This document shows positions 1 through 64,000 of a stretch of 64,000 bases of DNA, one piece after another. The DNA is from a virus: IMG/VR virus record IMGVR_UViG_3300045988_130750, positions 64,001-128,000 of that record. One strand, given 5' to 3'. Position numbers and translations under genes: made by a program. Below the pieces are notes generated by a model. It was not told the origin of the DNA. It searched no databases and saw only the letters and a program-made list of their open reading frames with translations. How positions within the stretch are numbered: position 1 is the stretch's first letter; the number at the start of each line of letters is the position of its first letter.

Positions 1-31
1 ATATGCATATTATGAAGGCAGAACAGAACAA

Positions 32-214
32 ATGGAGAATATCTTAAAAGAGAAATGCATTGGTACAGAGTTTTTTGTAGAAAATATTATGAACTTGGAA
101 CAGTGTGCAGTATTTGATTATCTGTCAGAAATTGTTCGCTATGAAATGGAAAGTCCATTTACAGAAAAGAAACGTAAAACAACAAAGAAAACAGCAAAGG
201 TAAATGTAATATAA
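32..214 (+). CDS. hypothetical protein with basic C-terminal tail
   Basis: 60-aa ORF from the track, same strand and packing as its neighbours. No family recognised. Confidence 0.45.
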   Translation: MENILKEKCIGTEFFVENIMNLEQCAVFDYLSEIVRYEMESPFTEKKRKTTKKTAKVNVI

Positions 215-252
215 AAAAGAATAACATTATAATAAGGAAAGGATTGAATCAT

Positions 253-453
253 ATGGCATATAGAAAAACGAAACAGTTAAGAGAATTTGAGCCTATTTTA
301 TATAAGAACGGTTACAGATTCGCACGGTGTAAGGGAAGTCATTTTATTTATATGAATCGGACAACTCATAAAACGATTGTAGTAAATAAGGATTTAAACA
401 AAATGGTAAAAGAACGATTAATAAAGGATAATAATTTAGTGGAGGCAAAGTAA
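253..453 (+). CDS. hicA: HicA-like mRNA interferase toxin
   Basis: ATG 253 follows AAGGAAAGGA. ...LYKNGYRFARCKGSHFIYMN...VVNKDLNKMVKERLIK fits the HicA/YcfA pattern (K-GSH core, basic C-terminus). Confidence 0.6.
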   Translation: MAYRKTKQLREFEPILYKNGYRFARCKGSHFIYMNRTTHKTIVVNKDLNKMVKERLIKDNNLVEAK

Positions 454-454
454 T

Positions 455-694
455 ATGACAAGAGAAGATTTTACAGAACGGAAAGTAGAAACATTGGAAA
501 GATTAAACAGTATATCAGAATCTTTGACCTCTGCAACCATGAATCATTATGATAAAAGTGAGGATGCAGATTTAGAAGAAATCGCAGACAGCGTAAGTGC
601 GGATGTGGAATCCATCAAAGGATATCTTGAACAGCTTGAAAGCATGATTGGAGATATTGAAGAATTACAGTGTTATGAAAGTAACATTGAATAA
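455..694 (+). CDS. small acidic helical protein, possible partner of HicA
   Basis: ATG lies 1 nt after the hicA stop (TAATATG). 79 aa, rich in D/E. Not HicB-like by eye. Confidence 0.5.
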   Translation: MTREDFTERKVETLERLNSISESLTSATMNHYDKSEDADLEEIADSVSADVESIKGYLEQLESMIGDIEELQCYESNIE

Positions 695-771
695 GACGAA
701 GATTGTTAAGTGAAATGAGAAGAGAAATTACAAAGGTGTAATTCATAAGATTGGAAAGGATGGATATAAAA

Positions 772-906
772 ATGAACAAATTTTTAATTGAAATTGAATG
801 TGACGGAGATATTAATGTCGAAGGAATGGAAAATCTATTAAAAAATATGATGGATAATCAAGTTAATTGTACAGAAACGACAATTGTTGTGAGAGAAGAT
901 GAGTAA
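772..906 (+). CDS. hypothetical small protein (44 aa)
   Basis: Below the track cutoff. ATG 772 is preceded by TTGGAAAGGATGG. The ORF fills an otherwise empty gap. Confidence 0.45.
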   Translation: MNKFLIEIECDGDINVEGMENLLKNMMDNQVNCTETTIVVREDE

Positions 907-938
907 ATGTGTATTTCATTAGAATTGGAGGAACAGAT

Positions 939-1118
939 ATGGAATTTTCAGAAATGGATGAAGTAAGAGTAAGAACTTATGGTGGTGCTATTGGCACTAT
1001 TGAAAGGGTTATATATGAAATGGTAGATAGTAAGGAAACAGATAATGTATATTGCTATGAAATGGAAATCAATGGTAAACATGGAGTCATAGTCTATCCA
1101 GACGAGATTGACGAATAA
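939..1118 (+). CDS. hypothetical protein
   Basis: Start refined to ATG 939, 8 nt after ATTGGAGGA. A junction TTTC box lies at 914-920. Confidence 0.6.
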   Translation: MEFSEMDEVRVRTYGGAIGTIERVIYEMVDSKETDNVYCYEMEINGKHGVIVYPDEIDE

Positions 1119-1170
1119 AGCTGATTGTAGAATAGTAAATGCGTGTTTCATTAGAAGGTAGGTGAAGGAT

Positions 1171-1383
1171 ATGAAAGTAACAAAGAAATTAGAAGAATTG
1201 TTAGAAAAAGCATCTAAAAAACTTGATGCTGCACAAGATGCTAGAAGCGAAGTTATGGACTATCTTGAGGAGCATTATGGGATAGATACAAGAGAGGAAT
1301 ATGAAGAAATAGAAGATCAATGTACATGGTGCTATGGAATTGATAAAGATAGTGTAAGAAAATTGATTGAAAAGGCAAAATAA
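1171..1383 (+). CDS. hypothetical acidic protein
   Basis: ATG 1171 follows GGTAGGTGAAGG. TTTC box at 1146-1152. Confidence 0.6.
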   Translation: MKVTKKLEELLEKASKKLDAAQDARSEVMDYLEEHYGIDTREEYEEIEDQCTWCYGIDKDSVRKLIEKAK

Positions 1384-1416
1384 ATTCGCATTTCTTTAGA
1401 AGATTGGAGAAATAAA

Positions 1417-1593
1417 ATGAAATTTAATAAAGACGACAGAGTATTTCATAGAGGATTAAAAAGATATGGAATATATGTAGATGATGATTGGGCTTCCGAT
1501 GATAGTTGTTATGTTAAGTTTGACAACGAGGATAATCCGGATGATGTATTGTGTGTATCGAAAAACTGGTTAGATAACGTAAAGGAGAAATAA
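1417..1593 (+). CDS. hypothetical small protein, paralog of 10295..10525
   Basis: 58-aa ORF not in the track. SD is ATTGGAGA. MKFNKDDRVFHRGLKRYGIYV..W resembles MKFKVGDRVFHKNLRLFGTFV..W at 10295. Confidence 0.6.
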   Translation: MKFNKDDRVFHRGLKRYGIYVDDDWASDDSCYVKFDNEDNPDDVLCVSKNWLDNVKEK

Positions 1594-1595
1594 AA

Positions 1596-1793
1596 ATGGG
1601 ATTAGAAGAGATTTTAAAAGAACTTGGAGCAGACATTCCCTTTGATGAGAAAGGAGATTTAACTTCAAATGGAGCTGACGCATATGAGAAGTTAATCAAT
1701 GTAGTAACAGGATTAAATAGTATTGGTGCTATTCAAGAGAAACCAGATGACATTGAAAGTTATTGTGATGAAATAGTGAGATTGGGATTCTAA
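1596..1793 (+). CDS. hypothetical protein
   Basis: ATG follows AAGGAGAAATAAAA and lies 2 nt after the upstream stop. Confidence 0.6.
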   Translation: MGLEEILKELGADIPFDEKGDLTSNGADAYEKLINVVTGLNSIGAIQEKPDDIESYCDEIVRLGF

Positions 1794-1834
1794 TGAAACT
1801 AAGATTTCTTGGTATGATTGGAGGCAAAAAATCA

Positions 1835-2047
1835 ATGGAAAATAAACCTTATGCAATAGCAGTACGAATTTATGAATTAAATGGAACAACGATGGCAGAT
1901 ATTAAAACTTCTCCCTGTGATGGTTTGAGAACAGAAACGATAACATGGACAAAACCAGACGAAAGAGAAAGATTTTATTATAATGGTTATACGTTGATTT
2001 ATGATGAACGAATCAAAAATATAAAACCTTTTGAAGAAATTAAATAA
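1835..2047 (+). CDS. hypothetical protein
   Basis: Start refined to ATG 1835 after ATTGGAGGC. The track start at 1793 would read through the TTTC box at 1805-1812. Confidence 0.55.
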   Translation: MENKPYAIAVRIYELNGTTMADIKTSPCDGLRTETITWTKPDERERFYYNGYTLIYDERIKNIKPFEEIK

Positions 2048-2060
2048 GGAGTGAAGCGAA

Positions 2061-2276
2061 ATGACAAACATTGAAAAGTCAAAAGAGGACGCACGGAACT
2101 TAAATGAACTCACGGATCATTTGATTAAATTACTTGAATCGGATGACAAGCGGTTCTCATTTGAATTTTGTGCAGGTGGCACAATGGAGATTTACGACAA
2201 AGAAAAAGAAATTGGGTATGCAGTTCATATTGTACCGATTGAATATGATGAGAACGGAAAAGCAATAAATTTATAA
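2061..2276 (+). CDS. hypothetical protein
   Basis: ATG follows AAGGAGTGAAGCGAA. Confidence 0.6.
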   Translation: MTNIEKSKEDARNLNELTDHLIKLLESDDKRFSFEFCAGGTMEIYDKEKEIGYAVHIVPIEYDENGKAINL

Positions 2277-2286
2277 AGGAGACGAA

Positions 2287-2460
2287 ATGAATTACTTAGA
2301 GTATATTATCTATCATAATTGTGATAAAGGCAGAATCGTAGTACGACACACACAAAGATTTTTCACGAGTTATGAAGAAGCGAAAGCAAATGCAGAACAT
2401 TGGATAAAACAGAATTATCCGAATGAAGATGCAAACAATTTTGAAATATATGTTAAATAA
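2287..2460 (+). CDS. hypothetical small protein (57 aa)
   Basis: Not in the track. ATG 2287 follows AAGGAGACGAA. Confidence 0.55.
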   Translation: MNYLEYIIYHNCDKGRIVVRHTQRFFTSYEEAKANAEHWIKQNYPNEDANNFEIYVK

Positions 2461-2466
2461 CGCAAA

Positions 2467-2505
2467 GGCAGTTAGGAGAATAAATACCTAGCTGCCTATT
2501 TTATT
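2467..2505 (+). terminator. intrinsic terminator
   Basis: GGCAGTTAGG-N10-CCTAGCTGCC stem with one mismatch, followed by TATTTTATT. Confidence 0.6.
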
Positions 2506-2526
2506 ACAAGAAAGTGAGGAATGAAC

Positions 2527-2784
2527 ATGAAACAATTTGATTTACCTGTAGTAAATAATATACGAAAATCATTTTACGGAAAAGCGAAAGTAACAGAGTT
2601 AGACAATGGAGACATTGAGCTGACAAGCTACAATACAGTCGTTTGCAGAATACATAATGGAGTTTTTCAGAGATTGTGGAATGGGTATTCAGCAACGACA
2701 ATGAGACATATCAATGCTTTTATTGGCTTCTATGGAATTGAAGGTGGAGGCAAAGCATGGTGGAACAGTTTAGAGATTGAATAA
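2527..2784 (+). CDS. hypothetical protein
   Basis: ATG 2527 lies 6 nt after GTGAGGA. ATG 2521 is also possible. Confidence 0.6.
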   Translation: MKQFDLPVVNNIRKSFYGKAKVTELDNGDIELTSYNTVVCRIHNGVFQRLWNGYSATTMRHINAFIGFYGIEGGGKAWWNSLEIE

Positions 2785-2803
2785 ATTAAGGAGGAAACGA
2801 ATT

Positions 2804-3070
2804 ATGAGCAAATGGTTATATGATCCTGAAAAGGATTTACGGAATGGAAAAGAGTTTACTTATAACTTACCTATACATGAGAATGACACATTATTCAATG
2901 GTTTTACATATAGAGAAATCATGGATGTAATAGTTGCAAATTGTGGTCACAATGTCACAGAAGCACAATTTGATAAAGAGTTAAAGGATTTTCTTGATAT
3001 GCGAATTGAAGAGATGAAAGAAAATCTGATGTTGTGCAAGGCAAATATGTTAAAAGAGATTAGAAAGTAA
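2804..3070 (+). CDS. hypothetical protein
   Basis: Start refined to ATG 2804 after AAGGAGGAAACGAATT. Confidence 0.6.
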   Translation: MSKWLYDPEKDLRNGKEFTYNLPIHENDTLFNGFTYREIMDVIVANCGHNVTEAQFDKELKDFLDMRIEEMKENLMLCKANMLKEIRK

Positions 3071-3083
3071 GGAGGAAATTATT

Positions 3084-3833
3084 ATGCGTAAGATTCTTAA
3101 CCCATGTAAATGTAAGGTATATACAAGATCGGGAAAAGAAGCAGATAAAAATGCATTTGTAAAAATTGAATACAATAATTCAAAGTTAAGTATTAGTGGT
3201 GTGGTTGCACCATTATCAAATGGAGATTGCCTTGGCTCTGCTGGTCAGTGCGTAGATGAAATCAGAAATGGAATTCCTACAGATGAATGGACAACAGAAA
3301 TGCTTAATAAATTATGTGATATTTGGGACAGATGGCACTTAAATGATATGCGTCCATATTGTCCACATATGGAGGAGCTTGGGTGGGTTAAACATACACA
3401 GGATAAAGTGAAAATTGAAAAATGGACACTTACAAGAGAAGCCTCTCAGAAAAAGAAAGAAGCTGAGAACAGAGCATTAGAGTGTCTGAGAAATGGAGAA
3501 CCATTTTATCTAACAAAAGATGAAATTGCATATGCAAATATGAAATATTCTATTGATATTTATAATGACGAAGACATAGAAAATAAATGTGGAAAGTTAT
3601 ATAAAGATGCGTATGAATTAAAAGAAAAAGATTGTTTAGGACACTCAAACACAGAATATAAAACAAGAGGTTGGATTTCATATAAAGATCATGAGTTAGG
3701 TTTTCTTAGTAGACCTTGCCCTGTATGTGGTTATAAATATGGAACTGCATGGAAAATGGAAGATGTACCTGATGAAATAATTAAATGGTTAGAAAGTTTA
3801 CCTGAAACAAAGGTAAAACCAGCTTGGGTATAA
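3084..3833 (+). CDS. hypothetical protein with C-terminal CPVCG zinc-ribbon motif
   Basis: 249-aa ORF. SD is AAGGAGGAAATTATT. Confidence 0.65.
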   Translation: MRKILNPCKCKVYTRSGKEADKNAFVKIEYNNSKLSISGVVAPLSNGDCLGSAGQCVDEIRNGIPTDEWTTEMLNKLCDIWDRWHLNDMRPYCPHMEELGWVKHTQDKVKIEKWTLTREASQKKKEAENRALECLRNGEPFYLTKDEIAYANMKYSIDIYNDEDIENKCGKLYKDAYELKEKDCLGHSNTEYKTRGWISYKDHELGFLSRPCPVCGYKYGTAWKMEDVPDEIIKWLESLPETKVKPAWV

Positions 3834-3847
3834 GGAGGTAAAACATT

Positions 3848-4033
3848 ATGTTGAAAATTGAAATTAAAACAGGTGGTGCAGCTTATAGTGATGATGATGT
3901 ACTTACATATGAAGGTAGATATGAGTTGAAGAGAAACTTAACAGATATTGCACAGTTAATTACAAATGGATGTGATAGTGGTTACATCATGGATATTAAC
4001 GGAAACAAAGTAGGTAACTGGTCGGTTGAATAA
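3848..4033 (+). CDS. hypothetical protein
   Basis: ATG follows AAGGAGGTAAAACATT. Confidence 0.6.
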   Translation: MLKIEIKTGGAAYSDDDVLTYEGRYELKRNLTDIAQLITNGCDSGYIMDINGNKVGNWSVE

Positions 4034-4077
4034 CCAAATGAAAGAGTACTTTCATAGAAAGGTAAAAGGTGATAATT

Positions 4078-4329
4078 ATGAAAAAATATGTAGTAATTTG
4101 TTATTCGGTTCACAATAAAGAAATTGCAAGCCATGATGCATTTGAAAATGAGGATGATGCATACGCATTTCTTGAAAAAGATGCACAGAATACTTACGAG
4201 GAAGAAATGAATAATTCTGACGAAGAAGGAAAAGAGCAGGTCGATTTTACAATAAGTGATGATGGTTCAGCATATCTTTCATCTCACGATGGAGAATATG
4301 AATGGACTTGGGAAGTTATAGAGGCATAA
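4078..4329 (+). CDS. hypothetical highly acidic protein
   Basis: ATG 4078 follows AAAAGGTGATAATT. Rich in D/E. Confidence 0.6.
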   Translation: MKKYVVICYSVHNKEIASHDAFENEDDAYAFLEKDAQNTYEEEMNNSDEEGKEQVDFTISDDGSAYLSSHDGEYEWTWEVIEA

Positions 4330-4367
4330 AGAATTAGCAATTTCATTTTAAGATTGGAGGAATGAGC

Positions 4368-4838
4368 ATGGAAAATATTACAGTAAGAGAATGGGTAAAT
4401 AAATTTAATAATAAAGAGTTTGAGTCTAAAAACAGAGCAGTTCAGTGTAATGCAGGTTGGTATGATTGGTTTTGTTCAGATGATGCGTTGGCTGGAAGAT
4501 TAAAGAAGATGGGAAACATTATAAAGGATATTAAGAGTGATTACATTCTTGATAATTTTAGAGTATGGTTTAAAAATAATTGTCCTTGCTCTTATCCATT
4601 GTATGATGATTTTAGATTTGAACCAATAATGGAAAACGGAGAAGATTCAGATGATTTAATTCGTGATCAATTATATTTTGGAGTACAGTGTGGGCATCCA
4701 TTTGGAAGTGAGCATATGTATAAAATATTTACAGCAAGGAATGGATACTCAGTTGAATTTAAATGTAAAAATAAAAAGGAAGTATTAAATGTAATTGAAC
4801 AACTTGCAGAAGATTTTCAGAAAGAAATGGAGGTGTAA
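4368..4838 (+). CDS. hypothetical protein
   Basis: ATG 4368 follows ATTGGAGGAATGAGC. TTTC box at 4341-4347. Confidence 0.65.
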   Translation: MENITVREWVNKFNNKEFESKNRAVQCNAGWYDWFCSDDALAGRLKKMGNIIKDIKSDYILDNFRVWFKNNCPCSYPLYDDFRFEPIMENGEDSDDLIRDQLYFGVQCGHPFGSEHMYKIFTARNGYSVEFKCKNKKEVLNVIEQLAEDFQKEMEV

Positions 4839-4840
4839 GT

Positions 4841-5206
4841 ATGGTAACAGAAAATGGAATGGTTATGATGACTCTTAGCGAATATCAAAGCTTAAATGCA
4901 ACAAAAAATAAAATAGAGGAACTTGAAAAGTCAAATGAAATGCTACGAAAAGCAATGTTACAGTTGACTGGTAAAGGCAATACAACGGATATTAAAGTTT
5001 CTCGTTCAGATTTTGTTAAAATGCACGATATGGCAGTGAACGAAATGTTTGAGACAAATAGTGAAGAGAACGATGTTTATGGACATAATATCACAGTACA
5101 TTGGCATGGAATGTATTGCAGTTGTTCAGATGGAGCAACACCAAGTAATTATATAATTCCTGCAATAGTGGATTGTGATAACGAATTAGATTGGAAGGAT
5201 GAATAG
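4841..5206 (+). CDS. hypothetical protein
   Basis: ATG follows GGAGGTGTAAGT. Confidence 0.65.
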   Translation: MVTENGMVMMTLSEYQSLNATKNKIEELEKSNEMLRKAMLQLTGKGNTTDIKVSRSDFVKMHDMAVNEMFETNSEENDVYGHNITVHWHGMYCSCSDGATPSNYIIPAIVDCDNELDWKDE

Positions 5207-5208
5207 AA

Positions 5209-5475
5209 ATGTTACAACTAACAGAGGATGGATACAAATTTATAAGCGAGAATGGAATTGAGTATGATATTCTCGAAGGTGTGACAATTGGTGTTTCGCC
5301 ACGAAAGACAAGTGATATGATATTTATTCTGCTAAACAATGCAGATTATAACGTAGAAAATCATTTTGTTGGATATTTATTTGGCGCATGTTTGTTTTCT
5401 GAAAGAGAAACTGAATATGAAGAAAGCATTGCAGAACTTGTAGATAAATATGAAAAAGAAAATGGATTGGAGTGA
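5209..5475 (+). CDS. hypothetical protein
   Basis: ATG lies 2 nt after the upstream stop; tightly packed. Confidence 0.6.
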   Translation: MLQLTEDGYKFISENGIEYDILEGVTIGVSPRKTSDMIFILLNNADYNVENHFVGYLFGACLFSERETEYEESIAELVDKYEKENGLE

Positions 5476-5481
5476 TTGTTT

Positions 5482-5679
5482 ATGAAGTATAAAATAGGCG
5501 ATAAATTTATGATAGAAATGAGAACTGGTTTTCTACTAAATAGTTTCGTTAGAAGAGAAATTGAAATTACAAAAATAATTGGTAATCTCCTATGGTTCAA
5601 ATATGAGTTACCTAATGGTGGTTACAGGGAAATGTTTGGTTATGAAAAAGATTTAGATGGAATGATCATAACTGAATAA
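5482..5679 (+). CDS. hypothetical protein
   Basis: ATG 5482 follows TGGAGTGATTGTTT. Confidence 0.55.
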   Translation: MKYKIGDKFMIEMRTGFLLNSFVRREIEITKIIGNLLWFKYELPNGGYREMFGYEKDLDGMIITE

Positions 5680-5715
5680 ACAAGAGTTTCAAGGCAAGAT
5701 TGGAGGAAAATAAAT

Positions 5716-6111
5716 ATGCTAAAAGAAAATTTAATAAAATGGTTTAATTATTGCAACGCAATAGCAGAAGATATTGTGGAAAATAATAAATCGAAAGAAA
5801 TACAAGAGTACGCACAAAAGTTTGCAGAAATTGAAAGTCCTTTGGTTGGTGGTACTGATGCAGATTGGATTCGCATTAACGCTGGGGATATTTATATATT
5901 CTTATGTGACGATGGGCAAATTGGTTATCAAGTTGACCCATTAGCTGAATACGGTGGAGAACTTATTGATATGTGGAATTGTTCAAAAGATGATTTTATA
6001 AAAGAAATCTTATCGTTAGAAAATGCACCAATTATTAGAGATGGAGTTACTTTCTTTGAATCAGAAAAATCTGTTGATGAGCCACCTATGTATATGCCAA
6101 TGAAACGATGA
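5716..6111 (+). CDS. hypothetical protein
   Basis: ATG follows ATTGGAGGAAAATAAAT. TTTC box at 5687-5694. Confidence 0.65.
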   Translation: MLKENLIKWFNYCNAIAEDIVENNKSKEIQEYAQKFAEIESPLVGGTDADWIRINAGDIYIFLCDDGQIGYQVDPLAEYGGELIDMWNCSKDDFIKEILSLENAPIIRDGVTFFESEKSVDEPPMYMPMKR

Positions 6112-6141
6112 TTTACTGAGTTTAGAGGAGAGTAGATAAAA

Positions 6142-6300
6142 ATGTTTAGAAGAAAAGCAAAATGGATTTATTGGAGAGAAAAAGGAATAAAGCAATGCAA
6201 ATGCTCGAAATGCAAAGTATCTTACGGTTGTATGGATACACCATACTGTCCTAATTGTGGTCGGAAAATGGTTGGAGCCATAAAAGGCAAAGAAGTTTGA
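6142..6300 (+). CDS. small zinc-ribbon protein (52 aa)
   Basis: Not in the track. SD is AGAGGAGAG. Contains CKCSKC...CPNCG, i.e. two CxxC pairs. Confidence 0.55.
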   Translation: MFRRKAKWIYWREKGIKQCKCSKCKVSYGCMDTPYCPNCGRKMVGAIKGKEV

Positions 6301-6333
6301 ATCGAAAATTTGAAGTGAAAGCGAGGTATAAAA

Positions 6334-6507
6334 ATGTTAAGTGAAGATTTTAAAGGAAAAAGATGTGCAGGGTGTAGACAATGTGTTCATGCAAATTATG
6401 ATAAAATGAAGTGCTATCCTAATTCGGGAGATTGCAAGAAAGAATACGATTTGACAGAAGAAGATTTTCACACAGAAACAAGATGTGATTTTTTCAAAAG
6501 TAAATAA
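6334..6507 (+). CDS. small Cys-rich protein (57 aa)
   Basis: Not in the track. SD is AAGCGAGGT. Contains CAGCRQC...C...C. Confidence 0.5.
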   Translation: MLSEDFKGKRCAGCRQCVHANYDKMKCYPNSGDCKKEYDLTEEDFHTETRCDFFKSK

Positions 6508-6590
6508 ATCTATTGAATCGGGAGCTACTGTATATTATTAAATAGAAATTTATGATATAATAAAAGAAAATGAAAACGGAGGTAGATAAT

Positions 6591-7343
6591 ATGTTAGGTT
6601 CATTATTATTTTTGGGAGCTTTGGGAATTAGTGGAATTCATTGTGGTGTAGAAAATTATCAGATAAAGAAAGAAAGTGCAAAATTTGACAAAAATGGAAA
6701 TATAACATATTTTGATCGAAAGGGTCAGGATTATATAAATCATGAAAAAGTTTATAGAAGTACACAATATGACAAAAATAACCAAGAGCATCATCAGACT
6801 ATTGGTGTTAATAGTGGAATAGTATATCATGACGATTATGATGATAGATCAAAATGGAAAAGAGATATGTCAAATGACAATAAAAGAAATGCAATTGAAT
6901 ATGGATACCCTGTTTACGAAAATTATGACCCTAGATTTAATAAATTTGTAACAACTGAAATTGCAACAGGGAAGGTTATTGCTTGTATATTCCGAGATCA
7001 GTATAGCAAAGAATGTAGAAAATTTTATGTACATGATGATATGATTAATAAATATGGACAGTGTGCATATAACATGTCATCACCTAATGATTTCGGTGTA
7101 ATTATTACAGAAGAAGAATATAATAAAATCAAGTCTGCTGGAGTATCACCAACTTTTAGTCTTGTTCCAAATATGGAAGTATATAACCAATTAACGAAGT
7201 TAACTGATAAATTAGCAGATGAGGCATATGAAGCAGATGTTAGAAAATATTGGGGAACGGTAGGTAATAAGGCAGATGAGATAATAGAAAACTATTATAA
7301 AACAAAATATGGTTCAGATTATCAAAATCATATGAAAAAATAA
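6591..7343 (+). CDS. membrane-anchored or secreted hypothetical protein
   Basis: ATG 6591 follows ACGGAGGTAGATAAT. N-terminal hydrophobic segment LGSLLFLGALGISGI. Confidence 0.6.
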   Translation: MLGSLLFLGALGISGIHCGVENYQIKKESAKFDKNGNITYFDRKGQDYINHEKVYRSTQYDKNNQEHHQTIGVNSGIVYHDDYDDRSKWKRDMSNDNKRNAIEYGYPVYENYDPRFNKFVTTEIATGKVIACIFRDQYSKECRKFYVHDDMINKYGQCAYNMSSPNDFGVIITEEEYNKIKSAGVSPTFSLVPNMEVYNQLTKLTDKLADEAYEADVRKYWGTVGNKADEIIENYYKTKYGSDYQNHMKK

Positions 7344-7546
7344 TTAAACTAAAAGGTTATTATAAACTGAATAAGCAGGGGGTGGAAATGTGCTCAAAAG
7401 ATATTATTGAGTTACTGAATGATGTTATGTAAAATGAAGGAATTGATGTATATATTAAAATATAGAATAAGTCAATTAAATGGAAACTGGTAAAATTGTA
7501 AAAGAATTACGGTATTAAATAATAGATTCATTGGAAAAAAGGGAAC

Positions 7547-7576
7547 GAGGACTGAAGATATATCAGTCCTCTTTTT
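7547..7576. terminator. bidirectional intrinsic terminator
   Basis: GAGGACTGA-N7-TCAGTCCTC, flanked by an A-run upstream and a T-run downstream. The 3' arm contains the stop codon of the minus-strand repressor gene. Confidence 0.65.
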
Positions 7577-7808
7577 GATGTAATTTTGGATCATCTGTGC
7601 GTCCAACAAGATAGTCAATAGAAACATCAAAGTAATCAGCGAGTTTAATCAGCATATCAAGACTTGGTTTTTTGTTTCCATTCTCAAAATTACCAATAGT
7701 TCCTCTTGTAGATTCAATTTCTTTACCAAGCTGCTCCATAGTAAGACCATTAGAAGTTCTCAATTCCTTTAGTCTTTCAGAAAAACTTGGAAAAAAGAAG
7801 AAAAACAT
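7563..7808 (-). CDS. XRE-family HTH repressor (CI-like)
   Basis: LKELRTSNGLTMEQLGKEIESTRGTIGNFENGNKKPSLDMLIKLADYF is a classic XRE HTH. Start set to ATG 7808, preceded on the minus strand by AGAGGTGA. Confidence 0.8.
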   Translation of the reverse strand: MFFFFFPSFSERLKELRTSNGLTMEQLGKEIESTRGTIGNFENGNKKPSLDMLIKLADYFDVSIDYLVGRTDDPKLHQKED

Positions 7809-7819
7809 AACATCACCTC

Positions 7820-7871
7820 TTGACATAAGTATTCAAATAGAATACAATAATGATGTATTCAAACGGAATAC
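7820..7871 (+). promoter_or_regulatory. sigma-A type promoter with two palindromic operators
   Basis: TTGACA (7820-7825), 17-nt spacer, TACAAT (7843-7848). Operators are GTATTCAAATAGAATAC (7829-7845) and GTATTCAAACGGAATAC (7855-7871). Confidence 0.7.
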
Positions 7872-7892
7872 ATAACTGGAAAGGAGATAATT

Positions 7893-8108
7893 ATGAACCA
7901 GCTAAAACAAATCCGTTTGGAAAATAAATGGACTCAACAATATGTGGCAGATAAAATTAGTATTACAAAATCTGCATATTCAAACATTGAGAATCAGAAT
8001 AGAAGTCCATCACTAAAAGTAGCCATTCAATTACAAAATTTGTTTGGTCTATCAATTGAAAAACTGTTGGAAAATAAGAATAGCAACCCTACACCGACAA
8101 AAGTTTAG
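7893..8108 (+). CDS. XRE-family HTH protein (Cro-like)
   Basis: IRLENKWTQQYVADKISITKSAYSNIENQNRSPSLKVAIQLQNLF is an XRE HTH. Divergent from 7563..7808. SD is AAAGGAGATAATT. Confidence 0.8.
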   Translation: MNQLKQIRLENKWTQQYVADKISITKSAYSNIENQNRSPSLKVAIQLQNLFGLSIEKLLENKNSNPTPTKV

Positions 8109-8346
8109 AAGTTGCCATTCCACCCAATTTGAACTTAGTTCAAAGTCAATTATATTCTATCGTACTTTCTGGACTATTTCAAGTCAATTTTCCAAAAGAA
8201 TTGCACCTTGAAAACTGAATAGCAGATCGGCTATCTGTAAAAGCTGTCGTGAGGGAGTTGAAATACTCTCGATAATGTGCGAGCAAAATGGAGAATAAAA
8301 CATTAGAACATTATCAACAAATTTATATAAGAAAGGAAGATACGAT

Positions 8347-9099
8347 ATGAAAGAAGTATTAGAAACAAGAAATGAAATTGAAATTTTTAACAATGAAAAT
8401 TTCGGACAGATTAGAACTATTGTGATTGATGGAGAACCTTGGTTTATTGGAAAAGATATTGCGATTGCACTTGGTTACTCCGATCCAAAAGATGCATTGA
8501 AAAAGCATGTTTATACTGAAGATAAAGAGGTATTTCAAAAGGGGCGTTTTGCCACCTTAGAAAATATTGATAAATTAAGCATCCCAAATAGAGGAATGAC
8601 ATTTGTTAATGAGTCTGGTTTATATTCGTTGATTTTTGGAAGCAAATTAGATTCAGCAAAGCAGTTTAAAAGATGGGTAACATCAGAGGTTCTTCCATCA
8701 ATCCGAAAGACAGGTGGTTATGTTGCAACTCAATCTAATAAGGTAGAAACAATGCTTGAAGATATGGGATGTAATATGAAAGTTGTGTATGCTCAGATTA
8801 ACAATATGGAAAATATGTTAGGTGAGCAGACAGAAAAGTTAAATCAGGTTGTAGATAATATGACATTAACTACAAGACAGCAGCAGAGAATTTATAAAGC
8901 TGCAAAGGACAGAATTAACAATTTACTCGGTGGAGCACATTCTAAAGAATATAAAGCAAATTCGAAAAGCTATTTTATTAATCTTTGGAATGGCTTGAAG
9001 AGTAAATTTGGATGTGGCAGTTCATACAAGGATCTGAATCCTATTTACTTTGATGATGCAATGAGATTTATTCAGAATTGGATTTACGAAGAGAACTAA
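8347..9099 (+). CDS. BRO-N domain antirepressor-like protein
   Basis: FGQIRTIVIDGEPWFIGKDIAIALGYSDPKDALKKHV matches the BRO-N / phage antirepressor N-terminal signature. Confidence 0.75.
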   Translation: MKEVLETRNEIEIFNNENFGQIRTIVIDGEPWFIGKDIAIALGYSDPKDALKKHVYTEDKEVFQKGRFATLENIDKLSIPNRGMTFVNESGLYSLIFGSKLDSAKQFKRWVTSEVLPSIRKTGGYVATQSNKVETMLEDMGCNMKVVYAQINNMENMLGEQTEKLNQVVDNMTLTTRQQQRIYKAAKDRINNLLGGAHSKEYKANSKSYFINLWNGLKSKFGCGSSYKDLNPIYFDDAMRFIQNWIYEEN

Positions 9100-9307
9100 G
9101 CAATACATATCATGAGTGCTGACAAGAAGCATTCAGCTTGTTCTATACTTCTCAAGTCAAAAGAAGTAGTGTATAATAATAAAGGTAGTCTAAAATCGAA
9201 AGAGATTAGATAGAGGTTGAGGTTTATAGCAAGTTACTTATGGTAACGAATGGAAAATAATTTCCAATGAATCCAAGTTTTCTTTTGAAACAGAAAGGAA
9301 TTATTTT

Positions 9308-9634
9308 ATGAAATATGCAAATAGATTAACTGATGAAGAATTAAGAGAAGTATATGGCTTATTTATTGATTCAGACGGAAAAATCAATGAACTAAATATT
9401 ACAAGAGATGAACGTTCTATTGGGCTTGAGGGATATGTAGAGATTCCTGAAATTGAAGAAGAGAGACTAAAAGAAGACCCGAATGCAACTATTATCATTG
9501 ATGATGATTATGAAATTACAGATTATGATGTCAAAGTATATCACCATTCAGGTAATTGTACGCCAGATTATAGAAAATGGATGTATAACAAATTTGGTGA
9601 TGAATATGCAAGAGATTACTTATTTAATGACTAA
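9308..9634 (+). CDS. hypothetical protein
   Basis: ATG follows AGAAAGGAATTATTTT. Confidence 0.6.
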   Translation: MKYANRLTDEELREVYGLFIDSDGKINELNITRDERSIGLEGYVEIPEIEEERLKEDPNATIIIDDDYEITDYDVKVYHHSGNCTPDYRKWMYNKFGDEYARDYLFND

Positions 9635-9668
9635 GAAATCTAAGTTTCATGCCAAGAAGGGAGTAATA

Positions 9669-9881
9669 ATGGGTAGAAGTATTTATTTTACAAATAGAGA
9701 ATTACAACAACTTAGAAATTATGTGTTTGAAGCAGTTGATATTTTAGGTGAAGCATCAGAAACATATGAACAGGTGGACAAAGATATGGAAAATGGACTA
9801 GGTTCTGCTTTGCGAAAATTGTACAAAGGATGCAATGGTGAGGTGAAATATGCTAAATATAAAACAAAACGAGATTCTTAA
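9669..9881 (+). CDS. hypothetical protein
   Basis: Start refined to ATG 9669 after AAGGGAGTAATA. The longer track ORF from 9483 overlaps the previous gene and runs through the TTTC box at 9645-9651. Confidence 0.6.
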   Translation: MGRSIYFTNRELQQLRNYVFEAVDILGEASETYEQVDKDMENGLGSALRKLYKGCNGEVKYAKYKTKRDS

Positions 9882-9945
9882 TAGTAGGTAGACAATATAA
9901 TAATTATGTTGGAAGTGAAATTTAACTTTCAAAGGTGATGATTTT

Positions 9946-10260
9946 ATAAAAAAGACCGAAAAATTTGAAATTATTAGATGGTATATAAAACACAATATCA
10001 ATATTACAAAAACAATAGATATAAATTCTATAGATAGACTAAGAGAACTTGAAGAAATCGTCAGAACAAATAAAAATGTTTTTGGCGAAGTATCAAGATG
10101 TTATCAATGTACATCTGATGGAAAGAGTTTTTGTAATAGATGTGCAAATTGTGTAGAATGGCATTGGAATTCTGACATTCCTGATGATGAATGTGTAGAT
10201 AATTATAGATTTAGATATCAATATTGGAAAACATTTTATGATATTGAGAATGAGAAATAA
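9946..10260 (+). CDS. Cys-rich hypothetical protein with no canonical start codon
   Basis: The frame is open 9919-10260 (114 codons, CxxC..CxxC motifs) and has no in-frame ATG, GTG or TTG. ATA 9946 lies 7 nt after AAAGGTGA. TTTC box at 9927-9935. Confidence 0.45.
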   Translation: MKKTEKFEIIRWYIKHNINITKTIDINSIDRLRELEEIVRTNKNVFGEVSRCYQCTSDGKSFCNRCANCVEWHWNSDIPDDECVDNYRFRYQYWKTFYDIENEK

Positions 10261-10294
10261 CTGGAAATTCGACTTTCAAAGGAAGGTGATATAA

Positions 10295-10525
10295 ATGAAA
10301 TTTAAAGTAGGAGATAGAGTATTTCACAAAAATTTAAGATTATTTGGTACATTTGTTGGATATGCTTGGGAATCGAATGAAGAAGCTGATGTAGATTTTG
10401 AAATGGAAGATGGATATGTAGAACAAAGACATGTTTCCATAAATCAATTAGATAAACAGCCGAGTGATGAAGAAATCGGGAAATTGATAGCAAGATATAA
10501 TAGTGGCATTAAAGAGAAGAAGTAA
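10295..10525 (+). CDS. hypothetical protein, paralog of 1417..1593
   Basis: ATG follows GGAAGGTGATATAA. TTTC box at 10274-10282. Confidence 0.65.
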   Translation: MKFKVGDRVFHKNLRLFGTFVGYAWESNEEADVDFEMEDGYVEQRHVSINQLDKQPSDEEIGKLIARYNSGIKEKK

Positions 10526-10543
10526 AAGATTGAGGTGATGTAG

Positions 10544-10741
10544 ATGGTAAATATGACACTTAAAGAACTGGTAGAATATGAAAGTACATTAAATAGTTTG
10601 CAGCAAGAATATGAAGGAAAATTGAGTAAATTATACGGAGAATCCGATACTTCAAGTGAAAAGAGGAGACTAACAATTGTTTTGAATCTTATTATTGAAG
10701 AAAGACAGAAAGTAAATCGTCAAAAATATAAACCAGTGTAG
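10544..10741 (+). CDS. hypothetical coiled-coil protein
   Basis: ATG follows TTGAGGTGATGTAG. Confidence 0.6.
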   Translation: MVNMTLKELVEYESTLNSLQQEYEGKLSKLYGESDTSSEKRRLTIVLNLIIEERQKVNRQKYKPV

Positions 10742-10822
10742 TAAATGACGATTTCAAATGGATTTTTTGGATTGATTAGTCATATAATATATTAGAAATT
10801 ATTGAAAAATGGAGGTAATTGT

Positions 10823-11152
10823 ATGTTTACACTTAATAAAGGAATTAATTATGTAACAATGAAATGGTATATGGAGAATTTAAAAGAGAAAATTGATATC
10901 CGTGATGTCAATATTGCAAACTATAATACAACTGAATTAGAAAATGTTATCAAAGATATTATATCTAATATTAGTATTGGTAATATTGCTGTCACAGAAA
11001 AATATGTGGTGGTAGAAGGAAGAAAACGTATTTATGCCATTAATGCTTTTATTGATGGTAAAATCAAATTCTCAAATAAATATTATACAGAGTTATCAAA
11101 AGAAGAATTTGATATTTTCAATAATTATGAATTAGGAATTTTTGTTGGATAA
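10823..11152 (+). CDS. small protein with a DUF262/ParB-like core motif
   Basis: ATG 10823 follows ATGGAGGTAATTGT. IGNIAVTEKYVVVEGRKRIYAINAF resembles the DUF262 ...y.iiDGqQRl... segment. Confidence 0.4.
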   Translation: MFTLNKGINYVTMKWYMENLKEKIDIRDVNIANYNTTELENVIKDIISNISIGNIAVTEKYVVVEGRKRIYAINAFIDGKIKFSNKYYTELSKEEFDIFNNYELGIFVG

Positions 11153-11208
11153 TTCAAAAGAAAAATTGCTTTCTTGCTGAAAGCAAATCAAATACAGAAA
11201 TAAGTATT

Positions 11209-11236
11209 AGAAGCGAAAATTAATCGCTTCTTTTTT
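11209..11236 (+). terminator. intrinsic terminator
   Basis: AGAAGCGA-N7-TCGCTTCT followed by TTTTT. A second hairpin, TTGCTTTC-N5-GAAAGCAA, lies just upstream at 11167-11187. Confidence 0.7.
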
Positions 11237-11262
11237 AATACAGAAAAATGAGGTGACGAAAA

Positions 11263-11550
11263 ATGAATATGGGAAATCCAAAAAGAGTGTCAAGATTTAT
11301 ATGTTGTAAACATTTAGGAGAGAATTATATAGGATCTGGCATACAGAGATATGGACATCAGAGAGAAAAATTTCATTGCAAGGATCTATTTTGTTTGCAA
11401 TGTAACGAAATTACAAAAAATTTAGAAATTCGATGGTGTGATGATTATTTGGAAGTATATGAAATGGCTCAACAAATTAGATCATGCTATTATACAGATA
11501 AAATGGAGAATAATAATGATAGAAAGGTGGTTGATGAACATGTGTTATAA
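11263..11550 (+). CDS. Cys/His-rich hypothetical protein
   Basis: ATG follows AATGAGGTGACGAAAA. Several C/H clusters (CCKH...HCKDLFCLQC). Confidence 0.55.
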   Translation: MNMGNPKRVSRFICCKHLGENYIGSGIQRYGHQREKFHCKDLFCLQCNEITKNLEIRWCDDYLEVYEMAQQIRSCYYTDKMENNNDRKVVDEHVL

Positions 11551-12553
11551 AGCAGAAGTTCAAAAGCGAAACGAAGAGAAGTTAAACAAAATGTTGAGAA
11601 ACGAGAATGTTCCTGATTTTATTCAAGATTATTTTTTATCTATTTCGAGCAGAGCAGCAAGAATAAATTATTGGACAACTATTCGTAACACATTGAATTG
11701 GTTAATTGAAAAGAAATATATTGAATGTAAATCAATATCTGATATTTCACCTGAAATATTAGATAAGGTAACGGATTCAAAAATTATTAGATATTTAGAT
11801 TATTTAAAGGAGACTGGAATTAAACTTAGTACATTAGTCACAAAGAAAAACCAGTTGAGTAGTTTCTGGCAGTGGATGAAAGATCGTCATTATTGCAAGG
11901 ACAATATAATACAGTTAATCAAATCAAATGAATATAAAGCAGTAAAGACAAATCGTATGAAAATGCAGAAAATGCCTTTGTATGAAGATATCCAGGAGAT
12001 GATTGAAAAAATAAACCATAAACCAGATGAGTTCATTAGAATTAGAAATATGTGTGTCCTTAGAGTTTTGCGTGGTACTGGTTTAAGAGAGTCAGAGTTA
12101 GCAAATCTTGATTTAGGGGATATATATTTAGATGAAAAATTTATAGATGCATATCATGTAAGACCGTATTCGCTTGTAACAAGTAAAGGAACTTATGATT
12201 ATTCAGATGAAGCTAAAGATATTGTTTATTTAACAAAAGATGCAATTTCAGCTTTAACCGAATGGATTGAATACAGAAATACACTTGATTTTATTATTGA
12301 CAAAGATGCATTATTTCTTAATAAAAATGGAAAGCGTATGAATGAAGATAACATCAAAGCAATGTTTAGAATCTACAGTGGTGGGAAATTAACACCGCAC
12401 ATGATGAGACACGAATATACAACAGTTCTTCAAAGAGAATCAAACGATCCTACATTTGTTAGAGAACAAGGCAGATGGAAGTCAAACGCAATGATGAATA
12501 ATGTGTATGATTCAGGAGCTAGTAGATCCGCAAGTGTTTTGGAGAATATGTAA
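11516..12553 (+). CDS. int: tyrosine recombinase / phage integrase
   Basis: Start refined to ATG 11516 after GGAGAATAATA. LRGTGLRESELANL (box I Arg), HMMRHEY (H-x-x-R) and GRWKS..MMNNVY (catalytic Tyr region). Confidence 0.85.
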   Translation: MIERWLMNMCYKAEVQKRNEEKLNKMLRNENVPDFIQDYFLSISSRAARINYWTTIRNTLNWLIEKKYIECKSISDISPEILDKVTDSKIIRYLDYLKETGIKLSTLVTKKNQLSSFWQWMKDRHYCKDNIIQLIKSNEYKAVKTNRMKMQKMPLYEDIQEMIEKINHKPDEFIRIRNMCVLRVLRGTGLRESELANLDLGDIYLDEKFIDAYHVRPYSLVTSKGTYDYSDEAKDIVYLTKDAISALTEWIEYRNTLDFIIDKDALFLNKNGKRMNEDNIKAMFRIYSGGKLTPHMMRHEYTTVLQRESNDPTFVREQGRWKSNAMMNNVYDSGASRSASVLENM

Positions 12554-12559
12554 ACGACA

Positions 12560-12733
12560 CTATTTATTGGTGTCGTTGTCAAACTTAGATACTTCATTTG
12601 TTACAAGATTACGAATCCAACCAGAAAGAGATCTACCATCTGCCGTTGCAATTTTTGCAGCTCTTTCTTTTACATCTTTAGAAAGAACTACCATAACCCT
12701 TGTGTTTTCATCTTTGATTTTTCCTTGTGGCAT
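12560..12733 (-). CDS. ribbon-helix-helix (CopG/Arc-type) DNA-binding protein
   Basis: 57-aa minus-strand ORF not in the track: MPQGKIKDENTRVMVVLSKDVKERAAKIATADGRSLSGWIRNLV... SD is AAAGGAGA, 8 nt upstream. It replaces the antisense track ORF 12501..12764. Confidence 0.7.
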   Translation of the reverse strand: MPQGKIKDENTRVMVVLSKDVKERAAKIATADGRSLSGWIRNLVTNEVSKFDNDTNK

Positions 12734-12763
12734 AGTAAGTATCTCCTTTATTAATATAAGTTG

Positions 12764-12792
12764 ATTATAAGTTGTTGCAAACTATATGTCAA
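12764..12792 (-). promoter_or_regulatory. consensus sigma-A promoter for the RHH gene
   Basis: Read on the minus strand: TTGACA (12792-12787), 17-nt spacer, TATAAT (12769-12764). Confidence 0.7.
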
Positions 12793-12819
12793 TTATTTTT
12801 AAAAAATGACATAAACCTA

Positions 12820-12848
12820 TTGACAAGTTGATGACAACTTGCTATAAT
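12820..12848 (+). promoter_or_regulatory. consensus sigma-A promoter for the MazF-like operon, with a palindrome in the spacer
   Basis: TTGACA (12820-12825), 17-nt spacer, TATAAT (12843-12848). The inverted repeat CAAGTTG-ATGA-CAACTTG overlaps the -35 hexamer and spacer. Confidence 0.75.
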
Positions 12849-12904
12849 GCAAACTATCAAAGGTAATCCAAAGTACATAAACACAAAAGAGAGGAGGAGT
12901 ACAT

Positions 12905-13285
12905 ATGGATTTACAGAGATACGACATAATAAAGGCAAAAATTAATTATGAAGGAAATTCAGTACAAACGAATGAAAGACCTTATGTAATAGTAAGTAAT
13001 CCATTGGGTACAAAATATGCTCCGATTATAACAGTGATGCCTTTGACAAGTAAGATTAAAAAGACAAACATGCCTTGTCATGGATGTATTCAAGCAAATG
13101 AAAATAATGGATTAACATTATATTCTATGGCATTAGGTGAGCAGATCACAACAATCTCAAAAGATGAAGTGATCTCAAAAATTGGAACTATTACTGATGA
13201 TAAAAATAAAAGAATGGTAGATAAAGTATGTTTTAATTCTTTATTTTTTGGAACAGACTACAAGCTTGAGGAGGTAATGGCATAA
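12905..13285 (+). CDS. PemK/MazF-family endoribonuclease toxin
   Basis: RYDIIKAKINYEG...ERPYVIVSNPLG...IITVMPLTSKIKK..MPCHGCI follows the PemK/MazF pattern (RP.v.vS ... P.TS). Strong SD, GAGAGGAGGAG. Confidence 0.75.
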   Translation: MDLQRYDIIKAKINYEGNSVQTNERPYVIVSNPLGTKYAPIITVMPLTSKIKKTNMPCHGCIQANENNGLTLYSMALGEQITTISKDEVISKIGTITDDKNKRMVDKVCFNSLFFGTDYKLEEVMA

Positions 13286-13551
13286 TGTATGTAGATAAGG
13301 AAGTAGCAAAAAGGATAATTGATGAGGCTCCTGGTAAAATATGGATAGATTCATTTAATGGTATTACCTTTATTCATACAAGACCAAGACAGATAACTGT
13401 TGACGAAGGAAAGAGAATAATAAATAAGGCAAACACAATTGATTATCAAGATAATGATTTCTTTGGATTGCTTTCGCTGGATGGAGTGCAGGAATTTATT
13501 GTGCATAATATTAAGTTTCCTCAACATTCCAATGATATTTGCAAGTCCTGA
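13285..13551 (+). CDS. hypothetical protein translationally coupled to the MazF-like gene
   Basis: The ATG overlaps the toxin stop (ATAATG). SD is GAGGAGGTAA. No family recognised. Confidence 0.6.
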   Translation: MYVDKEVAKRIIDEAPGKIWIDSFNGITFIHTRPRQITVDEGKRIINKANTIDYQDNDFFGLLSLDGVQEFIVHNIKFPQHSNDICKS

Positions 13552-13834
13552 AAATTGGACAGTCAATATAATATAATGCAAACAAAGAATGAAAAGAACG
13601 CTTTAATTGAAAAACTTAACGCAACAAAAAAGTTAGTAAACAGAAAAATTTGTTGCATTAACTTTTGCAGAAGAAAATGCGAGCCGCTATTTTGGCATGT
13701 AAACAATTAAGCATTTTTCAACAGTTTTAATCGAATTATATCACATAAAATACCAAAAAAACAGAAAATACAATGTTGAATGTATTAGAAAACCTTTTGA
13801 TTTTGCACTGAGTTTTTCATTTAAGGAATAAAAA

Positions 13835-13887
13835 GAACGTATGTACGAAAAAAAGTAATTGACAAATACGAACATATGTTCTATATT
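13835..13887 (+). promoter_or_regulatory. sigma-A promoter overlapped by two LexA (Cheo) boxes
   Basis: GAACGTATGTAC (13835-13846); TTGACA (13859-13864), 17-nt spacer, TATATT (13882-13887). The spacer contains CGAACATATGTTC (13869-13881), a perfect GAAC-N4-GTTC. Confidence 0.7.
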
Positions 13888-14095
13888 ATTCTTATAAAAA
13901 ATAAATATTGCAGTCTAACAAAATACAAACGGTATTGGCGTACCTCTTTTGATAGACTGCAAAGTAACACATATAGCAGAATTAAATTCCGCTTGATATT
14001 ATTGTACATAGATTTTATTAGAAAGTCAAGTTTTTAAACAATCAAGCATTTCTGCTAAATATTTCATATTTTACAATTTTAATTAAGAAAATTAT

Positions 14096-14167
14096 AGGAC
14101 TATCGCCAAGCGGTAAGGCACAGGACTTTGACTCCTGCATTCGCTGGTTCGAATCCAGCTAGTCCTG
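14096..14167 (+). tRNA. tRNA-Gln (anticodon TTG)
   Basis: Hand-folded cloverleaf: acceptor AGGACTA/TAGTCCT, D arm GCC..GGC, anticodon stem CAGGA/TCCTG with loop CTTTGAC, T arm GCTGG-TTCGAAT-CCAGC, discriminator G. Confidence 0.85.
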
Positions 14168-14213
14168 TTATATAATTTTACACTAAATCAAAAAAGAAAG
14201 AGGAGTGATAATA

Positions 14214-14822
14214 TTGGCACAATATGTTATTACAGATGGTTCTCGTTGGATTATGAAAGATAAAAATGGGAAATTTGTTCCCACATCTTGCGAACCGCTG
14301 GCTGATGTATTTGGTAATAAGGAAGTTAATTCGGTGTATCAAAACAATTTGCCGAAGGCATTGAAATCGGTCTTTCATATCGAGAAGATTGATAAGCCTC
14401 CAAAGTTGGTAAAGCAAATTACACATGCGGAAGTACAAGAGAATACAGAAACGGTGTCGGTTGCAGAAAATATCCAATATTGGGTAGATAAGGTATCTGG
14501 TTTGAATGGACTTGCTGCTGAAGCATTACATAGAAAAGAAGAATTGATTAATCAGTTAAGTGAAGTTGATAAGGAACTTTGCGATATTAATCATTACATA
14601 GAATTTTGCAACTTAAATGCAGCTCAGGGTTATAAAGCATACAAAATGATCAAGGATCGGAGAATAAAGAGACGAAGTATTAAAAATGAGTTGGATGTTC
14701 TTAGTATTATTCTTGGAAAGAAAATATCTGAATCTGTCAGTGATGAATTACAAAAGATGATTAACGGATTAGATGGAAGAAAATATGAGCCAAGAGTAAT
14801 GAATGAGTTATTCGATTTCTAA
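14214..14822 (+). CDS. hypothetical protein with C-terminal coiled coil
   Basis: TTG 14214 lies 8 nt after AGAGGAG; the track start GTG 14205 sits inside the SD. First CDS downstream of the LexA-box promoter. Confidence 0.6.
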   Translation: MAQYVITDGSRWIMKDKNGKFVPTSCEPLADVFGNKEVNSVYQNNLPKALKSVFHIEKIDKPPKLVKQITHAEVQENTETVSVAENIQYWVDKVSGLNGLAAEALHRKEELINQLSEVDKELCDINHYIEFCNLNAAQGYKAYKMIKDRRIKRRSIKNELDVLSIILGKKISESVSDELQKMINGLDGRKYEPRVMNELFDF

Positions 14823-14836
14823 ATGAGGTGATAAAA

Positions 14837-15010
14837 ATGATTTGTAGAGATTGTCGTATTCCAATGCAAAATATAATGTCATTTTCATCGGACAAGCATG
14901 AAAAGTTTTGCAGGTGTCCGAAGTGTTTTGGAGAAACCAAGCACACAAAAATCAAAGATGATGACTTAGATTTTGTAGAAGTATTACATAGGGAAATGAA
15001 CAGGAAATAA
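14837..15010 (+). CDS. small zinc-ribbon protein
   Basis: ATG 14837 follows ATGAGGTGATAAAA. Contains CRDC...CRCPKC. Confidence 0.6.
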   Translation: MICRDCRIPMQNIMSFSSDKHEKFCRCPKCFGETKHTKIKDDDLDFVEVLHREMNRK

Positions 15011-15028
15011 TGTAAGGTGGTGTATCAA

Positions 15029-17125
15029 GTGAACAAAATAGAACTTAACAAAGAACAACTCGCCATAATTGATGAGTATTGTTGCGATGGGATGAAGAAA
15101 CTAAAGAAGTTGTGCGATCCAATTATTATGAAAATTGGTGGGATTAGTGAAAAGGATCACGATGATATTTACAGTTTGGCGCAGTTTCTTCTATATAAAA
15201 GTGTGAAGAATTATGACAAGGATAATGCAAATGGAGCTTCATTTAAGACATTTCTTTACAATATTCTTAGTCGAAGAATTTATGCTACTTATATCAGAGA
15301 TAAGAACCGTCAGTGCCGAAGCAACACGAGAATCGGTAAGAATGGAGAAGTGATATTCATTCCAGATGTTTCGCTTGATGCAGCTACAGAAGAAACACAA
15401 GATATTAAAGAAAAAATTGCATCAGATTATAACGTAGAGGATGCGAGTGAATTTGATTTTACGGTTGATGAGAATGTTGAGAATTTTATGTCGTCATTAA
15501 GTAATATTCAAAGAAAAATACTTGAAATGAAAATGAAAGAAATCCCAACTGATAAGATTAGGTCAGAATTAGGGATTTCAGCAGCTAGGTATGCAAAAGA
15601 AATGGAATCTATCAAACTTAATGAAGGACTGTTAGTGTTTACGAAGAATAGAAAAGAATTTATCGAGGAGGATATGCATATGGAAGAAAGAGTAATGGGA
15701 ATTAGCGAGTCTGAAGGATATAGAATGGATAAGTATTCTATGTTTTCTTTACTTGATATGAAGAAAACAGGTGATATTAACTGTAAGTATATCTTACAGA
15801 GAAAGCCTTTTCAGTGGAGTAACGAGGAGAGAAACAGATATATTTGCAGAATTCTTTCTAATCTTCCAATTCCAGAGATTATTCTTTGTGAACAAAATGT
15901 AAAAGGCATGACGATTTCTCATTTGATTGATGGATTACAACGTTTGTCATATGCTGAAGCATTTAAAGAGAATCATTTCAAGGTTGGAGAGACAGGAGCT
16001 GAGAGGCATTTAATTCAGTATAGAGAGTACATTCATGATGAGAACGGAAATAGAGTTCTTGATGAAGATGGTATCCCAGAATTTGAATTAAAGGTGTGTG
16101 ATATTGTTGGAAAATCATATAAGGATTTGCCTGATGAATTGAAAAAGAGATTTAATAATTTCAATATCAATGTTACAAAATTTTTTAACTGTACAAATGA
16201 ACAGATTGCCGACCATATTCGAGATTACAACAATCACTCAGCTATGAATAATGAACAGTCTGGAATTGTATCAATCTCAACCGATACTGCAAGAAAGATC
16301 AAGACAATCACTGAGAAGTGTGGATTTTTAAAGAATTGTGGTAAATACACCACTACAAACAGGATCAAAGGTAAACTTGATAGAATGGTTGCAGAGATGA
16401 TTATGTTGCTTTTCCATCCGAATGATTGGAAATCTAATGTAAAAGCTACATATAAATATCTTGACGAAAATGCAAAGCAAGAAGAATTCGATACATTATC
16501 TTCTGAATTGGATATGCTTGAATCAGTGATTGAGAATGCTGGCGATGATATCAATGCAATGTTCACTACTACATATACTCCAATGTGGGTTGCAGTATTT
16601 CATAATTTCCTTACAAGCGGTAAAGATTTACATAATTTTGTTGATTTCTTAAATGCATATAATAGTGAACTTAAAGATACAGAAGTTAATGGTGTTTCAA
16701 TGGCAGATTTTAAGGATCAGCAGTCGAAGAAAAAGGCAACTATTACAGGTAAGGTTGATTTGCTTATTCAGCTTATGAATGACTATTTACATATTAATAC
16801 AACCGAAACAGAGAATGATAATACTGAACTTTCAGATGATACAATTCTTAATTTTGTGAAAGAAAATTATAAACCAGATGCAAATGAAGATGATATTAGT
16901 TTTTATTCTGATTTAGTTGATGATTGTGTAAAAATTGATGAACCTGTATATAAAGAATGCCATGCAGCATTAATTACTCTTATGGCATATGCTTGTTCAC
17001 AAGACAAAGATCAAGATTTTGAAAAATGGATTGATAATTACAAAACTAAGTCTGATTTTAGCCCATCGCAAAAGACCAATTTTACATATATGAAGAGAAG
17101 TTTTGATAATTATCTAAATGTATAA
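15029..17125 (+). CDS. sigma-70-family-like N-terminal region fused to a DUF262 (ParB/GmrSD-type) domain
   Basis: N-terminus: FKTFLYNILSRRIYATYIRDKNR (region 2-like) and LSNIQRKILEMKMKEIPTDKIRSELGISAARYAKEMESI (region 4 HTH-like). From about aa 250: LQRKPFQWSNEERNRYICRILSNLPIPEIIL...ISHLIDGLQRLS, the DUF262 signature. Start is GTG 15029 after AAGGTGG. Confidence 0.6.
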   Translation: MNKIELNKEQLAIIDEYCCDGMKKLKKLCDPIIMKIGGISEKDHDDIYSLAQFLLYKSVKNYDKDNANGASFKTFLYNILSRRIYATYIRDKNRQCRSNTRIGKNGEVIFIPDVSLDAATEETQDIKEKIASDYNVEDASEFDFTVDENVENFMSSLSNIQRKILEMKMKEIPTDKIRSELGISAARYAKEMESIKLNEGLLVFTKNRKEFIEEDMHMEERVMGISESEGYRMDKYSMFSLLDMKKTGDINCKYILQRKPFQWSNEERNRYICRILSNLPIPEIILCEQNVKGMTISHLIDGLQRLSYAEAFKENHFKVGETGAERHLIQYREYIHDENGNRVLDEDGIPEFELKVCDIVGKSYKDLPDELKKRFNNFNINVTKFFNCTNEQIADHIRDYNNHSAMNNEQSGIVSISTDTARKIKTITEKCGFLKNCGKYTTTNRIKGKLDRMVAEMIMLLFHPNDWKSNVKATYKYLDENAKQEEFDTLSSELDMLESVIENAGDDINAMFTTTYTPMWVAVFHNFLTSGKDLHNFVDFLNAYNSELKDTEVNGVSMADFKDQQSKKKATITGKVDLLIQLMNDYLHINTTETENDNTELSDDTILNFVKENYKPDANEDDISFYSDLVDDCVKIDEPVYKECHAALITLMAYACSQDKDQDFEKWIDNYKTKSDFSPSQKTNFTYMKRSFDNYLNV

Positions 17126-17249
17126 CAGAGAATAATTAAGTAAGAAACAGAAATTAGAAATCATCTTAGGACAATCCTCCGATTACATATGTCACTTCTG
17201 ACAATTCTTAAATGTTATTTTTGAAAGTATAATTTCTGTTTATATATAA

Positions 17250-17322
17250 AGCGGATTAGTGTAATGGTTTAGCAAGCAGAGCTTTGACCTCTGAGGTAAG
17301 AGTTCGATTCTCTTATCCGCTG
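17250..17322 (+). tRNA. tRNA-Gln (anticodon TTG), second and sequence-distinct copy
   Basis: Acceptor AGCGGAT/ATCCGCT, anticodon stem CAGAG/CTCTG with loop CTTTGAC, T arm AAGAG-TTCGATT-CTCTT, discriminator G. The D stem has only 3 bp. Confidence 0.7.
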
Positions 17323-17326
17323 TTAT

Positions 17327-17399
17327 GGATCATTAGCTCAGTGGTTAGAGCAGTCGGCTCATAACCGAAAGGTCATAGGTTCGAGTCCTATATGATCCA
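17327..17399 (+). tRNA. tRNA with CAT anticodon (Met or Ile2)
   Basis: Acceptor GGATCAT/ATGATCC, D arm GCTC-AGTGGTTA-GAGC, anticodon loop CTCATAA, T arm ATAGG-TTCGAGT-CCTAT. Lies 4 nt after the previous tRNA. Confidence 0.85.
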
Positions 17400-17558
17400 T
17401 TATAAATTAAAGAAAGGAGAAATAATATGTCATATTGGACTTATAACTTCTAAATTAAGAAAATTCATTATTGATGGAGATATTGGAAGTGAAGTAGATA
17501 AACTTGCCAAAATTTTTAGACCTGATTTAGAAGAAGATGAGATTATCACAAAAGAGCG

Positions 17559-17831
17559 TTGGATTTTACTGATGCTGTTGATAGTAGTTATTCAATTGAC
17601 AACGTAATTGAGTTAAAAGAATTATTTGACCTTATTTTGTATGATTCGCATAAATTAGGATATGAAGTATATATCGTGGTTTCTGCGAATGAGTATGAAC
17701 TAGCTGCTGATATGAATTGTTTAGATGTTGCCGAAGGTAAATATGTAACATTTGATGAATATGATAATTTTAAAAAGTTCATTATCAAGAGCAGAGAAAA
17801 GAAAAATAAGAGATATAAAGAAAAAGAATAG
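17559..17831 (+). CDS. hypothetical protein, 5' end unresolved
   Basis: 90-aa ORF with a TTG start and a weak SD. The upstream 130 nt is open in another frame; see the finding on 17400-17831. Confidence 0.45.
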   Translation: MDFTDAVDSSYSIDNVIELKELFDLILYDSHKLGYEVYIVVSANEYELAADMNCLDVAEGKYVTFDEYDNFKKFIIKSREKKNKRYKEKE

Positions 17832-17842
17832 GAGATGTAGAT

Positions 17843-18193
17843 ATGGCAAAATTAGAAGGATTTACAAAAGTAGCAGTCGTTAAATATGGAATGTGTCTAA
17901 CTCCGTATTATTTTGCAATTTATGATGATGGCAATGACTATCAGATTGGAGATATGGTTTTGTTTAGCGATTCATCTAACCCTAATAAAATTAATGAAAT
18001 TATTTCTGTAGAAGAATTTGCAAATAGAACAGGTAGAAATATTACAGCAGAGGTTATTGGAAAAGTAGACATTTCTGCTTATGAAAAGCGTGTTGAGCAG
18101 CGTAAGAAAAAAGAACAATTAAAGAAAGAGCTTCAGAAGGAACTCGATGAGAGTATTGCACAAGTAAGAATGAAACTTATGCGGAGATGTTGA
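17843..18193 (+). CDS. hypothetical protein
   Basis: ATG follows TAGGAGATGTAGAT. Confidence 0.65.
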   Translation: MAKLEGFTKVAVVKYGMCLTPYYFAIYDDGNDYQIGDMVLFSDSSNPNKINEIISVEEFANRTGRNITAEVIGKVDISAYEKRVEQRKKKEQLKKELQKELDESIAQVRMKLMRRC

Positions 18194-18224
18194 AACAGTA
18201 TAAAAGTTTGTAGGAGTTGAAATT

Positions 18225-18500
18225 ATGAATCTTGAAGAAGAAAATATAAAATTAAAAATGGCATTGTTAAATATGATTGAACAGTTTTATGAATGGAAAA
18301 TCACCATAGAAGAAGCAAGAAAATATAATATCAAATGCAATCCAGAAAACGATTATGTTAATTGTTATTTTCATTTATTTGAATCTGCTGGTGAAAAGGC
18401 ATGGCAATTACTTGGGTTAAAAAATCCAATTGTAACTGTAGAAGATTTGTGGAAATTAGAAAAAGAATTAAGAAATAAATATAAGAATTGTAAAGTATGA
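18225..18500 (+). CDS. hypothetical protein
   Basis: ATG follows TAGGAGTTGAAATT. Confidence 0.65.
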   Translation: MNLEEENIKLKMALLNMIEQFYEWKITIEEARKYNIKCNPENDYVNCYFHLFESAGEKAWQLLGLKNPIVTVEDLWKLEKELRNKYKNCKV

Positions 18501-18574
18501 AAACTAAAATAATAGTTAATCATATATAAAATGTAGCTAAAAAGATACAATCATACTAATTTTAAGGAGAAGAT

Positions 18575-18976
18575 ATGAAGTTTAAAGGAATTGAGTTGAA
18601 GAACAATACAGAGGCAGAATTATTTATAGCTATTGAAATTGTTAATATTAATAACGAAGAAGAATTAAAAAAATATGGCAAAAAATTAATGAAAAACATA
18701 TATGATATTCTGAATTATGATAATTGTTATCCTTATATAGAATTTTTAGATTATAATCTTCCGAATGTTCGCTGTGAGGAAATTACATTCGATAAAAAAG
18801 GTGTCGAACTTTTAACAACTATCTATAATGATATTATAGAAGCGAATTTGCAAAATATAAATGTTATGATTGGTGTTCATATTGATGATGGTGAATGGTT
18901 TAAAAGAGAAGATGGTTCTGAATATAATGAAGATGTTGTTACTTTGGAAGAGTTTTTAAATAATATTGAATATTAA
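18575..18976 (+). CDS. hypothetical protein
   Basis: ATG follows TAAGGAGAAGAT. Confidence 0.65.
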   Translation: MKFKGIELKNNTEAELFIAIEIVNINNEEELKKYGKKLMKNIYDILNYDNCYPYIEFLDYNLPNVRCEEITFDKKGVELLTTIYNDIIEANLQNINVMIGVHIDDGEWFKREDGSEYNEDVVTLEEFLNNIEY

Positions 18977-19029
18977 AAATAGCAATCTAATCTTTCTTTT
19001 GGTTATAGAAACAATAAGAAAGGATAAAA

Positions 19030-19182
19030 ATGATGAAAAGAGAATTAGAAGAACTGAATAATAAATATAAAGAAGCATGTATGGAAGATACTAGAAGAGA
19101 ACTGGTTTTAAAGCTAGAGCGATTTATTGACAACGATACCATTCCAGTAATTGGCGATGAGTATATTATGTACTGGAGATAA
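19030..19182 (+). CDS. hypothetical small protein (50 aa)
   Basis: Not in the track. ATG follows AGAAAGGATAAAA. Confidence 0.5.
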   Translation: MMKRELEELNNKYKEACMEDTRRELVLKLERFIDNDTIPVIGDEYIMYWR

Positions 19183-19229
19183 AACAAGAAATGTGGTTTT
19201 CAAGTGAAGTGAAGTTTGGAGGTGAAATC

Positions 19230-19418
19230 GTGAAGAAAGTGTCAGGATATATTAGTGTTAGAGCATTAGGAACTTATAATTATGAATTTTATGTTGATGA
19301 TGATGCAACGGATGAAGAAATCGAACAGAAAGTAGCAGAGTATGAACAGCTTAGTCATTGGCACGATGTAGAAGAAGGATATGAGACTTATACTGAAACG
19401 AGATATAGAAAAAGATGA
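19230..19418 (+). CDS. hypothetical acidic protein
   Basis: Start refined to GTG 19230 after TGGAGGTGAAATC. Confidence 0.55.
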   Translation: MKKVSGYISVRALGTYNYEFYVDDDATDEEIEQKVAEYEQLSHWHDVEEGYETYTETRYRKR

Positions 19419-19448
19419 ATGTTTTGCTTCAAGTGAAAGGAGATAACA

Positions 19449-19592
19449 ATGTATAGAGTCGAATGGTTAGATTTTGACGGAGAAACTAAGACAGCTAGAG
19501 GATTTAAAACAAGTGAAGAAGCACATGAATGGATTAGAACACATCATTTCGATGATTCTGAGTTTCCTATGGTGTTTTATGATGGAAAGTAA
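19449..19592 (+). CDS. hypothetical small protein (47 aa)
   Basis: Not in the track. ATG follows GAAAGGAGATAACA. Confidence 0.55.
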   Translation: MYRVEWLDFDGETKTARGFKTSEEAHEWIRTHHFDDSEFPMVFYDGK

Positions 19593-19635
19593 AAACGAGA
19601 AAAGAAATTTCTCTTTCAAATGGAGGTAAAATGTA

Positions 19636-19836
19636 ATGAAAACAGGAGATACTATAGAACTTATAGAAGATACAAGCTTTTATAAAAAAGGTAGAAAAGC
19701 TCATTTTATAAAAAAATCCGATAGAAACCATAATAATATAGAAATTGTATGGTTTGGAGAAGAACATGCATACAAGGAATTTGGAGATGTAGACGAGTAT
19801 CCAATTAAGTTGTTTAAAAAGGTTGATGCAGAGTAA
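19636..19836 (+). CDS. hypothetical protein
   Basis: ATG follows ATGGAGGTAAAATGTA. TTTC box at 19614-19623. Confidence 0.6.
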   Translation: MKTGDTIELIEDTSFYKKGRKAHFIKKSDRNHNNIEIVWFGEEHAYKEFGDVDEYPIKLFKKVDAE

Positions 19837-19877
19837 TTATTAATGTAGGAAGAAAATTCGGATTCAAATGGAGGTAA

Positions 19878-20162
19878 ATGGTGTATAAAGAATTAAAACA
19901 AAACGAAAACTTTAATGATACATATTCATCATGGATCATTGCTTATTGTTTAGATACTAATTCGTTTTTTATTACAAATCAGAGACATTTCTTTTGGGAA
20001 TATGACACAGAGTTTTTACGAGAAAGAGATGCTATTGATTATTTTAGAAACCATATAGACGAATTTGCACGAATTAGAAAAGATATTCTTGCGAATTCAG
20101 GAGGCTGGAAGTCAAATAGTGATATTTTTTTAGAAAATACACAAGAACGATTTCCAATATAA
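19878..20162 (+). CDS. hypothetical protein
   Basis: ATG follows ATGGAGGTAA. Confidence 0.6.
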   Translation: MVYKELKQNENFNDTYSSWIIAYCLDTNSFFITNQRHFFWEYDTEFLRERDAIDYFRNHIDEFARIRKDILANSGGWKSNSDIFLENTQERFPI

Positions 20163-20207
20163 CAGGAAGAAATTCACGTTTCATAGGAAATTTTGGAGGT
20201 TAAGACA

Positions 20208-21236
20208 ATGACAATTGAGCAAATTAAGGACAAATTAAAATCAAAAGAGTATGACTTCCTGAGAACAGATAAGAATTTGGGTGACAATATCATTATCTTA
20301 ACTCTTGGTGGAAGTCATGCATATGGAACTAATAATGAGGGTAGTGACTTAGATATTCGTGGTTGTGCTTTAAATAGCAAGATGCAAATTCTTACAAACG
20401 AGAATTTTGAGCAGTTTGTAAATAATGAAACAGACACGACTATTTATGCATTTAATAAGTTAGTTGCTTTATTAAGCAATACAAATCCTAACACAATTGA
20501 GATGCTTGGAAATAAGCCAGAACATTATTTCTATGTATCTCCTATTGGTCAGGAACTTATTGACAATGCACATTTATTCTTATCAAAAAGAGCTTGTCAT
20601 TCATTTGGTGGATATGCGAATCAGCAGCTCTATAGATTGAATCAGAAAGCAGCACATCAGATGTCTCAGTCAGAATTGGAGAAACACATTTTAAAGACGC
20701 TTGAATTTATGCAGACAGATTTTACAAAGAAATACACACCATATTCAGATGATTCAATGAAGTTATATATTGATAAGGCTGTACAGGAAGGATATGACAC
20801 AGAGATTTTTATGGATGTGAACCTTACTCATTATCCATTGAGAGATTATTGCTCTATGTGGAATGAACTTCAGAACACAGTTCGTCAGTATGGAAAGATT
20901 GGTAAAAGAAATGAGAAAGCTATTGAGCATGGTAAGATTGCAAAACATTCAATGCATCTCATTCGACTTTATATGATGTGCTTAGATATTCTTGAAAAAG
21001 AGAGAATAATCACATATAGAGAAGATGAACATGATTTGCTTATGGATATTCGTAATGGTAAATATCTCGACAGCAACGATCAGCCAATTCCTGAGTTCTT
21101 TGAAATGGTAAATGACTATGAGAAGAGATTGGATTATGCAAAGAAAAATACTAATCTTCCTGACAATCCAGACTACAAGAAAATCAATGAGTTTGTTGCA
21201 AGTGTAAACGAAAGGGTGGTTAAGGGTGAAATCTAA
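20208..21236 (+). CDS. Pol-beta-superfamily nucleotidyltransferase, RlaP-like (RNA-repair associated)
   Basis: ATG 20208 follows TTGGAGGTTAAGACA. LTLGGSHAYGTNNEGSDLDIRG is the GS...D.D nucleotidyltransferase motif in the context typical of the COG3541 / RlaP family. Confidence 0.6.
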   Translation: MTIEQIKDKLKSKEYDFLRTDKNLGDNIIILTLGGSHAYGTNNEGSDLDIRGCALNSKMQILTNENFEQFVNNETDTTIYAFNKLVALLSNTNPNTIEMLGNKPEHYFYVSPIGQELIDNAHLFLSKRACHSFGGYANQQLYRLNQKAAHQMSQSELEKHILKTLEFMQTDFTKKYTPYSDDSMKLYIDKAVQEGYDTEIFMDVNLTHYPLRDYCSMWNELQNTVRQYGKIGKRNEKAIEHGKIAKHSMHLIRLYMMCLDILEKERIITYREDEHDLLMDIRNGKYLDSNDQPIPEFFEMVNDYEKRLDYAKKNTNLPDNPDYKKINEFVASVNERVVKGEI

Positions 21237-22602
21237 ATTAAAAATTAAAATCCCATCTGGTGCAAATGAGATTATTCATACACTCCAAGATAAAGGATAT
21301 GAAGCATATTTAGTTGGTGGATGTGTTCGTGATAGCATTCTGAAAAGACCAATTCACGATTATGATATTACAACATCTGCTACACCTGATGAGATGATGG
21401 AAGTATTCAAAGGTAAAAGAATTATTGAAACTGGCTTACAGCATGGAACAATAACAATTGTCATTGATGGCGAACCATACGAGGTAACAACTTACAGAAT
21501 TGATGGTAATTATTCTGACAATCGCAGACCAGACAAAGTAACATTTACACGAAGCCTTGAAGAAGATTTAAAGCGTAGAGATTTTACAATCAATGCAATG
21601 GCATACAATGATGAAGTTGGTCTTGTAGATCCGTTTAATGGCATGGAAGATATTAAATACCACAAGATTAGATGTGTTGGCAGAGCAGAAGACAGATTTT
21701 CAGAAGATGCATTAAGAATTTTACGTGCTATTCGATTTGCCTCACAGTTGGGATTTGTCCTTGAACCTGATACAGATTGGAATATCTCTAAAATGTATAA
21801 GAATTTGGAGAATATATCTATTGAAAGGATCAATAGTGAGTTCTGTAAAATTGCTGCATCGAGTGATTTCTGTGTACAAATGGTCTTATATCACGAAGTA
21901 TTCTCATTGTTCATTCCTGAAATTAAAGATATGTTTGGCTTTCAACAGAATAATCCATATCACATGTATGATGTATGGAATCATACAGTACATGCAGTAC
22001 AAGCTTATGAATGTGATTGTGAACCCGACTTGAACCCAAGAGATTTGATTACATCATTGGCTGTATTTTTTCATGATATTGGAAAGCCACATTGTTATCA
22101 AGATGGCGAGGATGGTATTAGACATTTCAAAGGTCACGGAAGAGTAAGTGCTGATATGACTGATACAATTATGAAAAGACTTCGTTTTGATAATGATACA
22201 AGAGAAAAAGTAGTGCAGCTTGTTTATTATTATGATGCAACTTTTGAGGTAGGAAAGAAATATGTCAAGAGATGGCTTAGTAAAATTGGAGAAGAACAGT
22301 TCAGAAGGTTATTAGATGTTCGTAGAGCTGATATTAAAGCACAAGCAGACATTAATCAGGAAACAAGATTACAGAAGATTGATAATATCGAATACATTTT
22401 AGAAGAAGTCTTACAAGATGATGAATGTTTTTCTCTAAAGGATTTAGCAGTTAATGGTAAGGATTTAATTACTATTGGATATAAGCCAGGAAAAGAAATT
22501 GGTGAGGTATTAAATAATCTGTTGGATTCAATCATTAGTGGAGAATATATAAATGAGAAAGAAAAATTATTAGAAATAGCAAAGAGGAGATTATATGGTT
22601 AA
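21226..22602 (+). CDS. cca: CCA-adding tRNA nucleotidyltransferase with HD domain
   Basis: YLVGGCVRDSILKRPIHDYDITT (head motif), RDFTINAMAY, and FFHDIGKP (HD). Overlaps the upstream gene by 11 nt. Confidence 0.85.
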   Translation: MKSKLKIKIPSGANEIIHTLQDKGYEAYLVGGCVRDSILKRPIHDYDITTSATPDEMMEVFKGKRIIETGLQHGTITIVIDGEPYEVTTYRIDGNYSDNRRPDKVTFTRSLEEDLKRRDFTINAMAYNDEVGLVDPFNGMEDIKYHKIRCVGRAEDRFSEDALRILRAIRFASQLGFVLEPDTDWNISKMYKNLENISIERINSEFCKIAASSDFCVQMVLYHEVFSLFIPEIKDMFGFQQNNPYHMYDVWNHTVHAVQAYECDCEPDLNPRDLITSLAVFFHDIGKPHCYQDGEDGIRHFKGHGRVSADMTDTIMKRLRFDNDTREKVVQLVYYYDATFEVGKKYVKRWLSKIGEEQFRRLLDVRRADIKAQADINQETRLQKIDNIEYILEEVLQDDECFSLKDLAVNGKDLITIGYKPGKEIGEVLNNLLDSIISGEYINEKEKLLEIAKRRLYG

Positions 22603-23512
22603 ATTATTCACACACACAGATCTTGATGGTATAGGTTGTGCAGTTTTGGCAAAACTTGCATTTGGTAAAGATGTAGATATTTCATACTGTGATTATGATA
22701 ACATTGATTCAAATGTCAGGGACTTTATTGATAGTGAAACAGAATTTGATATGTGTATTATTACAGATATCAGAGTAAATGAAGATACAGCGAAAATTAT
22801 TGATGACAGATTTGATAATTTCTATTTATTAGATCACCGTCCAATAGCTCTAGGACTTGATAAGTATCTTTGGTGTTCTGTGACTATCGAGTATGAAGAT
22901 AAGGAGCTTGGAGTTATTAAAACCAGTGGAACAGAAATGTTTTATTATTGGTTAATCGAGAATGGTTATTTGAAAGATTCAGATATATTAAGAAGATTTG
23001 CTGAACTTGTGAGAGATTATGACACTTGGAGATGGTCAGAACTTGGTGAAGATGGTGTTATTTGTAAGCAGGTGAACGATTTACTATATCTGTATGGTCG
23101 AGACGATTTTATTCATTGGTGCGTTACCGAGATACGTGGTGAAATATTCCCATTATTATCTGCTAAAGATGAGGTTGTTCTAAAGATTAAGCAGGATGAA
23201 ATTGATAAATATATCGAAGAGAAGAACGAAACTATGTTTACCAGTCCTATGTGTGGTAAGGTTTGTGGTTTTGTATTTGCAGATAGGTTTGTTAGTGAAT
23301 TAGGTAATAGACTTTGTAAAATGCATCCTGAAATTGATTTTGTGGCAATGATTGATATTGATGGTTGTACGGTATCTTATAGAACAGTTAAAGAAGATAT
23401 TGATCTTGGTAAAGACGTAGCAAGTTTATTTGGTGGTGGTCATCCAAAAGCTGCTGGTTCAGAATTTAGTCAGAGTATTAAGTTGAAAGTTATTGAGGAA
23501 ATCTTTAAATAG
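22595..23512 (+). CDS. DHH/DHHA1-family phosphoesterase (NrnA-like)
   Basis: FTHTDLDGIGCAVL, LLDHRP (DHR in place of DHH), and GGGHPKAAG (DHHA1). Overlaps cca by 8 nt. Confidence 0.7.
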   Translation: MVKLFTHTDLDGIGCAVLAKLAFGKDVDISYCDYDNIDSNVRDFIDSETEFDMCIITDIRVNEDTAKIIDDRFDNFYLLDHRPIALGLDKYLWCSVTIEYEDKELGVIKTSGTEMFYYWLIENGYLKDSDILRRFAELVRDYDTWRWSELGEDGVICKQVNDLLYLYGRDDFIHWCVTEIRGEIFPLLSAKDEVVLKIKQDEIDKYIEEKNETMFTSPMCGKVCGFVFADRFVSELGNRLCKMHPEIDFVAMIDIDGCTVSYRTVKEDIDLGKDVASLFGGGHPKAAGSEFSQSIKLKVIEEIFK

Positions 23513-23525
23513 TGAGGTGAAATAA

Positions 23526-23999
23526 ATGTTTTTAAGTGACACAGATAAAACTGGATATCCAGTTGGTACATTTAAACTTGGTCAAAAAATATATCATATT
23601 AAGGACAAGGAACACAGATTTAAATTTCATAAAAAGTGTGAATATTGTGAAAGTACAGGACGTGTATTGATAAAAGGTAAAGAATTTATATGCCCTGCTT
23701 GTAAAGGCGAGTACATATATAAGGAGGTAGTTGAAAAGATTATTGACGATTATAATATAAGAATCGGCAGCATCATTAGTCTTCAAAATAAGAAAAACAC
23801 TTATGAATTTTATGCCACTAGTTCAGATAGTTGTGGTTTACAAATCCAGATATGTGATGATGGTAGTAATACATATTTTGGAACAAAAGAGGAAGCTAAA
23901 GAGGCTTGCGAAAAGTTCAATAAAGAACATAATGTTGATTTATATTTGGAGGAATATAATCGTGCAAGTGTTAGAGAAAACATAAGAGATGGATTCTAA
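23526..23999 (+). CDS. zinc-ribbon protein
   Basis: CEYCESTG...CPACKG. The C-terminal YFGTKEEAKEACEKFNKEHN resembles the C-terminus of 25946..26668. Confidence 0.6.
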   Translation: MFLSDTDKTGYPVGTFKLGQKIYHIKDKEHRFKFHKKCEYCESTGRVLIKGKEFICPACKGEYIYKEVVEKIIDDYNIRIGSIISLQNKKNTYEFYATSSDSCGLQIQICDDGSNTYFGTKEEAKEACEKFNKEHNVDLYLEEYNRASVRENIRDGF

Positions 24000-24015
24000 G
24001 TGAAGGTGAAAGAGT

Positions 24016-24471
24016 GTGAAATTAAAGGATAAAATACGAGATAAATTGAGACATTGGTTATTAGAGGATGACTTGTTTCAAGTGGAAGCAGCTAAAAAAT
24101 CATATAAAGATGCAATAGAAAAATGTAAAGACGCAGAGGGTAGATATAGATATGCTAATATTCAATTATCTGACGCAGCCGTTACATATAAAAATTCTTA
24201 TAAATTAGTTGATGATTGTCATAAAATGATGAATTCGATGATAAATGTTGGAACTGATGTCGGTTTTTATTCAGAAGACCATTCTTGGGCGGTTGTGTGT
24301 ATCAAAGGACATCCTGAATATGTGAAGTTTATTCCATTATCACATAGAGACGCACGTGATGTACTTGAATTTTTAAAGCATTTTAGATATTCAAACAGAG
24401 TAATTGATTCGCCTTTTGCATTTAGAGATATGGTTGACCGTTGTATTATGGAGAATCCGTTTGGAAAGTAA
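24016..24471 (+). CDS. hypothetical protein
   Basis: GTG 24016 lies 6 nt after GAAGGTGA. Confidence 0.6.
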   Translation: MKLKDKIRDKLRHWLLEDDLFQVEAAKKSYKDAIEKCKDAEGRYRYANIQLSDAAVTYKNSYKLVDDCHKMMNSMINVGTDVGFYSEDHSWAVVCIKGHPEYVKFIPLSHRDARDVLEFLKHFRYSNRVIDSPFAFRDMVDRCIMENPFGK

Positions 24472-24482
24472 AGTGAGGTGAA

Positions 24483-24779
24483 ATGGTGAAAATAACAATT
24501 GATATTCCAAGAGGATATGAAAGAGATTTTATCGCTGATCAGTTTAAGGATTTCTTTTCCAGAGTAATTGCAGATATTAACTGCGATGGAATGTGTGGTA
24601 ATTATGAAAAAGAAATCGCAGAAATGTTTTTAGAGGCATTTGATAAAGCTATTGTTGGTGATGTTAATCTAAATGCAAATGTTATTCCAGTTGCAAATAT
24701 ATCTTTTAACGAAGAAGATATACAGAAGATGATTCAAGATAAATTAAAGAAGTTTCAAATAGAGAATAATCTAATATAG
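24483..24779 (+). CDS. hypothetical protein
   Basis: ATG follows AGTGAGGTGAA. Confidence 0.6.
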   Translation: MVKITIDIPRGYERDFIADQFKDFFSRVIADINCDGMCGNYEKEIAEMFLEAFDKAIVGDVNLNANVIPVANISFNEEDIQKMIQDKLKKFQIENNLI

Positions 24780-25010
24780 AAGTAATTCTATTCACGGCTG
24801 ATCAGCCAAATTTTCCAAATAAAAGTAACAAGAAATATTTTTTTCATTATTCTCTGTCAAAATACACTATTTTGCAGAGGTTACGTAACCATAATTACCT
24901 AGGAGTTACTGCTTAATTCCTTTCTTCTTAATACTATTTTGTTGTAAAATCACTCGAAAATAGACACGTCTGCCTAATCGAATGAAAAAAATAATTCTCA
25001 AGGGCTACGA

Positions 25011-25892
25011 GTGTTAAGTTTATGTGGTGGCGTAGAAACAGGATTATATGCGTTACAACAACTTGGAATACCTATAAGAGAATATCATACATATGAAATT
25101 TTACCAGAAGCCATAGCAGTTTCTCAGTGCCATTTTCCGTTTGTGGTACATCATGGCGATTTATATGAAGCGGATTTTGAACAATTCAAAGGATTTGATC
25201 TTCTGTTGGCAGGAACTTGTTGCCAGTCACTTTCAAGAGTACGAATTGAAAGTAAAGAAGTCAATAATGGTCTTGATGGTAAGTCAGGAATTTTCTTTAA
25301 AGCGATTGAGTGTCTTAGGGTAATTCAACCCAAATATTTCATGTTTGAAAATGTAATACCAAGCAGTGATGAAGATTTGAAAACAATGACAGAATGTATT
25401 GGTGTTGAACCTATTTTGATTGATTCTGGAATTTTTTCAGCTCAGAATCGTGAGAGATATTATTGGACAAACATACCACTAGGCGAATTGCCTGAAGAAT
25501 CTTCATTAGTTTTGAAAGATATTATGGAGAATAATGTAGATGAGAAGTATTTCTACAAGAAGGACTTTGAGATTTTGGATATGAATAAGCGTGTATGTGC
25601 TGAATTAAAAGTTAATTCTATGGAAATGAATAGAAGAATTTATAATCCAGATTTTAAGTGCAGCACATTAACTTGTATCAATGGTGGATACCACGAAAAG
25701 AAAGTATTAGATAGTGGCAGACCAAGAAAACTTACAGAAATTGAATATGAGAGATTGCAGGGATTATCTGATAATTTCACAAAAGTTCAGCTCAAAAGTC
25801 GTTATTTATCATACTCAAAAAGGTGCAGTCTGATGGGTAATGGTTGGAATGAACCAACAGTTGAATGGATCTTGAGCGGATTAAGAGAATAA
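25011..25892 (+). CDS. dcm: DNA (cytosine-5) methyltransferase, 5' end ambiguous
   Basis: LSLCGGVETG (motif I-like), GTCCQSLS (PCQ-like motif IV), FMFENV (ENV), SAQNRERYYW (QxRxR), and a C-terminal GNGW. An upstream ATG at 24982 is out of frame across an A7 run. Confidence 0.75.
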   Translation: MLSLCGGVETGLYALQQLGIPIREYHTYEILPEAIAVSQCHFPFVVHHGDLYEADFEQFKGFDLLLAGTCCQSLSRVRIESKEVNNGLDGKSGIFFKAIECLRVIQPKYFMFENVIPSSDEDLKTMTECIGVEPILIDSGIFSAQNRERYYWTNIPLGELPEESSLVLKDIMENNVDEKYFYKKDFEILDMNKRVCAELKVNSMEMNRRIYNPDFKCSTLTCINGGYHEKKVLDSGRPRKLTEIEYERLQGLSDNFTKVQLKSRYLSYSKRCSLMGNGWNEPTVEWILSGLRE

Positions 25893-25945
25893 CATAATAT
25901 GAAGTTCCATTGAAAGTGGAATTTCTTGTGGAGAAAGGAGAGAAT

Positions 25946-26668
25946 ATGTATCCAGAATACGATGATTTTTATGAGCCAAGTGAAGGCGAAATGTTTTTTG
26001 ATGAAATGAAAGAAAAGTTCAGAGAGATTTTGCGTGAAGATGTAAACTCTGAAATCAGTAAATTAACAAAAGAAAATGCAGAATTAAGACAGAAAGTTAA
26101 AGAGTACAATGATAAAAATTGGGATCTGTCTCGTAGAGAAAATGATTTACAGTACAAAATGGACAATTACAAACGAGAGGTAGAAAACGATTTTTACAAT
26201 AAAACAATGGAAGAAGTTTTTGAGAAATTATTAGATGACTCAGAAGTGTGGTATGCAGAACATGTTCCTCATGAGAAACCAAAATGTAATTTATGTAACG
26301 AGGAAAGAAAACTCGTTGCAGTATATCCAAATGGTGAAACTGTGACCAAGGAGTGTGAATGTTCTCGACCAACATATATTTATGAGCCAATAATTTCATT
26401 GAATAAAGAGATTAAATTTCATAAAGCATATAAGCCAAGATACAGTGATAAAAAGAAAATCTATTTTACTAAAAATCACAGACCAAACAAGGATTATGCA
26501 GATGCGTATGATTATTATAGTGAATTCAGAATAGAAAATATTTTTGATGATTTTAATGATGATGTAATTGCATATCACAATGGTAAAAGATATGGAGAAA
26601 AAATTGCATTCAGGAGCAAAGAGGCTTGTCAGAAATATTGTGATTGGCTTAATAAGGAGAATAAGTAA
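25946..26668 (+). CDS. hypothetical coiled-coil / zinc-ribbon protein
   Basis: ATG 25946 follows GGAGAAAGGAGAGAAT. Contains CNLCN...CEC. Confidence 0.6.
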   Translation: MYPEYDDFYEPSEGEMFFDEMKEKFREILREDVNSEISKLTKENAELRQKVKEYNDKNWDLSRRENDLQYKMDNYKREVENDFYNKTMEEVFEKLLDDSEVWYAEHVPHEKPKCNLCNEERKLVAVYPNGETVTKECECSRPTYIYEPIISLNKEIKFHKAYKPRYSDKKKIYFTKNHRPNKDYADAYDYYSEFRIENIFDDFNDDVIAYHNGKRYGEKIAFRSKEACQKYCDWLNKENK

Positions 26669-27454
26669 ATGGCATATATAAAAGAATATTGGCAGAATAA
26701 AGAACAGAGAGCAGAAACTGCTCGCAAACATACAAAAGAGATGCAGAATAAATATGGTTGTTGCATTCAAACTTCAATTTTGGGTACAAAAATTTATGAC
26801 ACGGATTCATTTGATAGGGATTTTGAAGAGGATATCGAAGACAAAGATACCAAGATTATTGTAGAGAATATTGATAGTGTAAGTGCTGTAATGAAATACG
26901 GCAATCCAAGTACAGCAGTTCTTAATTTCTCATCATATAAAAATCCAGGTGGAATGTTTTTGAACGGTAGTAAAGCACAGGAAGAGTGTTTGTGTCATGA
27001 ATCATTCTTATACAATGTATTAAGTCAATTTGTATTAGAATTTTATGATTGGAATAATCGACACAAGAATAAGGCTTTATATTTGAACAGAGGATTATTT
27101 TCTCCTGGTGTTTGGTTCTTTAGAGAGAATGATCATGTAGAGTGTAATGTTATTACTTGTGCTGCTCCAAATAAGTCGGCAGCACAAAAATATCAGAATG
27201 TGTCAGACGAAGAGAATATTAAAGTATTAAGAAGTCGAATTAGGTTTGTTCTTGATATGGCGAAGGATAATAACGTAAATACTCTTATCTTAGGAGCATA
27301 CGGATGTGGAGTGTTTGGACAAGATGGGACAGAAGTAGCGAATATATTTAAGGAATATCTGACAACTACTTATAAGTGCTTTGACACTGTGATATTTGCA
27401 GTTCCAAGTGGTAGAGATGGCAACTATGAAAAGTTTGCAAAAGTTTTTGAGTAG
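26669..27454 (+). CDS. macrodomain protein of the bacterial PARG-like TIGR02452/DUF2263 type
   Basis: VLNFSSYKNPGGMFLNGSKAQEECLCHESFLY and LGAYGCGVFGQD match the family signatures as I recall them (LNFAS.KNPGGGFL.G..AQEE.LCR.S.LY; LGAWGCGVFGN). Confidence 0.75.
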   Translation: MAYIKEYWQNKEQRAETARKHTKEMQNKYGCCIQTSILGTKIYDTDSFDRDFEEDIEDKDTKIIVENIDSVSAVMKYGNPSTAVLNFSSYKNPGGMFLNGSKAQEECLCHESFLYNVLSQFVLEFYDWNNRHKNKALYLNRGLFSPGVWFFRENDHVECNVITCAAPNKSAAQKYQNVSDEENIKVLRSRIRFVLDMAKDNNVNTLILGAYGCGVFGQDGTEVANIFKEYLTTTYKCFDTVIFAVPSGRDGNYEKFAKVFE

Positions 27455-27487
27455 TATAAGAAACATAGATTTCTTTTGGAGGTTTAA

Positions 27488-27679
27488 ATGGGATTAATTG
27501 AAAAATATGAAAAAAGAAAACTAAGATATGAGAAGCAACTTTCTCAAATGTCAGATGATAGTGAACTATCAGAGTATGGATTTTGGGATAAAGGGTATCT
27601 GCGTGGGAAAATTGCAATATGTGATGACATTATAGACGATTTGAATAATATCTTAATTAAGTACAATAAAAAGCAATAG
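27488..27679 (+). CDS. hypothetical protein
   Basis: ATG follows TTGGAGGTTTAA. TTTC box at 27470-27479. Confidence 0.6.
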   Translation: MGLIEKYEKRKLRYEKQLSQMSDDSELSEYGFWDKGYLRGKIAICDDIIDDLNNILIKYNKKQ

Positions 27680-27702
27680 TGTCAAATTTAAAGGAGAATA
27701 AT

Positions 27703-27963
27703 ATGGCAGGATTTGTCTCAAAACAACCAAATGGATTATATTGTAGATTTTCGACCGTTACGGATTGCCCTACAGCATGGAATATGACACGAGAAGATTA
27801 TATCAATATGAAAATGCAGGAAGCAAAAGAAGACGCTGAGAATGTGTTGGATAATTATTTAAAGCCGTTTGATATGGTGCTAGATATGTATTATCCAAAC
27901 AATATGACAAAAGAGAAATTTAATGAGTTCCTTGAAGAAACTGGCTATAGTAAAGGAGAATAA
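27703..27963 (+). CDS. hypothetical protein
   Basis: ATG 27703 follows AAAGGAGAATAAT. Confidence 0.6.
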   Translation: MAGFVSKQPNGLYCRFSTVTDCPTAWNMTREDYINMKMQEAKEDAENVLDNYLKPFDMVLDMYYPNNMTKEKFNEFLEETGYSKGE

Positions 27964-27968
27964 ATCAT

Positions 27969-28238
27969 ATGAAGAAGAAGATTTTAGCAGTTGTATTAGG
28001 ATTAACACTGTGTTTTGGAATGACTGGATGTACTAAAGGTGATATCGAACCTGAAAATAGTGATATTGGAAATAAATATATAGACTTAGTAACAATCTAT
28101 AAAGGTGATGCATATACTGAAGTTCTCTATGATAAGAATACTAAAGTTATGTATTTTGTAAAAAGATCAGGTTATCAATTTGGAATCACACCTATCTATA
28201 ATTCAGATGGGACAGTTAAATTGTATGATGAAGAATAA
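27969..28238 (+). CDS. lipoprotein
   Basis: MKKKILAVVLGLTLCFGMTGC is a signal peptide plus lipobox. Confidence 0.7.
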   Translation: MKKKILAVVLGLTLCFGMTGCTKGDIEPENSDIGNKYIDLVTIYKGDAYTEVLYDKNTKVMYFVKRSGYQFGITPIYNSDGTVKLYDEE

Positions 28239-28382
28239 TATGATAGATAACAAATTACGTCAGCAATATAGACAGGCTGCTGTCATTTTAAGAATAGAAT
28301 TTAAGGAAACTTGTTTGTACAGATTGTGCGAAGAAGTTGTGAAGAAGTTGAGTGAGATTTTGAATTGATAAAGGAGAATAGT

Positions 28383-28709
28383 ATGGCAGATTATAAGATT
28401 GGTCAGATTTTGACATCAACAGAAGAAGTAGAAATTGAAAAAGCATTATCAGGAGAAAGGGTAAAAATTCCAAAGGGTAATAAAGTAATCATTGGTGCAG
28501 ATAAATTGGCACATCATATCAGAAATGGTTTTATTCAGCCATTGGCAGAAGGTTTAATAGTAGAAGGATATGATACTGCTGGCATTGCAGAATATCTTTA
28601 TATTGTACTTAGAAATCATTTACCTATTGATGAAATGATGGAAGGATATGAAATCACCAAGCAGGAAGTTATTGATGAAATTGAATGTGCTTTAGATGAA
28701 ATTTTCTAG
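28383..28709 (+). CDS. hypothetical protein
   Basis: ATG 28383 follows AAAGGAGAATAGT. Confidence 0.6.
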   Translation: MADYKIGQILTSTEEVEIEKALSGERVKIPKGNKVIIGADKLAHHIRNGFIQPLAEGLIVEGYDTAGIAEYLYIVLRNHLPIDEMMEGYEITKQEVIDEIECALDEIF

Positions 28710-28752
28710 TTAACAGCAAACCGAATTTTCTTGGTGATTTAGGAGGTGAAAG

Positions 28753-29061
28753 ATGAGTAAAAACTATGAATTAGAGTTATATAAATTACTAATCAATCCA
28801 GAAGAAGACGATATTGACATCTCATATGTAGATGAATTCGGATGGGTTAATGATACAGAATTTTGTGTTTGGATTAATCTTAGTTGGTTTAATGAATTTA
28901 TCAAACGATTGAATGATATTTTCGGTTATTCATTATTTGATGAAGGTGGAATTGAAGCAAGAATTGGTAGTGATTATGTCTGTATCGACTTAGAAGAAGT
29001 TATTTCTGGATACGGTATTGATCTTGAAGAGGTATTTCCAAGAAGTAAATACACACATTAA
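28753..29061 (+). CDS. hypothetical acidic protein
   Basis: ATG follows TAGGAGGTGAAAG. TTTC box at 28727-28734. Confidence 0.6.
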   Translation: MSKNYELELYKLLINPEEDDIDISYVDEFGWVNDTEFCVWINLSWFNEFIKRLNDIFGYSLFDEGGIEARIGSDYVCIDLEEVISGYGIDLEEVFPRSKYTH

Positions 29062-29112
29062 GAGAATAATACATTGAAAGAAATCTTTCATTTGATGGCA
29101 GGAGGTGAACGA

Positions 29113-29328
29113 ATGGGTAAAATTAGTAAACAGACATTTATTGTAGAAGTTGCAACTGATAAAGATTCTTTTGAAGATTGGTTAGCAGAGAAGTGTTCAG
29201 AAATATACAATATGGCAATTGATGATTTTGTAGAAGCTATTGATGAAGAAGATAGAGACGAATATTTGGTTGACGATATGAGAAGAATCGAAGAATTAGC
29301 AGAAAAAGTCAAAGGAAGTAGAGAATAA
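29113..29328 (+). CDS. hypothetical acidic protein
   Basis: ATG 29113 follows GCAGGAGGTGAACGA. TTTC box at 29086-29094. Confidence 0.6.
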   Translation: MGKISKQTFIVEVATDKDSFEDWLAEKCSEIYNMAIDDFVEAIDEEDRDEYLVDDMRRIEELAEKVKGSRE

Positions 29329-29389
29329 TTAACTGAATAATACGAAAGGAGTGAGTGGCAGCCTTAAAGAAATTTCGCTCTGAGTAGTA

Positions 29390-30004
29390 ATGAAAACAGA
29401 TGAATATTTAAGATCATATATCAGAAAATATTTTTATCAACATTTAGATATTTGCAAATGTGATATATGTGGAAGTACGCATGATTTACAAGTACATCAT
29501 TCTGATATTCAATTTTTTGAGATGGTTGATAAGACTATGCAAGATCTAAATTTGAAATACTATTCTGATATTGAATTCTATTCAGACAATGAAAAGGATT
29601 TAATTATTACATACATTTTAGGATTACATATGAGAAGTAGATATCAGATATTATGCAAATCATGTCATACTAAAATACATCAGCAGGATGTCAAACGAAG
29701 AAAACAAATACTATCTAATATGCCAGAAATTATCAATTTTATACTTTTGCATAAAGACACAAGGTTATTTCAGGATGGAAAAATCGAATTGTTTAAATTG
29801 ATTAAACATGATTATTCGTCAATAAGGTATGTAAGTACAAATGAAATCAATATGTTTTTTGAAAAATATGATATTCCATTTAGATTATATGATAGAGACG
29901 ATAATGGAAAGAGATATATTGATAAAAGAAGAAGGTTGCCAAACGGAGAAATTAATAATAACAGGGATAAAGCATATTGGATATTGAAAAATATTATCCA
30001 ATGA
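29390..30004 (+). CDS. HNH endonuclease (free-standing, homing-type)
   Basis: CDICGSTHDLQVHHSD ... CKSCHTKIH is an HNH motif. No SD, unlike its neighbours. Confidence 0.65.
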   Translation: MKTDEYLRSYIRKYFYQHLDICKCDICGSTHDLQVHHSDIQFFEMVDKTMQDLNLKYYSDIEFYSDNEKDLIITYILGLHMRSRYQILCKSCHTKIHQQDVKRRKQILSNMPEIINFILLHKDTRLFQDGKIELFKLIKHDYSSIRYVSTNEINMFFEKYDIPFRLYDRDDNGKRYIDKRRRLPNGEINNNRDKAYWILKNIIQ

Positions 30005-30041
30005 AACTCGCATTTCATCACTTGGAAAGGAGAATAATACT

Positions 30042-30770
30042 ATGAGTTTAACACATAGAGAAGAAGTAAATCTTTACGAAGCAATTCAGAAATCATTTCC
30101 TAAAATCCTCATTAAAGATTTAGCAGAACACGAAAGAATTTGCCCTGTCTGTAATGGTCTTGGAATGAGAATTGAAGACAATGTTTATGGTATTAAGGGT
30201 GATGATTCTGAAGCTGGCAGAAAATATCATTTCCCATATAAGCATCAAGCACTTTCATTCTGTCGGAGCTGTTTCAATGGTGTACAGAGATTATGTCCTT
30301 ATTGTGGACAACCATATAAGAATCAGTCATATATGCATTGCGACTGCGAAGGACAGAAGAAAGCTGATGAAGAAGAGAAAATAAAGAAATGGAACGAAAA
30401 GGTTTCTAAAGCAGTTCCAGTTGAAGAAAAAGATGTGGACACAATGCTTTACTGTGAGGAATTTGATGAGTATTACGATACTGTTGATGATTTCTTTGAC
30501 GATTACGCAGTGAATTATTTGGACGAAGAAGTATATACAAAACCTGAGAGATTATGGGTATGCAGTGTAGAAAATATTCATATTGATGCTGATAATGTAG
30601 TTGACAATGCTTGCGAAGAGTTACATGAAGACGCTTATGAACAGTGTGATATTGGTGGTCTGCAAAATTTGTTAGATATCTGGTGTAAAGATCAGACGGG
30701 AGCTACTACATATTATCCATGTTATAAGCAGTATGTTTTGATTGATTGGGATGAGTTTGAAGGAGAATAA
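30042..30770 (+). CDS. multi-zinc-ribbon protein with acidic C-terminal half
   Basis: CPVCNGLG, CRSCFNG, CPYCG. SD is GGAAAGGAGAATAATACT. Confidence 0.6.
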   Translation: MSLTHREEVNLYEAIQKSFPKILIKDLAEHERICPVCNGLGMRIEDNVYGIKGDDSEAGRKYHFPYKHQALSFCRSCFNGVQRLCPYCGQPYKNQSYMHCDCEGQKKADEEEKIKKWNEKVSKAVPVEEKDVDTMLYCEEFDEYYDTVDDFFDDYAVNYLDEEVYTKPERLWVCSVENIHIDADNVVDNACEELHEDAYEQCDIGGLQNLLDIWCKDQTGATTYYPCYKQYVLIDWDEFEGE

Positions 30771-30774
30771 TACC

Positions 30775-31098
30775 ATGAAGAAACAAAGAAAACCAAAATG
30801 TGGTTATCAAATTGATAAATGCCCTATCTGTAAAGCAAAAACATTTGAGTATTGTTCTTATTCTGAATTCGGATGGGGAACAGTAGAACAGCATGGAAGT
30901 TGCAGTAGGTGTGGTTTTATAGTTGAACAAGCATACTCATCAACATTTTGTTGTTTTTGGGATATTGAGAAAGGATTCAAACATCCAAACGGAACATATT
31001 ATGCTAAAAATGTTAAAAAGCATAAAAGAATAAGAAGAAAACTTGGTATCAAAAATACGGATTATGAGATTAACCCAGAGTGGCTTAACTACATTTAA
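30775..31098 (+). CDS. zinc-ribbon protein
   Basis: ATG 30775 follows AAGGAGAATAATACC. Contains CPICK...CSRCG. Confidence 0.6.
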   Translation: MKKQRKPKCGYQIDKCPICKAKTFEYCSYSEFGWGTVEQHGSCSRCGFIVEQAYSSTFCCFWDIEKGFKHPNGTYYAKNVKKHKRIRRKLGIKNTDYEINPEWLNYI

Positions 31099-31188
31099 AG
31101 GATAACAAGAAACCTGTCTTTCTTTGGTTCGTAACAGAGAATTAATAAATAATAAAGTGATTTCTTTGGTTTTGTAGGAGGTGATTTG

Positions 31189-31521
31189 ATGTCGAAGATA
31201 AATTATCGTGTATGTGATATTTGTGGAAATAGAATTCCTGGTTTTGAATTTGATATTACAGGGATTGCCAAAAGATATATTAATGGCTGTCGAATTTGGA
31301 ATAAACTATTTAACAGATTGGATATCTGTGATGATTGCATTGATAAAATCAAGCGATTGTCCATAGATAAGAAAGATGAAGAGAAATACATAAAAGAAAT
31401 TTTTGATAAAGCAAAAGATTATGATAATCCAAATTTAAAGTCTGCTTATTATCAAGGTATTGAAGATACACTAAATGTTTTGAGTCATAAGAGATTAAAG
31501 AATTTGCCAAAACTAAGATGA
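31189..31521 (+). CDS. zinc-ribbon protein
   Basis: ATG follows TAGGAGGTGATTTG. Contains CDICGN...CDDC. Confidence 0.6.
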   Translation: MSKINYRVCDICGNRIPGFEFDITGIAKRYINGCRIWNKLFNRLDICDDCIDKIKRLSIDKKDEEKYIKEIFDKAKDYDNPNLKSAYYQGIEDTLNVLSHKRLKNLPKLR

Positions 31522-31616
31522 AATTTTGGTTTCTTTGGTTGTCACGAAAACTATACAATATTCGGGACAAGCTAAGTAAAACCACGTTTCCTTTGGTTGT
31601 GAAAGTAGGTGAGAAT

Positions 31617-32063
31617 TTGAAAAATATATTTTTAGAAGCTGCTACGAATTACGACAAGATGAGTGATTCAGAAAAAGCAGAAGCAAATGATAATATCAGA
31701 AAACAATTTGACAATATCATTCATGGCAATCATCCGAAAACAGAACGAGAAAAAGAGATTGATAAACTTGCAAGAGAAGAATTAGAGGAGTACAGACGAA
31801 AGAAGAAAGCCTTTTATACCAACCCCATTCATTGGGATAATAATAAACGTAGAAGACATGGACTTCCTGTATTAAGAGGTAGAATCAATAAACACCGTTT
31901 AAAAGAATATCCAGGATTCCATCCATCTGTACGACTCTTTTGTATGATGGAAGACTTATTCGATGAGATACTGATTACAACTATGGAGGATGGTTTTAAT
32001 TCTTTTGTAGAGGTAAAAGATTTGGCAGTTGGTGATGCAAATGTATTTAGAGTAAGTGAATAG
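31617..32063 (+). CDS. hypothetical protein
   Basis: Start refined to TTG 31617 after AGTAGGTGAGAA. The track start at 31518 would read through two TTTC boxes (31530, 31587). Confidence 0.5.
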   Translation: MKNIFLEAATNYDKMSDSEKAEANDNIRKQFDNIIHGNHPKTEREKEIDKLAREELEEYRRKKKAFYTNPIHWDNNKRRRHGLPVLRGRINKHRLKEYPGFHPSVRLFCMMEDLFDEILITTMEDGFNSFVEVKDLAVGDANVFRVSE

Positions 32064-32075
32064 GAGAATAACAAT

Positions 32076-32339
32076 ATGAGAGCATATGAATTACGACAAC
32101 ATGACGTAATTTCCTATTATCCTCCACAACCACACAAACAGGAATATAAACTTGGAGAACACATTTCAATTAACGAATTAGCCGAAATAATGTTTGCTTC
32201 ACCTGCTTTAAGGTTAGATAGAGATAAAAATGAGGACAAGATATTTCGAGTTATAGAAATAGAATATGTGAAATTTCCGTGGTGGAAGTTTTGGAAGAGA
32301 AGAAAATATGTTGAAGAATATCATTTAGAAGTAATGTAA
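32076..32339 (+). CDS. hypothetical protein
   Basis: ATG follows TAGGAGAATAACAAT. Confidence 0.6.
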   Translation: MRAYELRQHDVISYYPPQPHKQEYKLGEHISINELAEIMFASPALRLDRDKNEDKIFRVIEIEYVKFPWWKFWKRRKYVEEYHLEVM

Positions 32340-32356
32340 GGGAGACAAATTAAATT

Positions 32357-32635
32357 ATGAACAAGCGACAGAAAAAGAAATTATTTAAGCAGACACTTAT
32401 TAAGGTTAGAAAACTGCATCCACAGAAAGGTGATGTGATTTGTTTACAGCCAGATTTTGATTGGATTGATGCTGAAACTATGTGTCAGTTTATGAAAGTT
32501 TATTCAAATAATGATGTTTTTAGTAAATCGAAATTAGCTTTTGTACCTGCTGATATTAAGCAGCTAAAGAACAAAGAAGAAACTCAGATGTATGTTGACA
32601 AGTTACAGATTATTGTAGATCAGATGGGAGAATAA
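32357..32635 (+). CDS. hypothetical protein
   Basis: ATG follows AAGGGAGACAAATTAAATT. Confidence 0.6.
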   Translation: MNKRQKKKLFKQTLIKVRKLHPQKGDVICLQPDFDWIDAETMCQFMKVYSNNDVFSKSKLAFVPADIKQLKNKEETQMYVDKLQIIVDQMGE

Positions 32636-33178
32636 ATGATTAAGAAATATTGTGATGTATGTAATAAAGAAGTTGATTCATTAACGGAATATACGCTTCC
32701 AAAGAGTGAAAATATATTTGCAGAAGATAAATTTGGAACAAAACTAGCAATTGCTGGACAGACTTGTAATCCAGTTAAGAAAGAATTATGTCCTAGATGT
32801 GCTTTGTATTTGGCAAAATTTATTGACCAATATTTATTGCCAATAAGTGATGAAAATAGTGAATATGCATTGGCTCTGTTTAAAAAGAGTGGACTTTTTG
32901 CTGATGATACAAAAGAAAGTTTTTCTATAAATATATTATTACCTTGCCCTGTAGGAAGTGTAATTCTTAATAAGAAAAACGAAAAGATGTATGTTATTAC
33001 ATCATATAGAATTGGTGGAATAGGTCACGCACTCGCTAATTGTGTTGAAAAAACACCAAATAAAACAAGAGACAGAGTATTTATCGGGATAAAGAATGGA
33101 AGTTTCTCAGAGGATATTAAAATTCTTGAAATACCAGATAGTTCATGTGATTTAGGAGAATATTTAAGAGAACAGTAA
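32636..33178 (+). CDS. zinc-ribbon protein
   Basis: The ATG abuts the upstream stop. Contains CDVCNK...CPRC. Confidence 0.6.
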   Translation: MIKKYCDVCNKEVDSLTEYTLPKSENIFAEDKFGTKLAIAGQTCNPVKKELCPRCALYLAKFIDQYLLPISDENSEYALALFKKSGLFADDTKESFSINILLPCPVGSVILNKKNEKMYVITSYRIGGIGHALANCVEKTPNKTRDRVFIGIKNGSFSEDIKILEIPDSSCDLGEYLREQ

Positions 33179-33256
33179 AAAAGAAGCATTTCCTTTGAGT
33201 TTTTTGAATGACAAAGAGAGAATATATACATAGAAAATAGAAAGAGAGGTACTGAA

Positions 33257-34342
33257 ATGGCAAGAGCATTAGCGCATATTGAAGAAATTAATTCTATTAT
33301 CCCAATTGAGGGCAAGGATAGAATTGTATTAGCAACAGTATTAGGTTGGACAGTAATTGTTCAAAAGGATTTTAAGGTAGGAGATAAGGTTGTATTTGCA
33401 GAGATTGATTCTGTATTTCCTGATAAGCCTGAGTTTGAATTTTTAAGAAATAAGAAATTCCGTATTAAGACAATGAAGATGGCAGGCGTAATTAGCCAGG
33501 GAATTGTATTCCCATTATCAATTCTTCCAGAAGGAGAATATAACATTGGTGATGATGTAACAGATATTCTTGGCATCACACAGTATGAACCAACAATGGA
33601 TAAAGAAGAGATGGATACAGAAAGTATAAAGACACCTGTGAAGAAATATCCTGAATTTTTAATGAGAATGAGTTGGTTTAGAAAGCTTGTATTACCAAAG
33701 AAACAGGCTAAAGGTTTCCCAAGTTTTATTAGTAAGACTGACGAAACAAGAATTCAGAATGCACCTTTCTATCTGAATATGGATTGTAATTGGATTGCAA
33801 CAGAAAAGGTAGATGGACAGAGTGGTTCATTTACATTGCAGCGAGTAAAGGGTAAGCATTTTTGGAATAAGGATACATATGATTTCGCAGTTTGTTCAAG
33901 AAATCTTAGAAAGTGGAAGAAAGATACATCTTCGTTTTGGAGCGTTGCTGAGAAATACAACATCGAAGAGGTTCTTCATAAGTTAATTGGAGACAACGAG
34001 TGGGTAGCAATTCAAGGAGAATGTGTTGCATCTAATGTTCAGGGCAATAAATATCATGTTACAGAACCAGATTTATATGTTTTCAATTTAATTTATCCAA
34101 GTGGAAGAGTCGGATCTGTAGAAGCAAAGAAGATTGTAAATAATTTAGGGTTAAAGTTTGTTCCTATTTTATCTGAAAATGCACAGATTAAAGGAATGAC
34201 TGTACCAGAAGTTCTTGAATATGCAACAGGCAAAAGTCAGTTATATGACACTCTAAGAGAGGGAATTGTATTCAGAAGCGAAGATGGAAAGCAGTCATTT
34301 AAGGCAGTTAGTCCTGAGTTTTTATTGAAGAATAACGAGTAG
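33257..34342 (+). CDS. ATP-dependent RNA ligase, Rnl5-like (DraRnl/NgrRnl type) with N-terminal OB-like domain
   Basis: N-terminal LAHIEEINSIIPIEGKDRIVLATVLGWTVIVQKDFKVGDKVVFAEIDSVFP; motif I EKVDGQS; then CSRN, IQGECV, LYVFNL, EGIVFR, FKAVSPEF. Confidence 0.7.
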   Translation: MARALAHIEEINSIIPIEGKDRIVLATVLGWTVIVQKDFKVGDKVVFAEIDSVFPDKPEFEFLRNKKFRIKTMKMAGVISQGIVFPLSILPEGEYNIGDDVTDILGITQYEPTMDKEEMDTESIKTPVKKYPEFLMRMSWFRKLVLPKKQAKGFPSFISKTDETRIQNAPFYLNMDCNWIATEKVDGQSGSFTLQRVKGKHFWNKDTYDFAVCSRNLRKWKKDTSSFWSVAEKYNIEEVLHKLIGDNEWVAIQGECVASNVQGNKYHVTEPDLYVFNLIYPSGRVGSVEAKKIVNNLGLKFVPILSENAQIKGMTVPEVLEYATGKSQLYDTLREGIVFRSEDGKQSFKAVSPEFLLKNNE

Positions 34343-34350
34343 GTAACGAT

Positions 34351-34536
34351 ATGAGTAGTATTTCAGTTGGTGAATTGAAATCTATTCTTGAAAATTATCC
34401 AGACGATTATGAAGTTGTTATGAACATTAAGCACAAATATCCAATCTCTAAGGAGGAATGTCTTAGAGGTTGGCGTGCTTATATCAATGGCGTAAAAGCT
34501 GATGATGATTTTCGAGAGATTAGATTAATGAATTAG
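34351..34536 (+). CDS. hypothetical protein
   Basis: ATG follows GAGTAGGTAACGAT. Confidence 0.55.
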   Translation: MSSISVGELKSILENYPDDYEVVMNIKHKYPISKEECLRGWRAYINGVKADDDFREIRLMN

Positions 34537-34562
34537 GAGAATAAAATACGAGAGGTAATTCG

Positions 34563-35072
34563 ATGAGATGTAGAGATTGTCCTTATGGAATTGAAGATTT
34601 TACATTAAGAACAGAAATGTATAAATCGGTATATGGTGAATATCCAGATGAAGATAGAACTAATGAATCAGAACAATTTGTTTGGTGCGATAAAGTTGGC
34701 GGTAAAGTATATTCTTTTGGTCATTGTAGTGATTGGTATGAACAAGACGAAGAAAATTATAAGAATCATTCTAAGAAAAAGAGAATAAATAAACGTGAGA
34801 GATATTTGAAACATCAGAATCATCTCAAATATTTATATGAAACTGTTGGTGGTTATTATCCAACGCCTGTTAGATATGTGGATGAAATATGGATTAAGGG
34901 TGTTGGTTATGTTAAAAATCAAAAACCATATTATCAGAGATTGTATCGTGGTAAGAAAAGTAAATATTTGCAACAGTTATCTAATAGGAAAATACGCAGA
35001 TATAAAGGTGAGTTGCATAATGGCTATCAGCATATCCATAAAATTTTTGATTGGTGGAATGAATTTTGTTAG
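34563..35072 (+). CDS. hypothetical Cys-containing basic protein
   Basis: ATG follows GAGAGGTAATTCG. Confidence 0.6.
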   Translation: MRCRDCPYGIEDFTLRTEMYKSVYGEYPDEDRTNESEQFVWCDKVGGKVYSFGHCSDWYEQDEENYKNHSKKKRINKRERYLKHQNHLKYLYETVGGYYPTPVRYVDEIWIKGVGYVKNQKPYYQRLYRGKKSKYLQQLSNRKIRRYKGELHNGYQHIHKIFDWWNEFC

Positions 35073-35084
35073 GAGAATAAAGAT

Positions 35085-35555
35085 ATGAAGATAGATTTAA
35101 TCAAATTAAAATTCAATGATACTTGTGCATATAAGCATAAACCATTTCAGTATTGCTGTGATGAAATTCAGAATGATAAAGCTATTGTATTTACAGGCGA
35201 AGATTTAGTTCATAGTGACGATTGTTGGGATGACGAAAGATACATTCCTCAATTTTGTACTTCATATACTGAAACATTTAACTCTTGGGGTGACGAATGG
35301 GAACAGACAGACAATTTCCCAATTAAATTCTGTCCTCATTGCGGCAAAAAGATTGAGATTTCAGTTGTAGATGAGATTGATGTATCTGATAAGTACAATG
35401 AGTTATCTAAGCATCGTGAGGAATTGTGGAGGAAGTGTCAGAAAACAGATAGCAAGAAGAAAGAATCTGAACTAAGAGAACAGGTTGGAAAGCTTGATAA
35501 ACAGATTGATAGTTTCTATTGGTTAGATGAGTGGAAAGGAGAAACTTATGAATAG
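35085..35555 (+). CDS. zinc-ribbon protein
   Basis: ATG follows TAGGAGAATAAAGAT. Contains CPHCG. Confidence 0.6.
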   Translation: MKIDLIKLKFNDTCAYKHKPFQYCCDEIQNDKAIVFTGEDLVHSDDCWDDERYIPQFCTSYTETFNSWGDEWEQTDNFPIKFCPHCGKKIEISVVDEIDVSDKYNELSKHREELWRKCQKTDSKKKESELREQVGKLDKQIDSFYWLDEWKGETYE

Positions 35556-35748
35556 AAATTTGGATGGATATTATTTTAGAGTTAAAAGAGATGAAAAATG
35601 GGACAATGTTTGTTGGTCTGATATGACAGATGAAGAAAGAGACGAGCAAATGACTAATCGTAGTGAAGAATGGTTAAAGTCGCTGTGTAAGGGACTTGGT
35701 AATGTTATTCATAAGATTGGTGAAGATTTGGATATTGCGTGTGAATAA
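35548..35748 (+). CDS. hypothetical protein
   Basis: ATG 35548 follows GGAAAGGAGAAACTT. Overlaps the upstream gene by 8 nt. Confidence 0.6.
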   Translation: MNRNLDGYYFRVKRDEKWDNVCWSDMTDEERDEQMTNRSEEWLKSLCKGLGNVIHKIGEDLDIACE

Positions 35749-35790
35749 CAGTAAATTCAGGTTTCTTGGTTATAATATGGAGGTGAAAAT

Positions 35791-36426
35791 TTGAAAGACA
35801 TTTTAGGTAGAGAGATTAAAGATGGTGATATGTGTATTGGAATGGCAATAGGTAGAAATTCACCAGGAATGCATATTGGAGTTTTTCAAGGTAGCTCAGT
35901 TGTTTATTTAGGATATAGCGAAGAATATATTAATAAAAGTTGTACAAGCAATACATATCTGATCGAAAATCCAACGAAAAAGGAGTTGGAAATTAGAGAT
36001 AAAATAAATATACTCCTTCAGAAAGAAGCAGAAGAGCGAGAGCGAAAAGCAAATTTAAAAACAATTCCGTTAAGTAAATTAGAAGTGGGTGGAATTTACA
36101 AATCAACTCAAGGGGAAATGTATTTATATCTTGGTAAGAAAAAAGTAATTTTCGAAGATTTTGATTGTAGTAATACTGATATAAAAGAAGGGTACTGTTT
36201 TGCTTATGTATATAATAGTGATTATGAATCAGATGAAAAAATTTTAGAAAGAGCTTTGGAAATTAATACATATCGAAGAAGTCATTCTATTTCAGTTTTA
36301 AAAGGCAATAAAAAGTTGACAGATATTGTTAGAAAGGTTGATTTGAAGTTTCCACTAATCAAAGAGGAAAAGCAAGAAGGTAGTTGGAGAAATCATGGAA
36401 ACAACATGAAATTGACCATCGAGTAG
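35791..36426 (+). CDS. hypothetical protein
   Basis: TTG 35791 follows ATGGAGGTGAAAAT. TTTC box at 35762-35769. Confidence 0.6.
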   Translation: MKDILGREIKDGDMCIGMAIGRNSPGMHIGVFQGSSVVYLGYSEEYINKSCTSNTYLIENPTKKELEIRDKINILLQKEAEERERKANLKTIPLSKLEVGGIYKSTQGEMYLYLGKKKVIFEDFDCSNTDIKEGYCFAYVYNSDYESDEKILERALEINTYRRSHSISVLKGNKKLTDIVRKVDLKFPLIKEEKQEGSWRNHGNNMKLTIE

Positions 36427-36494
36427 AGAATATTAAAGCAAGAATAAAATCAATGATTTTTATAATTAGGAAAGATAAAAGAGGTGAACGATTA

Positions 36495-37121
36495 ATGTCT
36501 TTGGCATATAAAAATGACACATACAACTATAATGGCGAATATGAAATGGGTTCATTAAATAAATTTGCACGAGCAGAAAGAAGATTGTCTGCAAAGAAGC
36601 AGGCATTGGATGATATGAAGAATGAATATGATCTTATTGAACAACAGGCATTTCGCACTTATAAAGAAAATATTCAGTATATGTTACTTGATCAGACATC
36701 TACAATTAAAACGTGTAGAGAATGGTTAAATATGTTATCAAAGAATCAGGATGCTGATGGGAATAAACTTGATAAAAGAAAGAAGTATAAGGAAAAGGAA
36801 ACATATGATTGGTATATTGACTATATTAAAAAGCTTCTTGACATTGAATATATGAATGATGTTAAATTCATTGACTTCAATTTTGGTCAAGCTACTAATA
36901 TTCAGTTTGAATACAAAGAGCATAACTGGTATTTAGAAATTCCTCATATTAAAGCTATCAGCTTAGATGCATATAAGAATTATGGTGGCAGTGTATTTAA
37001 ACTTGCGTTAGTACACAATGATACAGAATATAGTTGTAGTTGGTCGCAGTTTGGTTCTACATATGAGGAAGATGATTTAAAAGATATTATGGTACAAGGT
37101 GTTGAGAAATATTGTAATTAG
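36495..37121 (+). CDS. hypothetical protein
   Basis: Start refined to ATG 36495 after AAGAGGTGAACGATTA. Confidence 0.6.
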   Translation: MSLAYKNDTYNYNGEYEMGSLNKFARAERRLSAKKQALDDMKNEYDLIEQQAFRTYKENIQYMLLDQTSTIKTCREWLNMLSKNQDADGNKLDKRKKYKEKETYDWYIDYIKKLLDIEYMNDVKFIDFNFGQATNIQFEYKEHNWYLEIPHIKAISLDAYKNYGGSVFKLALVHNDTEYSCSWSQFGSTYEEDDLKDIMVQGVEKYCN

Positions 37122-37236
37122 TTGAGGCGGCTTCGTAAGAAACCAATCTTTCTTTTGGAAATTAAATAATATAGTTGTCTATAGGAGGGAATGAGGTTGA
37201 AGCTTCGATAAATGTACATTTACTCTTATATATAAA

Positions 37237-37902
37237 ATGAATTTTTTGTTTTTGAGCAATTTAGGACTAGAATATTTAAATAATGGATTTACAACAATAG
37301 AGTTAGTTTCAAAATTTTACGATGTCAGTATTGATACCATTAAGACAATAATAAAGAGAAATCGTGATATATTTGGGGATATTGGATACAAGACTATAGA
37401 GAAAGATGAATTACAAAGGGTTATATCAGAGAACCCTGATAAAAGAATAAGCAGACGTTGCCGTTGCTTAGCAGTATTAAATAACAAATGTGTTATATAT
37501 CTTGCATATTTACAATCGTCAACAAAATTAACATGTGAAATTATTGATATTAATATGAAATTGAATTATAAACTTCACAATGCAATATTAAACAGATATT
37601 CAAGTACAAGTTTTGAAAAGAAATATGAAAAAGAATTAAGCTTTTTAGTACATAGCATTTTTGATGAATTTCATAAAATTGACGAACAAGTGTGCTGTGA
37701 AAAATATAAAATTGATTTTGTTATAGATGACTATTTAGCTATTGAATGTGATGAAGATGGACATTCTAACTACAATCAACAAGAAGAAATAAAAAGAGAA
37801 AAATGTATTATTTCTAATGGATATAAAATATTAAGGTATGACACAAGAGAAAATAATATGTTGAAATTTATAGGTCAAATTAGTAATTGCTTATGTAAAT
37901 AA
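37237..37902 (+). CDS. PD-(D/E)xK endonuclease of DUF559/Vsr-like type with N-terminal HTH-like region
   Basis: KIDFVIDDYLAIECDEDGHSNY...REKCIISNGYKILRY fits the DUF559 pattern (iDf...laiE.DG..H...R...L...Gy.vlRf). No SD. Confidence 0.55.
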   Translation: MNFLFLSNLGLEYLNNGFTTIELVSKFYDVSIDTIKTIIKRNRDIFGDIGYKTIEKDELQRVISENPDKRISRRCRCLAVLNNKCVIYLAYLQSSTKLTCEIIDINMKLNYKLHNAILNRYSSTSFEKKYEKELSFLVHSIFDEFHKIDEQVCCEKYKIDFVIDDYLAIECDEDGHSNYNQQEEIKREKCIISNGYKILRYDTRENNMLKFIGQISNCLCK

Positions 37903-37941
37903 ATATCGGTTTCATGTGATGTAAGAAAGGAGAATTATATT

Positions 37942-38508
37942 ATGAAGAAATTATTTATTAGTCAACCAATGAGAGGTAAAACAGATGAGGAAATTTTGTT
38001 AGAAAGAAAAAGAGCAATAGAAGCAGCAAAAACAAAAATTGGAGAAGATGTAGAGGTTATTGAGAGCTTTTTCAAAGACGCACCAGTTGATGCAAAACCG
38101 CTTTGGTATCTTGCAAAGTCTATTGAGTTATTAGCAACGGCAGATATCGCATACTTTGTTGATGGATGGGATAAAATGCGTGGTTGTAAAATCGAATATG
38201 AGTGTGCAACAGAATATGATATTGAAACGATTGCTGAAGGTGAAATGGAATGTCTATGGCGTTTTTATTGGGATTGTGGTAGACAGGGCGAAGTCGAAGG
38301 TGTGTTCAAGGCGACAAAAGAAGAAGTAGATAATGTGATTGGTAAGGATGTATATTTCGGAGAAATTCTTGGAAAACACAGTGAAGTATATGGAACGATT
38401 GAAGAGGGAGAAATCACATTAGAATCTGATGATCCATTAGTTGTAAAAAATGCTGTAGAAAGTGGCTATAATCCACTTGATTATTTAGAAGAAGATGGAG
38501 ATGATTAA
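37942..38508 (+). CDS. DUF4406 / nucleoside 2-deoxyribosyltransferase-like protein with C-terminal extension
   Basis: KKLFISQPMRGKTDEEI ... ADIAYFVDGWDKMRGCKIEYECA resembles the DUF4406 pattern (ISGPM ... GWe.S.Ga..E...A). Confidence 0.5.
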   Translation: MKKLFISQPMRGKTDEEILLERKRAIEAAKTKIGEDVEVIESFFKDAPVDAKPLWYLAKSIELLATADIAYFVDGWDKMRGCKIEYECATEYDIETIAEGEMECLWRFYWDCGRQGEVEGVFKATKEEVDNVIGKDVYFGEILGKHSEVYGTIEEGEITLESDDPLVVKNAVESGYNPLDYLEEDGDD

Positions 38509-38630
38509 TCAATAAAAGTCGCAGTAAATTTCGATTTCATGTTAACAGAAAGAGAGAATACATAAGTGTAACAAGGCGATAAGCCTAAAATATAAAGTTT
38601 AAAAATCAAAGTTAAAAAGGAGAGAACATT

Positions 38631-39272
38631 ATGACAACAGAAAAGATGACAATTCATAAGGCACTTGCAGAGTTAAAAATCGTAGATGATAGAATTATTT
38701 CTGCAATCAATGGTGGTACTTATTGTGTAGCAAATAAGCATTCCAACGAAAAGATCAAGGGTGTACCAGTTAAGGAATACGAAGGCGTTATGCAAGGTTA
38801 TTACGATAAGGCAACAGACCTTATTAAAAGAAGAAATGCAATCAAGAGAGCGGTTGTTTTATCAAATGCTACAACAAAAGTTTCTATTAATGGCATTGAA
38901 TACACAGTGGCAGAAGCTATTGAGATGAAGAATCATGGGGTAGAGTTTGATGAGAAGATGTTAACTGCATTAAAGAAGCAATATGACAAGGCACAGGCTG
39001 AAATCCTCAAACAGAACGGTGATGACCTTGAAAAGAGAGCAGAACAATATGTAATTGGCATTTACGGTTCTAAGGAAGGTAAAACTAATACAGATGATTT
39101 CGAGAAGACAAAGAAAGATTTCATCAATGCAAATTCATATGAGTTGATTGATCCTATTAAGATTTTGGACAAAATTAACACATTAGAAGAGAATATTGCA
39201 TCTTTCAAAGCAGAAGTAGATGCTGCACTTAGCACATCAAATGCTGTAACAGAGATTGAAATTAACTATTAA
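38631..39272 (+). CDS. hypothetical helical protein, probably highly expressed
   Basis: Strong SD AAAAAGGAGAGAACATT. Flanked on both sides by AAAGTT repeats. Faint resemblance to the DIP1984/septicolysin-type helical family (low certainty). Confidence 0.6.
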   Translation: MTTEKMTIHKALAELKIVDDRIISAINGGTYCVANKHSNEKIKGVPVKEYEGVMQGYYDKATDLIKRRNAIKRAVVLSNATTKVSINGIEYTVAEAIEMKNHGVEFDEKMLTALKKQYDKAQAEILKQNGDDLEKRAEQYVIGIYGSKEGKTNTDDFEKTKKDFINANSYELIDPIKILDKINTLEENIASFKAEVDAALSTSNAVTEIEINY

Positions 39273-39574
39273 AGAGAGAATAGTTAATTAGAAGTTATTC
39301 ACTGTTTACCGAAAACTTTAAACTACAACTCATCAGTCTTTTGCAGAGATAGACTTATGTAAAGCTGAAAAAGAAATCTGCAAAATAATAAAAAATATTA
39401 CAAATTATTGAATTAATAAAAGATGATTAATTTATATGATTTGTATAATTTCAACTTACTACAGTACATAATTCGGCAAGATAATGGTGAAACCATTGGC
39501 TGATATGTATAACATTAAATATGAAATTATACTATAATTATCAGATTGCCTACGATAATGATAGGTGTGTGCTG

Positions 39575-39670
39575 TAAAGTTTAAAGTTATAAGGCTCAAA
39601 TAACAACGCTCAGAAGTTCAAAGTTTAAATTATGAGTCAAAGTTAAAAGAGTAAATAGTAAAGTTGTAAA
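39575..39670. repeat. cluster of AAGTT-core direct repeats (iteron-like)
   Basis: GTAAAGTTTAAAGTTAT, GAAGTTCAAAGTTTAAAT, TCAAAGTTAAAAG and GTAAAGTTGTAAAG lie within 96 bp. Extra copies occur at 38593-38618, plus an inverted copy at 39314-39323. Confidence 0.6.
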
Positions 39671-40219
39671 GATTTATCAAATCCTTGATACACAGTTTAG
39701 CATAGTTGTATTTGGCTATAAGCATCTGCAAGGCTGGTAAATGGTGAATAATTTTATATAAAACCTTGGGTGTTTTATGGAGTGTTTAAGCACTCTATTT
39801 TTCCAAGAGTGAAATTAATGAGTTGCAGGAATATTCGAGAGTAATTAACTTGAATATTCCATTAAACATCCAAGTGAAAGGTAATCCCAAATATTCACAA
39901 AACAATGGGATAGAGGCTATGGTTCTTAGCCGTTTATCAAATATTTTGATAATAAATGGTATTTTTAAAAGCCAATGAATCTGACATTTCTTTGGCTTTA
40001 CAAACCTAGTGTTTACAAGGGTTTCAGAGGTCAAAAATTTCAAAAATGCTCAAATCGAGCAAAAATCCATAATTTTCAATGATTTTTAGAGAATAACAAA
40101 AATGAAGTGCTGAAAACCCCTTATAAATCAATGGTTTTACAGTATCAATATCAAGAAACAGAGAATATAAGAATAACAAGAAATCACTGTTTCATTGGGA
40201 AATTTGAGGAGGTGAGAAT

Positions 40220-40723
40220 ATGGAAGTAAGAGTTAGATTATCGGATGCACATAATACAATTAAAGAATATGAAAACTTAGGATACAGATTTATCGGATCA
40301 AGACAAGATATTAAATATGTAAACCTTTTCTTTGAAGAAGTCCATATACCAAAAGAGAATAATGTAACAGATATAAAATTTAACATCGGAGATTTCGTAG
40401 AAAATAGAGATGGAAGAATTGGTTACATTTCAGATATATGTCATTGTGATGAATGTAAAAAGCGTGGGTTCTTTGAGCCAACAATTCAGTATTCAGATGG
40501 TACAAACGATTACATATCAAATTATTCTGTAAAATACGTTTCTAAAGACTATAAACAGATTGGTACTCAGAAGTTCGATAATGACTATTATGAGAAAGAA
40601 ATTGAAAGCTTGAAACATCAATTAAAGATGGAGAAAAGTAAAAGTGCTTATTGGAAGATGAAATCCAATGGAGAAGAACCTGTTTTAATGGGTACAAGAG
40701 AAGGAATGGTTCACATTCTTTGA
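40220..40723 (+). CDS. hypothetical protein
   Basis: ATG follows TTGAGGAGGTGAGAAT. TTTC box at 40190-40198. Confidence 0.65.
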   Translation: MEVRVRLSDAHNTIKEYENLGYRFIGSRQDIKYVNLFFEEVHIPKENNVTDIKFNIGDFVENRDGRIGYISDICHCDECKKRGFFEPTIQYSDGTNDYISNYSVKYVSKDYKQIGTQKFDNDYYEKEIESLKHQLKMEKSKSAYWKMKSNGEEPVLMGTREGMVHIL

Positions 40724-40757
40724 TAGTAACAGAGGATATATGGCTAAGAGGTGAGAA

Positions 40758-41156
40758 ATGAATACACAGCTATGCAAAGCAAAAAGCATTCGTAATGGTT
40801 AATGGGTTTATGGATATTATGTAAAGGGTTTAGATATGTATGATAAAGAAATTCATCTGATATTTGAACCTACGACAGTATTTTATTCTCATGGTGAAAC
40901 CGATGGTTTTGAAGAAATAGATCCAAAGACATTATGTAGATGCACTGGCAGTCATGATAAGAATGGTAATTTAATCTTTGAAAACGATATTCTAAACGGA
41001 GAATTATATAATGTAGTCTCTTATGGGAATGGTGAGAATGAATTTCTTGGAATGAATGTTGGTTGGTACGTTCAGAGAGATAATTTTGAATCATGGTGTG
41101 AATTAAACGATTTAGAAATGTATGAAGTAACAGGAAATATCTTAGATAATATCTAA
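40758..41156 (+). pseudogene. YopX-family gene interrupted by one in-frame TAA (40800-40802)
   Basis: Strong SD AAGAGGTGAGAA before ATG 40758. MNTQLCKAKSIRNG*WVYGYYVKG... continues in frame into track ORF 40836..41156 (CTGSHDKNGNLIFENDIL, YEVTGNILDN), all typical of YopX. Confidence 0.65.
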
Positions 41157-41260
41157 TTAGTCTTGAACGATTCAGTTCAAAAATTCCAAAATAAAATGTC
41201 ACGAATAATATATAAAAATCGAGACAAAAAAGAGAATAAATAAGTGAGGTGAGAAATATT

Positions 41261-41443
41261 ATGAAAAGTTATAATTTTGAAGTTGCACATGGTTACGATG
41301 TATTAAAAGGTTTTGTTGAAGCAGAATCAAAAGAAGAGGCAATTAAAAAGATTGAAAATGAAGAATGGAACGATGTTTATGATGAGTGCGATGGCGGTTG
41401 GGATGAACCTGTAAAAGGATATGAGATTATTGATATTTGGTAA
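41261..41443 (+). CDS. hypothetical acidic protein
   Basis: ATG 41261 follows AGTGAGGTGAGAAATATT. Confidence 0.6.
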   Translation: MKSYNFEVAHGYDVLKGFVEAESKEEAIKKIENEEWNDVYDECDGGWDEPVKGYEIIDIW

Positions 41444-41675
41444 AATTCTTAATAAATCTAATCCGACTTAATCAAGTCAAAAATTCCAAAAACAAATAAC
41501 TGAACAGAGAATATATGAATGGGTGGTTAGCAGCATACCCTTGAGTTTTTGCACTCAAAAATCACTGTTTATGGATAAATTTTCATATAGATTTACTTCC
41601 ATGTTCCGTCCTGATAAGGGCGTTTATATATAAGTTATTTATTAAATTTTATTACATATAAGGAGGATTCATTTA

Positions 41676-42887
41676 ATGAATTTTGAAATGACAGGAAAGT
41701 TAAGTATCGGTAAGGAGAGTGAAAAGTTCCATCCTTATCAGGAAAAACAGTTTGATTCTGGTTGGGTACGCAAGCAGTTAATGTTTAATGTAGCTTGCGG
41801 AGACAACAGACACATGATGACTGTTACATCAGGTGCTTTTGCGGATGGTCACGGTGATGTGTACACATTTTCTAAGAGTGGTGTAGATGAAAATGGTAAT
41901 AAGGTTAAGGGTGAATCATTAAAGATTCCATTTAAGGAGAGACTTACATCATCAAAGTTAGCAGAAGTTGCAGAGTTTAAGAAGTTCATCTTCGATCTTG
42001 AAAAGCCAGGTCGTAGATATAAGCTTGAAAAAGCTGCTGAAAAGGTTAAGGAAGGAACAAGTCTTACTGATAAAGAGTTAAAAGAGATTGGTCTTGAGAA
42101 TGAAGCAGATGTAAATGCGGAGCTTGAAAAGAGTAACAAAAGAAGACATGAATTTATTTCAGAATGGGATTTCATCGACTTTATCAAGAAAGTTATTGAT
42201 AGTGGAAAGTATTCTGATAAGAAGTTCTTCATTCGTGGAAATGGTGAGTATCAGTATTCAGACAAGAATCAGAGAGTTTATGAATCATATGTTCCTAATC
42301 GTATTTATCTCGCAGCAGACGATGCAGAAGAGAGTTCAACAGCTACAATTAATATCTTATTTAACTCAGAGAGTTTAGATGATATGAGTGTAGAAGAGAA
42401 GGGTAAGTATTATGTGAATGGATACATGATGGAATATGACAATAATCGTAAGGGTAATATTGCTGTGCCAGTTACAATTACAATTCCAGTTCCTTCAGAT
42501 GATGCTGATGAAAAGGCTAAGAAGAGAGCAGAGTCAATTAAGCATAAATTTATTGTTGATGATGATACGTTCAAGGAATATGGTGCAGTCGTTAATATGC
42601 TTAATGGTGCTCAGAAAACAGAAATTACAGAGGACATGCTTACTGATGAACAGAAGGATGACTTAGAGTGTGGTCTTATTACTATGGATGACATTCGTGC
42701 AGAACTTGGTGGAAGTGTATATGGTGAAAGGATTAGAGAGTATCAGTTCTTAAAGCCAGCAAAGGGATTCACTAAGGGCAGACAAGATACGGTATATACA
42801 GAAGATGATATGGTAATTAAGCCACTTGAAGAGGAGCTTCCAGAAGGAACAGAAGACCTTTTTGAAGATGACGATGATGAACTTTAA
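41676..42887 (+). CDS. putative ssDNA-binding protein with acidic C-terminal tail
   Basis: Strong SD TAAGGAGGATTCATTTA. C-terminal EDLFEDDDDEL resembles SSB tails. First gene of the replication module. Function is inferred. Confidence 0.45.
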   Translation: MNFEMTGKLSIGKESEKFHPYQEKQFDSGWVRKQLMFNVACGDNRHMMTVTSGAFADGHGDVYTFSKSGVDENGNKVKGESLKIPFKERLTSSKLAEVAEFKKFIFDLEKPGRRYKLEKAAEKVKEGTSLTDKELKEIGLENEADVNAELEKSNKRRHEFISEWDFIDFIKKVIDSGKYSDKKFFIRGNGEYQYSDKNQRVYESYVPNRIYLAADDAEESSTATINILFNSESLDDMSVEEKGKYYVNGYMMEYDNNRKGNIAVPVTITIPVPSDDADEKAKKRAESIKHKFIVDDDTFKEYGAVVNMLNGAQKTEITEDMLTDEQKDDLECGLITMDDIRAELGGSVYGERIREYQFLKPAKGFTKGRQDTVYTEDDMVIKPLEEELPEGTEDLFEDDDDEL

Positions 42888-42951
42888 AAGAGATGAGGGC
42901 ATTTTGCCCTCTCTCGATAATAACAAATAGAAATATGGAGGAATTATATTA

Positions 42952-44091
42952 ATGAACAAACCAACATTACAGAGATCGGCAACAGAGATTAATAAGATTA
43001 CAGGATTTATTATGGGAGTTCGTAAGTTTGGTAAGACAAGTTTATGGGCAGATATGATTAATGCCAAATTTGGAAATCCAGAAAAAGGATTGTTAGTATC
43101 TTGTGGTATGGAGCACGGTACTAATATGATTGATAATATTTTTACAACACATGCAAATACATGGAAAGATTTAGTTGAAGTAAAGGATTGGCTTATCAAA
43201 GAAAAGGGTAAAGAGCATGATGTTGAAATGGTATGTTTCGATAGTGCAGAAGAGTTTTTTGGTATTGCAGAATCAGAGGTAATTAGATTATCTATTCTTG
43301 AGAATGGAAAGAAGATTAAATCAATCAAGGCTGCTTATGGTGGATATACAAATGGCGAAAAAGAGTGTGCAAAGTTAGTTAAAAAGTTTCTTAATGACTT
43401 ATATAATGCAGGAATTATGCCTTGGATGATTGGTCACACAAAATTAAAGACAGTAAAAGATAAAGCATCTCTTGACGAAGAGGGATTTCAGAGATTGGGT
43501 TCATCTCTTATTGCGGATTATGAGAGTGCAGTTGCTGATTGTTTTGATATTATTGCAACTGGATTAATTGATAGAGAGATCGAGGAAAAAGGCGAAGGGG
43601 ATAGCACAAAACGTTATGTAAAAGAAACAGAGCGTAGATTATATTTCCGTGGCAATGAAATTGTTGAAGCTGGTGGTAGATTAAAGGATTTATCAATCCC
43701 TGAATATATCCCATTTGACCAGTTAAATATGGGACAGACATTTATTGATACAATTGAGACTGCATTAAAGAATGGTCGTGTCGATTCTGTTTCCACCAAG
43801 AAGCCTGCACCTAAGAAGGTAACACCAGTTAAGGAAGAAAAGGTTGCTAAACCTGACCCTATTGAGGAAGACGATATTGATGATATCGACACACCCGTAG
43901 AGGATACAATTGAAGAGACAACAGAAACTTCTGCATATCCAGATGATTTAGATGCTGTTATTCGTAAGATGTACAAGGAGTGCAAAGATGCAGAACTAAA
44001 GGCATCTGTTAAGAATGTAATTGCTGAGTATGGCAAGCTTAATGATGTCGATGAGGACGGATTAAAGAGAATCTACGACATGATGAACTAA
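42952..44091 (+). CDS. P-loop ATPase (AAA_24 / Sak4-like) with acidic C-terminal region
   Basis: Walker A-like GVRKFGKTS near the N-terminus. Located in the replication module. Confidence 0.5.
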   Translation: MNKPTLQRSATEINKITGFIMGVRKFGKTSLWADMINAKFGNPEKGLLVSCGMEHGTNMIDNIFTTHANTWKDLVEVKDWLIKEKGKEHDVEMVCFDSAEEFFGIAESEVIRLSILENGKKIKSIKAAYGGYTNGEKECAKLVKKFLNDLYNAGIMPWMIGHTKLKTVKDKASLDEEGFQRLGSSLIADYESAVADCFDIIATGLIDREIEEKGEGDSTKRYVKETERRLYFRGNEIVEAGGRLKDLSIPEYIPFDQLNMGQTFIDTIETALKNGRVDSVSTKKPAPKKVTPVKEEKVAKPDPIEEDDIDDIDTPVEDTIEETTETSAYPDDLDAVIRKMYKECKDAELKASVKNVIAEYGKLNDVDEDGLKRIYDMMN

Positions 44092-44103
44092 AAGGAGTAA
44101 CAC

Positions 44104-44583
44104 ATGCTGGTTAAATGTAGACTGTGTGGTACTAAAGTAGATAGAAATGAAGCATTCAAAGTGGTAGTAGGTGGCAAAAACACCTACTATTGCAATGAAG
44201 CTGAATATCAGAAAGTATTGCACGAAAAGGAAGTAAAAGATAATACATACGAATGTATTAATCAGATATTTGGATATAAAGTTTTAAATTCCGCTTTGTT
44301 CAAAGAGATAAATCTTTTATTAGATGTGTATTCTTATGAACATATTTTGGCATATCTAACAGAGAATAAAGAGTATATAACAAGGGTTCTTGAAAAGGAT
44401 TTTGTAAGTGAATATGCAAAAATTCGGTATTTCGCTGCAATACTTAAAAATAATTTGACTGACTTTAAAATGAAAGAGTCTGAAAAACCGAGAGAAGTTG
44501 AGGTTGATATGCCAATTATGAATTATAAGAGAAGAAATAAACGTAGAAGTTTATCTGAAATTGAAGAAAGCGTAGGTGATTAA
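44104..44583 (+). CDS. zinc-ribbon protein, possible helicase accessory factor
   Basis: CRLCGTKV...YYCNEAEY. Overlaps the DnaB start by 8 nt. Confidence 0.5.
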   Translation: MLVKCRLCGTKVDRNEAFKVVVGGKNTYYCNEAEYQKVLHEKEVKDNTYECINQIFGYKVLNSALFKEINLLLDVYSYEHILAYLTENKEYITRVLEKDFVSEYAKIRYFAAILKNNLTDFKMKESEKPREVEVDMPIMNYKRRNKRRSLSEIEESVGD

Positions 44584-46135
44584 CATAAGTGAATTTATTA
44601 CAGGTGTAAAAGAAAAATATCCTGCTCAATTATTAAAAGGTAGAATTGAGTATGAAGGTAATGTTATCAGTTGTTTTTTCAAGGATATGCTTCTGCTTGA
44701 TGATACAACATTTGAACAAAAAGATTTTATTACAGCAGATGGTCTTTTTTATTTTTCATTGTTAAAAAATCTGAGAAAAAAAGGGTTTTATTCCTTAGAT
44801 GAGATAACCATCTTATCAAATATGAATGAAGAAGTTATTGAGAAATTTGAGGATAGAGGTGGTTGGGATACAATTCAACACCAAATTGACATTATCAATA
44901 CTCAGAATTTTGATACATATATAGATATTCTTTATAGAGAGAATATTATGTTGAATATGTATAAGGATGGTTTCAATCTTTTGCAGGAAATAACTGTGGG
45001 AGATAAAAAGGTAATACCTCTGAAATTGTTCAGAAAAATGACGGCTGAAGAAGTAACAGATTGGTATGAAGCTCGTATATCTAGTTATGGAACTGGTTAT
45101 AACAGTAAAATACTTGAAGAGGAAGAGATTGATTTTGACGATGAATTCATAGAGTCCTGTAAAGATGGCGAAGAAAATGGTGTACCATTTGATATTGCTG
45201 GTTATGATAAAAATGGTGAAGAAATGAATTGCTTCCCGTTTTTATCACGACAGATTATGGGATTGCTTGAAGGGACACTTACAATGATGGGTGGGTTCTC
45301 AAGTGCAGGTAAATCTACTTGGTGGATTACAATTCTTATGGCACTTCTGCATTATGATCGAAAAATTCTTATTATCTCCAATGAGGAGAATATCAAAAAA
45401 TTCAAGATTAAATTCATGGTTTGGTTGCTTGGAAAACGTAATAGATATTTTAAACTCACAAAGAAGAAAATGGCATCTGGTGATATTAATGCCGAAAGTA
45501 GAGAGCAATTGACAGATGTACAGAAATTTTGGAGAGAGAATTATAAGGGTAGAGTTAAATTTATTTCTATCAATGATGCTGATATGCGAGTTGTAAAGAA
45601 AAAAATTCGTGAAAATGTATTGAGATATGGATATGACACTGTATTATATGACACATTTAAGATACAAGAAGGAGATTTTTCATCTGCAAGGCAAGACTTA
45701 TCTCTCGTAAGAGACAGTCGTGAATTAGATAAATTAGCAAAGAAATACAATCTGATTATGCTTGCTTCTGTGCAGTTAGCAGAGTATATGAAAGGAAAGC
45801 TATTCTTGGATGCAAGCTGTTTGAGTAATGCTAAACAGATTAAGGAAATATTGGAAAATCTATTCCTCATGAGAACTGTATACGCAGAGGAATTGGATGA
45901 AAAGAGTAAATTCTATTGTCGTCCATTTCGACTAAAAAAGGTCAATGATAAATGGATAGAAGAAGAGTATAAACCTGATCCTAATGCCGTATGGCGTATG
46001 GTTTTTGTTGAGAAAACAAGAAATGGCAACAATTCCAGTGATACAGGTGTTGCTTATCTTTTGAAGTTTTCAGGCGACCATTGCATTTTCAGAGAGACTT
46101 GCCAGTGTAGACCCCGACATGGAGAAATAAAATAA
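44576..46135 (+). CDS. dnaB: DnaB-family replicative DNA helicase
   Basis: Walker A GGFSSAGKSTWW followed by a RecA-like core (ILIISNEE, MLASVQL). Size and context fit DnaB. Confidence 0.75.
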   Translation: MINISEFITGVKEKYPAQLLKGRIEYEGNVISCFFKDMLLLDDTTFEQKDFITADGLFYFSLLKNLRKKGFYSLDEITILSNMNEEVIEKFEDRGGWDTIQHQIDIINTQNFDTYIDILYRENIMLNMYKDGFNLLQEITVGDKKVIPLKLFRKMTAEEVTDWYEARISSYGTGYNSKILEEEEIDFDDEFIESCKDGEENGVPFDIAGYDKNGEEMNCFPFLSRQIMGLLEGTLTMMGGFSSAGKSTWWITILMALLHYDRKILIISNEENIKKFKIKFMVWLLGKRNRYFKLTKKKMASGDINAESREQLTDVQKFWRENYKGRVKFISINDADMRVVKKKIRENVLRYGYDTVLYDTFKIQEGDFSSARQDLSLVRDSRELDKLAKKYNLIMLASVQLAEYMKGKLFLDASCLSNAKQIKEILENLFLMRTVYAEELDEKSKFYCRPFRLKKVNDKWIEEEYKPDPNAVWRMVFVEKTRNGNNSSDTGVAYLLKFSGDHCIFRETCQCRPRHGEIK

Positions 46136-46153
46136 TAACTTTTGGAGTGATAT

Positions 46154-47182
46154 ATGTTAGCAGATATTAAGAAAGAACTGATAAATCACCCAGATAAGCT
46201 TAAAGATGTATTAGAACATTTTGGCTATTGTAACATAGTAATTCGTCCTAAATATATATCTCTTGGACGAGATGAGAAGTCATCAAAGAAAAGTATAGTA
46301 ATCAATCTCGAAAACAACGAGTATTTGTATACCATTGATTATGCGAGAAATATAAGAAAAGATATTTTTTCGTATATTATTGAGCAAAGAAAAGTTGAAT
46401 TTATAGATGTACTTAATGAAGTAAGACATGCATTAGGGATTACAGATTATTATGATTTCTTTGATAACAAAGGAATTTTTGGAGGATTTTATGAAAAGAT
46501 TAGAAAGCGAAGAACTAATAAAGTCAATACATATGATGATTCCATCTTAGATTGCTATGTTAATTGTGGGAATATAAGGTTTCTTGCTGATAATATATCG
46601 CTTCTTTCACAAAAATTTTTTAAAATAAAGTATGATGTAGAATCACAAGGAATTGTTATTCCCATAAGAAATCAATTTGGACAGTTAATGGGTGTTAAGG
46701 AACGATTCAATTATGATGTTCCTGATGGTGAAATGAAATATTTTTATGCTGTTCCTTGCAGCATGAGCCAAACATTATTTGGATATTCTCAGAATTATGA
46801 ATTTTTAGTAGATAATACTATCTATATCTTTGAGGCTGAGAAGAGTTGTATGCAGTGCTATTCATACGGAATAAGAAATTGCGTATCTCTTGGAAGCGGA
46901 TCTATTTCTATTCAACAAGTCAAAATGCTTCTCGAATTAAATCCCAAACGAATAATCTTCCTACATGATGTAGGATATGGACTTGAAAATATTATGAGAA
47001 ATATTGATATGGTCAAAAATTATTCCAGGTTTACAGAAGTTGAACTTGGATATTGGAGTTACTTCGGTCGAGGATATGAGAATAAAGTTTCGCCATCTGA
47101 TTTAGGAAAAGAATGTTTAGAAAATATTTTACAAAATGAGATAACAATGATTGGAGATGAGGATGACGAAGACGAATTATAA
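46154..47182 (+). CDS. Toprim-domain DNA primase
   Basis: IYIFEAEKSCMQ (Toprim Glu) and IIFLHDVGYG (acidic cluster). Sits between the helicase and the RecJ-like gene. Confidence 0.55.
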   Translation: MLADIKKELINHPDKLKDVLEHFGYCNIVIRPKYISLGRDEKSSKKSIVINLENNEYLYTIDYARNIRKDIFSYIIEQRKVEFIDVLNEVRHALGITDYYDFFDNKGIFGGFYEKIRKRRTNKVNTYDDSILDCYVNCGNIRFLADNISLLSQKFFKIKYDVESQGIVIPIRNQFGQLMGVKERFNYDVPDGEMKYFYAVPCSMSQTLFGYSQNYEFLVDNTIYIFEAEKSCMQCYSYGIRNCVSLGSGSISIQQVKMLLELNPKRIIFLHDVGYGLENIMRNIDMVKNYSRFTEVELGYWSYFGRGYENKVSPSDLGKECLENILQNEITMIGDEDDEDEL

Positions 47183-48767
47183 AATATTAAACGATTGTCG
47201 TGGGATGTATGAAGATGAAGTATTTGATACGATTCTTAATCAAAGAGGGATCGAAAATGTTGAACATTTTTTAAATCCAACAGAAGAAGATTTATTACCA
47301 TTAGATTCATTATATCGTATAGATGAAGCATATCAAAGAGTAGACTTTGCAATTACAAACAATGAATGTATAGGAATTTTGTTTGATACCGATTTAGACG
47401 GTATTACTTCTGGAACAGAAATGACAAGATATCTAAGGCATTTTACTACAAACATTAAGACTTATATAGATGAAGGTAAAATGCATGGTTTGATAGGACA
47501 AGATTTAGATCAGTTCAATGGAATTGATTTATTGATTATTGTAGATAGCTTGGATAAAGATGTCTCTCAATATAGAAAACTTAAAGAAATGGGAATAGAC
47601 ACAATTATCCTTGATCATCATGCAATTAAAGAGAATGAATCATATGATGAAGTTTCAATTTTAGTATCTTCACAAAGGAATTATGAGAATCCACAATTAT
47701 CAGGAGCAGGTGTTGTATGGAAGTTTTGCAAATATCTTGATGAACAATATATTACAGATTATGCAGATGAACTTATTGATTTAGCAGCTTGTGGAATCGT
47801 TGGAGATATGATGGATATGACTGTTATGGAGAATAGATATATTGTCTCTAAGGGATTGGAGAAAATATATAATCCAGCAGTTAAAAAGATAGTTGGGGGA
47901 TTTGAATTTAATAGTACAGCTATTGCTTTTAGTATTGCTCCGATTGTAAATGCCAGCAACCGTATGGGTAAGAATGATGTGGCAATGAAAGCTTTTTTGG
48001 AAGATGAAAATAAGAAAGTATTGGCTTATGTAAAGGAATTAAAAAAATGTAAGGAAGATCAGAATATTGAAGTTAATAGATTGTTACCAGATGTATTGGA
48101 ACAATGCAACTCACAGTCAGATAAAAAAATAATTATTACATATATAGATACTCCATATGGTATCAGTGGTTTATTGGGTAACAAATTACTAGAAAAGTAT
48201 CAAAAACCAATCCTTGTATTGAAAGATACAGGAGAAAATTACTCTGGTTCTATGAGGGCTGTAGGAGTGGATGACTTTAGAAAAATATGTAATGAGAGTG
48301 GTTTAGCAAAATGTGATGGTCATGAACTTGCGGCAGGAATCACAATTGAAAAATCTGATATAGATAGATTTGCATTATATATAGAAGAAACTCTTCCAGA
48401 ATTAAATACTGATGTTTCAGTGGATGTTGATATTCGATTAGATGTTTCTGATATTACTCGTAAGCTTGTGGAGAATATAAAGAAGATAGATAGAATATCT
48501 GGAACAAATTTCAAACCAGTAAAGGTGTTTATCAATGGAATAAATGAATATGAAATTGGACAAATGAGTGATTATAAACACTTGGTTGTAAAACCAAATG
48601 ATTATTTACAGATTATTAAGTGGAATTTTGATGGTTTATTTGATGAAATGGAAGATCATAGCATGATGAACGATGAATTAGAGGTTGTATGTACTCTTGA
48701 TAGTGGCTTTCTGGGTAGAAAATTTGTTCTAAAAGCAGTGTGTGATGAGATTAAGGAGGTGGCTTGA
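47163..48767 (+). CDS. recJ: RecJ-like DHH-family ssDNA exonuclease
   Basis: FDTDLDGITSG, IILDHHA and DGHELAAG (DHHA1). ATG 47163 follows TTGGAGATGAGG. Confidence 0.75.
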   Translation: MTKTNYKILNDCRGMYEDEVFDTILNQRGIENVEHFLNPTEEDLLPLDSLYRIDEAYQRVDFAITNNECIGILFDTDLDGITSGTEMTRYLRHFTTNIKTYIDEGKMHGLIGQDLDQFNGIDLLIIVDSLDKDVSQYRKLKEMGIDTIILDHHAIKENESYDEVSILVSSQRNYENPQLSGAGVVWKFCKYLDEQYITDYADELIDLAACGIVGDMMDMTVMENRYIVSKGLEKIYNPAVKKIVGGFEFNSTAIAFSIAPIVNASNRMGKNDVAMKAFLEDENKKVLAYVKELKKCKEDQNIEVNRLLPDVLEQCNSQSDKKIIITYIDTPYGISGLLGNKLLEKYQKPILVLKDTGENYSGSMRAVGVDDFRKICNESGLAKCDGHELAAGITIEKSDIDRFALYIEETLPELNTDVSVDVDIRLDVSDITRKLVENIKKIDRISGTNFKPVKVFINGINEYEIGQMSDYKHLVVKPNDYLQIIKWNFDGLFDEMEDHSMMNDELEVVCTLDSGFLGRKFVLKAVCDEIKEVA

Positions 48768-51700
48768 TATTTCGGACATTGAATTAATAAAAAAAATAAT
48801 TCCTACTCTTACATTTAAATTTCCATATTCACCAGAAGAATATGAAAAGAATCTATATCTTGAAAACTATCATTGTCATAAAGATTTTAGTAATACATCT
48901 ACACCAGATTGTGCTGAATCTATTAATGCATATGCAGAAAGAATTCATGAATTTGGTGCAAAATGTTTATATTCTGGTGAACATGGTTCGCAAGGCAATC
49001 AGTTTCAAGTATATAAGGTCGCAGAGAGTGAACATCTGAAATATATTCATTCTTCTGAAGTTTATTGGGTAAAAGATAGGAAAGAGAAAGATAGAGCAAA
49101 TTGCCATATGATTATTGCAGCTAAAAATGCTGAAGGTCGTGGAGATATTAATTTTGCTTTATCAATGGCTAATATAGACGGATATTATTATAAGCCACGT
49201 ATTGATTTGGAGTTACTATTTAATATTCCTAAAGATAACGTGATTGTAACATCTGCTTGTGTTGCTGGATGGAATTATGAGAATGCAGAAGATATATGGT
49301 TAAAAGTACATAAATATTTTGGTGACAATTTCTTTTTAGAAGTGCAGTATCATAATACAGACAAACAAAAGGAATTGAATAAAAAGATATTAAGAATTGC
49401 AAAAGAGCATAATATCCAGATTATTTGTGGTCTTGATAGTCATTATGTAAAAGATGAGAATTCAATCAAGCGTGATCAGATTCTTAAATATAAGAATATT
49501 AATTATCCTGACGAGGAAGGATGGTATCTTGATTATCCAGATACTAAGACTGTTATAAAAAGATTTGAAGAACAAGGAATCTTGAATAGGGAAGAAATAT
49601 ATAAGGCAATTATGAATACGAATGTTTTTGTATCTGAGTGTGAAGAAATTGTTCTTGATAGAAAATTTAAGATTCCTAGTGTTTATAAGGATAAAACATA
49701 TAAAGAAAAATGTAAAATCTATAAAGATACTTTGAATAAAGCATATGCCAAAGAAAAGGAAAAGTCTAAAGAAAAAGCAGATGGAATCAGATATGAAGCA
49801 AAACAAGTTATGGAAGCTGGGGTTGTTGATTATTTCTTGACAAGTAAGGCTATTATAGATGATGCAGTTCAAAATGAAGGTGGTATTTTAACAACTACAT
49901 CAAGAGGTAGTGCAGCTTCATTCATTACAAATAAACTTTTAGGATTAACAACCGTTGATAGATTCAATGCTGATATTCCAATTTATCCTGAAAGATTCTT
50001 AACTAAAGAACGTGTATTGGCAGGTCAGATGCCAGATATAGACTTGAATGTTGCCACACAAGAACCATTTGTTAAAGCAGCAAGAAAATTACTTGGTGAA
50101 CATGGTTGTTATCCTTTGATGGCAATAGAAAAATTGAAAGAAAAAGCAGCATGGCAGTTATACGCAGGTGCAAATGATGTTAAACCTGAAGATGCCAATC
50201 AGATTTCAAAATATCTTGATGAATATAACAAAGCTTTGAAATATGCCGATGATGATGAAAAAGAGGATATTCATGTTGAAGATTACATACCAGAAGAATA
50301 TATCTCTTTATTCAAACAAAGTAATGAATATCAAGGTATTACTATTAACTTAAAAGTACATGCTTGTGGACATTTTATTTTTGATGGTGATATACGAAGA
50401 GAAGTAGGGCTGATAAGTGCCGTGTCTGAATCAACTGGTAAAAGAACAGTATGTGCAGCTATTGAGGGTGGTTATCTTGATGAATTTGGATATGTCAAAG
50501 AGGATTTTCTTATTGTAGATAGTGTTTATCTCACATATAAATTCTTCCATAGTATCGGTATGGAAGTTCCTACCTTTGATGAACTAAGACATATGATAGA
50601 CAATGATAAAAAGACATGGGATATTTATGCGAATGGTATAACTTGTTGTGTCAATCAATGTGAAAAAGAAGCCACGACTAATCGTGTAAAAAAATATAAG
50701 CCACAGAATTTGGCTGAATTAAGTAGTTTTATTGCAGCGATTAGACCTGGTTTTGCATCATTACTTAGCACATTCTTAAATCGTGAACCTTATACAACAG
50801 GTGAAAAAAAGATTGATGACCTATTATCTGACACTGCCCACTTTATGATTTATCAGGAATCTATTATGAAAGTTCTTTCATTCCTGCAATTACAAATGGG
50901 TGAAACATATGGAGTCATTAAATCTATTTCTAAAAAGAAATTAAAGGGCGAAAAGAAAGAACATTTACTTTCTGAGTTAAATCACTCATGGAATGATGAA
51001 TTTGGCAATACAGATAATTTCAAGAATGTATGGAATGTAATTGAGGATTCTGCTAGATACGCCTTCAATTCTCCACATGCTTATTCAATGGGAGGGGACT
51101 CTGCCTATCAAGCTTGGTTCAAAGCACATCACACAAAAACATTTTATGAAGTGGCTATTAACCATTACCAAGAGAAAAATAAAAAGGATAAAATTGATGC
51201 TCTTGTAAAAGAAGCTATTAAATTTTGGGGATATAAATTAGGTGATTATGAATTTGGTGCAGATAATCGAAAGGTTACAATCAACGAAGAGAATAAACTA
51301 ATATATCCTAATCTATCCAGTGTCAAAGGTTTTGGTGAAGGTGTAGTTGATACTTTATATGAATTAGGACAAAAGGAATATGAAACTTTTACAGATGTTT
51401 TGACTGCATTGTTTTCTAATTCAATCAATAAAACCATTGTTAATAAACTTATTAGGATTAATTATTTTAAGAAATATGGGGATGTAAACACTCTACTTGA
51501 AATTACACGATATTATGATCTGCTCAATGGAGCAAAGCAAATTGCAAAAGATAAAGCTGAAAAGAATAATCTACCATTTGATGTTCTTGCAAAGTATGGG
51601 AATGAGACTGCAAAGCAGTTTAATAAACTTGATTCTGGCAAAATTATTAATGAGCTAATTTCAAAAATTCCATATAGAGAATTGACATTAAAAGAAAGAT

Positions 51701-52065
51701 TAGATAACCAACGAGAAGTTCTTGGAATTGTAAGTGATTCAGATCCAAAAGTAAGCAAGCGTTTGTATTATGTATCTGAATTGGATATTAAAAAATCCAT
51801 AGTAAATGTTCACTTGTTTGAAATTTATAGTGGGAAAACAAGAGATGTAAAAATGTGGACAAGTCAGTATAATCGCAACCCATTTGATTTGGGTTCTATT
51901 CTTTACATAATTTCCCTTGAAAAGAAAAATAAAAAAGAGCCAACAGGTGAAATAAATCCACAGACAGGAAAGAAGATTTATAAGGAAGTTCCTGATAAAT
52001 TCGAGTTTTGGTTGAGTAAATTTGCAATTAAGAATGATATTGAGGAGGACGAAGACGATATTTAG
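48742..52065 (+). CDS. dnaE: DNA polymerase III alpha subunit (DnaE-like, PHP domain)
   Basis: 1107-aa ORF. N-terminal PHP histidines (LENYHCHKDFS), a conserved core (MPDIDLN, IRPG, QESIM). The start is uncertain: GTG 48742 and ATG 48745 lack an SD, and ATT 48769 follows AAGGAGG. Confidence 0.8.
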   Translation: MMRLRRWLDISDIELIKKIIPTLTFKFPYSPEEYEKNLYLENYHCHKDFSNTSTPDCAESINAYAERIHEFGAKCLYSGEHGSQGNQFQVYKVAESEHLKYIHSSEVYWVKDRKEKDRANCHMIIAAKNAEGRGDINFALSMANIDGYYYKPRIDLELLFNIPKDNVIVTSACVAGWNYENAEDIWLKVHKYFGDNFFLEVQYHNTDKQKELNKKILRIAKEHNIQIICGLDSHYVKDENSIKRDQILKYKNINYPDEEGWYLDYPDTKTVIKRFEEQGILNREEIYKAIMNTNVFVSECEEIVLDRKFKIPSVYKDKTYKEKCKIYKDTLNKAYAKEKEKSKEKADGIRYEAKQVMEAGVVDYFLTSKAIIDDAVQNEGGILTTTSRGSAASFITNKLLGLTTVDRFNADIPIYPERFLTKERVLAGQMPDIDLNVATQEPFVKAARKLLGEHGCYPLMAIEKLKEKAAWQLYAGANDVKPEDANQISKYLDEYNKALKYADDDEKEDIHVEDYIPEEYISLFKQSNEYQGITINLKVHACGHFIFDGDIRREVGLISAVSESTGKRTVCAAIEGGYLDEFGYVKEDFLIVDSVYLTYKFFHSIGMEVPTFDELRHMIDNDKKTWDIYANGITCCVNQCEKEATTNRVKKYKPQNLAELSSFIAAIRPGFASLLSTFLNREPYTTGEKKIDDLLSDTAHFMIYQESIMKVLSFLQLQMGETYGVIKSISKKKLKGEKKEHLLSELNHSWNDEFGNTDNFKNVWNVIEDSARYAFNSPHAYSMGGDSAYQAWFKAHHTKTFYEVAINHYQEKNKKDKIDALVKEAIKFWGYKLGDYEFGADNRKVTINEENKLIYPNLSSVKGFGEGVVDTLYELGQKEYETFTDVLTALFSNSINKTIVNKLIRINYFKKYGDVNTLLEITRYYDLLNGAKQIAKDKAEKNNLPFDVLAKYGNETAKQFNKLDSGKIINELISKIPYRELTLKERLDNQREVLGIVSDSDPKVSKRLYYVSELDIKKSIVNVHLFEIYSGKTRDVKMWTSQYNRNPFDLGSILYIISLEKKNKKEPTGEINPQTGKKIYKEVPDKFEFWLSKFAIKNDIEEDEDDI

Positions 52066-52090
52066 CAAGTACAAATATACAGATAAGGAG

Positions 52091-52588
52091 ATGGAAGAGT
52101 TAATATCTTCCATCATAATCCTTATAGATACTCGTGAGAAAGTAAACTCTCACATTACAGATTATTTTGATAGAAAAGAAATTTCTTATAAGAAGAAAGC
52201 TCTTGACTATGGTGATTATAGTTTCATGATTCCTGCTAACGAGAAGTTATCAATACCTCGTGATTTGTATTTTAATACCACTTGCGTAATTGAACGAAAA
52301 GCAAGTCTCGAAGAAATTAGCAATAATTTAACAAAAGAGCGTGATAGATTTGAAAAAGAATTATGCCTTGCACCAAAGACTAAAGTGTTACTAATTGAAA
52401 ATGCTTCTTATGAGGATATTGCCACAGGTAATTATGATACAAAGTATAATCGGAAATCTTTTATAGCATCTATTCATAGTTTTTGGTTCAAGTATAATAT
52501 TCCAGTTATGTTTATGCCAAACAATCAATATTCTGGCTTATTCATTCGTGAATACTTTGAATATTTCTTAAAGAATTACCTTCGATAG
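52091..52588 (+). CDS. ERCC4-type (XPF/Mus81-like) nuclease
   Basis: LIDTREK ... DYGDYSF ... VIERKASLEEISNNL are the ERCC4 motifs (D.RE, GDY, ERK). The start is ambiguous between 52022 and 52091. Confidence 0.65.
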   Translation: MEELISSIIILIDTREKVNSHITDYFDRKEISYKKKALDYGDYSFMIPANEKLSIPRDLYFNTTCVIERKASLEEISNNLTKERDRFEKELCLAPKTKVLLIENASYEDIATGNYDTKYNRKSFIASIHSFWFKYNIPVMFMPNNQYSGLFIREYFEYFLKNYLR

Positions 52589-52618
52589 AGAGAATAATAC
52601 AGTAGGAGGTAACAATCT

Positions 52619-52834
52619 ATGAAAATTCTAACACGATTATTTACGAAAAATCTCACAAGAATTCCTCTAATATGGATTACGTTCAATTGGAAACTTTTCA
52701 AAGAACATGGTGCAAAAGGTTCTTGTACGTGCAACATTCATCCTTGCTTAAAGGATGATGAGCATATCATTTCTACTATGAATGAACTGTGTGATTATAT
52801 CAGAGAGAATTATGATATGGAGGATATTATATGA
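52619..52834 (+). CDS. hypothetical protein
   Basis: ATG follows TAGGAGGTAACAATCT. Confidence 0.6.
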   Translation: MKILTRLFTKNLTRIPLIWITFNWKLFKEHGAKGSCTCNIHPCLKDDEHIISTMNELCDYIRENYDMEDII

Positions 52835-53205
52835 GTGATTACAGATATATGAGAGTTATTCGATGCAAAGTCGATTTGGATAAAATATCAGCATCTTCAT
52901 TATGGGACTTAGAAGATAAATTCACGGATTTATTTGATATGAATCTACCAAGATATTTTGAAAAAGCTGTTGTAGAGGACGATGAGTATTTAGATTATGT
53001 TCTTGAATCCAAAATTGACGACAATGGTGGCGACTGGGGAAAATCACGATACCTTACTGAGAATGAAGCAAATAAATTTTTGCCACTATTCAAGCAAATA
53101 CTCCCTGATATAAAGAAAGATAATCTAAGAGCAGTAGAATTTTGTTGGTATGATTGTAGTGAAGCTCCATTATATTATGATGTAGACGAAGAGGAGTGGT
53201 TATAA
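52831..53205 (+). CDS. hypothetical acidic protein
   Basis: 4-nt ATGA overlap with the upstream gene. Confidence 0.6.
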   Translation: MSDYRYMRVIRCKVDLDKISASSLWDLEDKFTDLFDMNLPRYFEKAVVEDDEYLDYVLESKIDDNGGDWGKSRYLTENEANKFLPLFKQILPDIKKDNLRAVEFCWYDCSEAPLYYDVDEEEWL

Positions 53206-53266
53206 AAGCCAATGAAAGACGGATTTCATGTCCGTCATTTATATGAAATGAAAGAGAGGTATAAAT

Positions 53267-53824
53267 ATGGTTTATGGAGTATTTGGTGGTTGTTATAGTG
53301 ACTGGTATATAGTCGGATATTTCACCAATCGTCAAGATGCGGATAAGTATTGCTGTTTATGTGGGGATGGTGACTATTATGTAAAACCATTAAAAGATTT
53401 AACTGATGAAAAAGATTTATCAAAAGTATCTTTAAAATATTGTCATGAAGTTTTATTTGATTGTAAAGATGATGAAAACAGATGGGTTATGAGAGAAGAA
53501 CCTGAAAGGTACAATTGCTATATTGATAAGGATTTAAGATGTAATAGCGTAAGGCAAGGAACACTATGTAGAAATAATTGGGTGTGCTTTAGTATAAATA
53601 TTGATCACGATGACAGAAAATTGGCAGAAAAAATTGCTCAAGACTATTTAGCTGAACTTCGTTCTTATGGAGATGGGAAAATTTATGAAAAGAATATTAA
53701 ATTGATGAATGATAAATTCGCAGCACCATTCAAGGAAAAAGAGAGAATAAGAAAAGAAGAAGAAATTAGACAAAAAGAACTTGCAGAATTAGAAAGATTA
53801 AAGGCTAAATACGAAACAAAATAA
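53267..53824 (+). CDS. hypothetical protein
   Basis: ATG follows AAGAGAGGTATAAAT. Preceded by the hairpin GACGGA-N7-TCCGTC (53218-53236). Confidence 0.6.
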   Translation: MVYGVFGGCYSDWYIVGYFTNRQDADKYCCLCGDGDYYVKPLKDLTDEKDLSKVSLKYCHEVLFDCKDDENRWVMREEPERYNCYIDKDLRCNSVRQGTLCRNNWVCFSINIDHDDRKLAEKIAQDYLAELRSYGDGKIYEKNIKLMNDKFAAPFKEKERIRKEEEIRQKELAELERLKAKYETK

Positions 53825-53859
53825 ACGACAGTTTCTTGTGAAAAGAAAGGAGATAAAAA

Positions 53860-54087
53860 ATGAGTTCAAACAGAAATAGTAGTAGTTCAGGTATTGGAAT
53901 TTGCGGAGTATTAACAATTGTATTTGTTGTGCTCAAATTAGTAGGCGTTATTAATTGGTCATGGTTATGGGTATTGTGTCCGTTATGGATTGATATTTTG
54001 CTTACAATTATTGTATTGGTGATTATCGCCATTATTGACAACAAGACAAGAAAGAAAACATGGAAGAGTGGGAGAATAAAATGGTAG
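53860..54087 (+). CDS. small membrane protein (2 predicted TM segments)
   Basis: GIGICGVLTIVFVVLKLVGVI and LWIDILLTIIVLVIIAII. SD is AAAGGAGATAAAAA. Confidence 0.6.
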   Translation: MSSNRNSSSSGIGICGVLTIVFVVLKLVGVINWSWLWVLCPLWIDILLTIIVLVIIAIIDNKTRKKTWKSGRIKW

Positions 54088-54260
54088 TAGATTTAAAAGA
54101 TTATCAGAAGGATTTTGTAGACGCTTTTAGAATGGAATTTTCTAAAGAAGATATTAAATGTAATCCAGAAGTAAAGAAACTCGCTAAATTTATTAATCGT
54201 CAAGGAAGGAAAATTGATAGAATTGATAAAATGCGAAGAAGCGTTTTAGGATATAAATAA
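54081..54260 (+). CDS. hypothetical basic protein
   Basis: ATG 54081 follows GGGAGAATAAA. Confidence 0.55.
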   Translation: MVVDLKDYQKDFVDAFRMEFSKEDIKCNPEVKKLAKFINRQGRKIDRIDKMRRSVLGYK

Positions 54261-54275
54261 GGAGAATAATATAAT

Positions 54276-54365
54276 ATGAAAATTTTAGTTTTAACAATTT
54301 TATTTATTTTGATGTTTTTCAGGATTAAAGGTACGCCAAGTTCATTAAGTAAAACGTTGTGGTGA
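54276..54365 (+). CDS. 29-aa hydrophobic peptide
   Basis: Not in the track. MKILVLTILFILMFFRIKGTPSSLSKTLW follows AAGGAGAATAATATAAT. Confidence 0.5.
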   Translation: MKILVLTILFILMFFRIKGTPSSLSKTLW

Positions 54366-54371
54366 AAGAGA

Positions 54372-54710
54372 ATGATTGAGCAGCTTGCAAAAAATAGAGA
54401 GAATAATAATGGAAAGCCATTGAGCGATGCAATGCAAGGAGCTTCAATATTGATTGCATTCTTTACGGGACTACTCTTAATCATCTTTTACATAATGTTA
54501 GGAAGCAAAATTGGAACAACTGAATTTATTGTAATGTCTGCTCTACAGGTATTTACTTGTTTATGGTCATTGGGTGTAAGCTTGTCAGAAGTAAAAACAG
54601 CCTTTAGTTACAATATTGAGGATTTTAAGTTCCACAGATTCCAATTGCTTTTTAATGTGGTGTTAGATTATATTTATTATCCGTGGGCGATTTACATGTT
54701 GTTGAAGTAA
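54372..54710 (+). CDS. membrane protein (about 3 TM segments)
   Basis: Hydrophobic stretches ASILIAFFTGLLLIIFYIML and FIVMSALQVFTCLWSLGV. Confidence 0.6.
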   Translation: MIEQLAKNRENNNGKPLSDAMQGASILIAFFTGLLLIIFYIMLGSKIGTTEFIVMSALQVFTCLWSLGVSLSEVKTAFSYNIEDFKFHRFQLLFNVVLDYIYYPWAIYMLLK

Positions 54711-54730
54711 CAAAAAAGGAGAAGAAAAAA

Positions 54731-55267
54731 ATGGACACAATTGTTGTAAATTTATTTGGCGAACCATCAGCAGGCAAGAGTACCTGTGCAATGGATATTA
54801 CAGCACAATTAAAAAGACACGGTATCAATGCTGAATATGTTTCAGAGTTTGCCAAGGATAAGGTATATGAAAATAATGGTGAAGTATTTAAACACCAGGA
54901 ATATTTATTTGGCAAACAATCATTCAAGATGGGACGTGTGAAAGATAAGGTACAAGTTATGATTGTTGACTCTCCTTTAATATTAAGTGCCGTATATAAC
55001 ACTGACGAAGTGTTGGGAGAAGACTTTAATAAGACTGTACTGAATGTATTTAATTCATATAATAATAGGAATTATCTACTCACAAGACACCATTCTTATG
55101 AGAACGAAGGAAGATTCCAGAATGAAGACGAAGCAAAAGAAGTGAGAAAAGAAATTATTGATAAGTTAAATCAATACAATATTAAATATGAAGAGATTGC
55201 TTCTACAGAATCAAATTGTGAATACATAGTAGAAGAAGTTATGGAGGAAATTAGAAATGAACAGTAA
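54731..55267 (+). CDS. P-loop kinase-like protein (AAA_28 / NadR-kinase-like)
   Basis: ATG 54731 follows AAAGGAGAAGAAAAAA. NLFGEPSAGKSTCA (Walker A), EYVSEFAKD and IVDSPL. Confidence 0.45.
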   Translation: MDTIVVNLFGEPSAGKSTCAMDITAQLKRHGINAEYVSEFAKDKVYENNGEVFKHQEYLFGKQSFKMGRVKDKVQVMIVDSPLILSAVYNTDEVLGEDFNKTVLNVFNSYNNRNYLLTRHHSYENEGRFQNEDEAKEVRKEIIDKLNQYNIKYEEIASTESNCEYIVEEVMEEIRNEQ

Positions 55268-55418
55268 AGGACATTTATTTATTAGTTTAGGGAAATCAGC
55301 AATCAGAGTAATTGGTGGAATTGTAACATTAGTGAATGGATCGATTATTCCACTAGCAGTAGGAATTATTGTTGCTGAAGTTGGTGGTGTGTTAGAAGAA
55401 TTGGTTGATGAGAGATAG
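55257..55418 (+). CDS. 53-aa membrane protein
   Basis: Not in the track. Overlaps the upstream stop. Contains IRVIGGIVTLVNGSIIPLAVGIIVAEVGGV. Confidence 0.5.
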   Translation: MNSKGHLFISLGKSAIRVIGGIVTLVNGSIIPLAVGIIVAEVGGVLEELVDER

Positions 55419-55460
55419 GTTAAGAAGAAACAGTTTCTTGCGAAGATTAGAGGTGATTAA

Positions 55461-55736
55461 GTGGTATTAATAAATGACAACTGGGAAGAAGTTAGAGATT
55501 TGGAAGATGTTTCTAAAATAATCAGAGAATATTTTAATGAAGATTTGGCTTATGAAATGGATAAGATGATTCCTGAACATACAGACGAAGAATATCGGGA
55601 TTTAGAATGGCAATTAGAGGAAAAAGATGGTGATATTACTTCATTAGAAGATGAAAATGATACTCTTAAAAATCGAATTGAGATTTTAGAAGATAAAATA
55701 GAAGAGTTGGAAGAAAAATTAGATAAATGTAAATAA
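55461..55736 (+). CDS. acidic coiled-coil protein
   Basis: GTG follows TAGAGGTGATTAA. TTTC box at 55435-55443. Confidence 0.6.
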   Translation: MVLINDNWEEVRDLEDVSKIIREYFNEDLAYEMDKMIPEHTDEEYRDLEWQLEEKDGDITSLEDENDTLKNRIEILEDKIEELEEKLDKCK

Positions 55737-55786
55737 CAAGAATCCATTATTTCTTATGAATAGATTAAAAAAATAGGAGAATTAAA

Positions 55787-56398
55787 ATGAAAACAGTTTT
55801 TAACTGGTTCGGTGATGATTGGAAGAGAGTAAAAAATCATTGTAGAACCACGGATAATAAAGATTTTACAGAGAATGAAGCAACAGACACTTTTAAAAAG
55901 AAGTTGCTTATATCTGAACATTCGCCAATTAGATTACTTGAATTTGATTGGTCGTGGAAAAGTATTTATTACTGGTTGAGTACGGAGTGGTCGAGACATA
56001 AATTTGAAAAATTTATTAGCTCACAAAGAGATGATAGATTGGTTGATGATACTCCACGAGGTAAGAAACCACAAGATGCATTGGTTAATTTTGATGGCTA
56101 TGCTAATATGCAAAACCTTATTGATAGTTGGAGAAAAAGATTGTGTGGCAATGCTACACCAGAAGTAGTTGAATTGGCAGAAGACTTCAAAATTGAATTA
56201 CATAAGACACATCCTTATGAATCAGATGTGTTAGTTCCTCATTGTATTTATCGTGCAGGTTGCCCTGAGTTTGGTTGTTGTGGAAAGATTACTGATTTTA
56301 TTAAATGGGCAAAGGATAATAATAAGGAAATTAATTGGCTTAATATTCAAAATAGATATGATTTATACAATGAATGGTTTTATGAAGTACACAAGTAA
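55787..56398 (+). CDS. divergent ThyX-like protein (tentative)
   Basis: SEHSPIRLLEFDWSW...WSRHKFEKFISSQRDD loosely parallels the ThyX pattern H.S.lEh..f.f...RHR..S....S.R. The Arg and Ser of the RHR..S motif are not conserved. Confidence 0.35.
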   Translation: MKTVFNWFGDDWKRVKNHCRTTDNKDFTENEATDTFKKKLLISEHSPIRLLEFDWSWKSIYYWLSTEWSRHKFEKFISSQRDDRLVDDTPRGKKPQDALVNFDGYANMQNLIDSWRKRLCGNATPEVVELAEDFKIELHKTHPYESDVLVPHCIYRAGCPEFGCCGKITDFIKWAKDNNKEINWLNIQNRYDLYNEWFYEVHK

Positions 56399-56416
56399 AT
56401 GTTCATTTCATAGGGG

Positions 56417-56638
56417 GTGATTAATATTAGAAATCCAAATAGATTATATGATTTTTACAACGAAGTAACCCGATTACACATGACATATATGCCTGATTGG
56501 AGAGCAGGTCAGTTTTGGATGAACTTTTTAGGTTGGGTACAGAATGAAAAGAAACGTGATCCGTTCTTCCCAGAAGAAAAAGAAATGCTTACATATTTAA
56601 AAGAATATTGTGGAGAAAAGGAGGATGTAGATGAATAA
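56417..56638 (+). CDS. hypothetical protein
   Basis: GTG abuts TAGGGGG, so the start is uncertain. Overlaps ligA by 8 nt. Confidence 0.55.
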   Translation: MINIRNPNRLYDFYNEVTRLHMTYMPDWRAGQFWMNFLGWVQNEKKRDPFFPEEKEMLTYLKEYCGEKEDVDE

Positions 56639-58592
56639 GTTAGAAAGAATGAAAGAGCTTATTAATATACTTAATAACGCCTCTAATGCATACTATAATC
56701 AAACTCCGATTATGTCAGATTACGAATGGGATAAGTTATACGATGAATTAGATTTACTTGAATATGTTACAGAAATAGTATTAGCAAATAGTCCAACACA
56801 TAATGTTGGTTATTCGGTTTCAGATGAATTAAAAGAAGTAGAGCACAATCATCCAATGCTTTCACTTGATAAAACAAAATCAATAGATGAGTTGATTGAA
56901 TTTATTGGGAATAAGGATTGTTTCTTATCTGTAAAAGCAGACGGTCTTACAACATCTCTTCATTATATTAATGGTAAGTTAATCGGTGCAGAAACTAGAG
57001 GCAATGGAGTGAGAGGTATTGAATGCCTTCAGAATGTATTAGTAATGAAGAACGTACCAAAGGAAATTCCATATAAGGATGAACTTATTATTGATGGCGA
57101 AACAATTATCGGATGGGACACTTTTAGAGAGATCAATGATAAATTACCAAAAGATAAGAAGTATAAACATCCGAGAAATCTTGTATCTGGTTCATTGCAG
57201 TTACTGGATAGCAAAGAAGCTGCAAGCAGAAATATGAGATTTGTTGCTTGGAGAGTTATTAAAGGTTTTGAACATAAAACTCCTAGTGAAGATTTATTCA
57301 AGGCTAAAGATATTGGATTTGAGATTATACCGATACTGAAATCACCTAGAATTAATCAAAAAGAAGAGTTAGCAATCTTATTAAATCAAATAAGAGAATC
57401 AGCAAACTCACATAATATTCCTTATGACGGAGCTGTTATGGCGATTGATGATTATAAAATTGCAGAGTCTATGGGAAGAACGGATAAATTCTTCCGACAT
57501 TCGATGGCATATAAATATGAAGATGAATTATTTGAAACAGTGCTTACAGATATTGAATGGAATACCTCTAAGACAGGCTTAATTAATCCTGTGGCAATCT
57601 TCAAGCCAGTTGACTTAAATGGAGCAATTACCACAAGAGCAACGCTTCACAACATTACATATATTAAAGATATGATGCTTGGTATTGGAGATAGAATTAG
57701 AGTTTATCGTTCAAATATGGTTATTCCTAAAGTACATGATAGCATTGATAAGAGTGGCAATTTTAATATTCCAGATAAATGTCTTATATGCGGTCAACCT
57801 ACAAGAATTATTAAAGAAAATGATTCAGAAGTTCTTATGTGCGAAAATCCAAATTGTAAAGGTAAACTTTTAGGTAGACTTGTTCATGCAGCAAGTCGAA
57901 ATGCATTGGACATAGAAAATCTTTCAGAATCTACAATAGAGAAATTCATCAATCTTGGTTGGTTAAATTCAATTCAGGATATTTATCATTTATCAGACCA
58001 CGAAAATGAGATGAAAACCTTGGATGGGTTTGGCAAAAGATCTATTGAAAAACTTCTTGGTTATATTGAAAAGTCTCGTAATACAAGTCTTGAACGTTTC
58101 CTTTATAGTTTATCAATTCCATTGCTCGGTAGGTCAACAAGTAAAATGATTTCTGAAGCAGTAGATCATGATTTCGATACATTTATTGATAAAATGACGA
58201 TTAAAGGCGCAGAATATTTTAGATATTTACCTGGCATTGGAGATACATTAATAGGCTCACTCAATGCTTATTGGAAAAATCACTATTCAGATATACTTCA
58301 GTTATCAGAAGAGTTTACATTTAAAAAATCCAATTTGATCTTAGATGAAACTCCAAAAACATTACAGAATAAAATATTTGTTGTAACTGGCTCAGTTAAC
58401 CATTATCCTAATCGGGATGCGTTGAAAGCTGATATTGAAGCCCATGGTGGCAAGGTTGTTGGAAGCATTTCTTCAAAGACTAATTATCTTATTAACAATG
58501 ATATTAATTCGACTTCATCTAAAAACACAAAAGCAAAATCTTTAAATATTCCTATCATTTCAGAAGAAGATTTCTTAGCAATGATTCACTAA
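56631..58592 (+). CDS. ligA: NAD-dependent DNA ligase
   Basis: SVKADGLT (KxDG), a Cys4 zinc finger CLICGQP...CENPNC, HhH repeats, and a C-terminal BRCT (FVVTGS...). Confidence 0.9.
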   Translation: MNKLERMKELINILNNASNAYYNQTPIMSDYEWDKLYDELDLLEYVTEIVLANSPTHNVGYSVSDELKEVEHNHPMLSLDKTKSIDELIEFIGNKDCFLSVKADGLTTSLHYINGKLIGAETRGNGVRGIECLQNVLVMKNVPKEIPYKDELIIDGETIIGWDTFREINDKLPKDKKYKHPRNLVSGSLQLLDSKEAASRNMRFVAWRVIKGFEHKTPSEDLFKAKDIGFEIIPILKSPRINQKEELAILLNQIRESANSHNIPYDGAVMAIDDYKIAESMGRTDKFFRHSMAYKYEDELFETVLTDIEWNTSKTGLINPVAIFKPVDLNGAITTRATLHNITYIKDMMLGIGDRIRVYRSNMVIPKVHDSIDKSGNFNIPDKCLICGQPTRIIKENDSEVLMCENPNCKGKLLGRLVHAASRNALDIENLSESTIEKFINLGWLNSIQDIYHLSDHENEMKTLDGFGKRSIEKLLGYIEKSRNTSLERFLYSLSIPLLGRSTSKMISEAVDHDFDTFIDKMTIKGAEYFRYLPGIGDTLIGSLNAYWKNHYSDILQLSEEFTFKKSNLILDETPKTLQNKIFVVTGSVNHYPNRDALKADIEAHGGKVVGSISSKTNYLINNDINSTSSKNTKAKSLNIPIISEEDFLAMIH

Positions 58593-58654
58593 ATAATCCC
58601 AATAAAAAAGAGAATATAAGTATGTAACATATTCATTAACTATAGGAGAAAATT

Positions 58655-59470
58655 ATGAAGAGAAAACAAATTCTAGCATTATTATTAATGCTTTCATTAA
58701 CTCAAGTCGCCCCTATTATGGGGCATGAAGTATTAGCAAAAGAAACCAATGAATCAGCAAGTGGTGTAAGTAGTACATTCGCACATAGCATAAAGAAACA
58801 TATGCAGGATGTAAAGCAAAATGAAAAAGATATTGTCACTGGATATACGACATGCAGTGTAAACATCAGAAGTGAGCCTGATATTAAAAGCGAAGTGGTG
58901 ATGATATTAAAATATGGTGACGAGATTAAATATATTAAAGATGATTATGTAACTGATGAATGCAATTACACATGGAATAAAATCATCTTTCAAGATAAAG
59001 AATTTTACATTTGTTCTGAATTCATTTCCCAAACACCTCCAAATTTTGTTTATTATGATGTTCCTTTAAATGGGATAAAGAGTTTTATGAGTTATAAAGC
59101 TATTACATCAAAATCCAGTCCACAATATAAACTACAAAATATTGCATATACAGGGAATTATGGTATTCGTCAAGTAAATGGGAGATATTGTATTGCCATT
59201 GGATCTTATTTTACAACAGATATTGGTCTATACATAGATTTGATTTTAGAAAATGGAGAAATTATCCCTTGTATTTTAGGAGATTGTAAGGACGATAAAC
59301 ATACTGACTCACAACACATTTTAACATATGATGGTTCATTAGCTGAATTTATTGTAGATACTGCATTTTTAAATAGAGATGCTAAATTACATGGCGATAT
59401 ATCAAAATGTGATGAATGGGATAGCACGATTATTGGTGTAAAAATATATGATGAAAAGGTGGAATTATGA
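58655..59470 (+). CDS. secreted SH3b-domain protein, possible cell-wall-binding or hydrolase protein
   Basis: Signal peptide MKRKQILALLLMLSLTQVAPI. SH3b-like GYTTCSVNIRSEPDIKSEVVMILKYGDEIKY. The C-terminal domain is unassigned. Confidence 0.5.
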   Translation: MKRKQILALLLMLSLTQVAPIMGHEVLAKETNESASGVSSTFAHSIKKHMQDVKQNEKDIVTGYTTCSVNIRSEPDIKSEVVMILKYGDEIKYIKDDYVTDECNYTWNKIIFQDKEFYICSEFISQTPPNFVYYDVPLNGIKSFMSYKAITSKSSPQYKLQNIAYTGNYGIRQVNGRYCIAIGSYFTTDIGLYIDLILENGEIIPCILGDCKDDKHTDSQHILTYDGSLAEFIVDTAFLNRDAKLHGDISKCDEWDSTIIGVKIYDEKVEL

Positions 59471-59724
59471 TTAAAGTAAAAGTCAAAATGAGAAATATAG
59501 AAGATGTTATGGATTTTACAAAGGATATGTCAAAAATGGCATCTGATGTTGATATTGTAAAAGATAAATATTGTTGTGATGCCAAGTCACTATTAAGTTT
59601 GTATTCAGTAAATCTTCGTGAACCATTTCAAATTGTTTTGAATAGTGATGATTTATCTGAAATAGCATTTTTCAAATCTATTTGTGAAAGATATGAGGTA
59701 AAAGATGATGAAAACTTTTCGTAA
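59467..59724 (+). CDS. small HPr-fold-like protein (tentative)
   Basis: DAKSLLSLYSVNL...IVLNSDD resembles the HPr motif aKSim.lmsL...i...G.De. No obvious His15 equivalent. Confidence 0.3.
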   Translation: MIKVKVKMRNIEDVMDFTKDMSKMASDVDIVKDKYCCDAKSLLSLYSVNLREPFQIVLNSDDLSEIAFFKSICERYEVKDDENFS

Positions 59725-60172
59725 TGTTAGTGTTTGGGGGTTCGACCATGCTTTAAGAATGGTTAAGAACAATAACCATACATATAAAAATGATAGCGGT
59801 ATTTGTAAAGGTGGAGCAGATGGGATTGGATGCAATAATTGTTTCTATAAAGGAGCATGTAATCACACATATGACAGTAGTTTTCAATTAGGAACATTGG
59901 ATATGTCATATATAAAAAATGATATTAAACATAGTGTTGAGTTTGGAACAAAGAAAAGTATTTTAAACTATGTATATATTTCTTTTGATGAAAGCATCAA
60001 GGATAAAGTATCTACTAAGGTTTATACATACAATCAAGTATTGCAATATATAGAATGTAATCCAAAGTCAGAAAGAACTATATTTTTTAAGACATTACCA
60101 TATGTAGAAGTATTATATGATTTTTATATTGGATATAAGTCATATTATAAAAATTGTCCAAAAAATTATTAG
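59705..60172 (+). CDS. hypothetical Cys-rich protein
   Basis: ORF overlapping the upstream gene by 20 nt. N-terminal MKTFRNVSVWG resembles MKTVFNWFG of 55787. Confidence 0.5.
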   Translation: MMKTFRNVSVWGFDHALRMVKNNNHTYKNDSGICKGGADGIGCNNCFYKGACNHTYDSSFQLGTLDMSYIKNDIKHSVEFGTKKSILNYVYISFDESIKDKVSTKVYTYNQVLQYIECNPKSERTIFFKTLPYVEVLYDFYIGYKSYYKNCPKNY

Positions 60173-60207
60173 TGACACAAAATAACCATTGAAAGGAGAA
60201 AACAGAA

Positions 60208-60756
60208 ATGTTAGCAATAATGGGAAAAGCTGCGTCAGGTAAAGATACAGTAAAAAATATTTTAGTAAAAGAACATGGGTTCAGTTCTATTATTACATAT
60301 ACAAATAGACCAATCAGACCTGGTGAAATACAAGATATTACATACCATTATATCACAGAAGATGAATTTTTAAAAAAAATAAAGGAAGGATTCTTCGCAG
60401 AATGGAAAAAATATAATGTTAATGGTGAGACATGGTACTATGGTTCAGCCAAGGAAGATTTTAAAAATGCAGATAAAAATACCGTAATTATACTTACGCC
60501 AGAAGGAATACGAGATATTAGAGAGAATGATATTGATATAACTGTATACTATTTGTATTCGGACTTAAAAACAATACAAAAACGTTTATCTGAACGCAAT
60601 GATATACATGATAAAGCAGAAAACAGAATTAAAAGAGACACAAAAGATTTTGAATTTGCTGAAATATTGGCAGATAAAATCATATCTAATAATTTAAATG
60701 ATAATCTTGATGATGTGATAAACACTATAATTTATATGTACGACAAGGAGGAATAG
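60208..60756 (+). CDS. guanylate-kinase-like nucleotide kinase
   Basis: MGKAASGKDT (P-loop) and TYTNRPIRPGEIQDITYHYITEDEF match the Gmk pattern TTR..R.gE..G.dY.F. Confidence 0.7.
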   Translation: MLAIMGKAASGKDTVKNILVKEHGFSSIITYTNRPIRPGEIQDITYHYITEDEFLKKIKEGFFAEWKKYNVNGETWYYGSAKEDFKNADKNTVIILTPEGIRDIRENDIDITVYYLYSDLKTIQKRLSERNDIHDKAENRIKRDTKDFEFAEILADKIISNNLNDNLDDVINTIIYMYDKEE

Positions 60757-60757
60757 A

Positions 60758-61177
60758 ATGGAAAGATTTCAAATTTATACTGCTGGTGCAACAAAAAATG
60801 TATCAAAAGATGAATCGCATAATTGGAGAAAAGCTACAAGAGATTGTTTGGAAAAGGTAGACGAAAAATATAATGTTAATGTATTTATTCCAGATGAATC
60901 TTTTAATTATGACACTTTATTACCAAAAACAGAAAGACAATGTATGAATTACTTTTTATATAAAGTAAGTGAAAGTAATTTATTACTCGTAAACTTAAAT
61001 AATTCAAGTTTATCAGTTGGAACAGGCATGGAAGTGCAAAAAGCGATTGATACCGGAATACCAATTATCGGATTTGGTACAGAAAATGTCTATCCATGGA
61101 TAAATGAACATTGTGATATTGTCTTTGAAGATAAATATGATGCCCTGTTATATATTAAAGAATATTATTTATTGTAG
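60758..61177 (+). CDS. nucleoside 2-deoxyribosyltransferase-family protein
   Basis: FQIYTAGA near the N-terminus. LLLVNLNNSSLSVGTGMEVQKAIDTGIPIIGF matches the GT..E.G.A...g.P family core. Confidence 0.6.
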   Translation: MERFQIYTAGATKNVSKDESHNWRKATRDCLEKVDEKYNVNVFIPDESFNYDTLLPKTERQCMNYFLYKVSESNLLLVNLNNSSLSVGTGMEVQKAIDTGIPIIGFGTENVYPWINEHCDIVFEDKYDALLYIKEYYLL

Positions 61178-61196
61178 TGAGAGGTGATTTGATTCA

Positions 61197-61397
61197 GTGA
61201 TTTATAGAACATTAACATGCCATGGACTTGCTAAGGAATTACTATCAAAACAAGATAGTTTTCTCACAGTAACAATAAATGATAGAGAATATAGTATTAG
61301 AAACACTAAAAAAGTAAAAACACATGCTAATTTAGATGATAGTGTTACACATACAACATTAGTATGTGATGAATTAAATGGAAATATCGTGAGGTAA
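61197..61397 (+). CDS. hypothetical protein
   Basis: GTG lies 9 nt after GAGAGGTGA. Confidence 0.5.
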   Translation: MIYRTLTCHGLAKELLSKQDSFLTVTINDREYSIRNTKKVKTHANLDDSVTHTTLVCDELNGNIVR

Positions 61398-61405
61398 TAT
61401 AAGAG

Positions 61406-61549
61406 ATGCTAAGTAAAGAAGAAAGAAAAATGATTATTGAACTAATATGCAACGAACAAACACACATGATTATCAAAGATCATACCAAATACGACTCTGA
61501 TAAATATAAGAAACTAGAGGTATTGAAAATAAAAATTAAGGATATGTAG
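61406..61549 (+). CDS. hypothetical small protein (47 aa)
   Basis: Not in the track. ATG follows GTGAGGTAATATAAGAG. Confidence 0.45.
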   Translation: MLSKEERKMIIELICNEQTHMIIKDHTKYDSDKYKKLEVLKIKIKDM

Positions 61550-61557
61550 GTGAATAT

Positions 61558-61719
61558 ATGTCAGATATCACAATGTGTAGTAGTGAACATTGTCCTATGA
61601 AAGATAAGTGTTATAGAGCATCAGCAAAGCCAAACAAGTTTGCACAAAGTTGGTCAAATTTTGAGTATACTTGTAACGATAATGGCGGATTTAATAAATA
61701 TATTTCACAAAAACATTAA
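61558..61719 (+). CDS. small Cys-rich protein (53 aa)
   Basis: Not in the track. ATG follows GTAGGTGAATAT. Contains MCSSEHCPMKDKCYR. Confidence 0.5.
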   Translation: MSDITMCSSEHCPMKDKCYRASAKPNKFAQSWSNFEYTCNDNGGFNKYISQKH

Positions 61720-61811
61720 AATAAGTCAAGAAATACATCATAAATTGATTTATTTTATTTTGAAGGGACAATAAAAGGGTTGATTTCTTGTGGAATCGAG
61801 AAAGGAGATAA

Positions 61812-62129
61812 ATGGGAACGTATAATAAAGAAGATATCTATATGATAACTTTAGAAGGCATAGAACAGGGTTTATTTATAGGGGTAAGTAATAAACACTA
61901 TGATGAATTATATAAGTATTATGGCTATTTAAAAGTGTTAGATAATACTGATAATGTACAGAAATCAAATGAAGATAATGGAAAAATAAATAGATTACAA
62001 AAAGAGCTAGAACAAGAAAAAGCTTATTGTAAATTCTGGAAAGAACTAACTTTAAATCTTAAATCGTCATTTGAGGGACTTATAAACAAAATTGAGGAAG
62101 GAGATATAAATATTGACAAAAATAATTAA
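61812..62129 (+). CDS. hypothetical coiled-coil protein
   Basis: ATG follows GAAAGGAGATAA. TTTC box at 61784-61793. Confidence 0.6.
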   Translation: MGTYNKEDIYMITLEGIEQGLFIGVSNKHYDELYKYYGYLKVLDNTDNVQKSNEDNGKINRLQKELEQEKAYCKFWKELTLNLKSSFEGLINKIEEGDINIDKNN

Positions 62130-63282
62130 GAGAGATTGTACAGAAGTAGATTTTGATAAGTCTAAGATTTTCAATGCAATTCTCAAAGCAATGAAAAATG
62201 GTTCGGGAATTGTCAAACCTAAGATTGCTGAAGACATTGCAAATGAGATCGAGGAAGAGTGTAAAAATAAAGACGAAGTAAGTATCTCTAATATTGAGTC
62301 AATGGTATATGATAAATTGATTACGAAGAAACAGAGACTTACCGCAAAAGCATATGAGGGTTACAGGAGCATTCGTGAGTTTCAGAGAGAGAATAATAAC
62401 ACTACTGACGAGCAGATATCAGAATTATTAGAAGGAACAAGTGATTATTGGAATAATGAAAATTCCAACAAAAATGCTCGCCTGCTAACTACCCAACGTG
62501 ATTATATGGCAGGTATCGTTAGTACAGATATTACGAGAAGATTTCTTTTGCCACCAGAAGTAGTTCAAGCACATGATGAAGGATTAATTCATTTCCACGA
62601 TGCTGATTACTTCGGACAGAATGCCATCACAAACTGCTGCTTAATTAATCTGGAAGACATGCTTCAAAATGGTACATGTATCAACAAGGTCAAAATTGAT
62701 AAACCACATAGATTTATTACAGCAATGACCATTGCAACTCAGATCATTACTGCTGTTACGAGTTCCCAATATGGAGGGGCGAGTATTAGTTTGACTCACT
62801 TAGCTCCATTTGTAAGAGATAGTTACAACTTATATTTTAAGAAGTATAAAGCATGGGGATTTGATGATGAAAAATCTAAAGAATATGCAAAAGCTGATAC
62901 CAAAAAAGAAGTTGTTGACGGAGTTCAGACGTTTAATTATCAGTGTAATTCTATGACTACAACAAATGGACAGTCTCCTTTTTTGAGTGTATTTATGTAT
63001 CTTGGAGAAACAGAAGAATATAAAGACGAACTTGCAATGATTATTGAAGAATTTCTTAATCAGAGAATTTTAGGAATGAAGAATGAAGTTGGAGTATATG
63101 TTACTCAAGCATTTCCTAAGTTGTTATATGTACTTGAAGAAGATAATATTCATGAGAATAGCGAGTATTGGTATTTAACAGAACTCGCAGCTAAATGTAC
63201 TGCAAAAAGATTAGTTCCTGATTATATTTCCGAAAAGAAAATGAAGGAATATAAGGAAGGAAACTGTTTCCCGTGTATGGGT
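62113..63282 (+). CDS. nrdD: anaerobic ribonucleoside-triphosphate reductase NrdD, exon 1
   Basis: TTG start. ATP-cone IIKRDCTEVDFDKSKI, then a class III RNR core. The conserved sequence stops at ...GNCFPCMG (63282); the track ORF then runs into non-homologous residues and a stop. Confidence 0.85.
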
Positions 63283-63567
63283 GAGCGTAAACTACAGCCC
63301 AGGATAAACCGATTGAACCTCGTTGCTTAGAGGGTGTGACTTTTAAAGTTGCTAACGGATAGGTCTTAGCGAGAAGAGATTCAATGACCTAAGATGAGTA
63401 CCGTGCCAAGCCTATAATGTAGGAAGTGTGTATCGACTAAGGTGGGATGAGTGTACCACAAGAGGATTGGAGATAAGCACCAATTCAGAGCAGTCGGCTC
63501 GTTGATGAGAGTAACGGACTCGGAGAGAATATATAGTCAGTGTACATAGTGATATGTAATAAAAATG
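63283..63567 (+). ncRNA. ORF-less group I intron in nrdD
   Basis: 285 nt between ...PCMG and CRSFLSPW... Exon TGGGT (63278-63282) can pair with GCCCA (63297-63301), giving the U.G pair at the 5' splice site. The last intron nucleotide is G (63567). P7-like CGACTA (about 63444) pairs with TATAGTC (about 63533). Visibly higher GC than the flanks. Confidence 0.75.
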
Positions 63568-64000
63568 TGTAGAAGCTTTTTATCTCCTTGGAACGATGAA
63601 AATGATAATTATAAATTCTATGGACGTTTTAATCAGGGAGTTGTAACAATTAATCTTGTAGATGTAGCATTATCATCTGAAGGCGATTTTAATAAATTCT
63701 GGGAGTTAATGAATCAAAGAACAGAATTATGTCATAAGGCATTAAAATGTAGACATGAAAGATTAGAAGGAACTTTATCAGATGTTGCGCCTATTTTATG
63801 GCAGGACGGAGCATTTGCAAGACTTGAAAAAGGTGAAAAGATTGATAAATTACTTCATGGTGGATATTCAAGTATCTCTCTTGGATATGCAGGATTATAT
63901 GAATGCGTTAAATATATGACTGGTAATTCCCATACAGATCATTCAACAGGTCATGATTTTGGAATTAAGGTGATGGAATTTCTTAATGATAAATGCGAAC
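63568..64000 (+). CDS. nrdD: NrdD, exon 2 (runs off the window)
   Basis: CRSFLSPWNDEN..YGRFNQGVVTINLVDVAL...SPILWQDGAF..SISLGYAGLYE is colinear with NrdD after the MGCRSFL motif. In frame from 63568. Confidence 0.85.

Follow-up and report, generated by a model that had tools for sequence, protein, structure and literature searches.

Sequence comparison suggests that short palindromic boxes between genes are sites where related gut phages exchange gene cassettes and invert one DNA switch

Three kinds of described system bear on a motif repeated between phage genes: XerS, a recombinase which acts alone on a near-symmetric site (PMC5357621); the many-copy operators known in temperate phages (PMC9283540, PMC10516654); and PeSL-mediated shuffling, a precedent for recombination at linkers (PMC2839356, PMC4122927). 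We compare with them a box, [GT]AAA-N6-TTTC, found in a 64,000-nucleotide stretch (the window) of a 148.6-kb temperate Lachnospiraceae phage.

The recurrence of this intergenic motif was confirmed. On the plus strand, the intergenic DNA of the window (12,350 nt, 30% GC) contains 30 copies, compared to 1.07 ± 0.96 (maximum 4) in 500 shuffles; AT-rich shuffled sequence thus fails to reproduce its frequency. The two strands of the whole window contain 65 matches, compared to 18.7 ± 5.0 (maximum 32) in dinucleotide shuffles, and the coding DNA (51 kb) only 5. The fixed spacing of the original prediction also held: among the spacings tested 6 alone is enriched, with 30 intergenic copies at N6 and 0–3 at the others between N2 and N10 (for GAAA-Nk-TTTC, 22 at k = 6 and 0–8 at other k). 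A canonical box is present at 24 of the 53 junctions of 25–150 nt. All 30 TTTC coordinates listed originally carry TTTC in the context claimed, with the following corrections: those at 4341, 28727 and 33189 have variant left arms (GAAT, CAAA and AAAA); 31161 is a right half-site alone, not a full box; 55435 belongs to a different dyad (AAGAAAC-A-GTTTCTT); and 61784 has a spacer of 7 nt rather than 6. Canonical copies absent from that list have TTTC at 4050, 10752, 11170, 19198, 24842 and 53224, and the match at 17223, over the TATAAT of a tRNA promoter, is probably due to chance.

904–917, plus: box, spacer TGTGTA; TAAA left arm is the stop codon region; same box in loci L289–L291
1136–1149, plus: box, spacer TGCGTG; same address in L292 with different flanking genes
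1381–1394, plus: box, spacer TTCGCA; L289, L290 and L291 identical up to the core, unrelated beyond
1795–1808, plus: box, spacer CTAAGA; right edge of the variable slot starting at 1381
4040–4053, plus: box, spacer GAGTAC
4331–4344, plus: variant box GAAT-TAGCAA-TTTC; canonical at the same address in L290–L292 (GAAA/TAAA-TAGCAA-TTTC)
5677–5690, plus: box, spacer CAAGAG
9635–9648, plus: box, spacer TCTAAG
9917–9930, plus: box, spacer TTTAAC; TATAAT hexamer at 9896, ~15 nt upstream
10264–10277, plus: box, spacer TTCGAC
10742–10755, plus: box, spacer TGACGA; left edge of the most variable slot
11160–11173, plus: box, spacer AATTGC; in most relatives the final box ahead of the XerS-like recombinase gene
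19188–19201, plus: box, spacer TGTGGT
19604–19617, plus: box, spacer TTTCTC
20169–20182, plus: box, spacer TTCACG; relatives have CGCACA ahead of the same nucleotidyltransferase gene
25912–25925, plus: box, spacer GTGGAA; one base off the family address GCGGAA
27460–27473, plus: box, spacer CATAGA; family core joining 11 left-flank and 22 right-flank clusters
28717–28730, plus: variant box CAAA-CCGAAT-TTTC
29076–29089, plus: box, spacer GAAATC
30003–30016, plus: box, spacer CTCGCA (ATGAAA...TTTCAT)
31109–31122, plus: box, spacer CCTGTC (TAACAAGAAA...TTTCTTTGG)
31520–31533, plus: box, spacer TTTTGG; then come a 57-nt non-coding insert (TTTCTT-N18-TACAAT) and the next box
31577–31590, plus: box, spacer ACCACG
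33179–33192, plus: variant box AAAA-GAAGCA-TTTC, ahead of an RNA ligase gene
35752–35765, plus: box, spacer TTCAGG (TAACAGTAAA...TTTCTTGGTTA)
37139–37152, plus: box, spacer CCAATC
37900–37913, plus: box, spacer TATCGG
38525–38538, plus: box, spacer TTTCGA
40180–40193, plus: box, spacer TCACTG; left edge of the 13-kb replication module
53214–53227, plus: box, spacer GACGGA; right edge of the replication module
53822–53835, plus: box, spacer CGACAG
56396–56409, plus: box, spacer TGTTCA
61771–61787, plus: decayed box AAA-GGGTTGA-TTTC, 7-nt spacer; L166 homologue canonical (GAAA-GGTTGA-TTTC)

In full, the site spans 24 bp and forms an imperfect palindrome, in which two TTTCWTkkG half-sites, inverted arms of 9 bp each (consensus CCAAWGAAA on the left, TTTCWTTGG on the right), flank a variable 6-bp spacer. 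The base profile is the same in both half-sites out to position 9: position 6 is T in 82% of copies of each arm, and position 9 is G in 70% and 37% (background ~10%). No covariation was found between symmetric box positions outside the fixed core; at −12/+5 and −15/+8 identity is conserved rather than pairing, and the −6/−1 pair forms 51 Watson-Crick pairs compared to 61 expected. Symmetric conservation without covariation, together with a marginal RNA hairpin, indicates a double-stranded DNA site read by a symmetric protein. The GC content of the spacers is 44–47%, compared to 31% for the genome, and 25 spacers include 10 CpG, which is unexpected if the centre of an operator were uncontacted and neutral; the difference from spacer to spacer within the window is not above chance. 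In most copies the start codon lies 18–32 nt downstream of TTTC. The Shine-Dalgarno (SD) sequence had been placed 8–15 nt after TTTC; this is approximately correct, but the 414 family sites show a bimodal distribution, with one peak at +8 and another at +15 to +19 (counted from the first T), and the upstream stop codon peaks within the left arm (TAA at −10, TGA at −11, TAA at −16).

The motif recurs in related phage genomes, with 1403 boxes across 253 related gut prophage loci (4.35 Mb). Sixty spacers are each present in at least 5 loci, none was repeated within one locus in the 253-locus address analysis, and their order was violated in 0 of 2213 comparisons: each spacer behaves as the fixed address of a junction. 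The content between addresses varies from slot to slot: 15 unrelated kinds in 41 loci between TGACGA and AATTGC, 12 kinds in 29 loci between GTTCGA and ACTTCG, 7 unrelated kinds in 8 loci between TTCGCA and CTAAGA, and 1–2 kinds in the core modules. These core modules and the initial 10 kb of the same gene block are without boxes despite intergenic space. Up to TAAAttcgcaTTTC, L289, L290 and L291 do not differ; the sequence that follows is unrelated, until the next address box, GAAActaagaTTTC, is again common to all three.

Homology stops at the border of the 13-bp core. Of the pairs compared, all chosen to have matching spacers, 1187 are homologous to the left and unrelated to the right: their identity stays at ~0.9 as far as −10 and has dropped to background by +4. 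Another 638 pairs with the reverse arrangement drop in the same way on the opposite side. Since this choice of pairs makes the core identical, crossovers inside it look the same as homology-driven ones on 13 bp. The G or T at −10 goes along with the left flank. About 20 of the 110 unique ends of long perfect-identity tracts are within 20 nt of a box (by length, ~1% would be expected); those on the right fall at +4 to +15 and those on the left at −7 to −20. Most ends of recent-exchange tracts fall within genes, and box-free gene junctions also act as mosaic breakpoints.

One pair of boxes surrounds an invertible segment upstream of a cytosine methyltransferase gene, and this is the one same-spacer pair inside a genome:

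24832–24845, plus: box, spacer TATTTT; left inverted repeat
24846–24983, no strand: invertible segment, 138 bp
24984–24997, minus: inverted box (plus strand GAAAAAAATAATTC; minus strand GAAT-TATTTT-TTTC); right inverted repeat, same spacer

Twelve loci, including the window, carry the segment one way and 47 the opposite way. Between L102 and L108 the flanks are 100% identical and the 137-bp inner segments are exact reverse complements. Variant switches also have both spacers matched (TATTAT/TATTAT in L104, TAGTAT/TAGTAT in L076). The two repeats have a single mismatch, which is located in the outer arm and keeps to its outer flank in both orientations, indicating a crossover in the spacer or the inner arm. 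With one inverted same-spacer pair found, the inversion could be the work of a dedicated invertase with box-like sites.

These comparative data argue for recombination rather than a classical operator. Our leading reading, held at about even confidence, is that the boxes are core sites of a tyrosine recombinase enabling position-specific cassette exchange; the anatomy and statistics of the site, its addresses and slots, the loss of homology at the core and the inversion are observed directly, and from them we infer that the recombinase binds the arms and that exchange is enzymatic rather than homology-driven. A protein dimer would bind the two inverted arms and strands would be exchanged within the spacer. 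Since the arms are common to all boxes and the spacer is unique to each junction, boxes in one genome could not recombine with each other, and no deletion would follow. The same junction in two co-resident relatives (in co-infection, or a prophage and a superinfecting phage) would recombine, so that whole cassettes would be exchanged one slot at a time, leaving gene order unchanged and every gene intact; between the inverted same-spacer pair at 24832/24984 the DNA flips as a switch. Two features are left unexplained: boxes hug the SD despite ample space (10264, and 40180, which is 30 nt before the first start codon of the replication module with 900 nt of free non-coding DNA upstream), and 30 or more sites are maintained even if rare mixed infections are their only occasion to act.

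The likeliest enzyme, judged from its presence, intact catalytic residues and family type, is encoded in the window:

11534–12553, plus: XerS-like tyrosine recombinase, catalytic residues intact (R, K, HxxR, H/W, Y)

Among protein families this conserved recombinase matches XerS best, and relatives are encoded in at least 152 IMG/VR stretches, many on contigs already in the family; in isolate genomes it is located mid-prophage. Two recombinase types, with ~42% identity, are present in the family, yet the same box arms lie alongside both. The gene was rejected as the integrase: a separate 460-aa integrase adjoins attP, where the host genes begin in the integrated copy L374. There is no box in the attP region.

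The original prediction had also proposed an operator for a dimeric phage regulator. A dimer on the dyad agrees with the shared half-site profile without covariation, but a classical operator-binding regulator is probably not involved. We regard it as rather unlikely that the boxes are dispersed operators of a phage-encoded dimeric regulator, for example a factor for early shut-off or a second protein for immunity or silencing. Bound immediately ahead of the ribosome-binding site, such a regulator would stop or adjust the transcription of each cassette, and cassette exchange would be a by-product of box conservation. The palindromic profile favours it, as do the 4+6+4 layout, typical of helix-turn-helix operators such as those of phage 434, the position of boxes near the downstream SD even with free space, and a minor class with the right arm at the −35 position (TTTCWT-N16-18-TATATA/TACAAT). 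By contrast, the operators of the cI/cro switch (GTATTC-N5-GAATAC at 7831 and 7856) differ from the box, most boxes have no nearby promoter, and neither same-spacer inversion between identical flanks, nor the GC- and CpG-rich spacers, nor the box-free core modules and first 10 kb are explained.

It is improbable that the boxes are passive linkers with no dedicated enzyme, at which general phage recombination crosses over between unrelated cassettes. The homology breaks at boxes fit such linkers, and the same phage encodes general recombination proteins, including an ERCC4 nuclease, a RecJ-like DHH protein and the following:

42952–44091: Sak4-like AAA_24 protein

Against this, homology does not explain identical arms at all addresses, which would only invite deletions, nor the symmetric half-sites and strict 6-bp spacing; 13 identical bases offer very little length for homologous recombination; and a flip at zero flanking divergence is more easily put down to an enzyme than to recombination on 14-bp repeats.

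A promoter, or part of one, for a phage-specific sigma factor or RNA polymerase that gives each cassette its own short-leader transcript is very improbable. The position 18–32 nt ahead of start codons, with the same orientation to the genes throughout, would suit it, short promoters near start codons exist (T4 late promoters), and the box does not resemble a sigma-A promoter: as predicted, neither sigma-70-like sites (76, compared to 98.9 expected) nor intrinsic terminators (4 terminator-like sites, compared to 3.8) are in excess. For most copies it is not supported, because an entire class of sites has its SD starting just 4 nt past TTTC; moreover, the box is two-fold symmetric while promoters are not, the larger proteins of the window yielded neither a sigma factor nor an RNA polymerase, and address-like spacers and inversion are left unexplained. 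Equally little credence is due to an mRNA hairpin for processing, stability, insulation of the ribosome-binding site or termination-reinitiation coupling of neighbouring cistrons, as the location between stop codon and SD, with the stop often inside the left arm, and the arm-paired fold of 18 of 32 copies are outweighed by marginal folding (mean −2.1 kcal/mol, compared to −1.35 ± 1.5 in shuffles; no fold in 6 of 32), weak G-C arm pairing (T in place of the C-pairing G in ~1/3 of left arms) and the lack of covariation, and termination-reinitiation, though conceivable on sequence alone, explains neither the palindrome, the address-like spacers nor the inversion.

As operators, the boxes would be likened to mycobacteriophage stoperators, the conserved inverted repeats of phiC31 and the SPBRE/MrpR system of SPbeta; as linkers, to the PeSL elements of T4-like phages and the module linkers of Botstein. 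As recombinase core sites, they have the architecture of lox or dif: inverted arms around a strand-exchange spacer.

The motif claimed to recur at gene junctions, [G/T]AAA-N6-TTTC (here called the box: two arms and a central 6-bp spacer), is real, and every listed coordinate was verified. It is commoner than chance (65 copies on both strands compared to 18.7 ± 5 in shuffles) and concentrated between genes (30 intergenic copies versus 1.07 ± 0.96 in shuffles), with 5 copies in 51 kb of coding DNA; six nucleotides, the fixed spacing proposed, was the sole spacing enriched. Most entries of the original copy list hold, but a few are variants or non-boxes and six canonical copies had been missed. 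The Shine-Dalgarno sequence (SD), placed 8–15 nt downstream in the original prediction, was found either 4 nt or 11–15 nt after TTTC, and the left arm often contains the stop codon of the upstream gene, as had been noticed. Box copies lie 18–32 nt upstream of start codons, and their orientation relative to the genes is uniform in all boxes but one. Boxes are absent from the core modules and from the initial 10 kb of the same gene block, which lie upstream of the window, despite the intergenic space present in both; the gene junctions of the 10 kb that follow the window have none either.

Aligned on TTTC, the conserved positions were A at −12, T at +5 and G at +8, with C enriched at −15, Y at −6 and R at −1, and those outside the TTTC core mirror each other. 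Arm profiles were compared using one entry per distinct arm, from 87 family addresses (an address being a spacer specific to one junction): the right arm and the reverse-complemented left arm share the profile TTTC-W-T-k-k-G. The box is therefore an imperfect 24-bp palindrome, CCAAWGAAA-YNNNNR-TTTCWTTGG, laid out like a lox, dif or FRT site (9-bp arms with matching profiles, fixed spacing of 6). No covariation of the symmetric positions was found, Watson-Crick pair counts being equal to the independent-column expectation. RNA folding was weak (mean −2.1 kcal/mol versus −1.35 for shuffles; six copies unfolded), T replaces the pairing G in one third of the left arms, and no box matched Rfam. As symmetry is kept without covariation and folding is weak, the signature read from these alignments is that of a symmetric protein on double-stranded DNA and not that of an RNA hairpin. 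To our knowledge, the box is unlike the sites of host regulators (CcpA cre, CodY, LexA, Rex, sigma-54, ParB/Noc). Among the matches listed in a scan of IMG/VR with the perfect palindrome CAAWGAAA-N6-TTTCWTTG, there were scattered singles in unrelated contigs, which gave no information on the box.

Two local observations concern single junctions. A perfect dyad, AAGAAAC-A-GTTTCTT at 55426–55440, lies 20 nt before a GTG start (55461); its arms are box-like and its centre is 3 nt, and it could be either a box that has collapsed or an element of its own. In the region 56396–56430, the box at 56396 is followed by GGGGTGA and then by an in-frame ATT at 56426, which may be the non-canonical start codon of the ORF 56417–56638.

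The window has 31% GC, its plus strand holds nearly all the genes, and it forms part of a 148.6-kb metagenome contig (positions 64,001–128,000). It encodes replication and recombination proteins (DnaE-type polymerase, DnaB-like helicase, primase, RecJ-like DHH protein, Sak4-like AAA_24 protein), an ERCC4 nuclease, NAD ligase, NrdD, CCA-adding enzyme, RNA ligase, a dcm-like methyltransferase and three tRNAs. A near-identity search against named phages gave no match; the closest named relatives (phiCD211, c-st, the Lactococcus 949 group and Bacillus pW2) show a polymerase identity of only 35–39%. IMG/VR is rich in relatives (contigs of 90–217 kb), and others are prophages of Lachnospiraceae (Konateibacter massiliensis Marseille-P3773, Eubacterium segne BX4); the phage is therefore temperate. 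The RNA ligase, used as an anchor for relatives, retrieved mostly other, mosaic phages. One relative, on a 433-kb contig (locus L374), shows the phage end followed by host purine genes: PGA_cap, iPGM, purC and purF come directly after a 94-aa phage gene. In the phage form, minus-strand tail-fibre genes follow the integrase. The genes of lysogeny, integration and the island downstream of a XerS-like tyrosine recombinase ORF (the candidate recombinase) are as follows.

7563–7826, minus strand: cI-like HTH_3 gene, divergent from the cro-like gene (lysis-lysogeny switch)
7820 (TTGACA): TTGACA-17 nt-TACAAT between the cI-like and cro-like genes
7831 and 7856: two 17-bp palindromes GTATTC-N5-GAATAC, the cI/cro operators (GTATTCAAATAGAATAC and GTATTCAAACGGAATAC, respectively)
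7893–8108, plus strand: cro-like HTH_3 gene, divergent from the cI-like gene (lysis-lysogeny switch)
8347–9099: Bro-N/ORF6C antirepressor-like gene, after the cI/cro pair
10823–17125: accessory or defence-like island, with two copies of tRNA-Gln and one tRNA-Met
10823–11152: GmrSD_N fragment
11534–12553, plus strand: candidate recombinase
12600–12745, minus strand: possible small gene
12905–13285: PemK/MazF-like toxin, under a TTGACA-17-TATAAT promoter of its own that overlies a palindrome (12820–12848)
15017–17125: GmrSD-like protein
Locus L373, 15556–16938 (contig about 131.7–133.0 kb), and L374, 15564–15790: true integrase of 460 aa and attP, at the end of the plus-strand block, beyond the window

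Two further features of the window were noted. NrdD, the anaerobic ribonucleotide reductase, is split into two ORFs about 234 nt apart, the first with the ATP-cone and the N-terminal NRDD part (window 62113–63330; L373 10001–11218) and the second with the C-terminal NRDD part and Gly_radical (window from about 63565 onward; L373 11453–12445); no Rfam intron family was found at the split at the gathering threshold. A RAGATH-27 RNA (Rfam RF03100; 39298–39382; 93.4 bits versus a gathering score of 76.1) opens a 950-nt non-coding stretch (39272–40220) that separates a tail-fibre-like gene from the replication module.

Every box of the window has a different spacer. These spacers recur across 253 related loci (4.35 Mb, 1403 boxes), with no repeats within one locus and no violation of their order in 2213 comparisons. 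Spacers within one genome were not mutually repelling, their distances being no larger than chance, and spacer and flank conservation did not differ where both flanks are homologous, a weak test in a set dominated by non-box sites. Unrelated DNA often separates the same two addresses in different genomes: the slot (the DNA between two addresses) TGACGA>AATTGC has 15 unrelated contents in 41 loci, GTTCGA>ACTTCG has 12 in 29 loci, and TTCGCA>CTAAGA has 7 in 8 loci, while the replication module (TCACTG>GACGGA) and the nucleotidyltransferase/CCA module (CGCACA>TATTTT) come with two contents each. At the core AAACATAGATTTC, 11 kinds of left flank meet 22 kinds of right flank. Three loci (L289, L290 and L291) are identical until TAAAttcgcaTTTC, carry unrelated genes after it, and then share the address box GAAActaagaTTTC; in two others (L109, L110) the same cassette is found at two addresses. 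Like dif modules, these are discrete modules bounded by boxes and found in different contexts.

The joints coincide with the box core. In 1187 same-spacer pairs with homologous left and unrelated right flanks, identity is about 0.9 up to position −10 and at background by +4; in 638 mirror-image pairs it falls at −10. Some genome pairs differ on both flanks of a box, the 13-bp core alone being common. Between close relatives, long tracts of perfect identity end near boxes about 15–20 times more often than predicted by length, and do so on the side of the core where such ends are expected. Most of the tract ends are still within genes, and mosaic breakpoints also occur at box-free junctions. HSP end-points are 6-fold enriched at boxes, a statistic that is weak alone because other junctions are hot too.

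A matched inverted pair was found as a single case among the boxes; it bounds a short invertible segment (the invertible switch).

24832: canonical box GAAA-TATTTT-TTTC, with left arm TAACAAGAAA
24846–24983: inner segment of 138 bp (137 bp in L102 and L108)
24984, other strand: partner box GAAT-TATTTT-TTTC, that is, the same spacer inverted
25011–25892: dcm-like cytosine methyltransferase gene, downstream of the invertible switch

Among 60 loci (window included), 12 have the orientation of the window and 47 the opposite, with 1 unclassifiable. In L102/L108 and three further pairs, the flanks are 100% identical over 1.5 kb and 0.6 kb and the inner segments are exact reverse complements, which indicates that the segment flips quickly compared with the pace of mutation. 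Spacer matching persists in two diverged versions of the switch (TATTAT/TATTAT and TAGTAT/TAGTAT). The sole mismatch between the repeats, in the outer arm, remains with its flank, placing the crossover in the spacer or the inner arm. By genome comparison, same-spacer inverted boxes recombine to give inversion. Promoter-like elements occur within the segment, with TTGACA close to one end and TTCTTC-N17-TAAAAT close to the other, and the switch probably gives phase-variable expression of the methyltransferase. A tblastn search of all loci with an approximate Hin query found no serine invertase. CCAATC may form a second inverted pair in L084, in too few loci to judge.

The ORF at 11534–12553 encodes a 339-aa tyrosine recombinase with complete catalytic residues, whose best family match is XerS (89 bits versus a curated cut-off of 267). 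It is conserved across the family in two types of about 42% mutual identity; an apparent rarity (4 of 80 loci) was rejected as an artefact of the 10-kb flank used. Its gene lies mid-prophage, within the box array, and is distinct from the 460-aa integrase at attP, a region where no boxes were found. These features make it a candidate for the enzyme of the boxes.

Most likely, the boxes are lox/dif-like core sites. The shared arms would recruit one recombinase, and unlike spacers would stop the boxes of one genome from reacting together. Between co-resident relatives, matching spacers at the same junction would allow reciprocal exchange, the cassette between two addresses being replaced; the one matched inverted pair in cis would give an invertible switch. 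If the enzyme that flips the switch recognises the shared arms, tyrosine-recombinase chemistry predicts that exchange in trans would also take place at the other boxes. The full proposal, to which we assign somewhat less than an even chance, is that a widespread family of human-gut Lachnospiraceae prophages (130–220 kb) carries natural cassette exchange: at least 30 lox-like sites with common arms and junction-specific 6-bp spacers, together with a phage XerS-like recombinase, would let co-resident relatives reshuffle accessory cassettes slot by slot, genes and order intact, and the same enzyme and sites would build a phase-variable switch. Homology over 13 bp could in principle also produce such joints. 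The closeness of boxes to the SD is left unexplained by recombination; the number of boxes could be maintained by cassette-level selection, by analogy with integron attC sites.

The alternative that survives best is a dispersed operator (stoperator, CIR or SPBRE type), which is compatible with recombination and not exclusive of it. The symmetric profile and the near-SD position fit such an operator, but the lysis-lysogeny switch (7820–7875) has GTATTC-N5-GAATAC twice and no box, boxes mostly lack promoters, and neither the GC/CpG-rich spacers nor the inversion suits operator function. Passive homology linkers of the PeSL type leave common symmetric arms and fast flipping unaccounted for, and PeSLs themselves were rejected for lack of promoter enrichment and a mean hairpin of −2.1 kcal/mol. 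A promoter is disfavoured, as sigma-70-like promoters are not enriched (76 found versus 98.9 expected) and their offset from the boxes is inconsistent; a sigma-A arrangement, TTTCWT-N16-18-TAnnnT, occurs in a minor class only, and no sigma factor or RNA polymerase gene was found among the larger window proteins. A structured RNA element is likewise disfavoured on covariation, folding energy and Rfam, and an intrinsic terminator was rejected, with 4 terminator-like sites versus 3.8 expected in 24–42 kb and none at a box.

Two other intergenic motifs were observed. The first, (AC)AGAGAATAWAWA, recurs at 17128, 24762, 25885, 29062, 29321, 31137, 33218, 38554, 39276, 40089, 40161, 41232, 41507, 52590 and 58610, not immediately before start codons, in places 17–29 nt downstream of a box TTTC and elsewhere 24–37 nt upstream; it resembles the common SD-plus-spacer string GGAGAATAA and could be part of a promoter. 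The second, a 12–16 bp palindrome, ACTATATATAGT (or ATACYATATATRGTAT), is carried by relatives (L163 16597, L166 15068, L168 6693, and upstream of the CATAGA and CGCACA boxes in L083–L162) and was not found in the window. In some loci it comes 16 nt after TTTCAT, in others about 25 nt before a box; boxes thus flank a probable TATATA −10 element.

Phage genomes are mosaic, and the swapping of modules at gene borders without gene damage is largely inferred, the proposed routes being rare illegitimate events that selection then filters, or exchange at linkers with short homology. Botstein's theory of phage evolution reportedly predicted 'linkers' between modules, of which the box system, if the proposal is true, would be an enzymatic version. 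The joints are visible here as a defined protein-binding shape and a junction code that is conserved while both neighbour genes change, and at one place recombination of this site is demonstrable. If enzymatic, this would add to integrons and Acinetobacter dif modules a second natural system of module shuffling, the first in phage and in gut Firmicutes, and a natural counterpart of heterospecific-lox cassette exchange. The boxes delimit accessory cassettes, probably host-takeover and defence-related, in a very common group of gut prophages, and could supply orthogonal recombination sites.

A lox site has inverted arms and a short asymmetric spacer, and recombination requires matching spacers; a cassette between two different spacers is exchanged without deletion, while inverted matching sites give inversion. 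Cre/lox with heterospecific spacers, known as recombinase-mediated cassette exchange, is an engineering method, and the box system would work in the same way, with 9-bp arms and a 6-bp spacer instead of 13 and 8. Natural phage P1 has one lox site, and we know of no description of a natural array of at least 30 heterospecific sites.

Integron attC sites (57–141 bp) recombine as folded single strands and conserve structure rather than sequence, and integron cassettes enter at attI only, without fixed position. The box array shares with integrons the promoterless cassettes in one orientation, the sites abutting the next gene start and the high turnover of content. An attC identity was rejected, as the box is 24 bp long, sequence-conserved without covariation and weakly folding; moreover, boxes are position-specific, with no single entry site. 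The invertible switch resembles invertible promoters and shufflons of gut bacteria in its short segment, 14-bp inverted repeats, both orientations in otherwise identical genomes and location upstream of a DNA methyltransferase gene, but its repeats belong to a family of at least 30 copies, the others pointing one way and bounding cassettes.

PeSLs of T4-like phages are composite early-promoter and terminator stem-loops exchanged by homologous recombination (PMC2839356, PMC4122927). Like them, boxes are short conserved intergenic repeats that border small variable genes in hyperplastic regions and mark exchange points between unrelated sequences; unlike them, they lack a promoter, form only a marginal hairpin, and combine the symmetric profile of a protein site with spacers specific to each junction. 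The stoperators of cluster A mycobacteriophages are asymmetric, 13 bp long, monomer-bound and match the early-promoter operator (PMC9283540), and the SPBRE of SPbeta occurs in about 10 promoter regions, where MrpR has a tyrosine-recombinase fold with its catalytic residues lost (PMC10516654). Both are like the boxes in that a temperate phage repeats one short site tens of times in its narrow intergenic gaps, but boxes are symmetric, unlike the switch operators and mostly promoterless, and the candidate recombinase, unlike MrpR, is catalytically intact. XerS/difSL of streptococci and lactococci combines a single recombinase with a near-symmetric A/T-rich site (PMC2965235, PMC5357621). The difSL arms TTTCCGAAAA and TTTTCTTGAAA (PMC5357621) share TTTCTTG with the box half-site TTTCWTTGG, a sequence likeness offered as a lead only; difSL differs in that it occurs once on the chromosome, has a longer central region and serves to resolve dimers together with FtsK.

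The closest known system is that of the dif modules of Acinetobacter plasmids, bounded by Xer (pdif) sites with 6-bp spacers and rearranged between sites of identical spacer, a system described as unique to Acinetobacter (PMC13141974). In both, many core sites with 6-bp spacers per replicon bound modules found in varied contexts (PMC13141974, PMC12907356). A pdif-type site was nevertheless rejected for the boxes: pdif has distinct arms for host XerC and XerD and neighbours that alternate in orientation, whereas the box arms are symmetric, which implies one protein species, and all boxes but one point the same way. The boxes further differ in having junction-specific spacers in fixed order across about 250 loci, and in belonging to a 150-kb temperate phage of gut Firmicutes that encodes its own candidate recombinase.

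Follow-up and report, generated by a model that had tools for sequence, protein, structure and literature searches.

How a large temperate phage of gut Lachnospiraceae leaves lysogeny is the question raised by a short region of the 64,000-nt stretch of DNA analysed here (the window), in which a near-consensus promoter is embedded in palindromes that resemble LexA boxes and is followed by an operon with a sigma-70-family gene. The reading put forward here, to which we assign a probability of roughly 0.6, is that this region is the SOS-gated lytic entry point of the phage, made up of a LexA promoter, a sigma operon and an antisense brake. In the lysogen, dimers of host LexA on the spacer box and on a weaker upstream box would exclude RNA polymerase, and upon DNA damage the RecA-stimulated self-cleavage of LexA would allow the boxed promoter to fire. 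The derepressed transcript would supply a tRNA-Gln, a 202-aa protein, a zinc-ribbon protein and a sigma-70-family factor of the phage, the last fused here to a DUF262 protein. The phage sigma factor would then redirect the host polymerase to the plus-strand genes for replication and nucleotide metabolism that follow over about 50 kb and that lack near-consensus sigma-A promoters.

The window belongs to a family of phages with large genomes, the longest contigs being ~160 kb, which has many members in IMG/VR and in metagenomes; near-relatives of the operon proteins in metagenomes number from hundreds to about a thousand. Members of the family are integrated in Lachnospiraceae and lie within the chromosome of Konateibacter massiliensis (a 3.0-Mb record) and in a contig of Eubacterium segne. 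The element is a prophage of ~157 kb, and the search for further boxes and repressors covered the 64 kb of the window. A megablast search for close relatives among cultured phages and plasmids returned tRNA matches only. The features of the window that enter into the argument are collected in Table 1.

Table 1. Features of the window around the boxed promoter and in its upstream neighbourhood (positions refer to the window)
Feature	Position	Strand	Remarks
XRE (CI-like) repressor, 87 aa	7563..7826	-	HTH-only, no S24 peptidase domain
Bro-N/ORF6C antirepressor (Ant)	8347..9099		inside the XRE cassette, with a Cro-like gene
Tyrosine-recombinase-like gene	11438..12553		
Divergent RHH gene	12560..12733	-	
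Distal LexA-like box	13835..13846		GAACGTATGTAC; one mismatch (GTAC for GTTC); 12 nt 5' of the -35
Sigma-A-type promoter	13859..13887	+	TTGACA 13859-13864, 17-nt spacer, TATATT 13882-13887; 11/12 consensus
Proximal predicted LexA box	13869..13882		CGAACATATGTTCT; perfect GAAC-N4-GTTC core 13870-13881
Predicted 5' leader of the SOS-controlled transcript	13894..14094	+	inferred from promoter position
Predicted ~100-nt cis-antisense small RNA	13896..13994	-	promoter and terminator conserved in relatives
Convergent promoter of the predicted antisense RNA	14001..14029	-	TTGACT 14029-14024, 17-nt spacer, TACAAT 14006-14001; 10/12
tRNA-Gln (UUG)	14095..14168	+	
202-aa protein gene	14214..14822	+	TTG start; RBS GAGGAG 14200-14205
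60-aa four-cysteine zinc-ribbon protein gene	14828..15010	+	CRDC...CRCPKC
702-aa fusion gene	15017..17125	+	sigma-70-family ~aa 30-200; DUF262/GmrSD_N domain aa 264-409
tRNA-Gln and tRNA-Met	17250..17400	+	directly 3' of the operon, without an intervening plus-strand terminator

The boxed promoter and its relatives

Direct reading of the sequence confirms, exact to the base, the positions of the promoter and of both boxes that had been given in the first-pass annotation. The spacer (13865-13881) is aatacgaacatatgttc, and its final 13 nt, CGAACATATGTTC at 13869-13881, abut the -10 hexamer; transcription is predicted, from the position of the promoter, to start near 13894. Taken as a 14-mer, the proximal box departs from the Bacillus consensus CGAACATATGTTCG at one position. 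In Bacillus and Clostridia the consensus for LexA is GAAC-N4-GTTC/GTTT (PMC4234289), which may not be the host's own matrix. The mismatch of the distal box falls on a core position, and judging from this the box may be a weak operator.

Counting boxes within the single window suggests that a chance occurrence is moderately unlikely, with weak statistics: the 64 kb contain two perfect GAAC-N4-GTTC sites where 0.37 would be expected, and a count of two is reached in 5 of 100 shuffled sequences. The other perfect site, at 60271, lies inside a coding region without promoter context, and four relaxed RAAC-N4-GTTY sites in the window are likewise without promoter context. So marginal an excess, together with the fact that short AT-rich palindromes are commonly phage operators, would also agree with the idea that the palindromes are operators of a phage repressor or chance matches and that host LexA is uninvolved. 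This idea is made highly improbable by the relatives of the phage, by a second operon that carries the same box and by the form of the phage's own repressor operators.

For the comparison with relatives, the 820 nt that precede the first conserved gene were taken from 91 related loci, giving 52 distinct sequences, and 99 segments of 820 nt each were drawn from the same loci as controls. A promoter-embedded GAAC-N4-GTTC/GTTT box with at most one mismatch is present in 42 of the 52 distinct upstream regions (perfect in 16, one mismatch in 26) as against 0 of the 99 controls. A further nine regions have a box with two mismatches, mostly AAAC-N4-GTTT, in which the naturally occurring variant GTTT is made palindromic. 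With up to two mismatches allowed, the box lies in the promoter spacer in 51/52 regions, either at offset 5, against the -10 as in the window, or at offset 1, against the -35. The TTGACA and a -10-like hexamer are kept in the relatives. Within the box, conservation is limited to the LexA half-sites, and the N4 between them takes fourteen different sequences. Conserved half-sites with a free N4 and a movable position point to a site for a transcription factor rather than to recent common descent. An upstream second box, with at most two mismatches and 24-41 nt before the spacer box, is found in 37 of the 52 distinct relatives, and the distal box of a near-identical relative differs from that of the window only inside the N4 (GAACATATGTAC).

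In the prophage of Konateibacter massiliensis (locus L109), a second promoter of the same build, TTGAAA-aa-GAACAACTGTTC-gat-TATAAT, lies directly 5' of genes for a Y-family polymerase, a 106-aa ORF and an SOS-response-associated peptidase (SRAP). Y-family polymerase and SRAP are canonical SOS genes, and on the strength of this gene content the promoter serves as an internal positive control for the box. The operators of the phage's own XRE switch are another palindrome, GTATTC-N5-GAATAC, which occurs twice (7829-7846 and 7855-7872). Taken together, these results mean that control of the boxed promoter by host LexA is well supported in silico, and that the boxes which had been called as LexA sites from the window behave like LexA operators of Firmicutes and Clostridia that overlap a sigma-A promoter.

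A predicted convergent antisense RNA in the leader

The leader of the boxed operon had been described as containing a hairpin. Read on the other strand, this hairpin is the intrinsic terminator of a predicted convergent antisense RNA: a strict terminator is found on the minus strand of 51 of 52 leaders and on the plus strand of none of the 52, compared with 1.8% of 380 random windows. Strict here means a hairpin of -14 kcal/mol or better that closes directly before the U-run; a lax criterion was non-discriminating, as 54% of random windows passed it, and the strict one was used. The conserved minus-strand promoter inside the leader (14029-14001) had been missed in the first-pass annotation. 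It sits 135 bp downstream of the LexA-boxed promoter, and its hexamers are conserved in the relatives with a variable spacer sequence. The strict pattern TTGAC[ATG]-N16-18-TA[ACT][AT]AT matches in 37/52 relatives, and some of the remaining ones, checked by eye, carry near-variants.

From its 5' end, the antisense RNA would have a hairpin at 13993-13975, then a linker and a long hairpin (13962-13908); a U-run (13907-13896) would close it at the +1 of the boxed promoter. As the predicted RNA spans ~13994 to 13896 and stops at the sense +1, it overlaps the first ~100 nt of the sense leader wholly and would be fully complementary to them. In every one of the 29 variants the minus strand of the leader region forms the more stable fold (-40.7 vs -24.6 kcal/mol in L003, for instance), and the long hairpin with its U-run is present in all 20 distinct sequences folded. 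The stems are entirely different between groups, yet they always pair, and there are 36 G.U pairs on the minus strand vs 10 on the plus strand. Because a MAFFT alignment of the hairpin was out of register between groups, folding of each sequence, the G.U asymmetry and the controlled terminator test were used in place of covariation. In the window itself the hairpin folds almost equally on both strands (-19.6 vs -18.7 kcal/mol), so that the strand is assigned here from the U-run, from the promoter and from the relatives.

The apical loop of the hairpin is CGCCAA in the window, the same or a near variant in many groups, and inverted (UUGGCG) in one group. This means that one of the two partners always shows a YUNR-type loop, which is compatible with initiation of pairing by a kissing-loop contact, an inference from the loop sequence. 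Searches against Rfam 15 gave no match on either strand at E<=1 in this region of the window or at E<=0.01 in four relatives. The features described point to a discrete cis-antisense RNA gene that has its own promoter and a strand-specific terminator and is predicted to be expressed. If so, a constitutive antisense RNA would base-pair with leaky sense transcripts over their first ~100 nt and thereby inactivate them, and antisense transcription may add some transcriptional interference. Only full derepression from LexA would then exceed the threshold, at which point the near-consensus sense promoter would out-run the antisense RNA.

The operon and the replication block

Downstream of the leader, the common gene order in the relatives examined is 202 aa, 60 aa, sigma, DUF262, and the tRNA content of the leader varies between none, Gln, and Gln+Met. 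Across the family, copies of the 202-aa protein share 62-100% identity, and their basic C-terminal half is almost invariant. The protein has 1014 homologues, none of which is named, and matches one PHROG of unknown function; no match was obtained in Pfam, NCBIfam or PDB or among the proteins of cultured phages or plasmids. Its AF2 model (pLDDT 61) includes a helical hairpin, and Foldseek retrieved only coiled-coil noise and uncharacterised virome proteins. A homologue of the 60-aa protein lies between the 202-aa and sigma genes in most relatives examined, with none detectable in L046, L109 and L110.

The last gene of the operon had been annotated as a sigma::DUF262 ORF. The sigma-70-family N-terminus holds, but the single ORF is the fused product of genes that are separate in most relatives: sigma (184-224 aa) and DUF262/GmrSD_N (466-510 aa) are adjacent genes in L003, L008, L009, L010, L030, L046, L048, L109 and L110, sometimes with tRNAs between them, and the fusion is carried by the window, L011, L019 and L020. 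Searched as a whole, the 702-aa protein matches NCBIfam TIGR02937 at 3.4e-8, with the window's sigma domain below the curated cut-off (36.8 vs 42.9 bits). The same family is matched by 11/11 sigma orthologues (best 2.3e-14), and a profile built from these 11 finds sigma-H in PDB at 3.7e-7 across regions 2-4 and also SigA, FliA and SigF. By these homology matches, the N-terminal ~200 residues of the ORF are a sigma-70-family domain with regions 2 and 4.

Strong promoters of the host type are rare in the window. On the plus strand only three score at least 11/12 in 64 kb, at 7820 (cro), at 12820 (mazF-like) and at 13859, the boxed promoter. None follows in the 50 kb downstream of 13859, so the claim that no strong plus-strand promoter intervenes before 17125 holds and can be extended to the end of the window; nor is there a plus-strand terminator downstream of the boxed promoter for up to 30 kb. 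The block in question encodes tRNA nucleotidyltransferases, an RNA ligase, a methylase, Sak4, a DnaB-like helicase, a primase, RecJ, a DNA polymerase, an NAD ligase and NrdD, tRNA-repair genes being among them. The LexA-boxed promoter is thus the final one of host type ahead of the lytic replication block, which fits a sigma cascade. A recurrent (A)GAGAGAATA (GAGAATA-type) motif, with 64 plus-strand and 5 minus-strand copies, was considered as a promoter motif of the phage sigma factor; its enrichment is confounded with ribosome-binding sites and with the purine bias of the strand.

In the SOS-gated reading, the 202-aa and zinc-ribbon proteins would be partners of the sigma factor in switching on the replication block. 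Since neither of them has an assignable function, either one, rather than sigma, could be the effector. A different use for the whole unit is suggested by the C-terminal part of the fusion, which matches GmrSD_N, the N-terminal domain of a type IV restriction system. A MazF-like toxin gene and the divergent RHH gene lie immediately 5', driven by two perfect divergent consensus promoters (12764-12848), and the same region in the relatives is full of variable accessory genes such as TerD, SIR2 and RlaP. The unit could on these grounds be an SOS-inducible accessory or defence module, GmrSD-like with a neighbouring toxin, and not a lytic switch. We consider this improbable, because the unit is core to the family (about 100 loci) and not variable, always includes the sigma-70-family gene, heads the replication block and bears the last strong sigma-A promoter; the DUF1524/HNH nuclease half of such a system was not detected in it.

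The repressor cassette and known systems compared

The window also contains a more obvious candidate for a switch. The first-pass annotation had seen a separate XRE switch upstream and, with the LexA promoter, an unusual two-lock design. The distinct operators of the XRE switch stand, but as a second lock it is not conserved. Five relatives with 10 kb of upstream sequence, in which the 202-aa, 60-aa and MazF-like proteins are 95-100% identical, were compared with the window: a CI/Cro pair is present in one and absent from four, and no Ant gene is found in any of the five. The CI/Cro/Ant cassette sits in a hypervariable stretch of small ORFs, and from this distribution it is best described as an accessory insert. 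The two locks are therefore a feature of this isolate and not a conserved design of the family. The genes conserved beside the LexA promoter are a 95-aa gene, the tyrosine recombinase, the divergent RHH gene and the MazF-like gene. The recombinase was also considered as a repressor of the integrase-fold SroF/YopR type beside a LexA-controlled Sar, as in SPbeta-like phages, a reading that was not kept. In its alignment to XerA/XerC/XerD the Arg, the His-x-x-Arg-His and the C-terminal Tyr all appear intact, and a search for dispersed long operator repeats found none in the 64 kb.

The XRE repressor is HTH-only, without a peptidase domain for self-cleavage, and so cannot sense RecA itself. An antirepressor under LexA control would solve this problem: the 202-aa or the 60-aa protein would be the LexA-gated effector and would act on a non-cleavable repressor, the 87-aa XRE protein or another one, with sigma acting later, on the pattern of Tum of coliphage 186, the AntO-type proteins of Gifsy and Sar of SPbeta/phi3T. 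Small LexA-controlled antirepressors are widespread (PMC3121763; bioRxiv 10.1101/2025.11.27.690993), and the LexA box is followed here by a small protein gene. The four near-identical relatives without the XRE cassette nevertheless retain the 202-aa and 60-aa genes. Antirepressors normally co-vary with repressors, yet the range of 62-100% identity of the 202-aa protein spans phages whose neighbouring genes differ. Neither protein matches an antirepressor family in Pfam or PHROGs, and the XRE cassette already holds an antirepressor of its own in Ant. This explanation is on balance unlikely, and the sigma factor is kept as the presumed effector of the SOS-gated switch.

Most relatives have no CI-like repressor within 10 kb. 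Carried further, this would mean a widespread family of ~150-kb prophages without a phage master repressor, in which LexA on one promoter and the threshold filter of a constitutive antisense RNA hold lysogeny and one sigma factor launches the lytic cascade. This extension is tentative and we regard it as doubtful. If true, a double lock of protein and RNA on one promoter would be universal across a lineage of gut phages. The hosts belong to the Lachnospiraceae, a dominant and hard-to-study clade of the gut in which such phages are abundant, and a conserved SOS entry point would predict which drugs induce them, namely DNA-damaging antibiotics and chemotherapeutics. The LexA operator, the convergent antisense RNA and the phage sigma form a compact circuit that can be tested. 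That an obvious CI/Cro pair can be an accessory cassette and not the real switch also matters for the automated prediction of prophage inducibility.

Each of the elements, a LexA operator, an antisense RNA and an element-encoded sigma, is already known, and the locus is a recognisable variant of SOS-triggered prophage switches. To call it an unusual two-lock design was an overstatement in view of the precedents for LexA control of a phage or plasmid regulator apart from a non-cleavable repressor, in pBS32 SigN, the Sar of SPbeta/phi3T, the Gifsy antirepressors and GIL01. Their combination, in which a LexA operator, a cis-antisense RNA that is itself conserved and the sigma operon of a phage occur together across a family of large prophages of gut Lachnospiraceae, was not found described in the literature searched.

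Damage-inducible sigma factors are known from Clostridia, where uviA is under UV/LexA control. UviA of the Clostridium perfringens plasmid pIP404 and the clostridial sigma factors of the TcdR group (PMC4885068) offer the likeness of a damage-inducible alternative sigma encoded by a mobile element. They probably belong to another sigma subgroup than the factor described here, and their target is a bacteriocin or toxin gene. Antirepressors offer a second comparison, as Tum of coliphage 186 is LexA-controlled. The same control is found in the antirepressors of Gifsy/Fels (PMC3121763) and in Sar of SPbeta/phi3T (bioRxiv 10.1101/2025.11.27.690993). In these phages, as presumably here, it is a LexA box on a separate promoter, and not self-cleavage of the repressor, that passes on the SOS signal, and the SPbeta-like phages are likewise large prophages of Firmicutes. 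The proteins downstream of the box are in our case without antirepressor homology, however, and the candidate partner repressor sits in a cassette that is not conserved.

In GIL01, a tectivirus of Bacillus thuringiensis, repression of the early lytic promoter P1 falls to host LexA, together with gp7, and not to a CI repressor (PMC4551915, PMC6182141). The likeness lies in Firmicutes SOS boxes within the promoter that starts lytic expression. By contrast, GIL01 is a 15-kb linear plasmid prophage that needs gp7 as a co-repressor and activates its late genes with the LexA homologue gp6 instead of a sigma factor, and no antisense RNA has been described for it.

For the RNA component, constitutive antisense RNAs are represented by SymR/symE and IstR/tisB of the SOS regulon of E. 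coli and by the sar RNA of the immI region of P22. The RnaG/icsA pair of Shigella works by convergent antisense attenuation (PMC2879508). In all four, as predicted here, a small RNA is transcribed convergently between a promoter and a terminator of its own and is complementary to the 5' part of a tightly repressed transcript, and the sense promoters of symE and tisB are LexA-controlled, as is predicted for the boxed promoter. The target differs, being the untranslated leader of a long phage operon and not the RBS of a toxin gene, and so does the layout, in which the terminator abuts the sense +1. The predicted RNA also has no Rfam family.

The closest functional analogue, going by the arrangement of its parts, is sigN of pBS32, which is a LexA-controlled, element-encoded sigma gene that drives a replication regulon (PMC6751061). 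Both systems would place host LexA on a strong sigma-A promoter 5' of a sigma-70-family gene of a mobile element, both would respond to DNA damage, and the presumed regulon is in both cases formed by the replication and nucleotide-metabolism genes of the element. A tblastn search with the sigma domain found no match in 72,556 plasmids, and no BLAST similarity to pBS32 was found. Without sequence similarity to SigN, the locus would be one that works like the SigN system and not a member of its family. It is set apart from pBS32 by the position of sigma as third or fourth in the operon, behind one or more tRNAs, the 202-aa gene and the zinc-ribbon gene, by the fusion to DUF262, by the cis-antisense RNA that faces the promoter, and by its setting in an integrated prophage of ~157 kb in Lachnospiraceae.

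Sequence around the predicted LexA promoter

The predicted LexA-boxed promoter that heads the tRNA-Gln/202-aa/60-aa/sigma::DUF262 operon (the module) has a MazF-like gene as a conserved neighbour, which adjoins it in about 106 related loci. In the window this gene forms a divergent pair with an RHH/CopG-like gene, each side being driven by a perfect promoter of its own, with the two promoters placed back to back. An 88-aa ORF overlaps the MazF/PemK-like gene and is served by the same promoter.

A segment of about 237 bp next to the LexA promoter (13598-13834) is missing from L002, an otherwise near-identical relative. Two AAAAGAAC repeats flank it, and within it lies an imperfect inverted repeat of 21 nt (13608-13628/13649-13669). 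Further upstream lies a 116-aa ORF, a second, truncated DUF262-like gene with a recombinase gene downstream of it.

The cassette of XRE repressor, Cro and Bro-N antirepressor has the distribution of a mobile, accessory immunity unit: the repressor/Cro pair occurs in only one of five near-identical relatives (L114) and the Bro-N gene in none of the five.

Coordinates of features in the window and in related loci (L-numbers, own numbering)
Feature	Position	Strand	Remark
XRE repressor/Cro/Bro-N antirepressor cassette	7563-9099
Cassette operators GTATTC-N5-GAATAC	7829-7846, 7855-7872		either side of cro promoter -10
116-aa ORF	10802-11152	+	weak GmrSD_N/DUF262 match, E 9e-4
RHH/CopG-like gene	12560-12733	-	57 aa
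Promoter of RHH/CopG-like gene	12792-12764	-	perfect
Promoter of MazF/PemK-like gene and 88-aa ORF	12820-12848		12/12 consensus, TG extension
MazF/PemK-like toxin gene	12905-13285		within region 12560-13551
(A)GAGAGAATA motif	17128, 24762, 25885, 29062, 33218, 38554, 39276, 40161, 52590, 58610	+
tRNA-repair toolkit	20193-22602, 33257-34342
RAGATH-27 RNA (RF03100)	39298-39382	+	Rfam, 93.4 bits (gathering score 76.1)
Inter-tRNA sequence	L003:3635-3889, L020:3732-3888, L008:3626-3893

Leader elements, tRNAs and a recurrent motif

In the leader, a TTCTGCT element (14040-14060) is conserved in the window and relatives; counted along the plus strand, it lies about 25-35 nt past the antisense promoter's -35. 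Relatives carry TTTTTACAAT-N9-10-GAGAATA immediately 5' of the leader tRNA-Gln and, between this tRNA and a tRNA-Met, a conserved sequence of about 160-270 nt which looks structured, has no Rfam family match at E <=0.01 and is absent from the window.

The (A)GAGAGAATA motif recurs in the window between genes and close to their ends, with 64 occurrences on the plus strand versus 5 on the minus strand; in relatives the corresponding sequence is the GAGAATA element 5' of the leader tRNA-Gln. It is possibly a promoter of the phage sigma, a reading confounded by ribosome-binding sites and by the high purine content of the coding strand. The RAGATH-27 match is held by a 550-nt intergenic region.

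A tRNA-repair toolkit of an RNA ligase and two nucleotidyltransferases, one of them CCA-adding, is accompanied by duplicated tRNA-Gln(UUG) and tRNA-Met (tRNAs at 14095, 17250 and 17326); this combination of genes suggests countermeasures against host anticodon nucleases. Extra genes of relatives in the same region encode Thg1, RlaP, SIR2, TerD and a P-type ATPase.

An insertion and a second LexA-boxed promoter in host-integrated relatives

The Eubacterium segne prophage carries an IS605 OrfB/TnpB gene with a Cas12f-like TNB domain (L110:1972-3117), inserted a few kb 5' of the module. The prophage of Konateibacter massiliensis has a second promoter with a LexA box, which drives genes for a Y-family polymerase (IMS) and an SRAP peptidase with a 106-aa ORF between them (L109:2205-4484). 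By its predicted content this phage-borne operon serves SOS mutagenesis and repair, and it recalls uvrX-yolD of SPbeta.

Follow-up and report, generated by a model that had tools for sequence, protein, structure and literature searches.

A conserved phage gene pairing an ECF/SigH-like sigma factor with a ParB-fold DUF262 domain, found in fused and split forms

A single open reading frame in the window of gut-phage DNA analysed here (64,000 nucleotides; positions 64,001 to 128,000 of IMG/VR record IMGVR_UViG_3300045988_130750) joins a sigma factor to a ParB-fold DUF262 domain. Among its relatives, which make up a large phage family, the pairing alternates between fused and split forms, an internal ribosome-binding site is conserved at the junction of the two halves, and the operon promoter with its LexA box is conserved as well. 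The explanation that we favour, to which we give an even chance, is that the gene encodes a phage sigma factor derepressed by the SOS response and joined to an obligate DUF262 partner, itself gated by NTP in its binding to DNA, with two isoforms being made.

15029..17125, + strand: sigma-DUF262 fusion coding sequence, 698 aa, GTG start, Shine-Dalgarno sequence AAGGTGGTG at 15014-15022

The uninterrupted frame spans 15017..17125 on the + strand. Its likely start is the GTG at 15029, AAGGTGGTG ending six nucleotides before it, and this choice agrees with the homologues, whose proteins start with MDKIELN. All of the peptides quoted in the earlier note were located in the 698-aa protein: FKTFLYNILSRRIYATYIRDKNR at aa 72-94, LSNIQRKILEMKMKEIPTDKIRSELGISAARYAKEMESI at aa 157-195 and LQRKPFQW...LIDGLQRLS at aa 256-308.

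The N-terminal ~200 aa form a two-domain (sigma2 and sigma4) ECF/SigH-like sigma factor, an assignment supported by family-wide profile hits and by fold searches:

15050..15316, + strand: sigma region 2-like domain, aa ~8-96 (Sigma70_r2, TIGR02937, matches in relatives, helices in the AF2 model, Foldseek matches to sigma factors)
15317..15469, + strand: sigma2-sigma4 linker, aa 97-147 (conserved beta-hairpin CRSNT...NG..F.PD.SLD)
15470..15616, + strand: sigma region 4-like HTH domain, aa 148-196 (PDB profile matches 3mzy and 1rp3; Sigma70_r4_2 and GerE matches in relatives)

Every sequence score of the window protein itself against the sigma families falls below the curated cut-off (Pfam Sigma70_r2, 17.7 bits against 24, E 0.003; TIGR02937 sigma70-ECF, 36.7 bits against 42.9, E 3e-9, aa 32-187), and the phrog_1740 profile 'RNA polymerase sigma factor' is matched at E 1e-7. 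Sigma70_r2 is nonetheless matched by 24 of 40 relatives (E<0.01, best 1.2e-7), Sigma70_r4_2 by six of 40 and Sigma70_ECF by three of 40. Comparison of the family profile with the PDB returned 3mzy (sigma-H, positions 55-197) and 1rp3 (FliA sigma4), both at E ~1e-4, and almost all of the 50 matches listed by Foldseek in the PDB for the N-terminal AF2 model are sigma factors or sigma-containing complexes, B. subtilis SigH being the best (E 5.9e-5). That a region 4 HTH lies C-terminal to region 2 is indicated by the 3mzy and 1rp3 matches and by the extension of the TIGR02937 match to aa 187. The relatives and the fold searches thus bear out the sigma2/sigma4 call made earlier for the N-terminus.

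Stand-alone N-terminal homologues encoded by split relatives measure 198-215 aa, and about 200 aa is the usual size of an ECF-type sigma factor. The ~200-aa combination of sigma2 and sigma4, with its region 2 and region 4 patterns, is shared with ECF/SigH-like sigmas including annotated sigma factors of the Paenibacillus phages Hayley and Vegas, and the fold matches group 4 and SigH-like members (SigH, M. tuberculosis SigH and SigL, SigE, SigW). The window protein differs from these sigmas in its sub-cut-off scores, in its conserved beta-hairpin linker and in the possession of a ~480-aa ParB-fold DUF262 partner at its C-terminus. JGI names copies of the gene 'RNA polymerase sigma factor'.

The segment aa ~229-410 is a bona fide DUF262 (GmrSD_N) domain in which the QR and DGxQR motifs are intact, and two helical domains follow:

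15713..16258, + strand: ParB-fold DUF262 (GmrSD_N) domain, aa ~229-410 (Pfam, conserved motifs, fold, PADLOC)
16259..16798, + strand: all-helical domain after DUF262, aa ~411-590 (AF2 pLDDT mostly >85; Foldseek match to BrxU)
16835..17122, + strand: C-terminal helical domain, aa ~603-698 (invariant W667; preceded by a variable acidic linker)

The DUF262 signature reported earlier in this half scores above the Pfam cut-off for GmrSD_N (PF03235; 37.1 bits against 33.2, E 4.5e-9). Residues Q257-R258, E288 and D301-G302-x-Q304-R305 are invariant or nearly so across the family, and PF03235 is matched by 44 of 56 and 26 of 40 members of two sets of relatives; Pfam searches of the window protein and of 40 relatives gave no match to canonical ParBc (PF02195). 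The best PDB match by Foldseek is BrxU (622 alignment columns), followed by ParB/Noc nucleotide-binding domains, with weak similarity to the ParB/Noc N-domain fold (E 0.2-0.5). BrxU and ParB were reached by fold search alone, the profile of the C-terminal family having found nothing significant among PDB sequences. The helical domain at aa ~411-590 is probably a DNA-binding domain of the ParBDB type, which is common to NsnA, DndB, GmrSD and SspE (PMC12065111). NsnA is the sole PADLOC match of the protein (E 5e-13), the GmrSD, BrxU and SspE families giving no PADLOC match. As had been noted, no DUF1524/HNH nuclease is discernible: profile searches of the window protein and of 96 relatives (0 of 56 and 0 of 40) were empty, and the near-invariant residues past aa 410 are F, G, M, K, L and W, without a His/Asn/Asp set. 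The region beyond DUF262 amounts to about 290 aa, where ~220 aa had been given. The AF2 model of the full protein has a pTM of 0.56, and contacts between the sigma and DUF262 parts are not readable from it.

The fusion is no isolated case. Among 149 listed cluster representatives, 77 are fused, which also upholds the single-ORF reading, and 70 consist of the DUF262 part alone; in the split loci that were checked, 5-58 nt separate the DUF262 gene from a sigma-like gene upstream of it. The fused or split state switches ~10 times on the tree, a rough number because the tree was built by UPGMA on p-distances. Near-identical genes (95-100% identity) are full-length, at 698-702 aa, in 120 of the 120 matches listed from ENA, Logan, JGI and NCBI; with such genes in more than 100 independent assemblies, the fusion ORF is therefore real and not a frameshift artefact. 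DNA homology to one split-gene lineage stops at ~15388, a mosaic breakpoint within the sigma linker, and sigma4 and the DUF262 module have been co-inherited across this recombination breakpoint. In divergent relatives the position of the module is constant and the flanking genes change.

In the databases, a fused homologue is present in UniProt/BFVD under the name 'DUF262 domain-containing protein', and in INPHARED in one phage only, the unannotated gut phage MT835469; the Bacillus phage DUF262 proteins matched in INPHARED had no adjoining sigma gene in the one region that was read. The GTDB species-representative genomes contain no close relative of the fused protein, and a search of them with the N-terminal alignment led to one prophage, in Eubacterium segne BX4. 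Within the window, no second sigma or DUF262 paralogue was found apart from a weak candidate:

10802..11152, + strand: small, weakly ParB/DUF262-like ORF, 109-116 aa (GmrSD_N at E 9e-4, 19.8 bits, below cut-off)

This ORF, described earlier as a miniature DUF262, retains a weak ParB/DUF262 likeness (phrog_12047 ParB-like, E 0.007; PD-Lambda-5_A and NsnA, E ~2-5e-4) and is the second-best match in the window to the C-terminal family profile (E 0.02); its sub-cut-off GmrSD_N score does not make it a clear DUF262 protein.

At the junction of the two halves lies a second potential site of translation initiation:

15667..15682, + strand: internal ribosome-binding site GGAGG (15667-15671) with in-frame ATG at 15680 (codon 218), kept in fused relatives

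The stretch GAGGAGGATATGCATATG at 15665-15682 contains in-frame ATGs at 15674 and 15680; the gap from GGAGG is 8 nt for the latter, a good spacing, and only 2 nt for the former. The Shine-Dalgarno and ATG pair to which the earlier note had drawn attention is retained as GGAGG-N7-9-ATG in all 13 distinct junction variants of fused genes, one of them from a protein at 28% identity. Glu at the junction is encoded by GAG without exception (22% usage over the whole gene), and the codon before it invariably has G as its last base (16.5% gene-wide). In split relatives, the ribosome-binding site of the separate DUF262 gene corresponds to the internal one of the fused genes. Since the motif is kept at the nucleotide level in every fused gene examined, a long and a short isoform are likely, the predicted second product being a 481-aa, DUF262-only protein begun at ATG 15680.

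Upstream and downstream of the fusion gene are found:

13835-13846: second, imperfect box GAACGTATGTAC, upstream of the promoter
13859..13887, + strand: sigmaA-type promoter of the operon, TTGACA-17-TATATT, with the LexA box within its spacer
13869-13881: LexA box of the Cheo type (Firmicute), cGAACATATGTTC, in the promoter spacer
14095..14168, + strand: tRNA-Gln(ttg) (ARAGORN), between the promoter and the first coding sequence of the unit
14205..14822, + strand: conserved upstream gene, 202-205 aa, phrog_32601, no Pfam match
14828..15010, + strand: small CxxC...CxxC zinc-ribbon-like protein, 57-60 aa, conserved directly upstream of the sigma gene, no Pfam match
17250..17400, + strand: tRNA-Gln(ttg) (17250-17322) and tRNA-Met(cat) (17326-17400), directly downstream of the fusion gene

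The LexA box attributed to this transcription unit is present in the spacer of its promoter, and the layout recurs in many relatives, the Eubacterium segne BX4 prophage (NZ_JACOOZ010000003.1, ~96-104 kb) among them. Of 57 related loci, 23 have a GAAC-N4-GTTC box no more than 2 kb upstream. The loci total 554 kb and hold 40 boxes, 25 of which are in the upstream regions (114 kb). Gene tables were read for five relatives, and all five show synteny between the counterpart of 14205..14822 and the sigma gene. No + strand terminator is predicted between the fusion gene and the downstream tRNAs, so the earlier placing of the fusion gene as the last coding sequence of the unit is not established. The neighbourhood further contains a PemK toxin, an RHH protein and an integrase.

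The search for promoters used by the phage sigma itself, through the context of AGAGAATA and a scan with a sigmaH-type consensus, identified no cognate motif. The window holds 34 copies of AGAGAATA, whose density between genes is ~3.5-fold higher; many occurrences of GAGAATA, however, are ribosome-binding sites of the form GGAGAATA-N-ATG. The motif is also present upstream of the sigma gene in relatives, and no fixed -35-like partner or upstream element was seen with it. Promoters of the sigmaH type (AGGAWWW-N11-13-RNNGAAT) were rejected, with 2 matches against 3.0 expected. The use of the TTTC and AGAGAATA boxes as promoters of this sigma, and the part of a master regulator of transcription across the phage, both put forward in the earlier note, are therefore conjectural.

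Under the favoured explanation, host sigmaA RNA polymerase would read the operon from its consensus promoter, which LexA would occlude, and we therefore propose that the product appears when repression is relieved, either by the SOS response or by entry of the phage into a cell poor in free LexA. The sigma part would then direct the host's core RNA polymerase to promoters of the phage. Two forms of the DUF262 part would result, one at the C-terminal end of the 698-aa fusion, the other a separate protein of 481 aa translated from the internal ribosome-binding site. This partner, a nuclease-less ParB-fold DUF262 protein whose helical domains are probably DNA-binding, would bind nucleotide and phage DNA, would probably dimerise with the tethered copy, and might so control where and when the sigma is active. 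We only infer that the sigma binds core RNA polymerase and is promoter-specific, and that the partner binds NTP and DNA and dimerises; whether that partner acts positively or negatively is likewise conjectural. Counting against this explanation are the integrase/toxin neighbourhood, of a kind in which accessory genes are common, the best match of the C-terminal part in the defence library, the defence sensor NsnA, the protein's own sigma scores, all of them under the curated cut-offs, and the failure of the promoter scans to turn up a cognate motif.

A parallel to the SOS-controlled part of this proposal is UviA (TcdR group), an SOS-controlled alternative sigma factor of mobile elements in Clostridia. 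Like the window sigma it is small, ECF-like, carried by a mobile element and, for the window sigma by proposal, tied to a DNA-damage signal; the likeness is one of layout, with no sequence relationship shown. The TcdR group is described in PMC10467148. For the architecture itself, a sigma factor with a DUF262, ParB-like or DndB partner, no description was found in the literature. A fusion of a ParB-CTPase fold with Sigma70 from a gut phage, uvig_297896_22, binds ATP, and an R-to-A change in its GxxR motif abolishes binding (Kaljevic et al., bioRxiv 10.1101/2025.10.10.680097), which sets a precedent for the nucleotide binding proposed here. It shares with the window protein the human-gut phage origin and the joining of a ParB-superfamily nucleotide-binding fold to Sigma70-type domains, and is set apart by domain order and clade: in the first ~130 residues of the construct its ParBc (PF02195, motif VDGEHRVRA) is N-terminal, whereas in the window protein the sigma is N-terminal and the ParB fold belongs to the DUF262 (PF03235) clade. 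The preprint assigns uvig_297896_22 no function and is without split forms, an internal start or SOS control (bioRxiv 10.1101/2025.10.10.680097).

The sign of the partner's effect could be negative. The DUF262 module may be an anti-sigma or auto-inhibitory domain, built in or, in split phages, separate, and released by a nucleotide or DNA cue, a reading that we consider unlikely, though worth keeping in view. It would fit with the fused/split alternation, which implies physical interaction, with the inheritance of sigma4 and DUF262 together across the breakpoint in the sigma linker, and with an excess of free short isoform, which would suit a titratable inhibitor. ECF sigmas can moreover bear regulatory C-terminal extensions, as in ECF41 and ECF42, where such extensions regulate activity in cis; the shared idea is a regulatory domain placed C-terminal to a minimal sigma. 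However, profile searches of the protein and its relatives revealed no likeness to any known anti-sigma domain, the co-inheritance is explicable by genetic linkage alone, and the DUF262/helical architecture is otherwise linked to DNA sensing and binding (PMC12065111).

Somewhat less probable again is a positive and more elaborate role, in which the DUF262 module would act as a DNA clamp gated by NTP, or as a sensor of DNA state, and would license the tethered sigma on phage DNA only (for example DNA that is modified, replicating or equipped with a loading site), with long/short heterodimers as the working unit. A parallel is the gp55/gp33/gp45 system of phage T4, in which sigma activity depends on a DNA-tracking protein, the DNA clamp. 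The likeness lies in a sigma with a DNA-tracking partner, with no sequence relationship shown, and clamp-like behaviour of the module is pure conjecture. If it held, host RNA polymerase promoter choice would be coupled to a ParB-type nucleotide switch, in a functional analogue of the T4 sliding-clamp-dependent late sigma with a different fold.

Slightly further down in likelihood, and improbable in our view, is an NsnA/DndB-like DNA sensor or repressor whose sigma-like N-terminus would be an extra DNA-binding 'sensor', acting in superinfection exclusion, anti-defence or operon repression. The sole PADLOC match to NsnA speaks for it, and the PemK, RHH and integrase genes nearby point the same way. 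Variable N-terminal DNA-binding domains are found in 23% of NsnA proteins (PMC12065111), and DndB, a DUF262 protein, represses transcription (summarised in PMC12065111 and bioRxiv 10.1101/2025.10.10.680097). A ParB-DUF262 domain bearing the QR and DGxQR motifs, with a helical domain behind it, is shared with NsnA (Menshen), DndB and the N-terminal or middle parts of GmrSD, BrxU and SspE. In Menshen, however, the NsnA-like gene is followed by those of an NsnB ABC-ATPase and an NsnC effector (PMC12065111), whereas neither these nor a nuclease lies near the window gene, tRNA genes and small ORFs being found downstream here and in relatives. The neighbourhoods read also contain no dndACDE or ssp genes, and PADLOC gave no DndB match. 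The window gene differs from these systems in being phage-encoded, not part of a host defence island, and in lacking DUF1524/HNH. Furthermore, the conserved N-terminal part is a full sigma2 domain, more than an HTH, it is free-standing and sigma-sized in split phages, and the module holds its position in divergent relatives while its flanks vary.

That the single ORF is an artefact, in which an error of sequencing or assembly erased the stop codon between two adjoining genes, is effectively refuted: a two-gene arrangement, with a stop codon ahead of the same ribosome-binding site, does exist in close relatives, but the 120 listed near-identical matches come from many samples and assemblers, and the fusion recurs in the 77 divergent cluster representatives and in most of 51 IMG/VR contigs.

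Sigma factors of phages are familiar, as are DUF262 sensors; a conserved and repeatedly fused or split pairing of the two was not found described or studied. It offers a natural example of one gene in two states, fused and split, with the internal start preserved. The prophage of Eubacterium segne BX4 provides a cultured handle, so the questions raised here are directly testable. If the pairing works as proposed for the SOS-derepressed sigma and its DUF262 partner, it would link the host SOS signal and the redirection of host RNA polymerase to a ParB-superfamily nucleotide switch so far tied to DNA segregation and foreign-DNA sensing, and would do so in abundant human-gut phages of Clostridia.

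The + strand of the window is open without interruption from 15017 to 17125, and GTG 15029, six nt past AAGGTGGTG, is the most plausible start of a predicted 698-aa protein, in agreement with the N-termini of its homologues. An earlier note had described a single ORF uniting a sigma-like N-terminus with a DUF262 domain. This is confirmed, and all of the peptide motifs quoted there, as well as GAGGAGGATATGCATATG with in-frame ATGs at 15674 and 15680, are present. All 120 of the 120 matches listed from a large protein collection are 698-702 aa long and 95-100% identical to the window protein; they originate from ENA, Logan, JGI and NCBI, some on contigs of several hundred kb, and rule out an assembly artefact as the origin of the gene.

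The assignment of the N-terminal part as a sigma factor is solid at the superfamily level, as profile and fold searches agree even though the protein's own scores are sub-threshold. Its Sigma70_r2 match falls below the Pfam threshold; TIGR02937 (NCBIfam, sigma70-ECF) spans regions 2 to 4 (aa 32-187, E 3e-9) with a score under the cut-off, and phrog_1740 ('RNA polymerase sigma factor') gives a match of E 1e-7. A profile of this part built from 28 homologues retrieved sigma-H (3mzy) and FliA sigma4 (1rp3) from the PDB, and almost all fold matches of the AF2 model of the N-terminal 215 aa are sigma factors or sigma-containing complexes, including B. subtilis SigH, M. tuberculosis SigH/SigL, SigE, AlgU and SigW. 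Among 40 full-length relatives, Sigma70_r2 was detected in 24, Sigma70_r4_2 in six and Sigma70_ECF in three. Regions 1.1 and 3 are absent from the window protein, whose sigma part is a minimal sigma2-linker-sigma4 protein with a conserved, beta-hairpin-containing linker.

The C-terminal part folds confidently (pLDDT >90 across most of aa 230-590 in the AF2 model) and carries a GmrSD_N (DUF262) domain at aa 260-405 (37.1 bits against a gathering score of 33.2). Foremost among its PDB fold matches is BrxU, a GmrSD-family enzyme, followed by the nucleotide-binding domains of ParB and Noc; its best match in a defence library is NsnA, the Menshen-system sensor that combines ParB-DUF262 with ParBDB (PMC12065111). 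Throughout the sigma-DUF262 family the QR, E and DGxQR motifs show little or no variation. No DUF1524/HNH domain was detected in the window protein, in agreement with the earlier note, or in 96 relatives. Since, in addition, the helical C-terminal ~290 aa hold no conserved His/Asn/Asp set and no NsnB/NsnC, dnd or ssp genes lie near the window gene, this part is a DUF262 protein that lacks a nuclease and belongs to no known defence operon. We note that the 'miniature DUF262' ORF of the earlier note (here 10802-11152) does show ParB/DUF262-like similarity, albeit weak, with EGRKR where DGxQR would stand; short, free-standing ParB-fold proteins are said to be common in phages, and this ORF may encode one of them.

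A search restricted to the N-terminal 215 aa identified stand-alone homologues of about 204-215 aa (44-68% identity). On their contigs the next gene begins within 12-22 nt, encodes 471-482 aa and is homologous to aa 232-698 of the window protein (32-33% identity, E ~1e-73). The same pairing recurs in further split loci, where 5-58 nt separate the two genes. When 1.84 billion cluster representatives were searched exhaustively, 813 proved to be relatives (217 at E <= 1e-30); 77 of the 149 representatives listed contain both parts, 70 the DUF262 part only and two the sigma part only. Fused versions at 49-59% identity occur on most of 51 related IMG/VR contigs (90-215 kb), and an unannotated 176-kb gut phage (MT835469) has a fused homologue at 28%. 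A crude tree of the C-terminal part implies about ten changes between the fused and split states. That the two proteins have repeatedly been joined and separated and yet remain adjacent makes it very probable that they act as one complex. In MT835469 a 194-aa ORF (8244-8828 of locus L004) that looks ParB-like by eye comes next after the fused gene.

The window gene is a mosaic, with a recombination breakpoint at ~15388, inside the sigma2-sigma4 linker: the DNA from 14186 to 15388 shares 86% identity with a split-gene phage, and no nucleotide similarity to that phage is detectable further on, so that sigma4 and the DUF262 module arrived as one block. Sigma2 goes with the two upstream genes.

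The junction of the fused gene reads GGAGG-ATATGCAT-ATG, mirroring what split relatives have as ribosome-binding site before their stand-alone DUF262 gene (for example, GGAGG-AATATGCA-ATG). An in-frame GGAGG 7-9 nt ahead of an ATG is kept in every fused gene examined (13 distinct junction variants, including the 28%-identity protein), with 36-39 codons between that ATG and the QR motif; elsewhere in the fused ORFs GGAGG occurs about 0.36 times per kb. The junction Glu is invariably encoded by GAG (22% of Glu codons in fused genes) and the codon before it always ends in G (16.5% of codons do), while the flanking amino acids vary (V, T, M, L or E before; V, E or D after), which amounts to nucleotide-level selection for a ribosome-binding site. 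Given this selection, fused genes very likely have two products, the 698-aa protein and, starting at codon 218, a DUF262-only form of 481 aa. The internal start suggested earlier thus gains support at ATG 15680, the only one of the two ATGs suitably spaced; 15674 is not.

The window belongs to a low-GC phage genome with its own replication genes and nearly all genes on one strand. Upstream of the sigma gene lie, in a gene order kept in those relatives whose gene tables were read:

Tyrosine integrase, first in order
12560-12733, reverse strand, RHH/CopG-like protein of 57 aa
12905-13285, PemK/MazF-like toxin gene
13859-13887, sigmaA consensus promoter TTGACA-17-TATATT, with cGAACATATGTTC within the spacer
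14095-14168, tRNA-Gln(ttg), between the operon promoter and the first CDS
Between tRNA-Gln and the sigma gene, two conserved genes without assigned function (205 aa and 60 aa, the latter zinc-ribbon-like)

cGAACATATGTTC matches the operator type of LexA in Firmicutes. In 23 of 57 related loci, the 2 kb preceding the sigma gene contain an exact GAAC-N4-GTTC box, with varied flanking sequence, and 25 of the 40 such boxes in 554 kb of loci sit in the 114 kb of upstream regions. Eubacterium segne BX4 (Clostridia) carries an integrated relative whose copy of the operon is preceded by TTGACA-ATAT-CGAACGGACGTTC-TATTAT; this prophage of a cultured isolate (NZ_JACOOZ010000003.1, 95905-104471) is split, with genes for a 202-aa protein, a 207-aa sigma and a 502-aa DUF262 protein. 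Together, these observations lend good support to SOS control of the operon through the putative LexA box, in line with the transcription unit proposed earlier, and to Clostridia as the host range. The proposal that the window gene is the last of the unit gains no support: no + strand terminator is predicted after it, and the downstream tRNAs may therefore share its transcript.

Other features of the region are worth recording. tRNA genes bracket the sigma operon, with tRNA-Gln(ttg) (17250-17322) and tRNA-Met (17326-17400) directly after it. Between the RHH and PemK/MazF-like genes lies a divergent pair of perfect sigmaA promoters (TTGACA-17-TATAAT on each strand, 12764-12848). No sizeable reverse-strand gene besides the RHH gene was noted across the 9-22 kb examined; 12560-13285 looks like a lysis/lysogeny or toxin-antitoxin switch with a divergently transcribed antitoxin-like gene. 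The window also contains an RNA-repair gene set (20193-22602 and 33257-34342), made up of an RNA ligase, an RlaP-family nucleotidyltransferase and a CCA-adding/poly(A) polymerase-HD enzyme, and the same variable region of relatives adds Thg1, SIR2, TerD and a P-type ATPase; a tRNA-repair countermeasure to host anticodon nucleases is suggested.

The best-supported reading of these sequence data is that SOS induction would derepress a phage sigma factor that redirects host RNA polymerase jointly with an NTP- and DNA-binding DUF262 partner, which might either tether or activate sigma on phage DNA or restrain it in an anti-sigma-like manner. Less likely is a sigma-like part serving as a mere DNA-binding sensor domain of an NsnA/DndB-like protein, since a complete sigma2 domain is conserved, split phages encode this part as a free sigma-sized protein and effector genes do not accompany it. 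The chief gap in the sigma-factor argument is the missing cognate promoters, none of which were identified. AGAGAATA, a candidate promoter element, occurs in 34 copies on the + strand from 13412 to 63524, none earlier in the window, is about 3.5 times denser in intergenic DNA and clusters at 38.5-41.6 kb; no fixed upstream element was found, and many of the related GAGAATA copies are simply ribosome-binding sites.

The literature searched contains no account of a sigma-DUF262 protein, and family members are present in public databases under generic names ('DUF262 domain-containing protein', A0A8S5SVH7; JGI 'RNA polymerase sigma factor'). Closest to it comes a 2025 preprint on ParB-CTPase-fold (PF02195) fusions; one protein in that survey, the gut-phage 'Sigma70' fusion uvig_297896_22, shows GxxR-dependent ATP binding (bioRxiv 10.1101/2025.10.10.680097). 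As far as the available part of that source goes, the start of the construct shows a canonical ParBc (VDGEHRVRA), and its domain order and ParB clade hence differ from those of the window protein. The earlier interpretation is thus partly supported, and is extended by the alternation of fused and split forms and by the conservation of both the internal start and the LexA-box promoter. A sigma factor coupled to a ParB-superfamily nucleotide switch emerges as a widespread, testable and unstudied arrangement, for which the Eubacterium segne BX4 prophage could serve as an experimental system.
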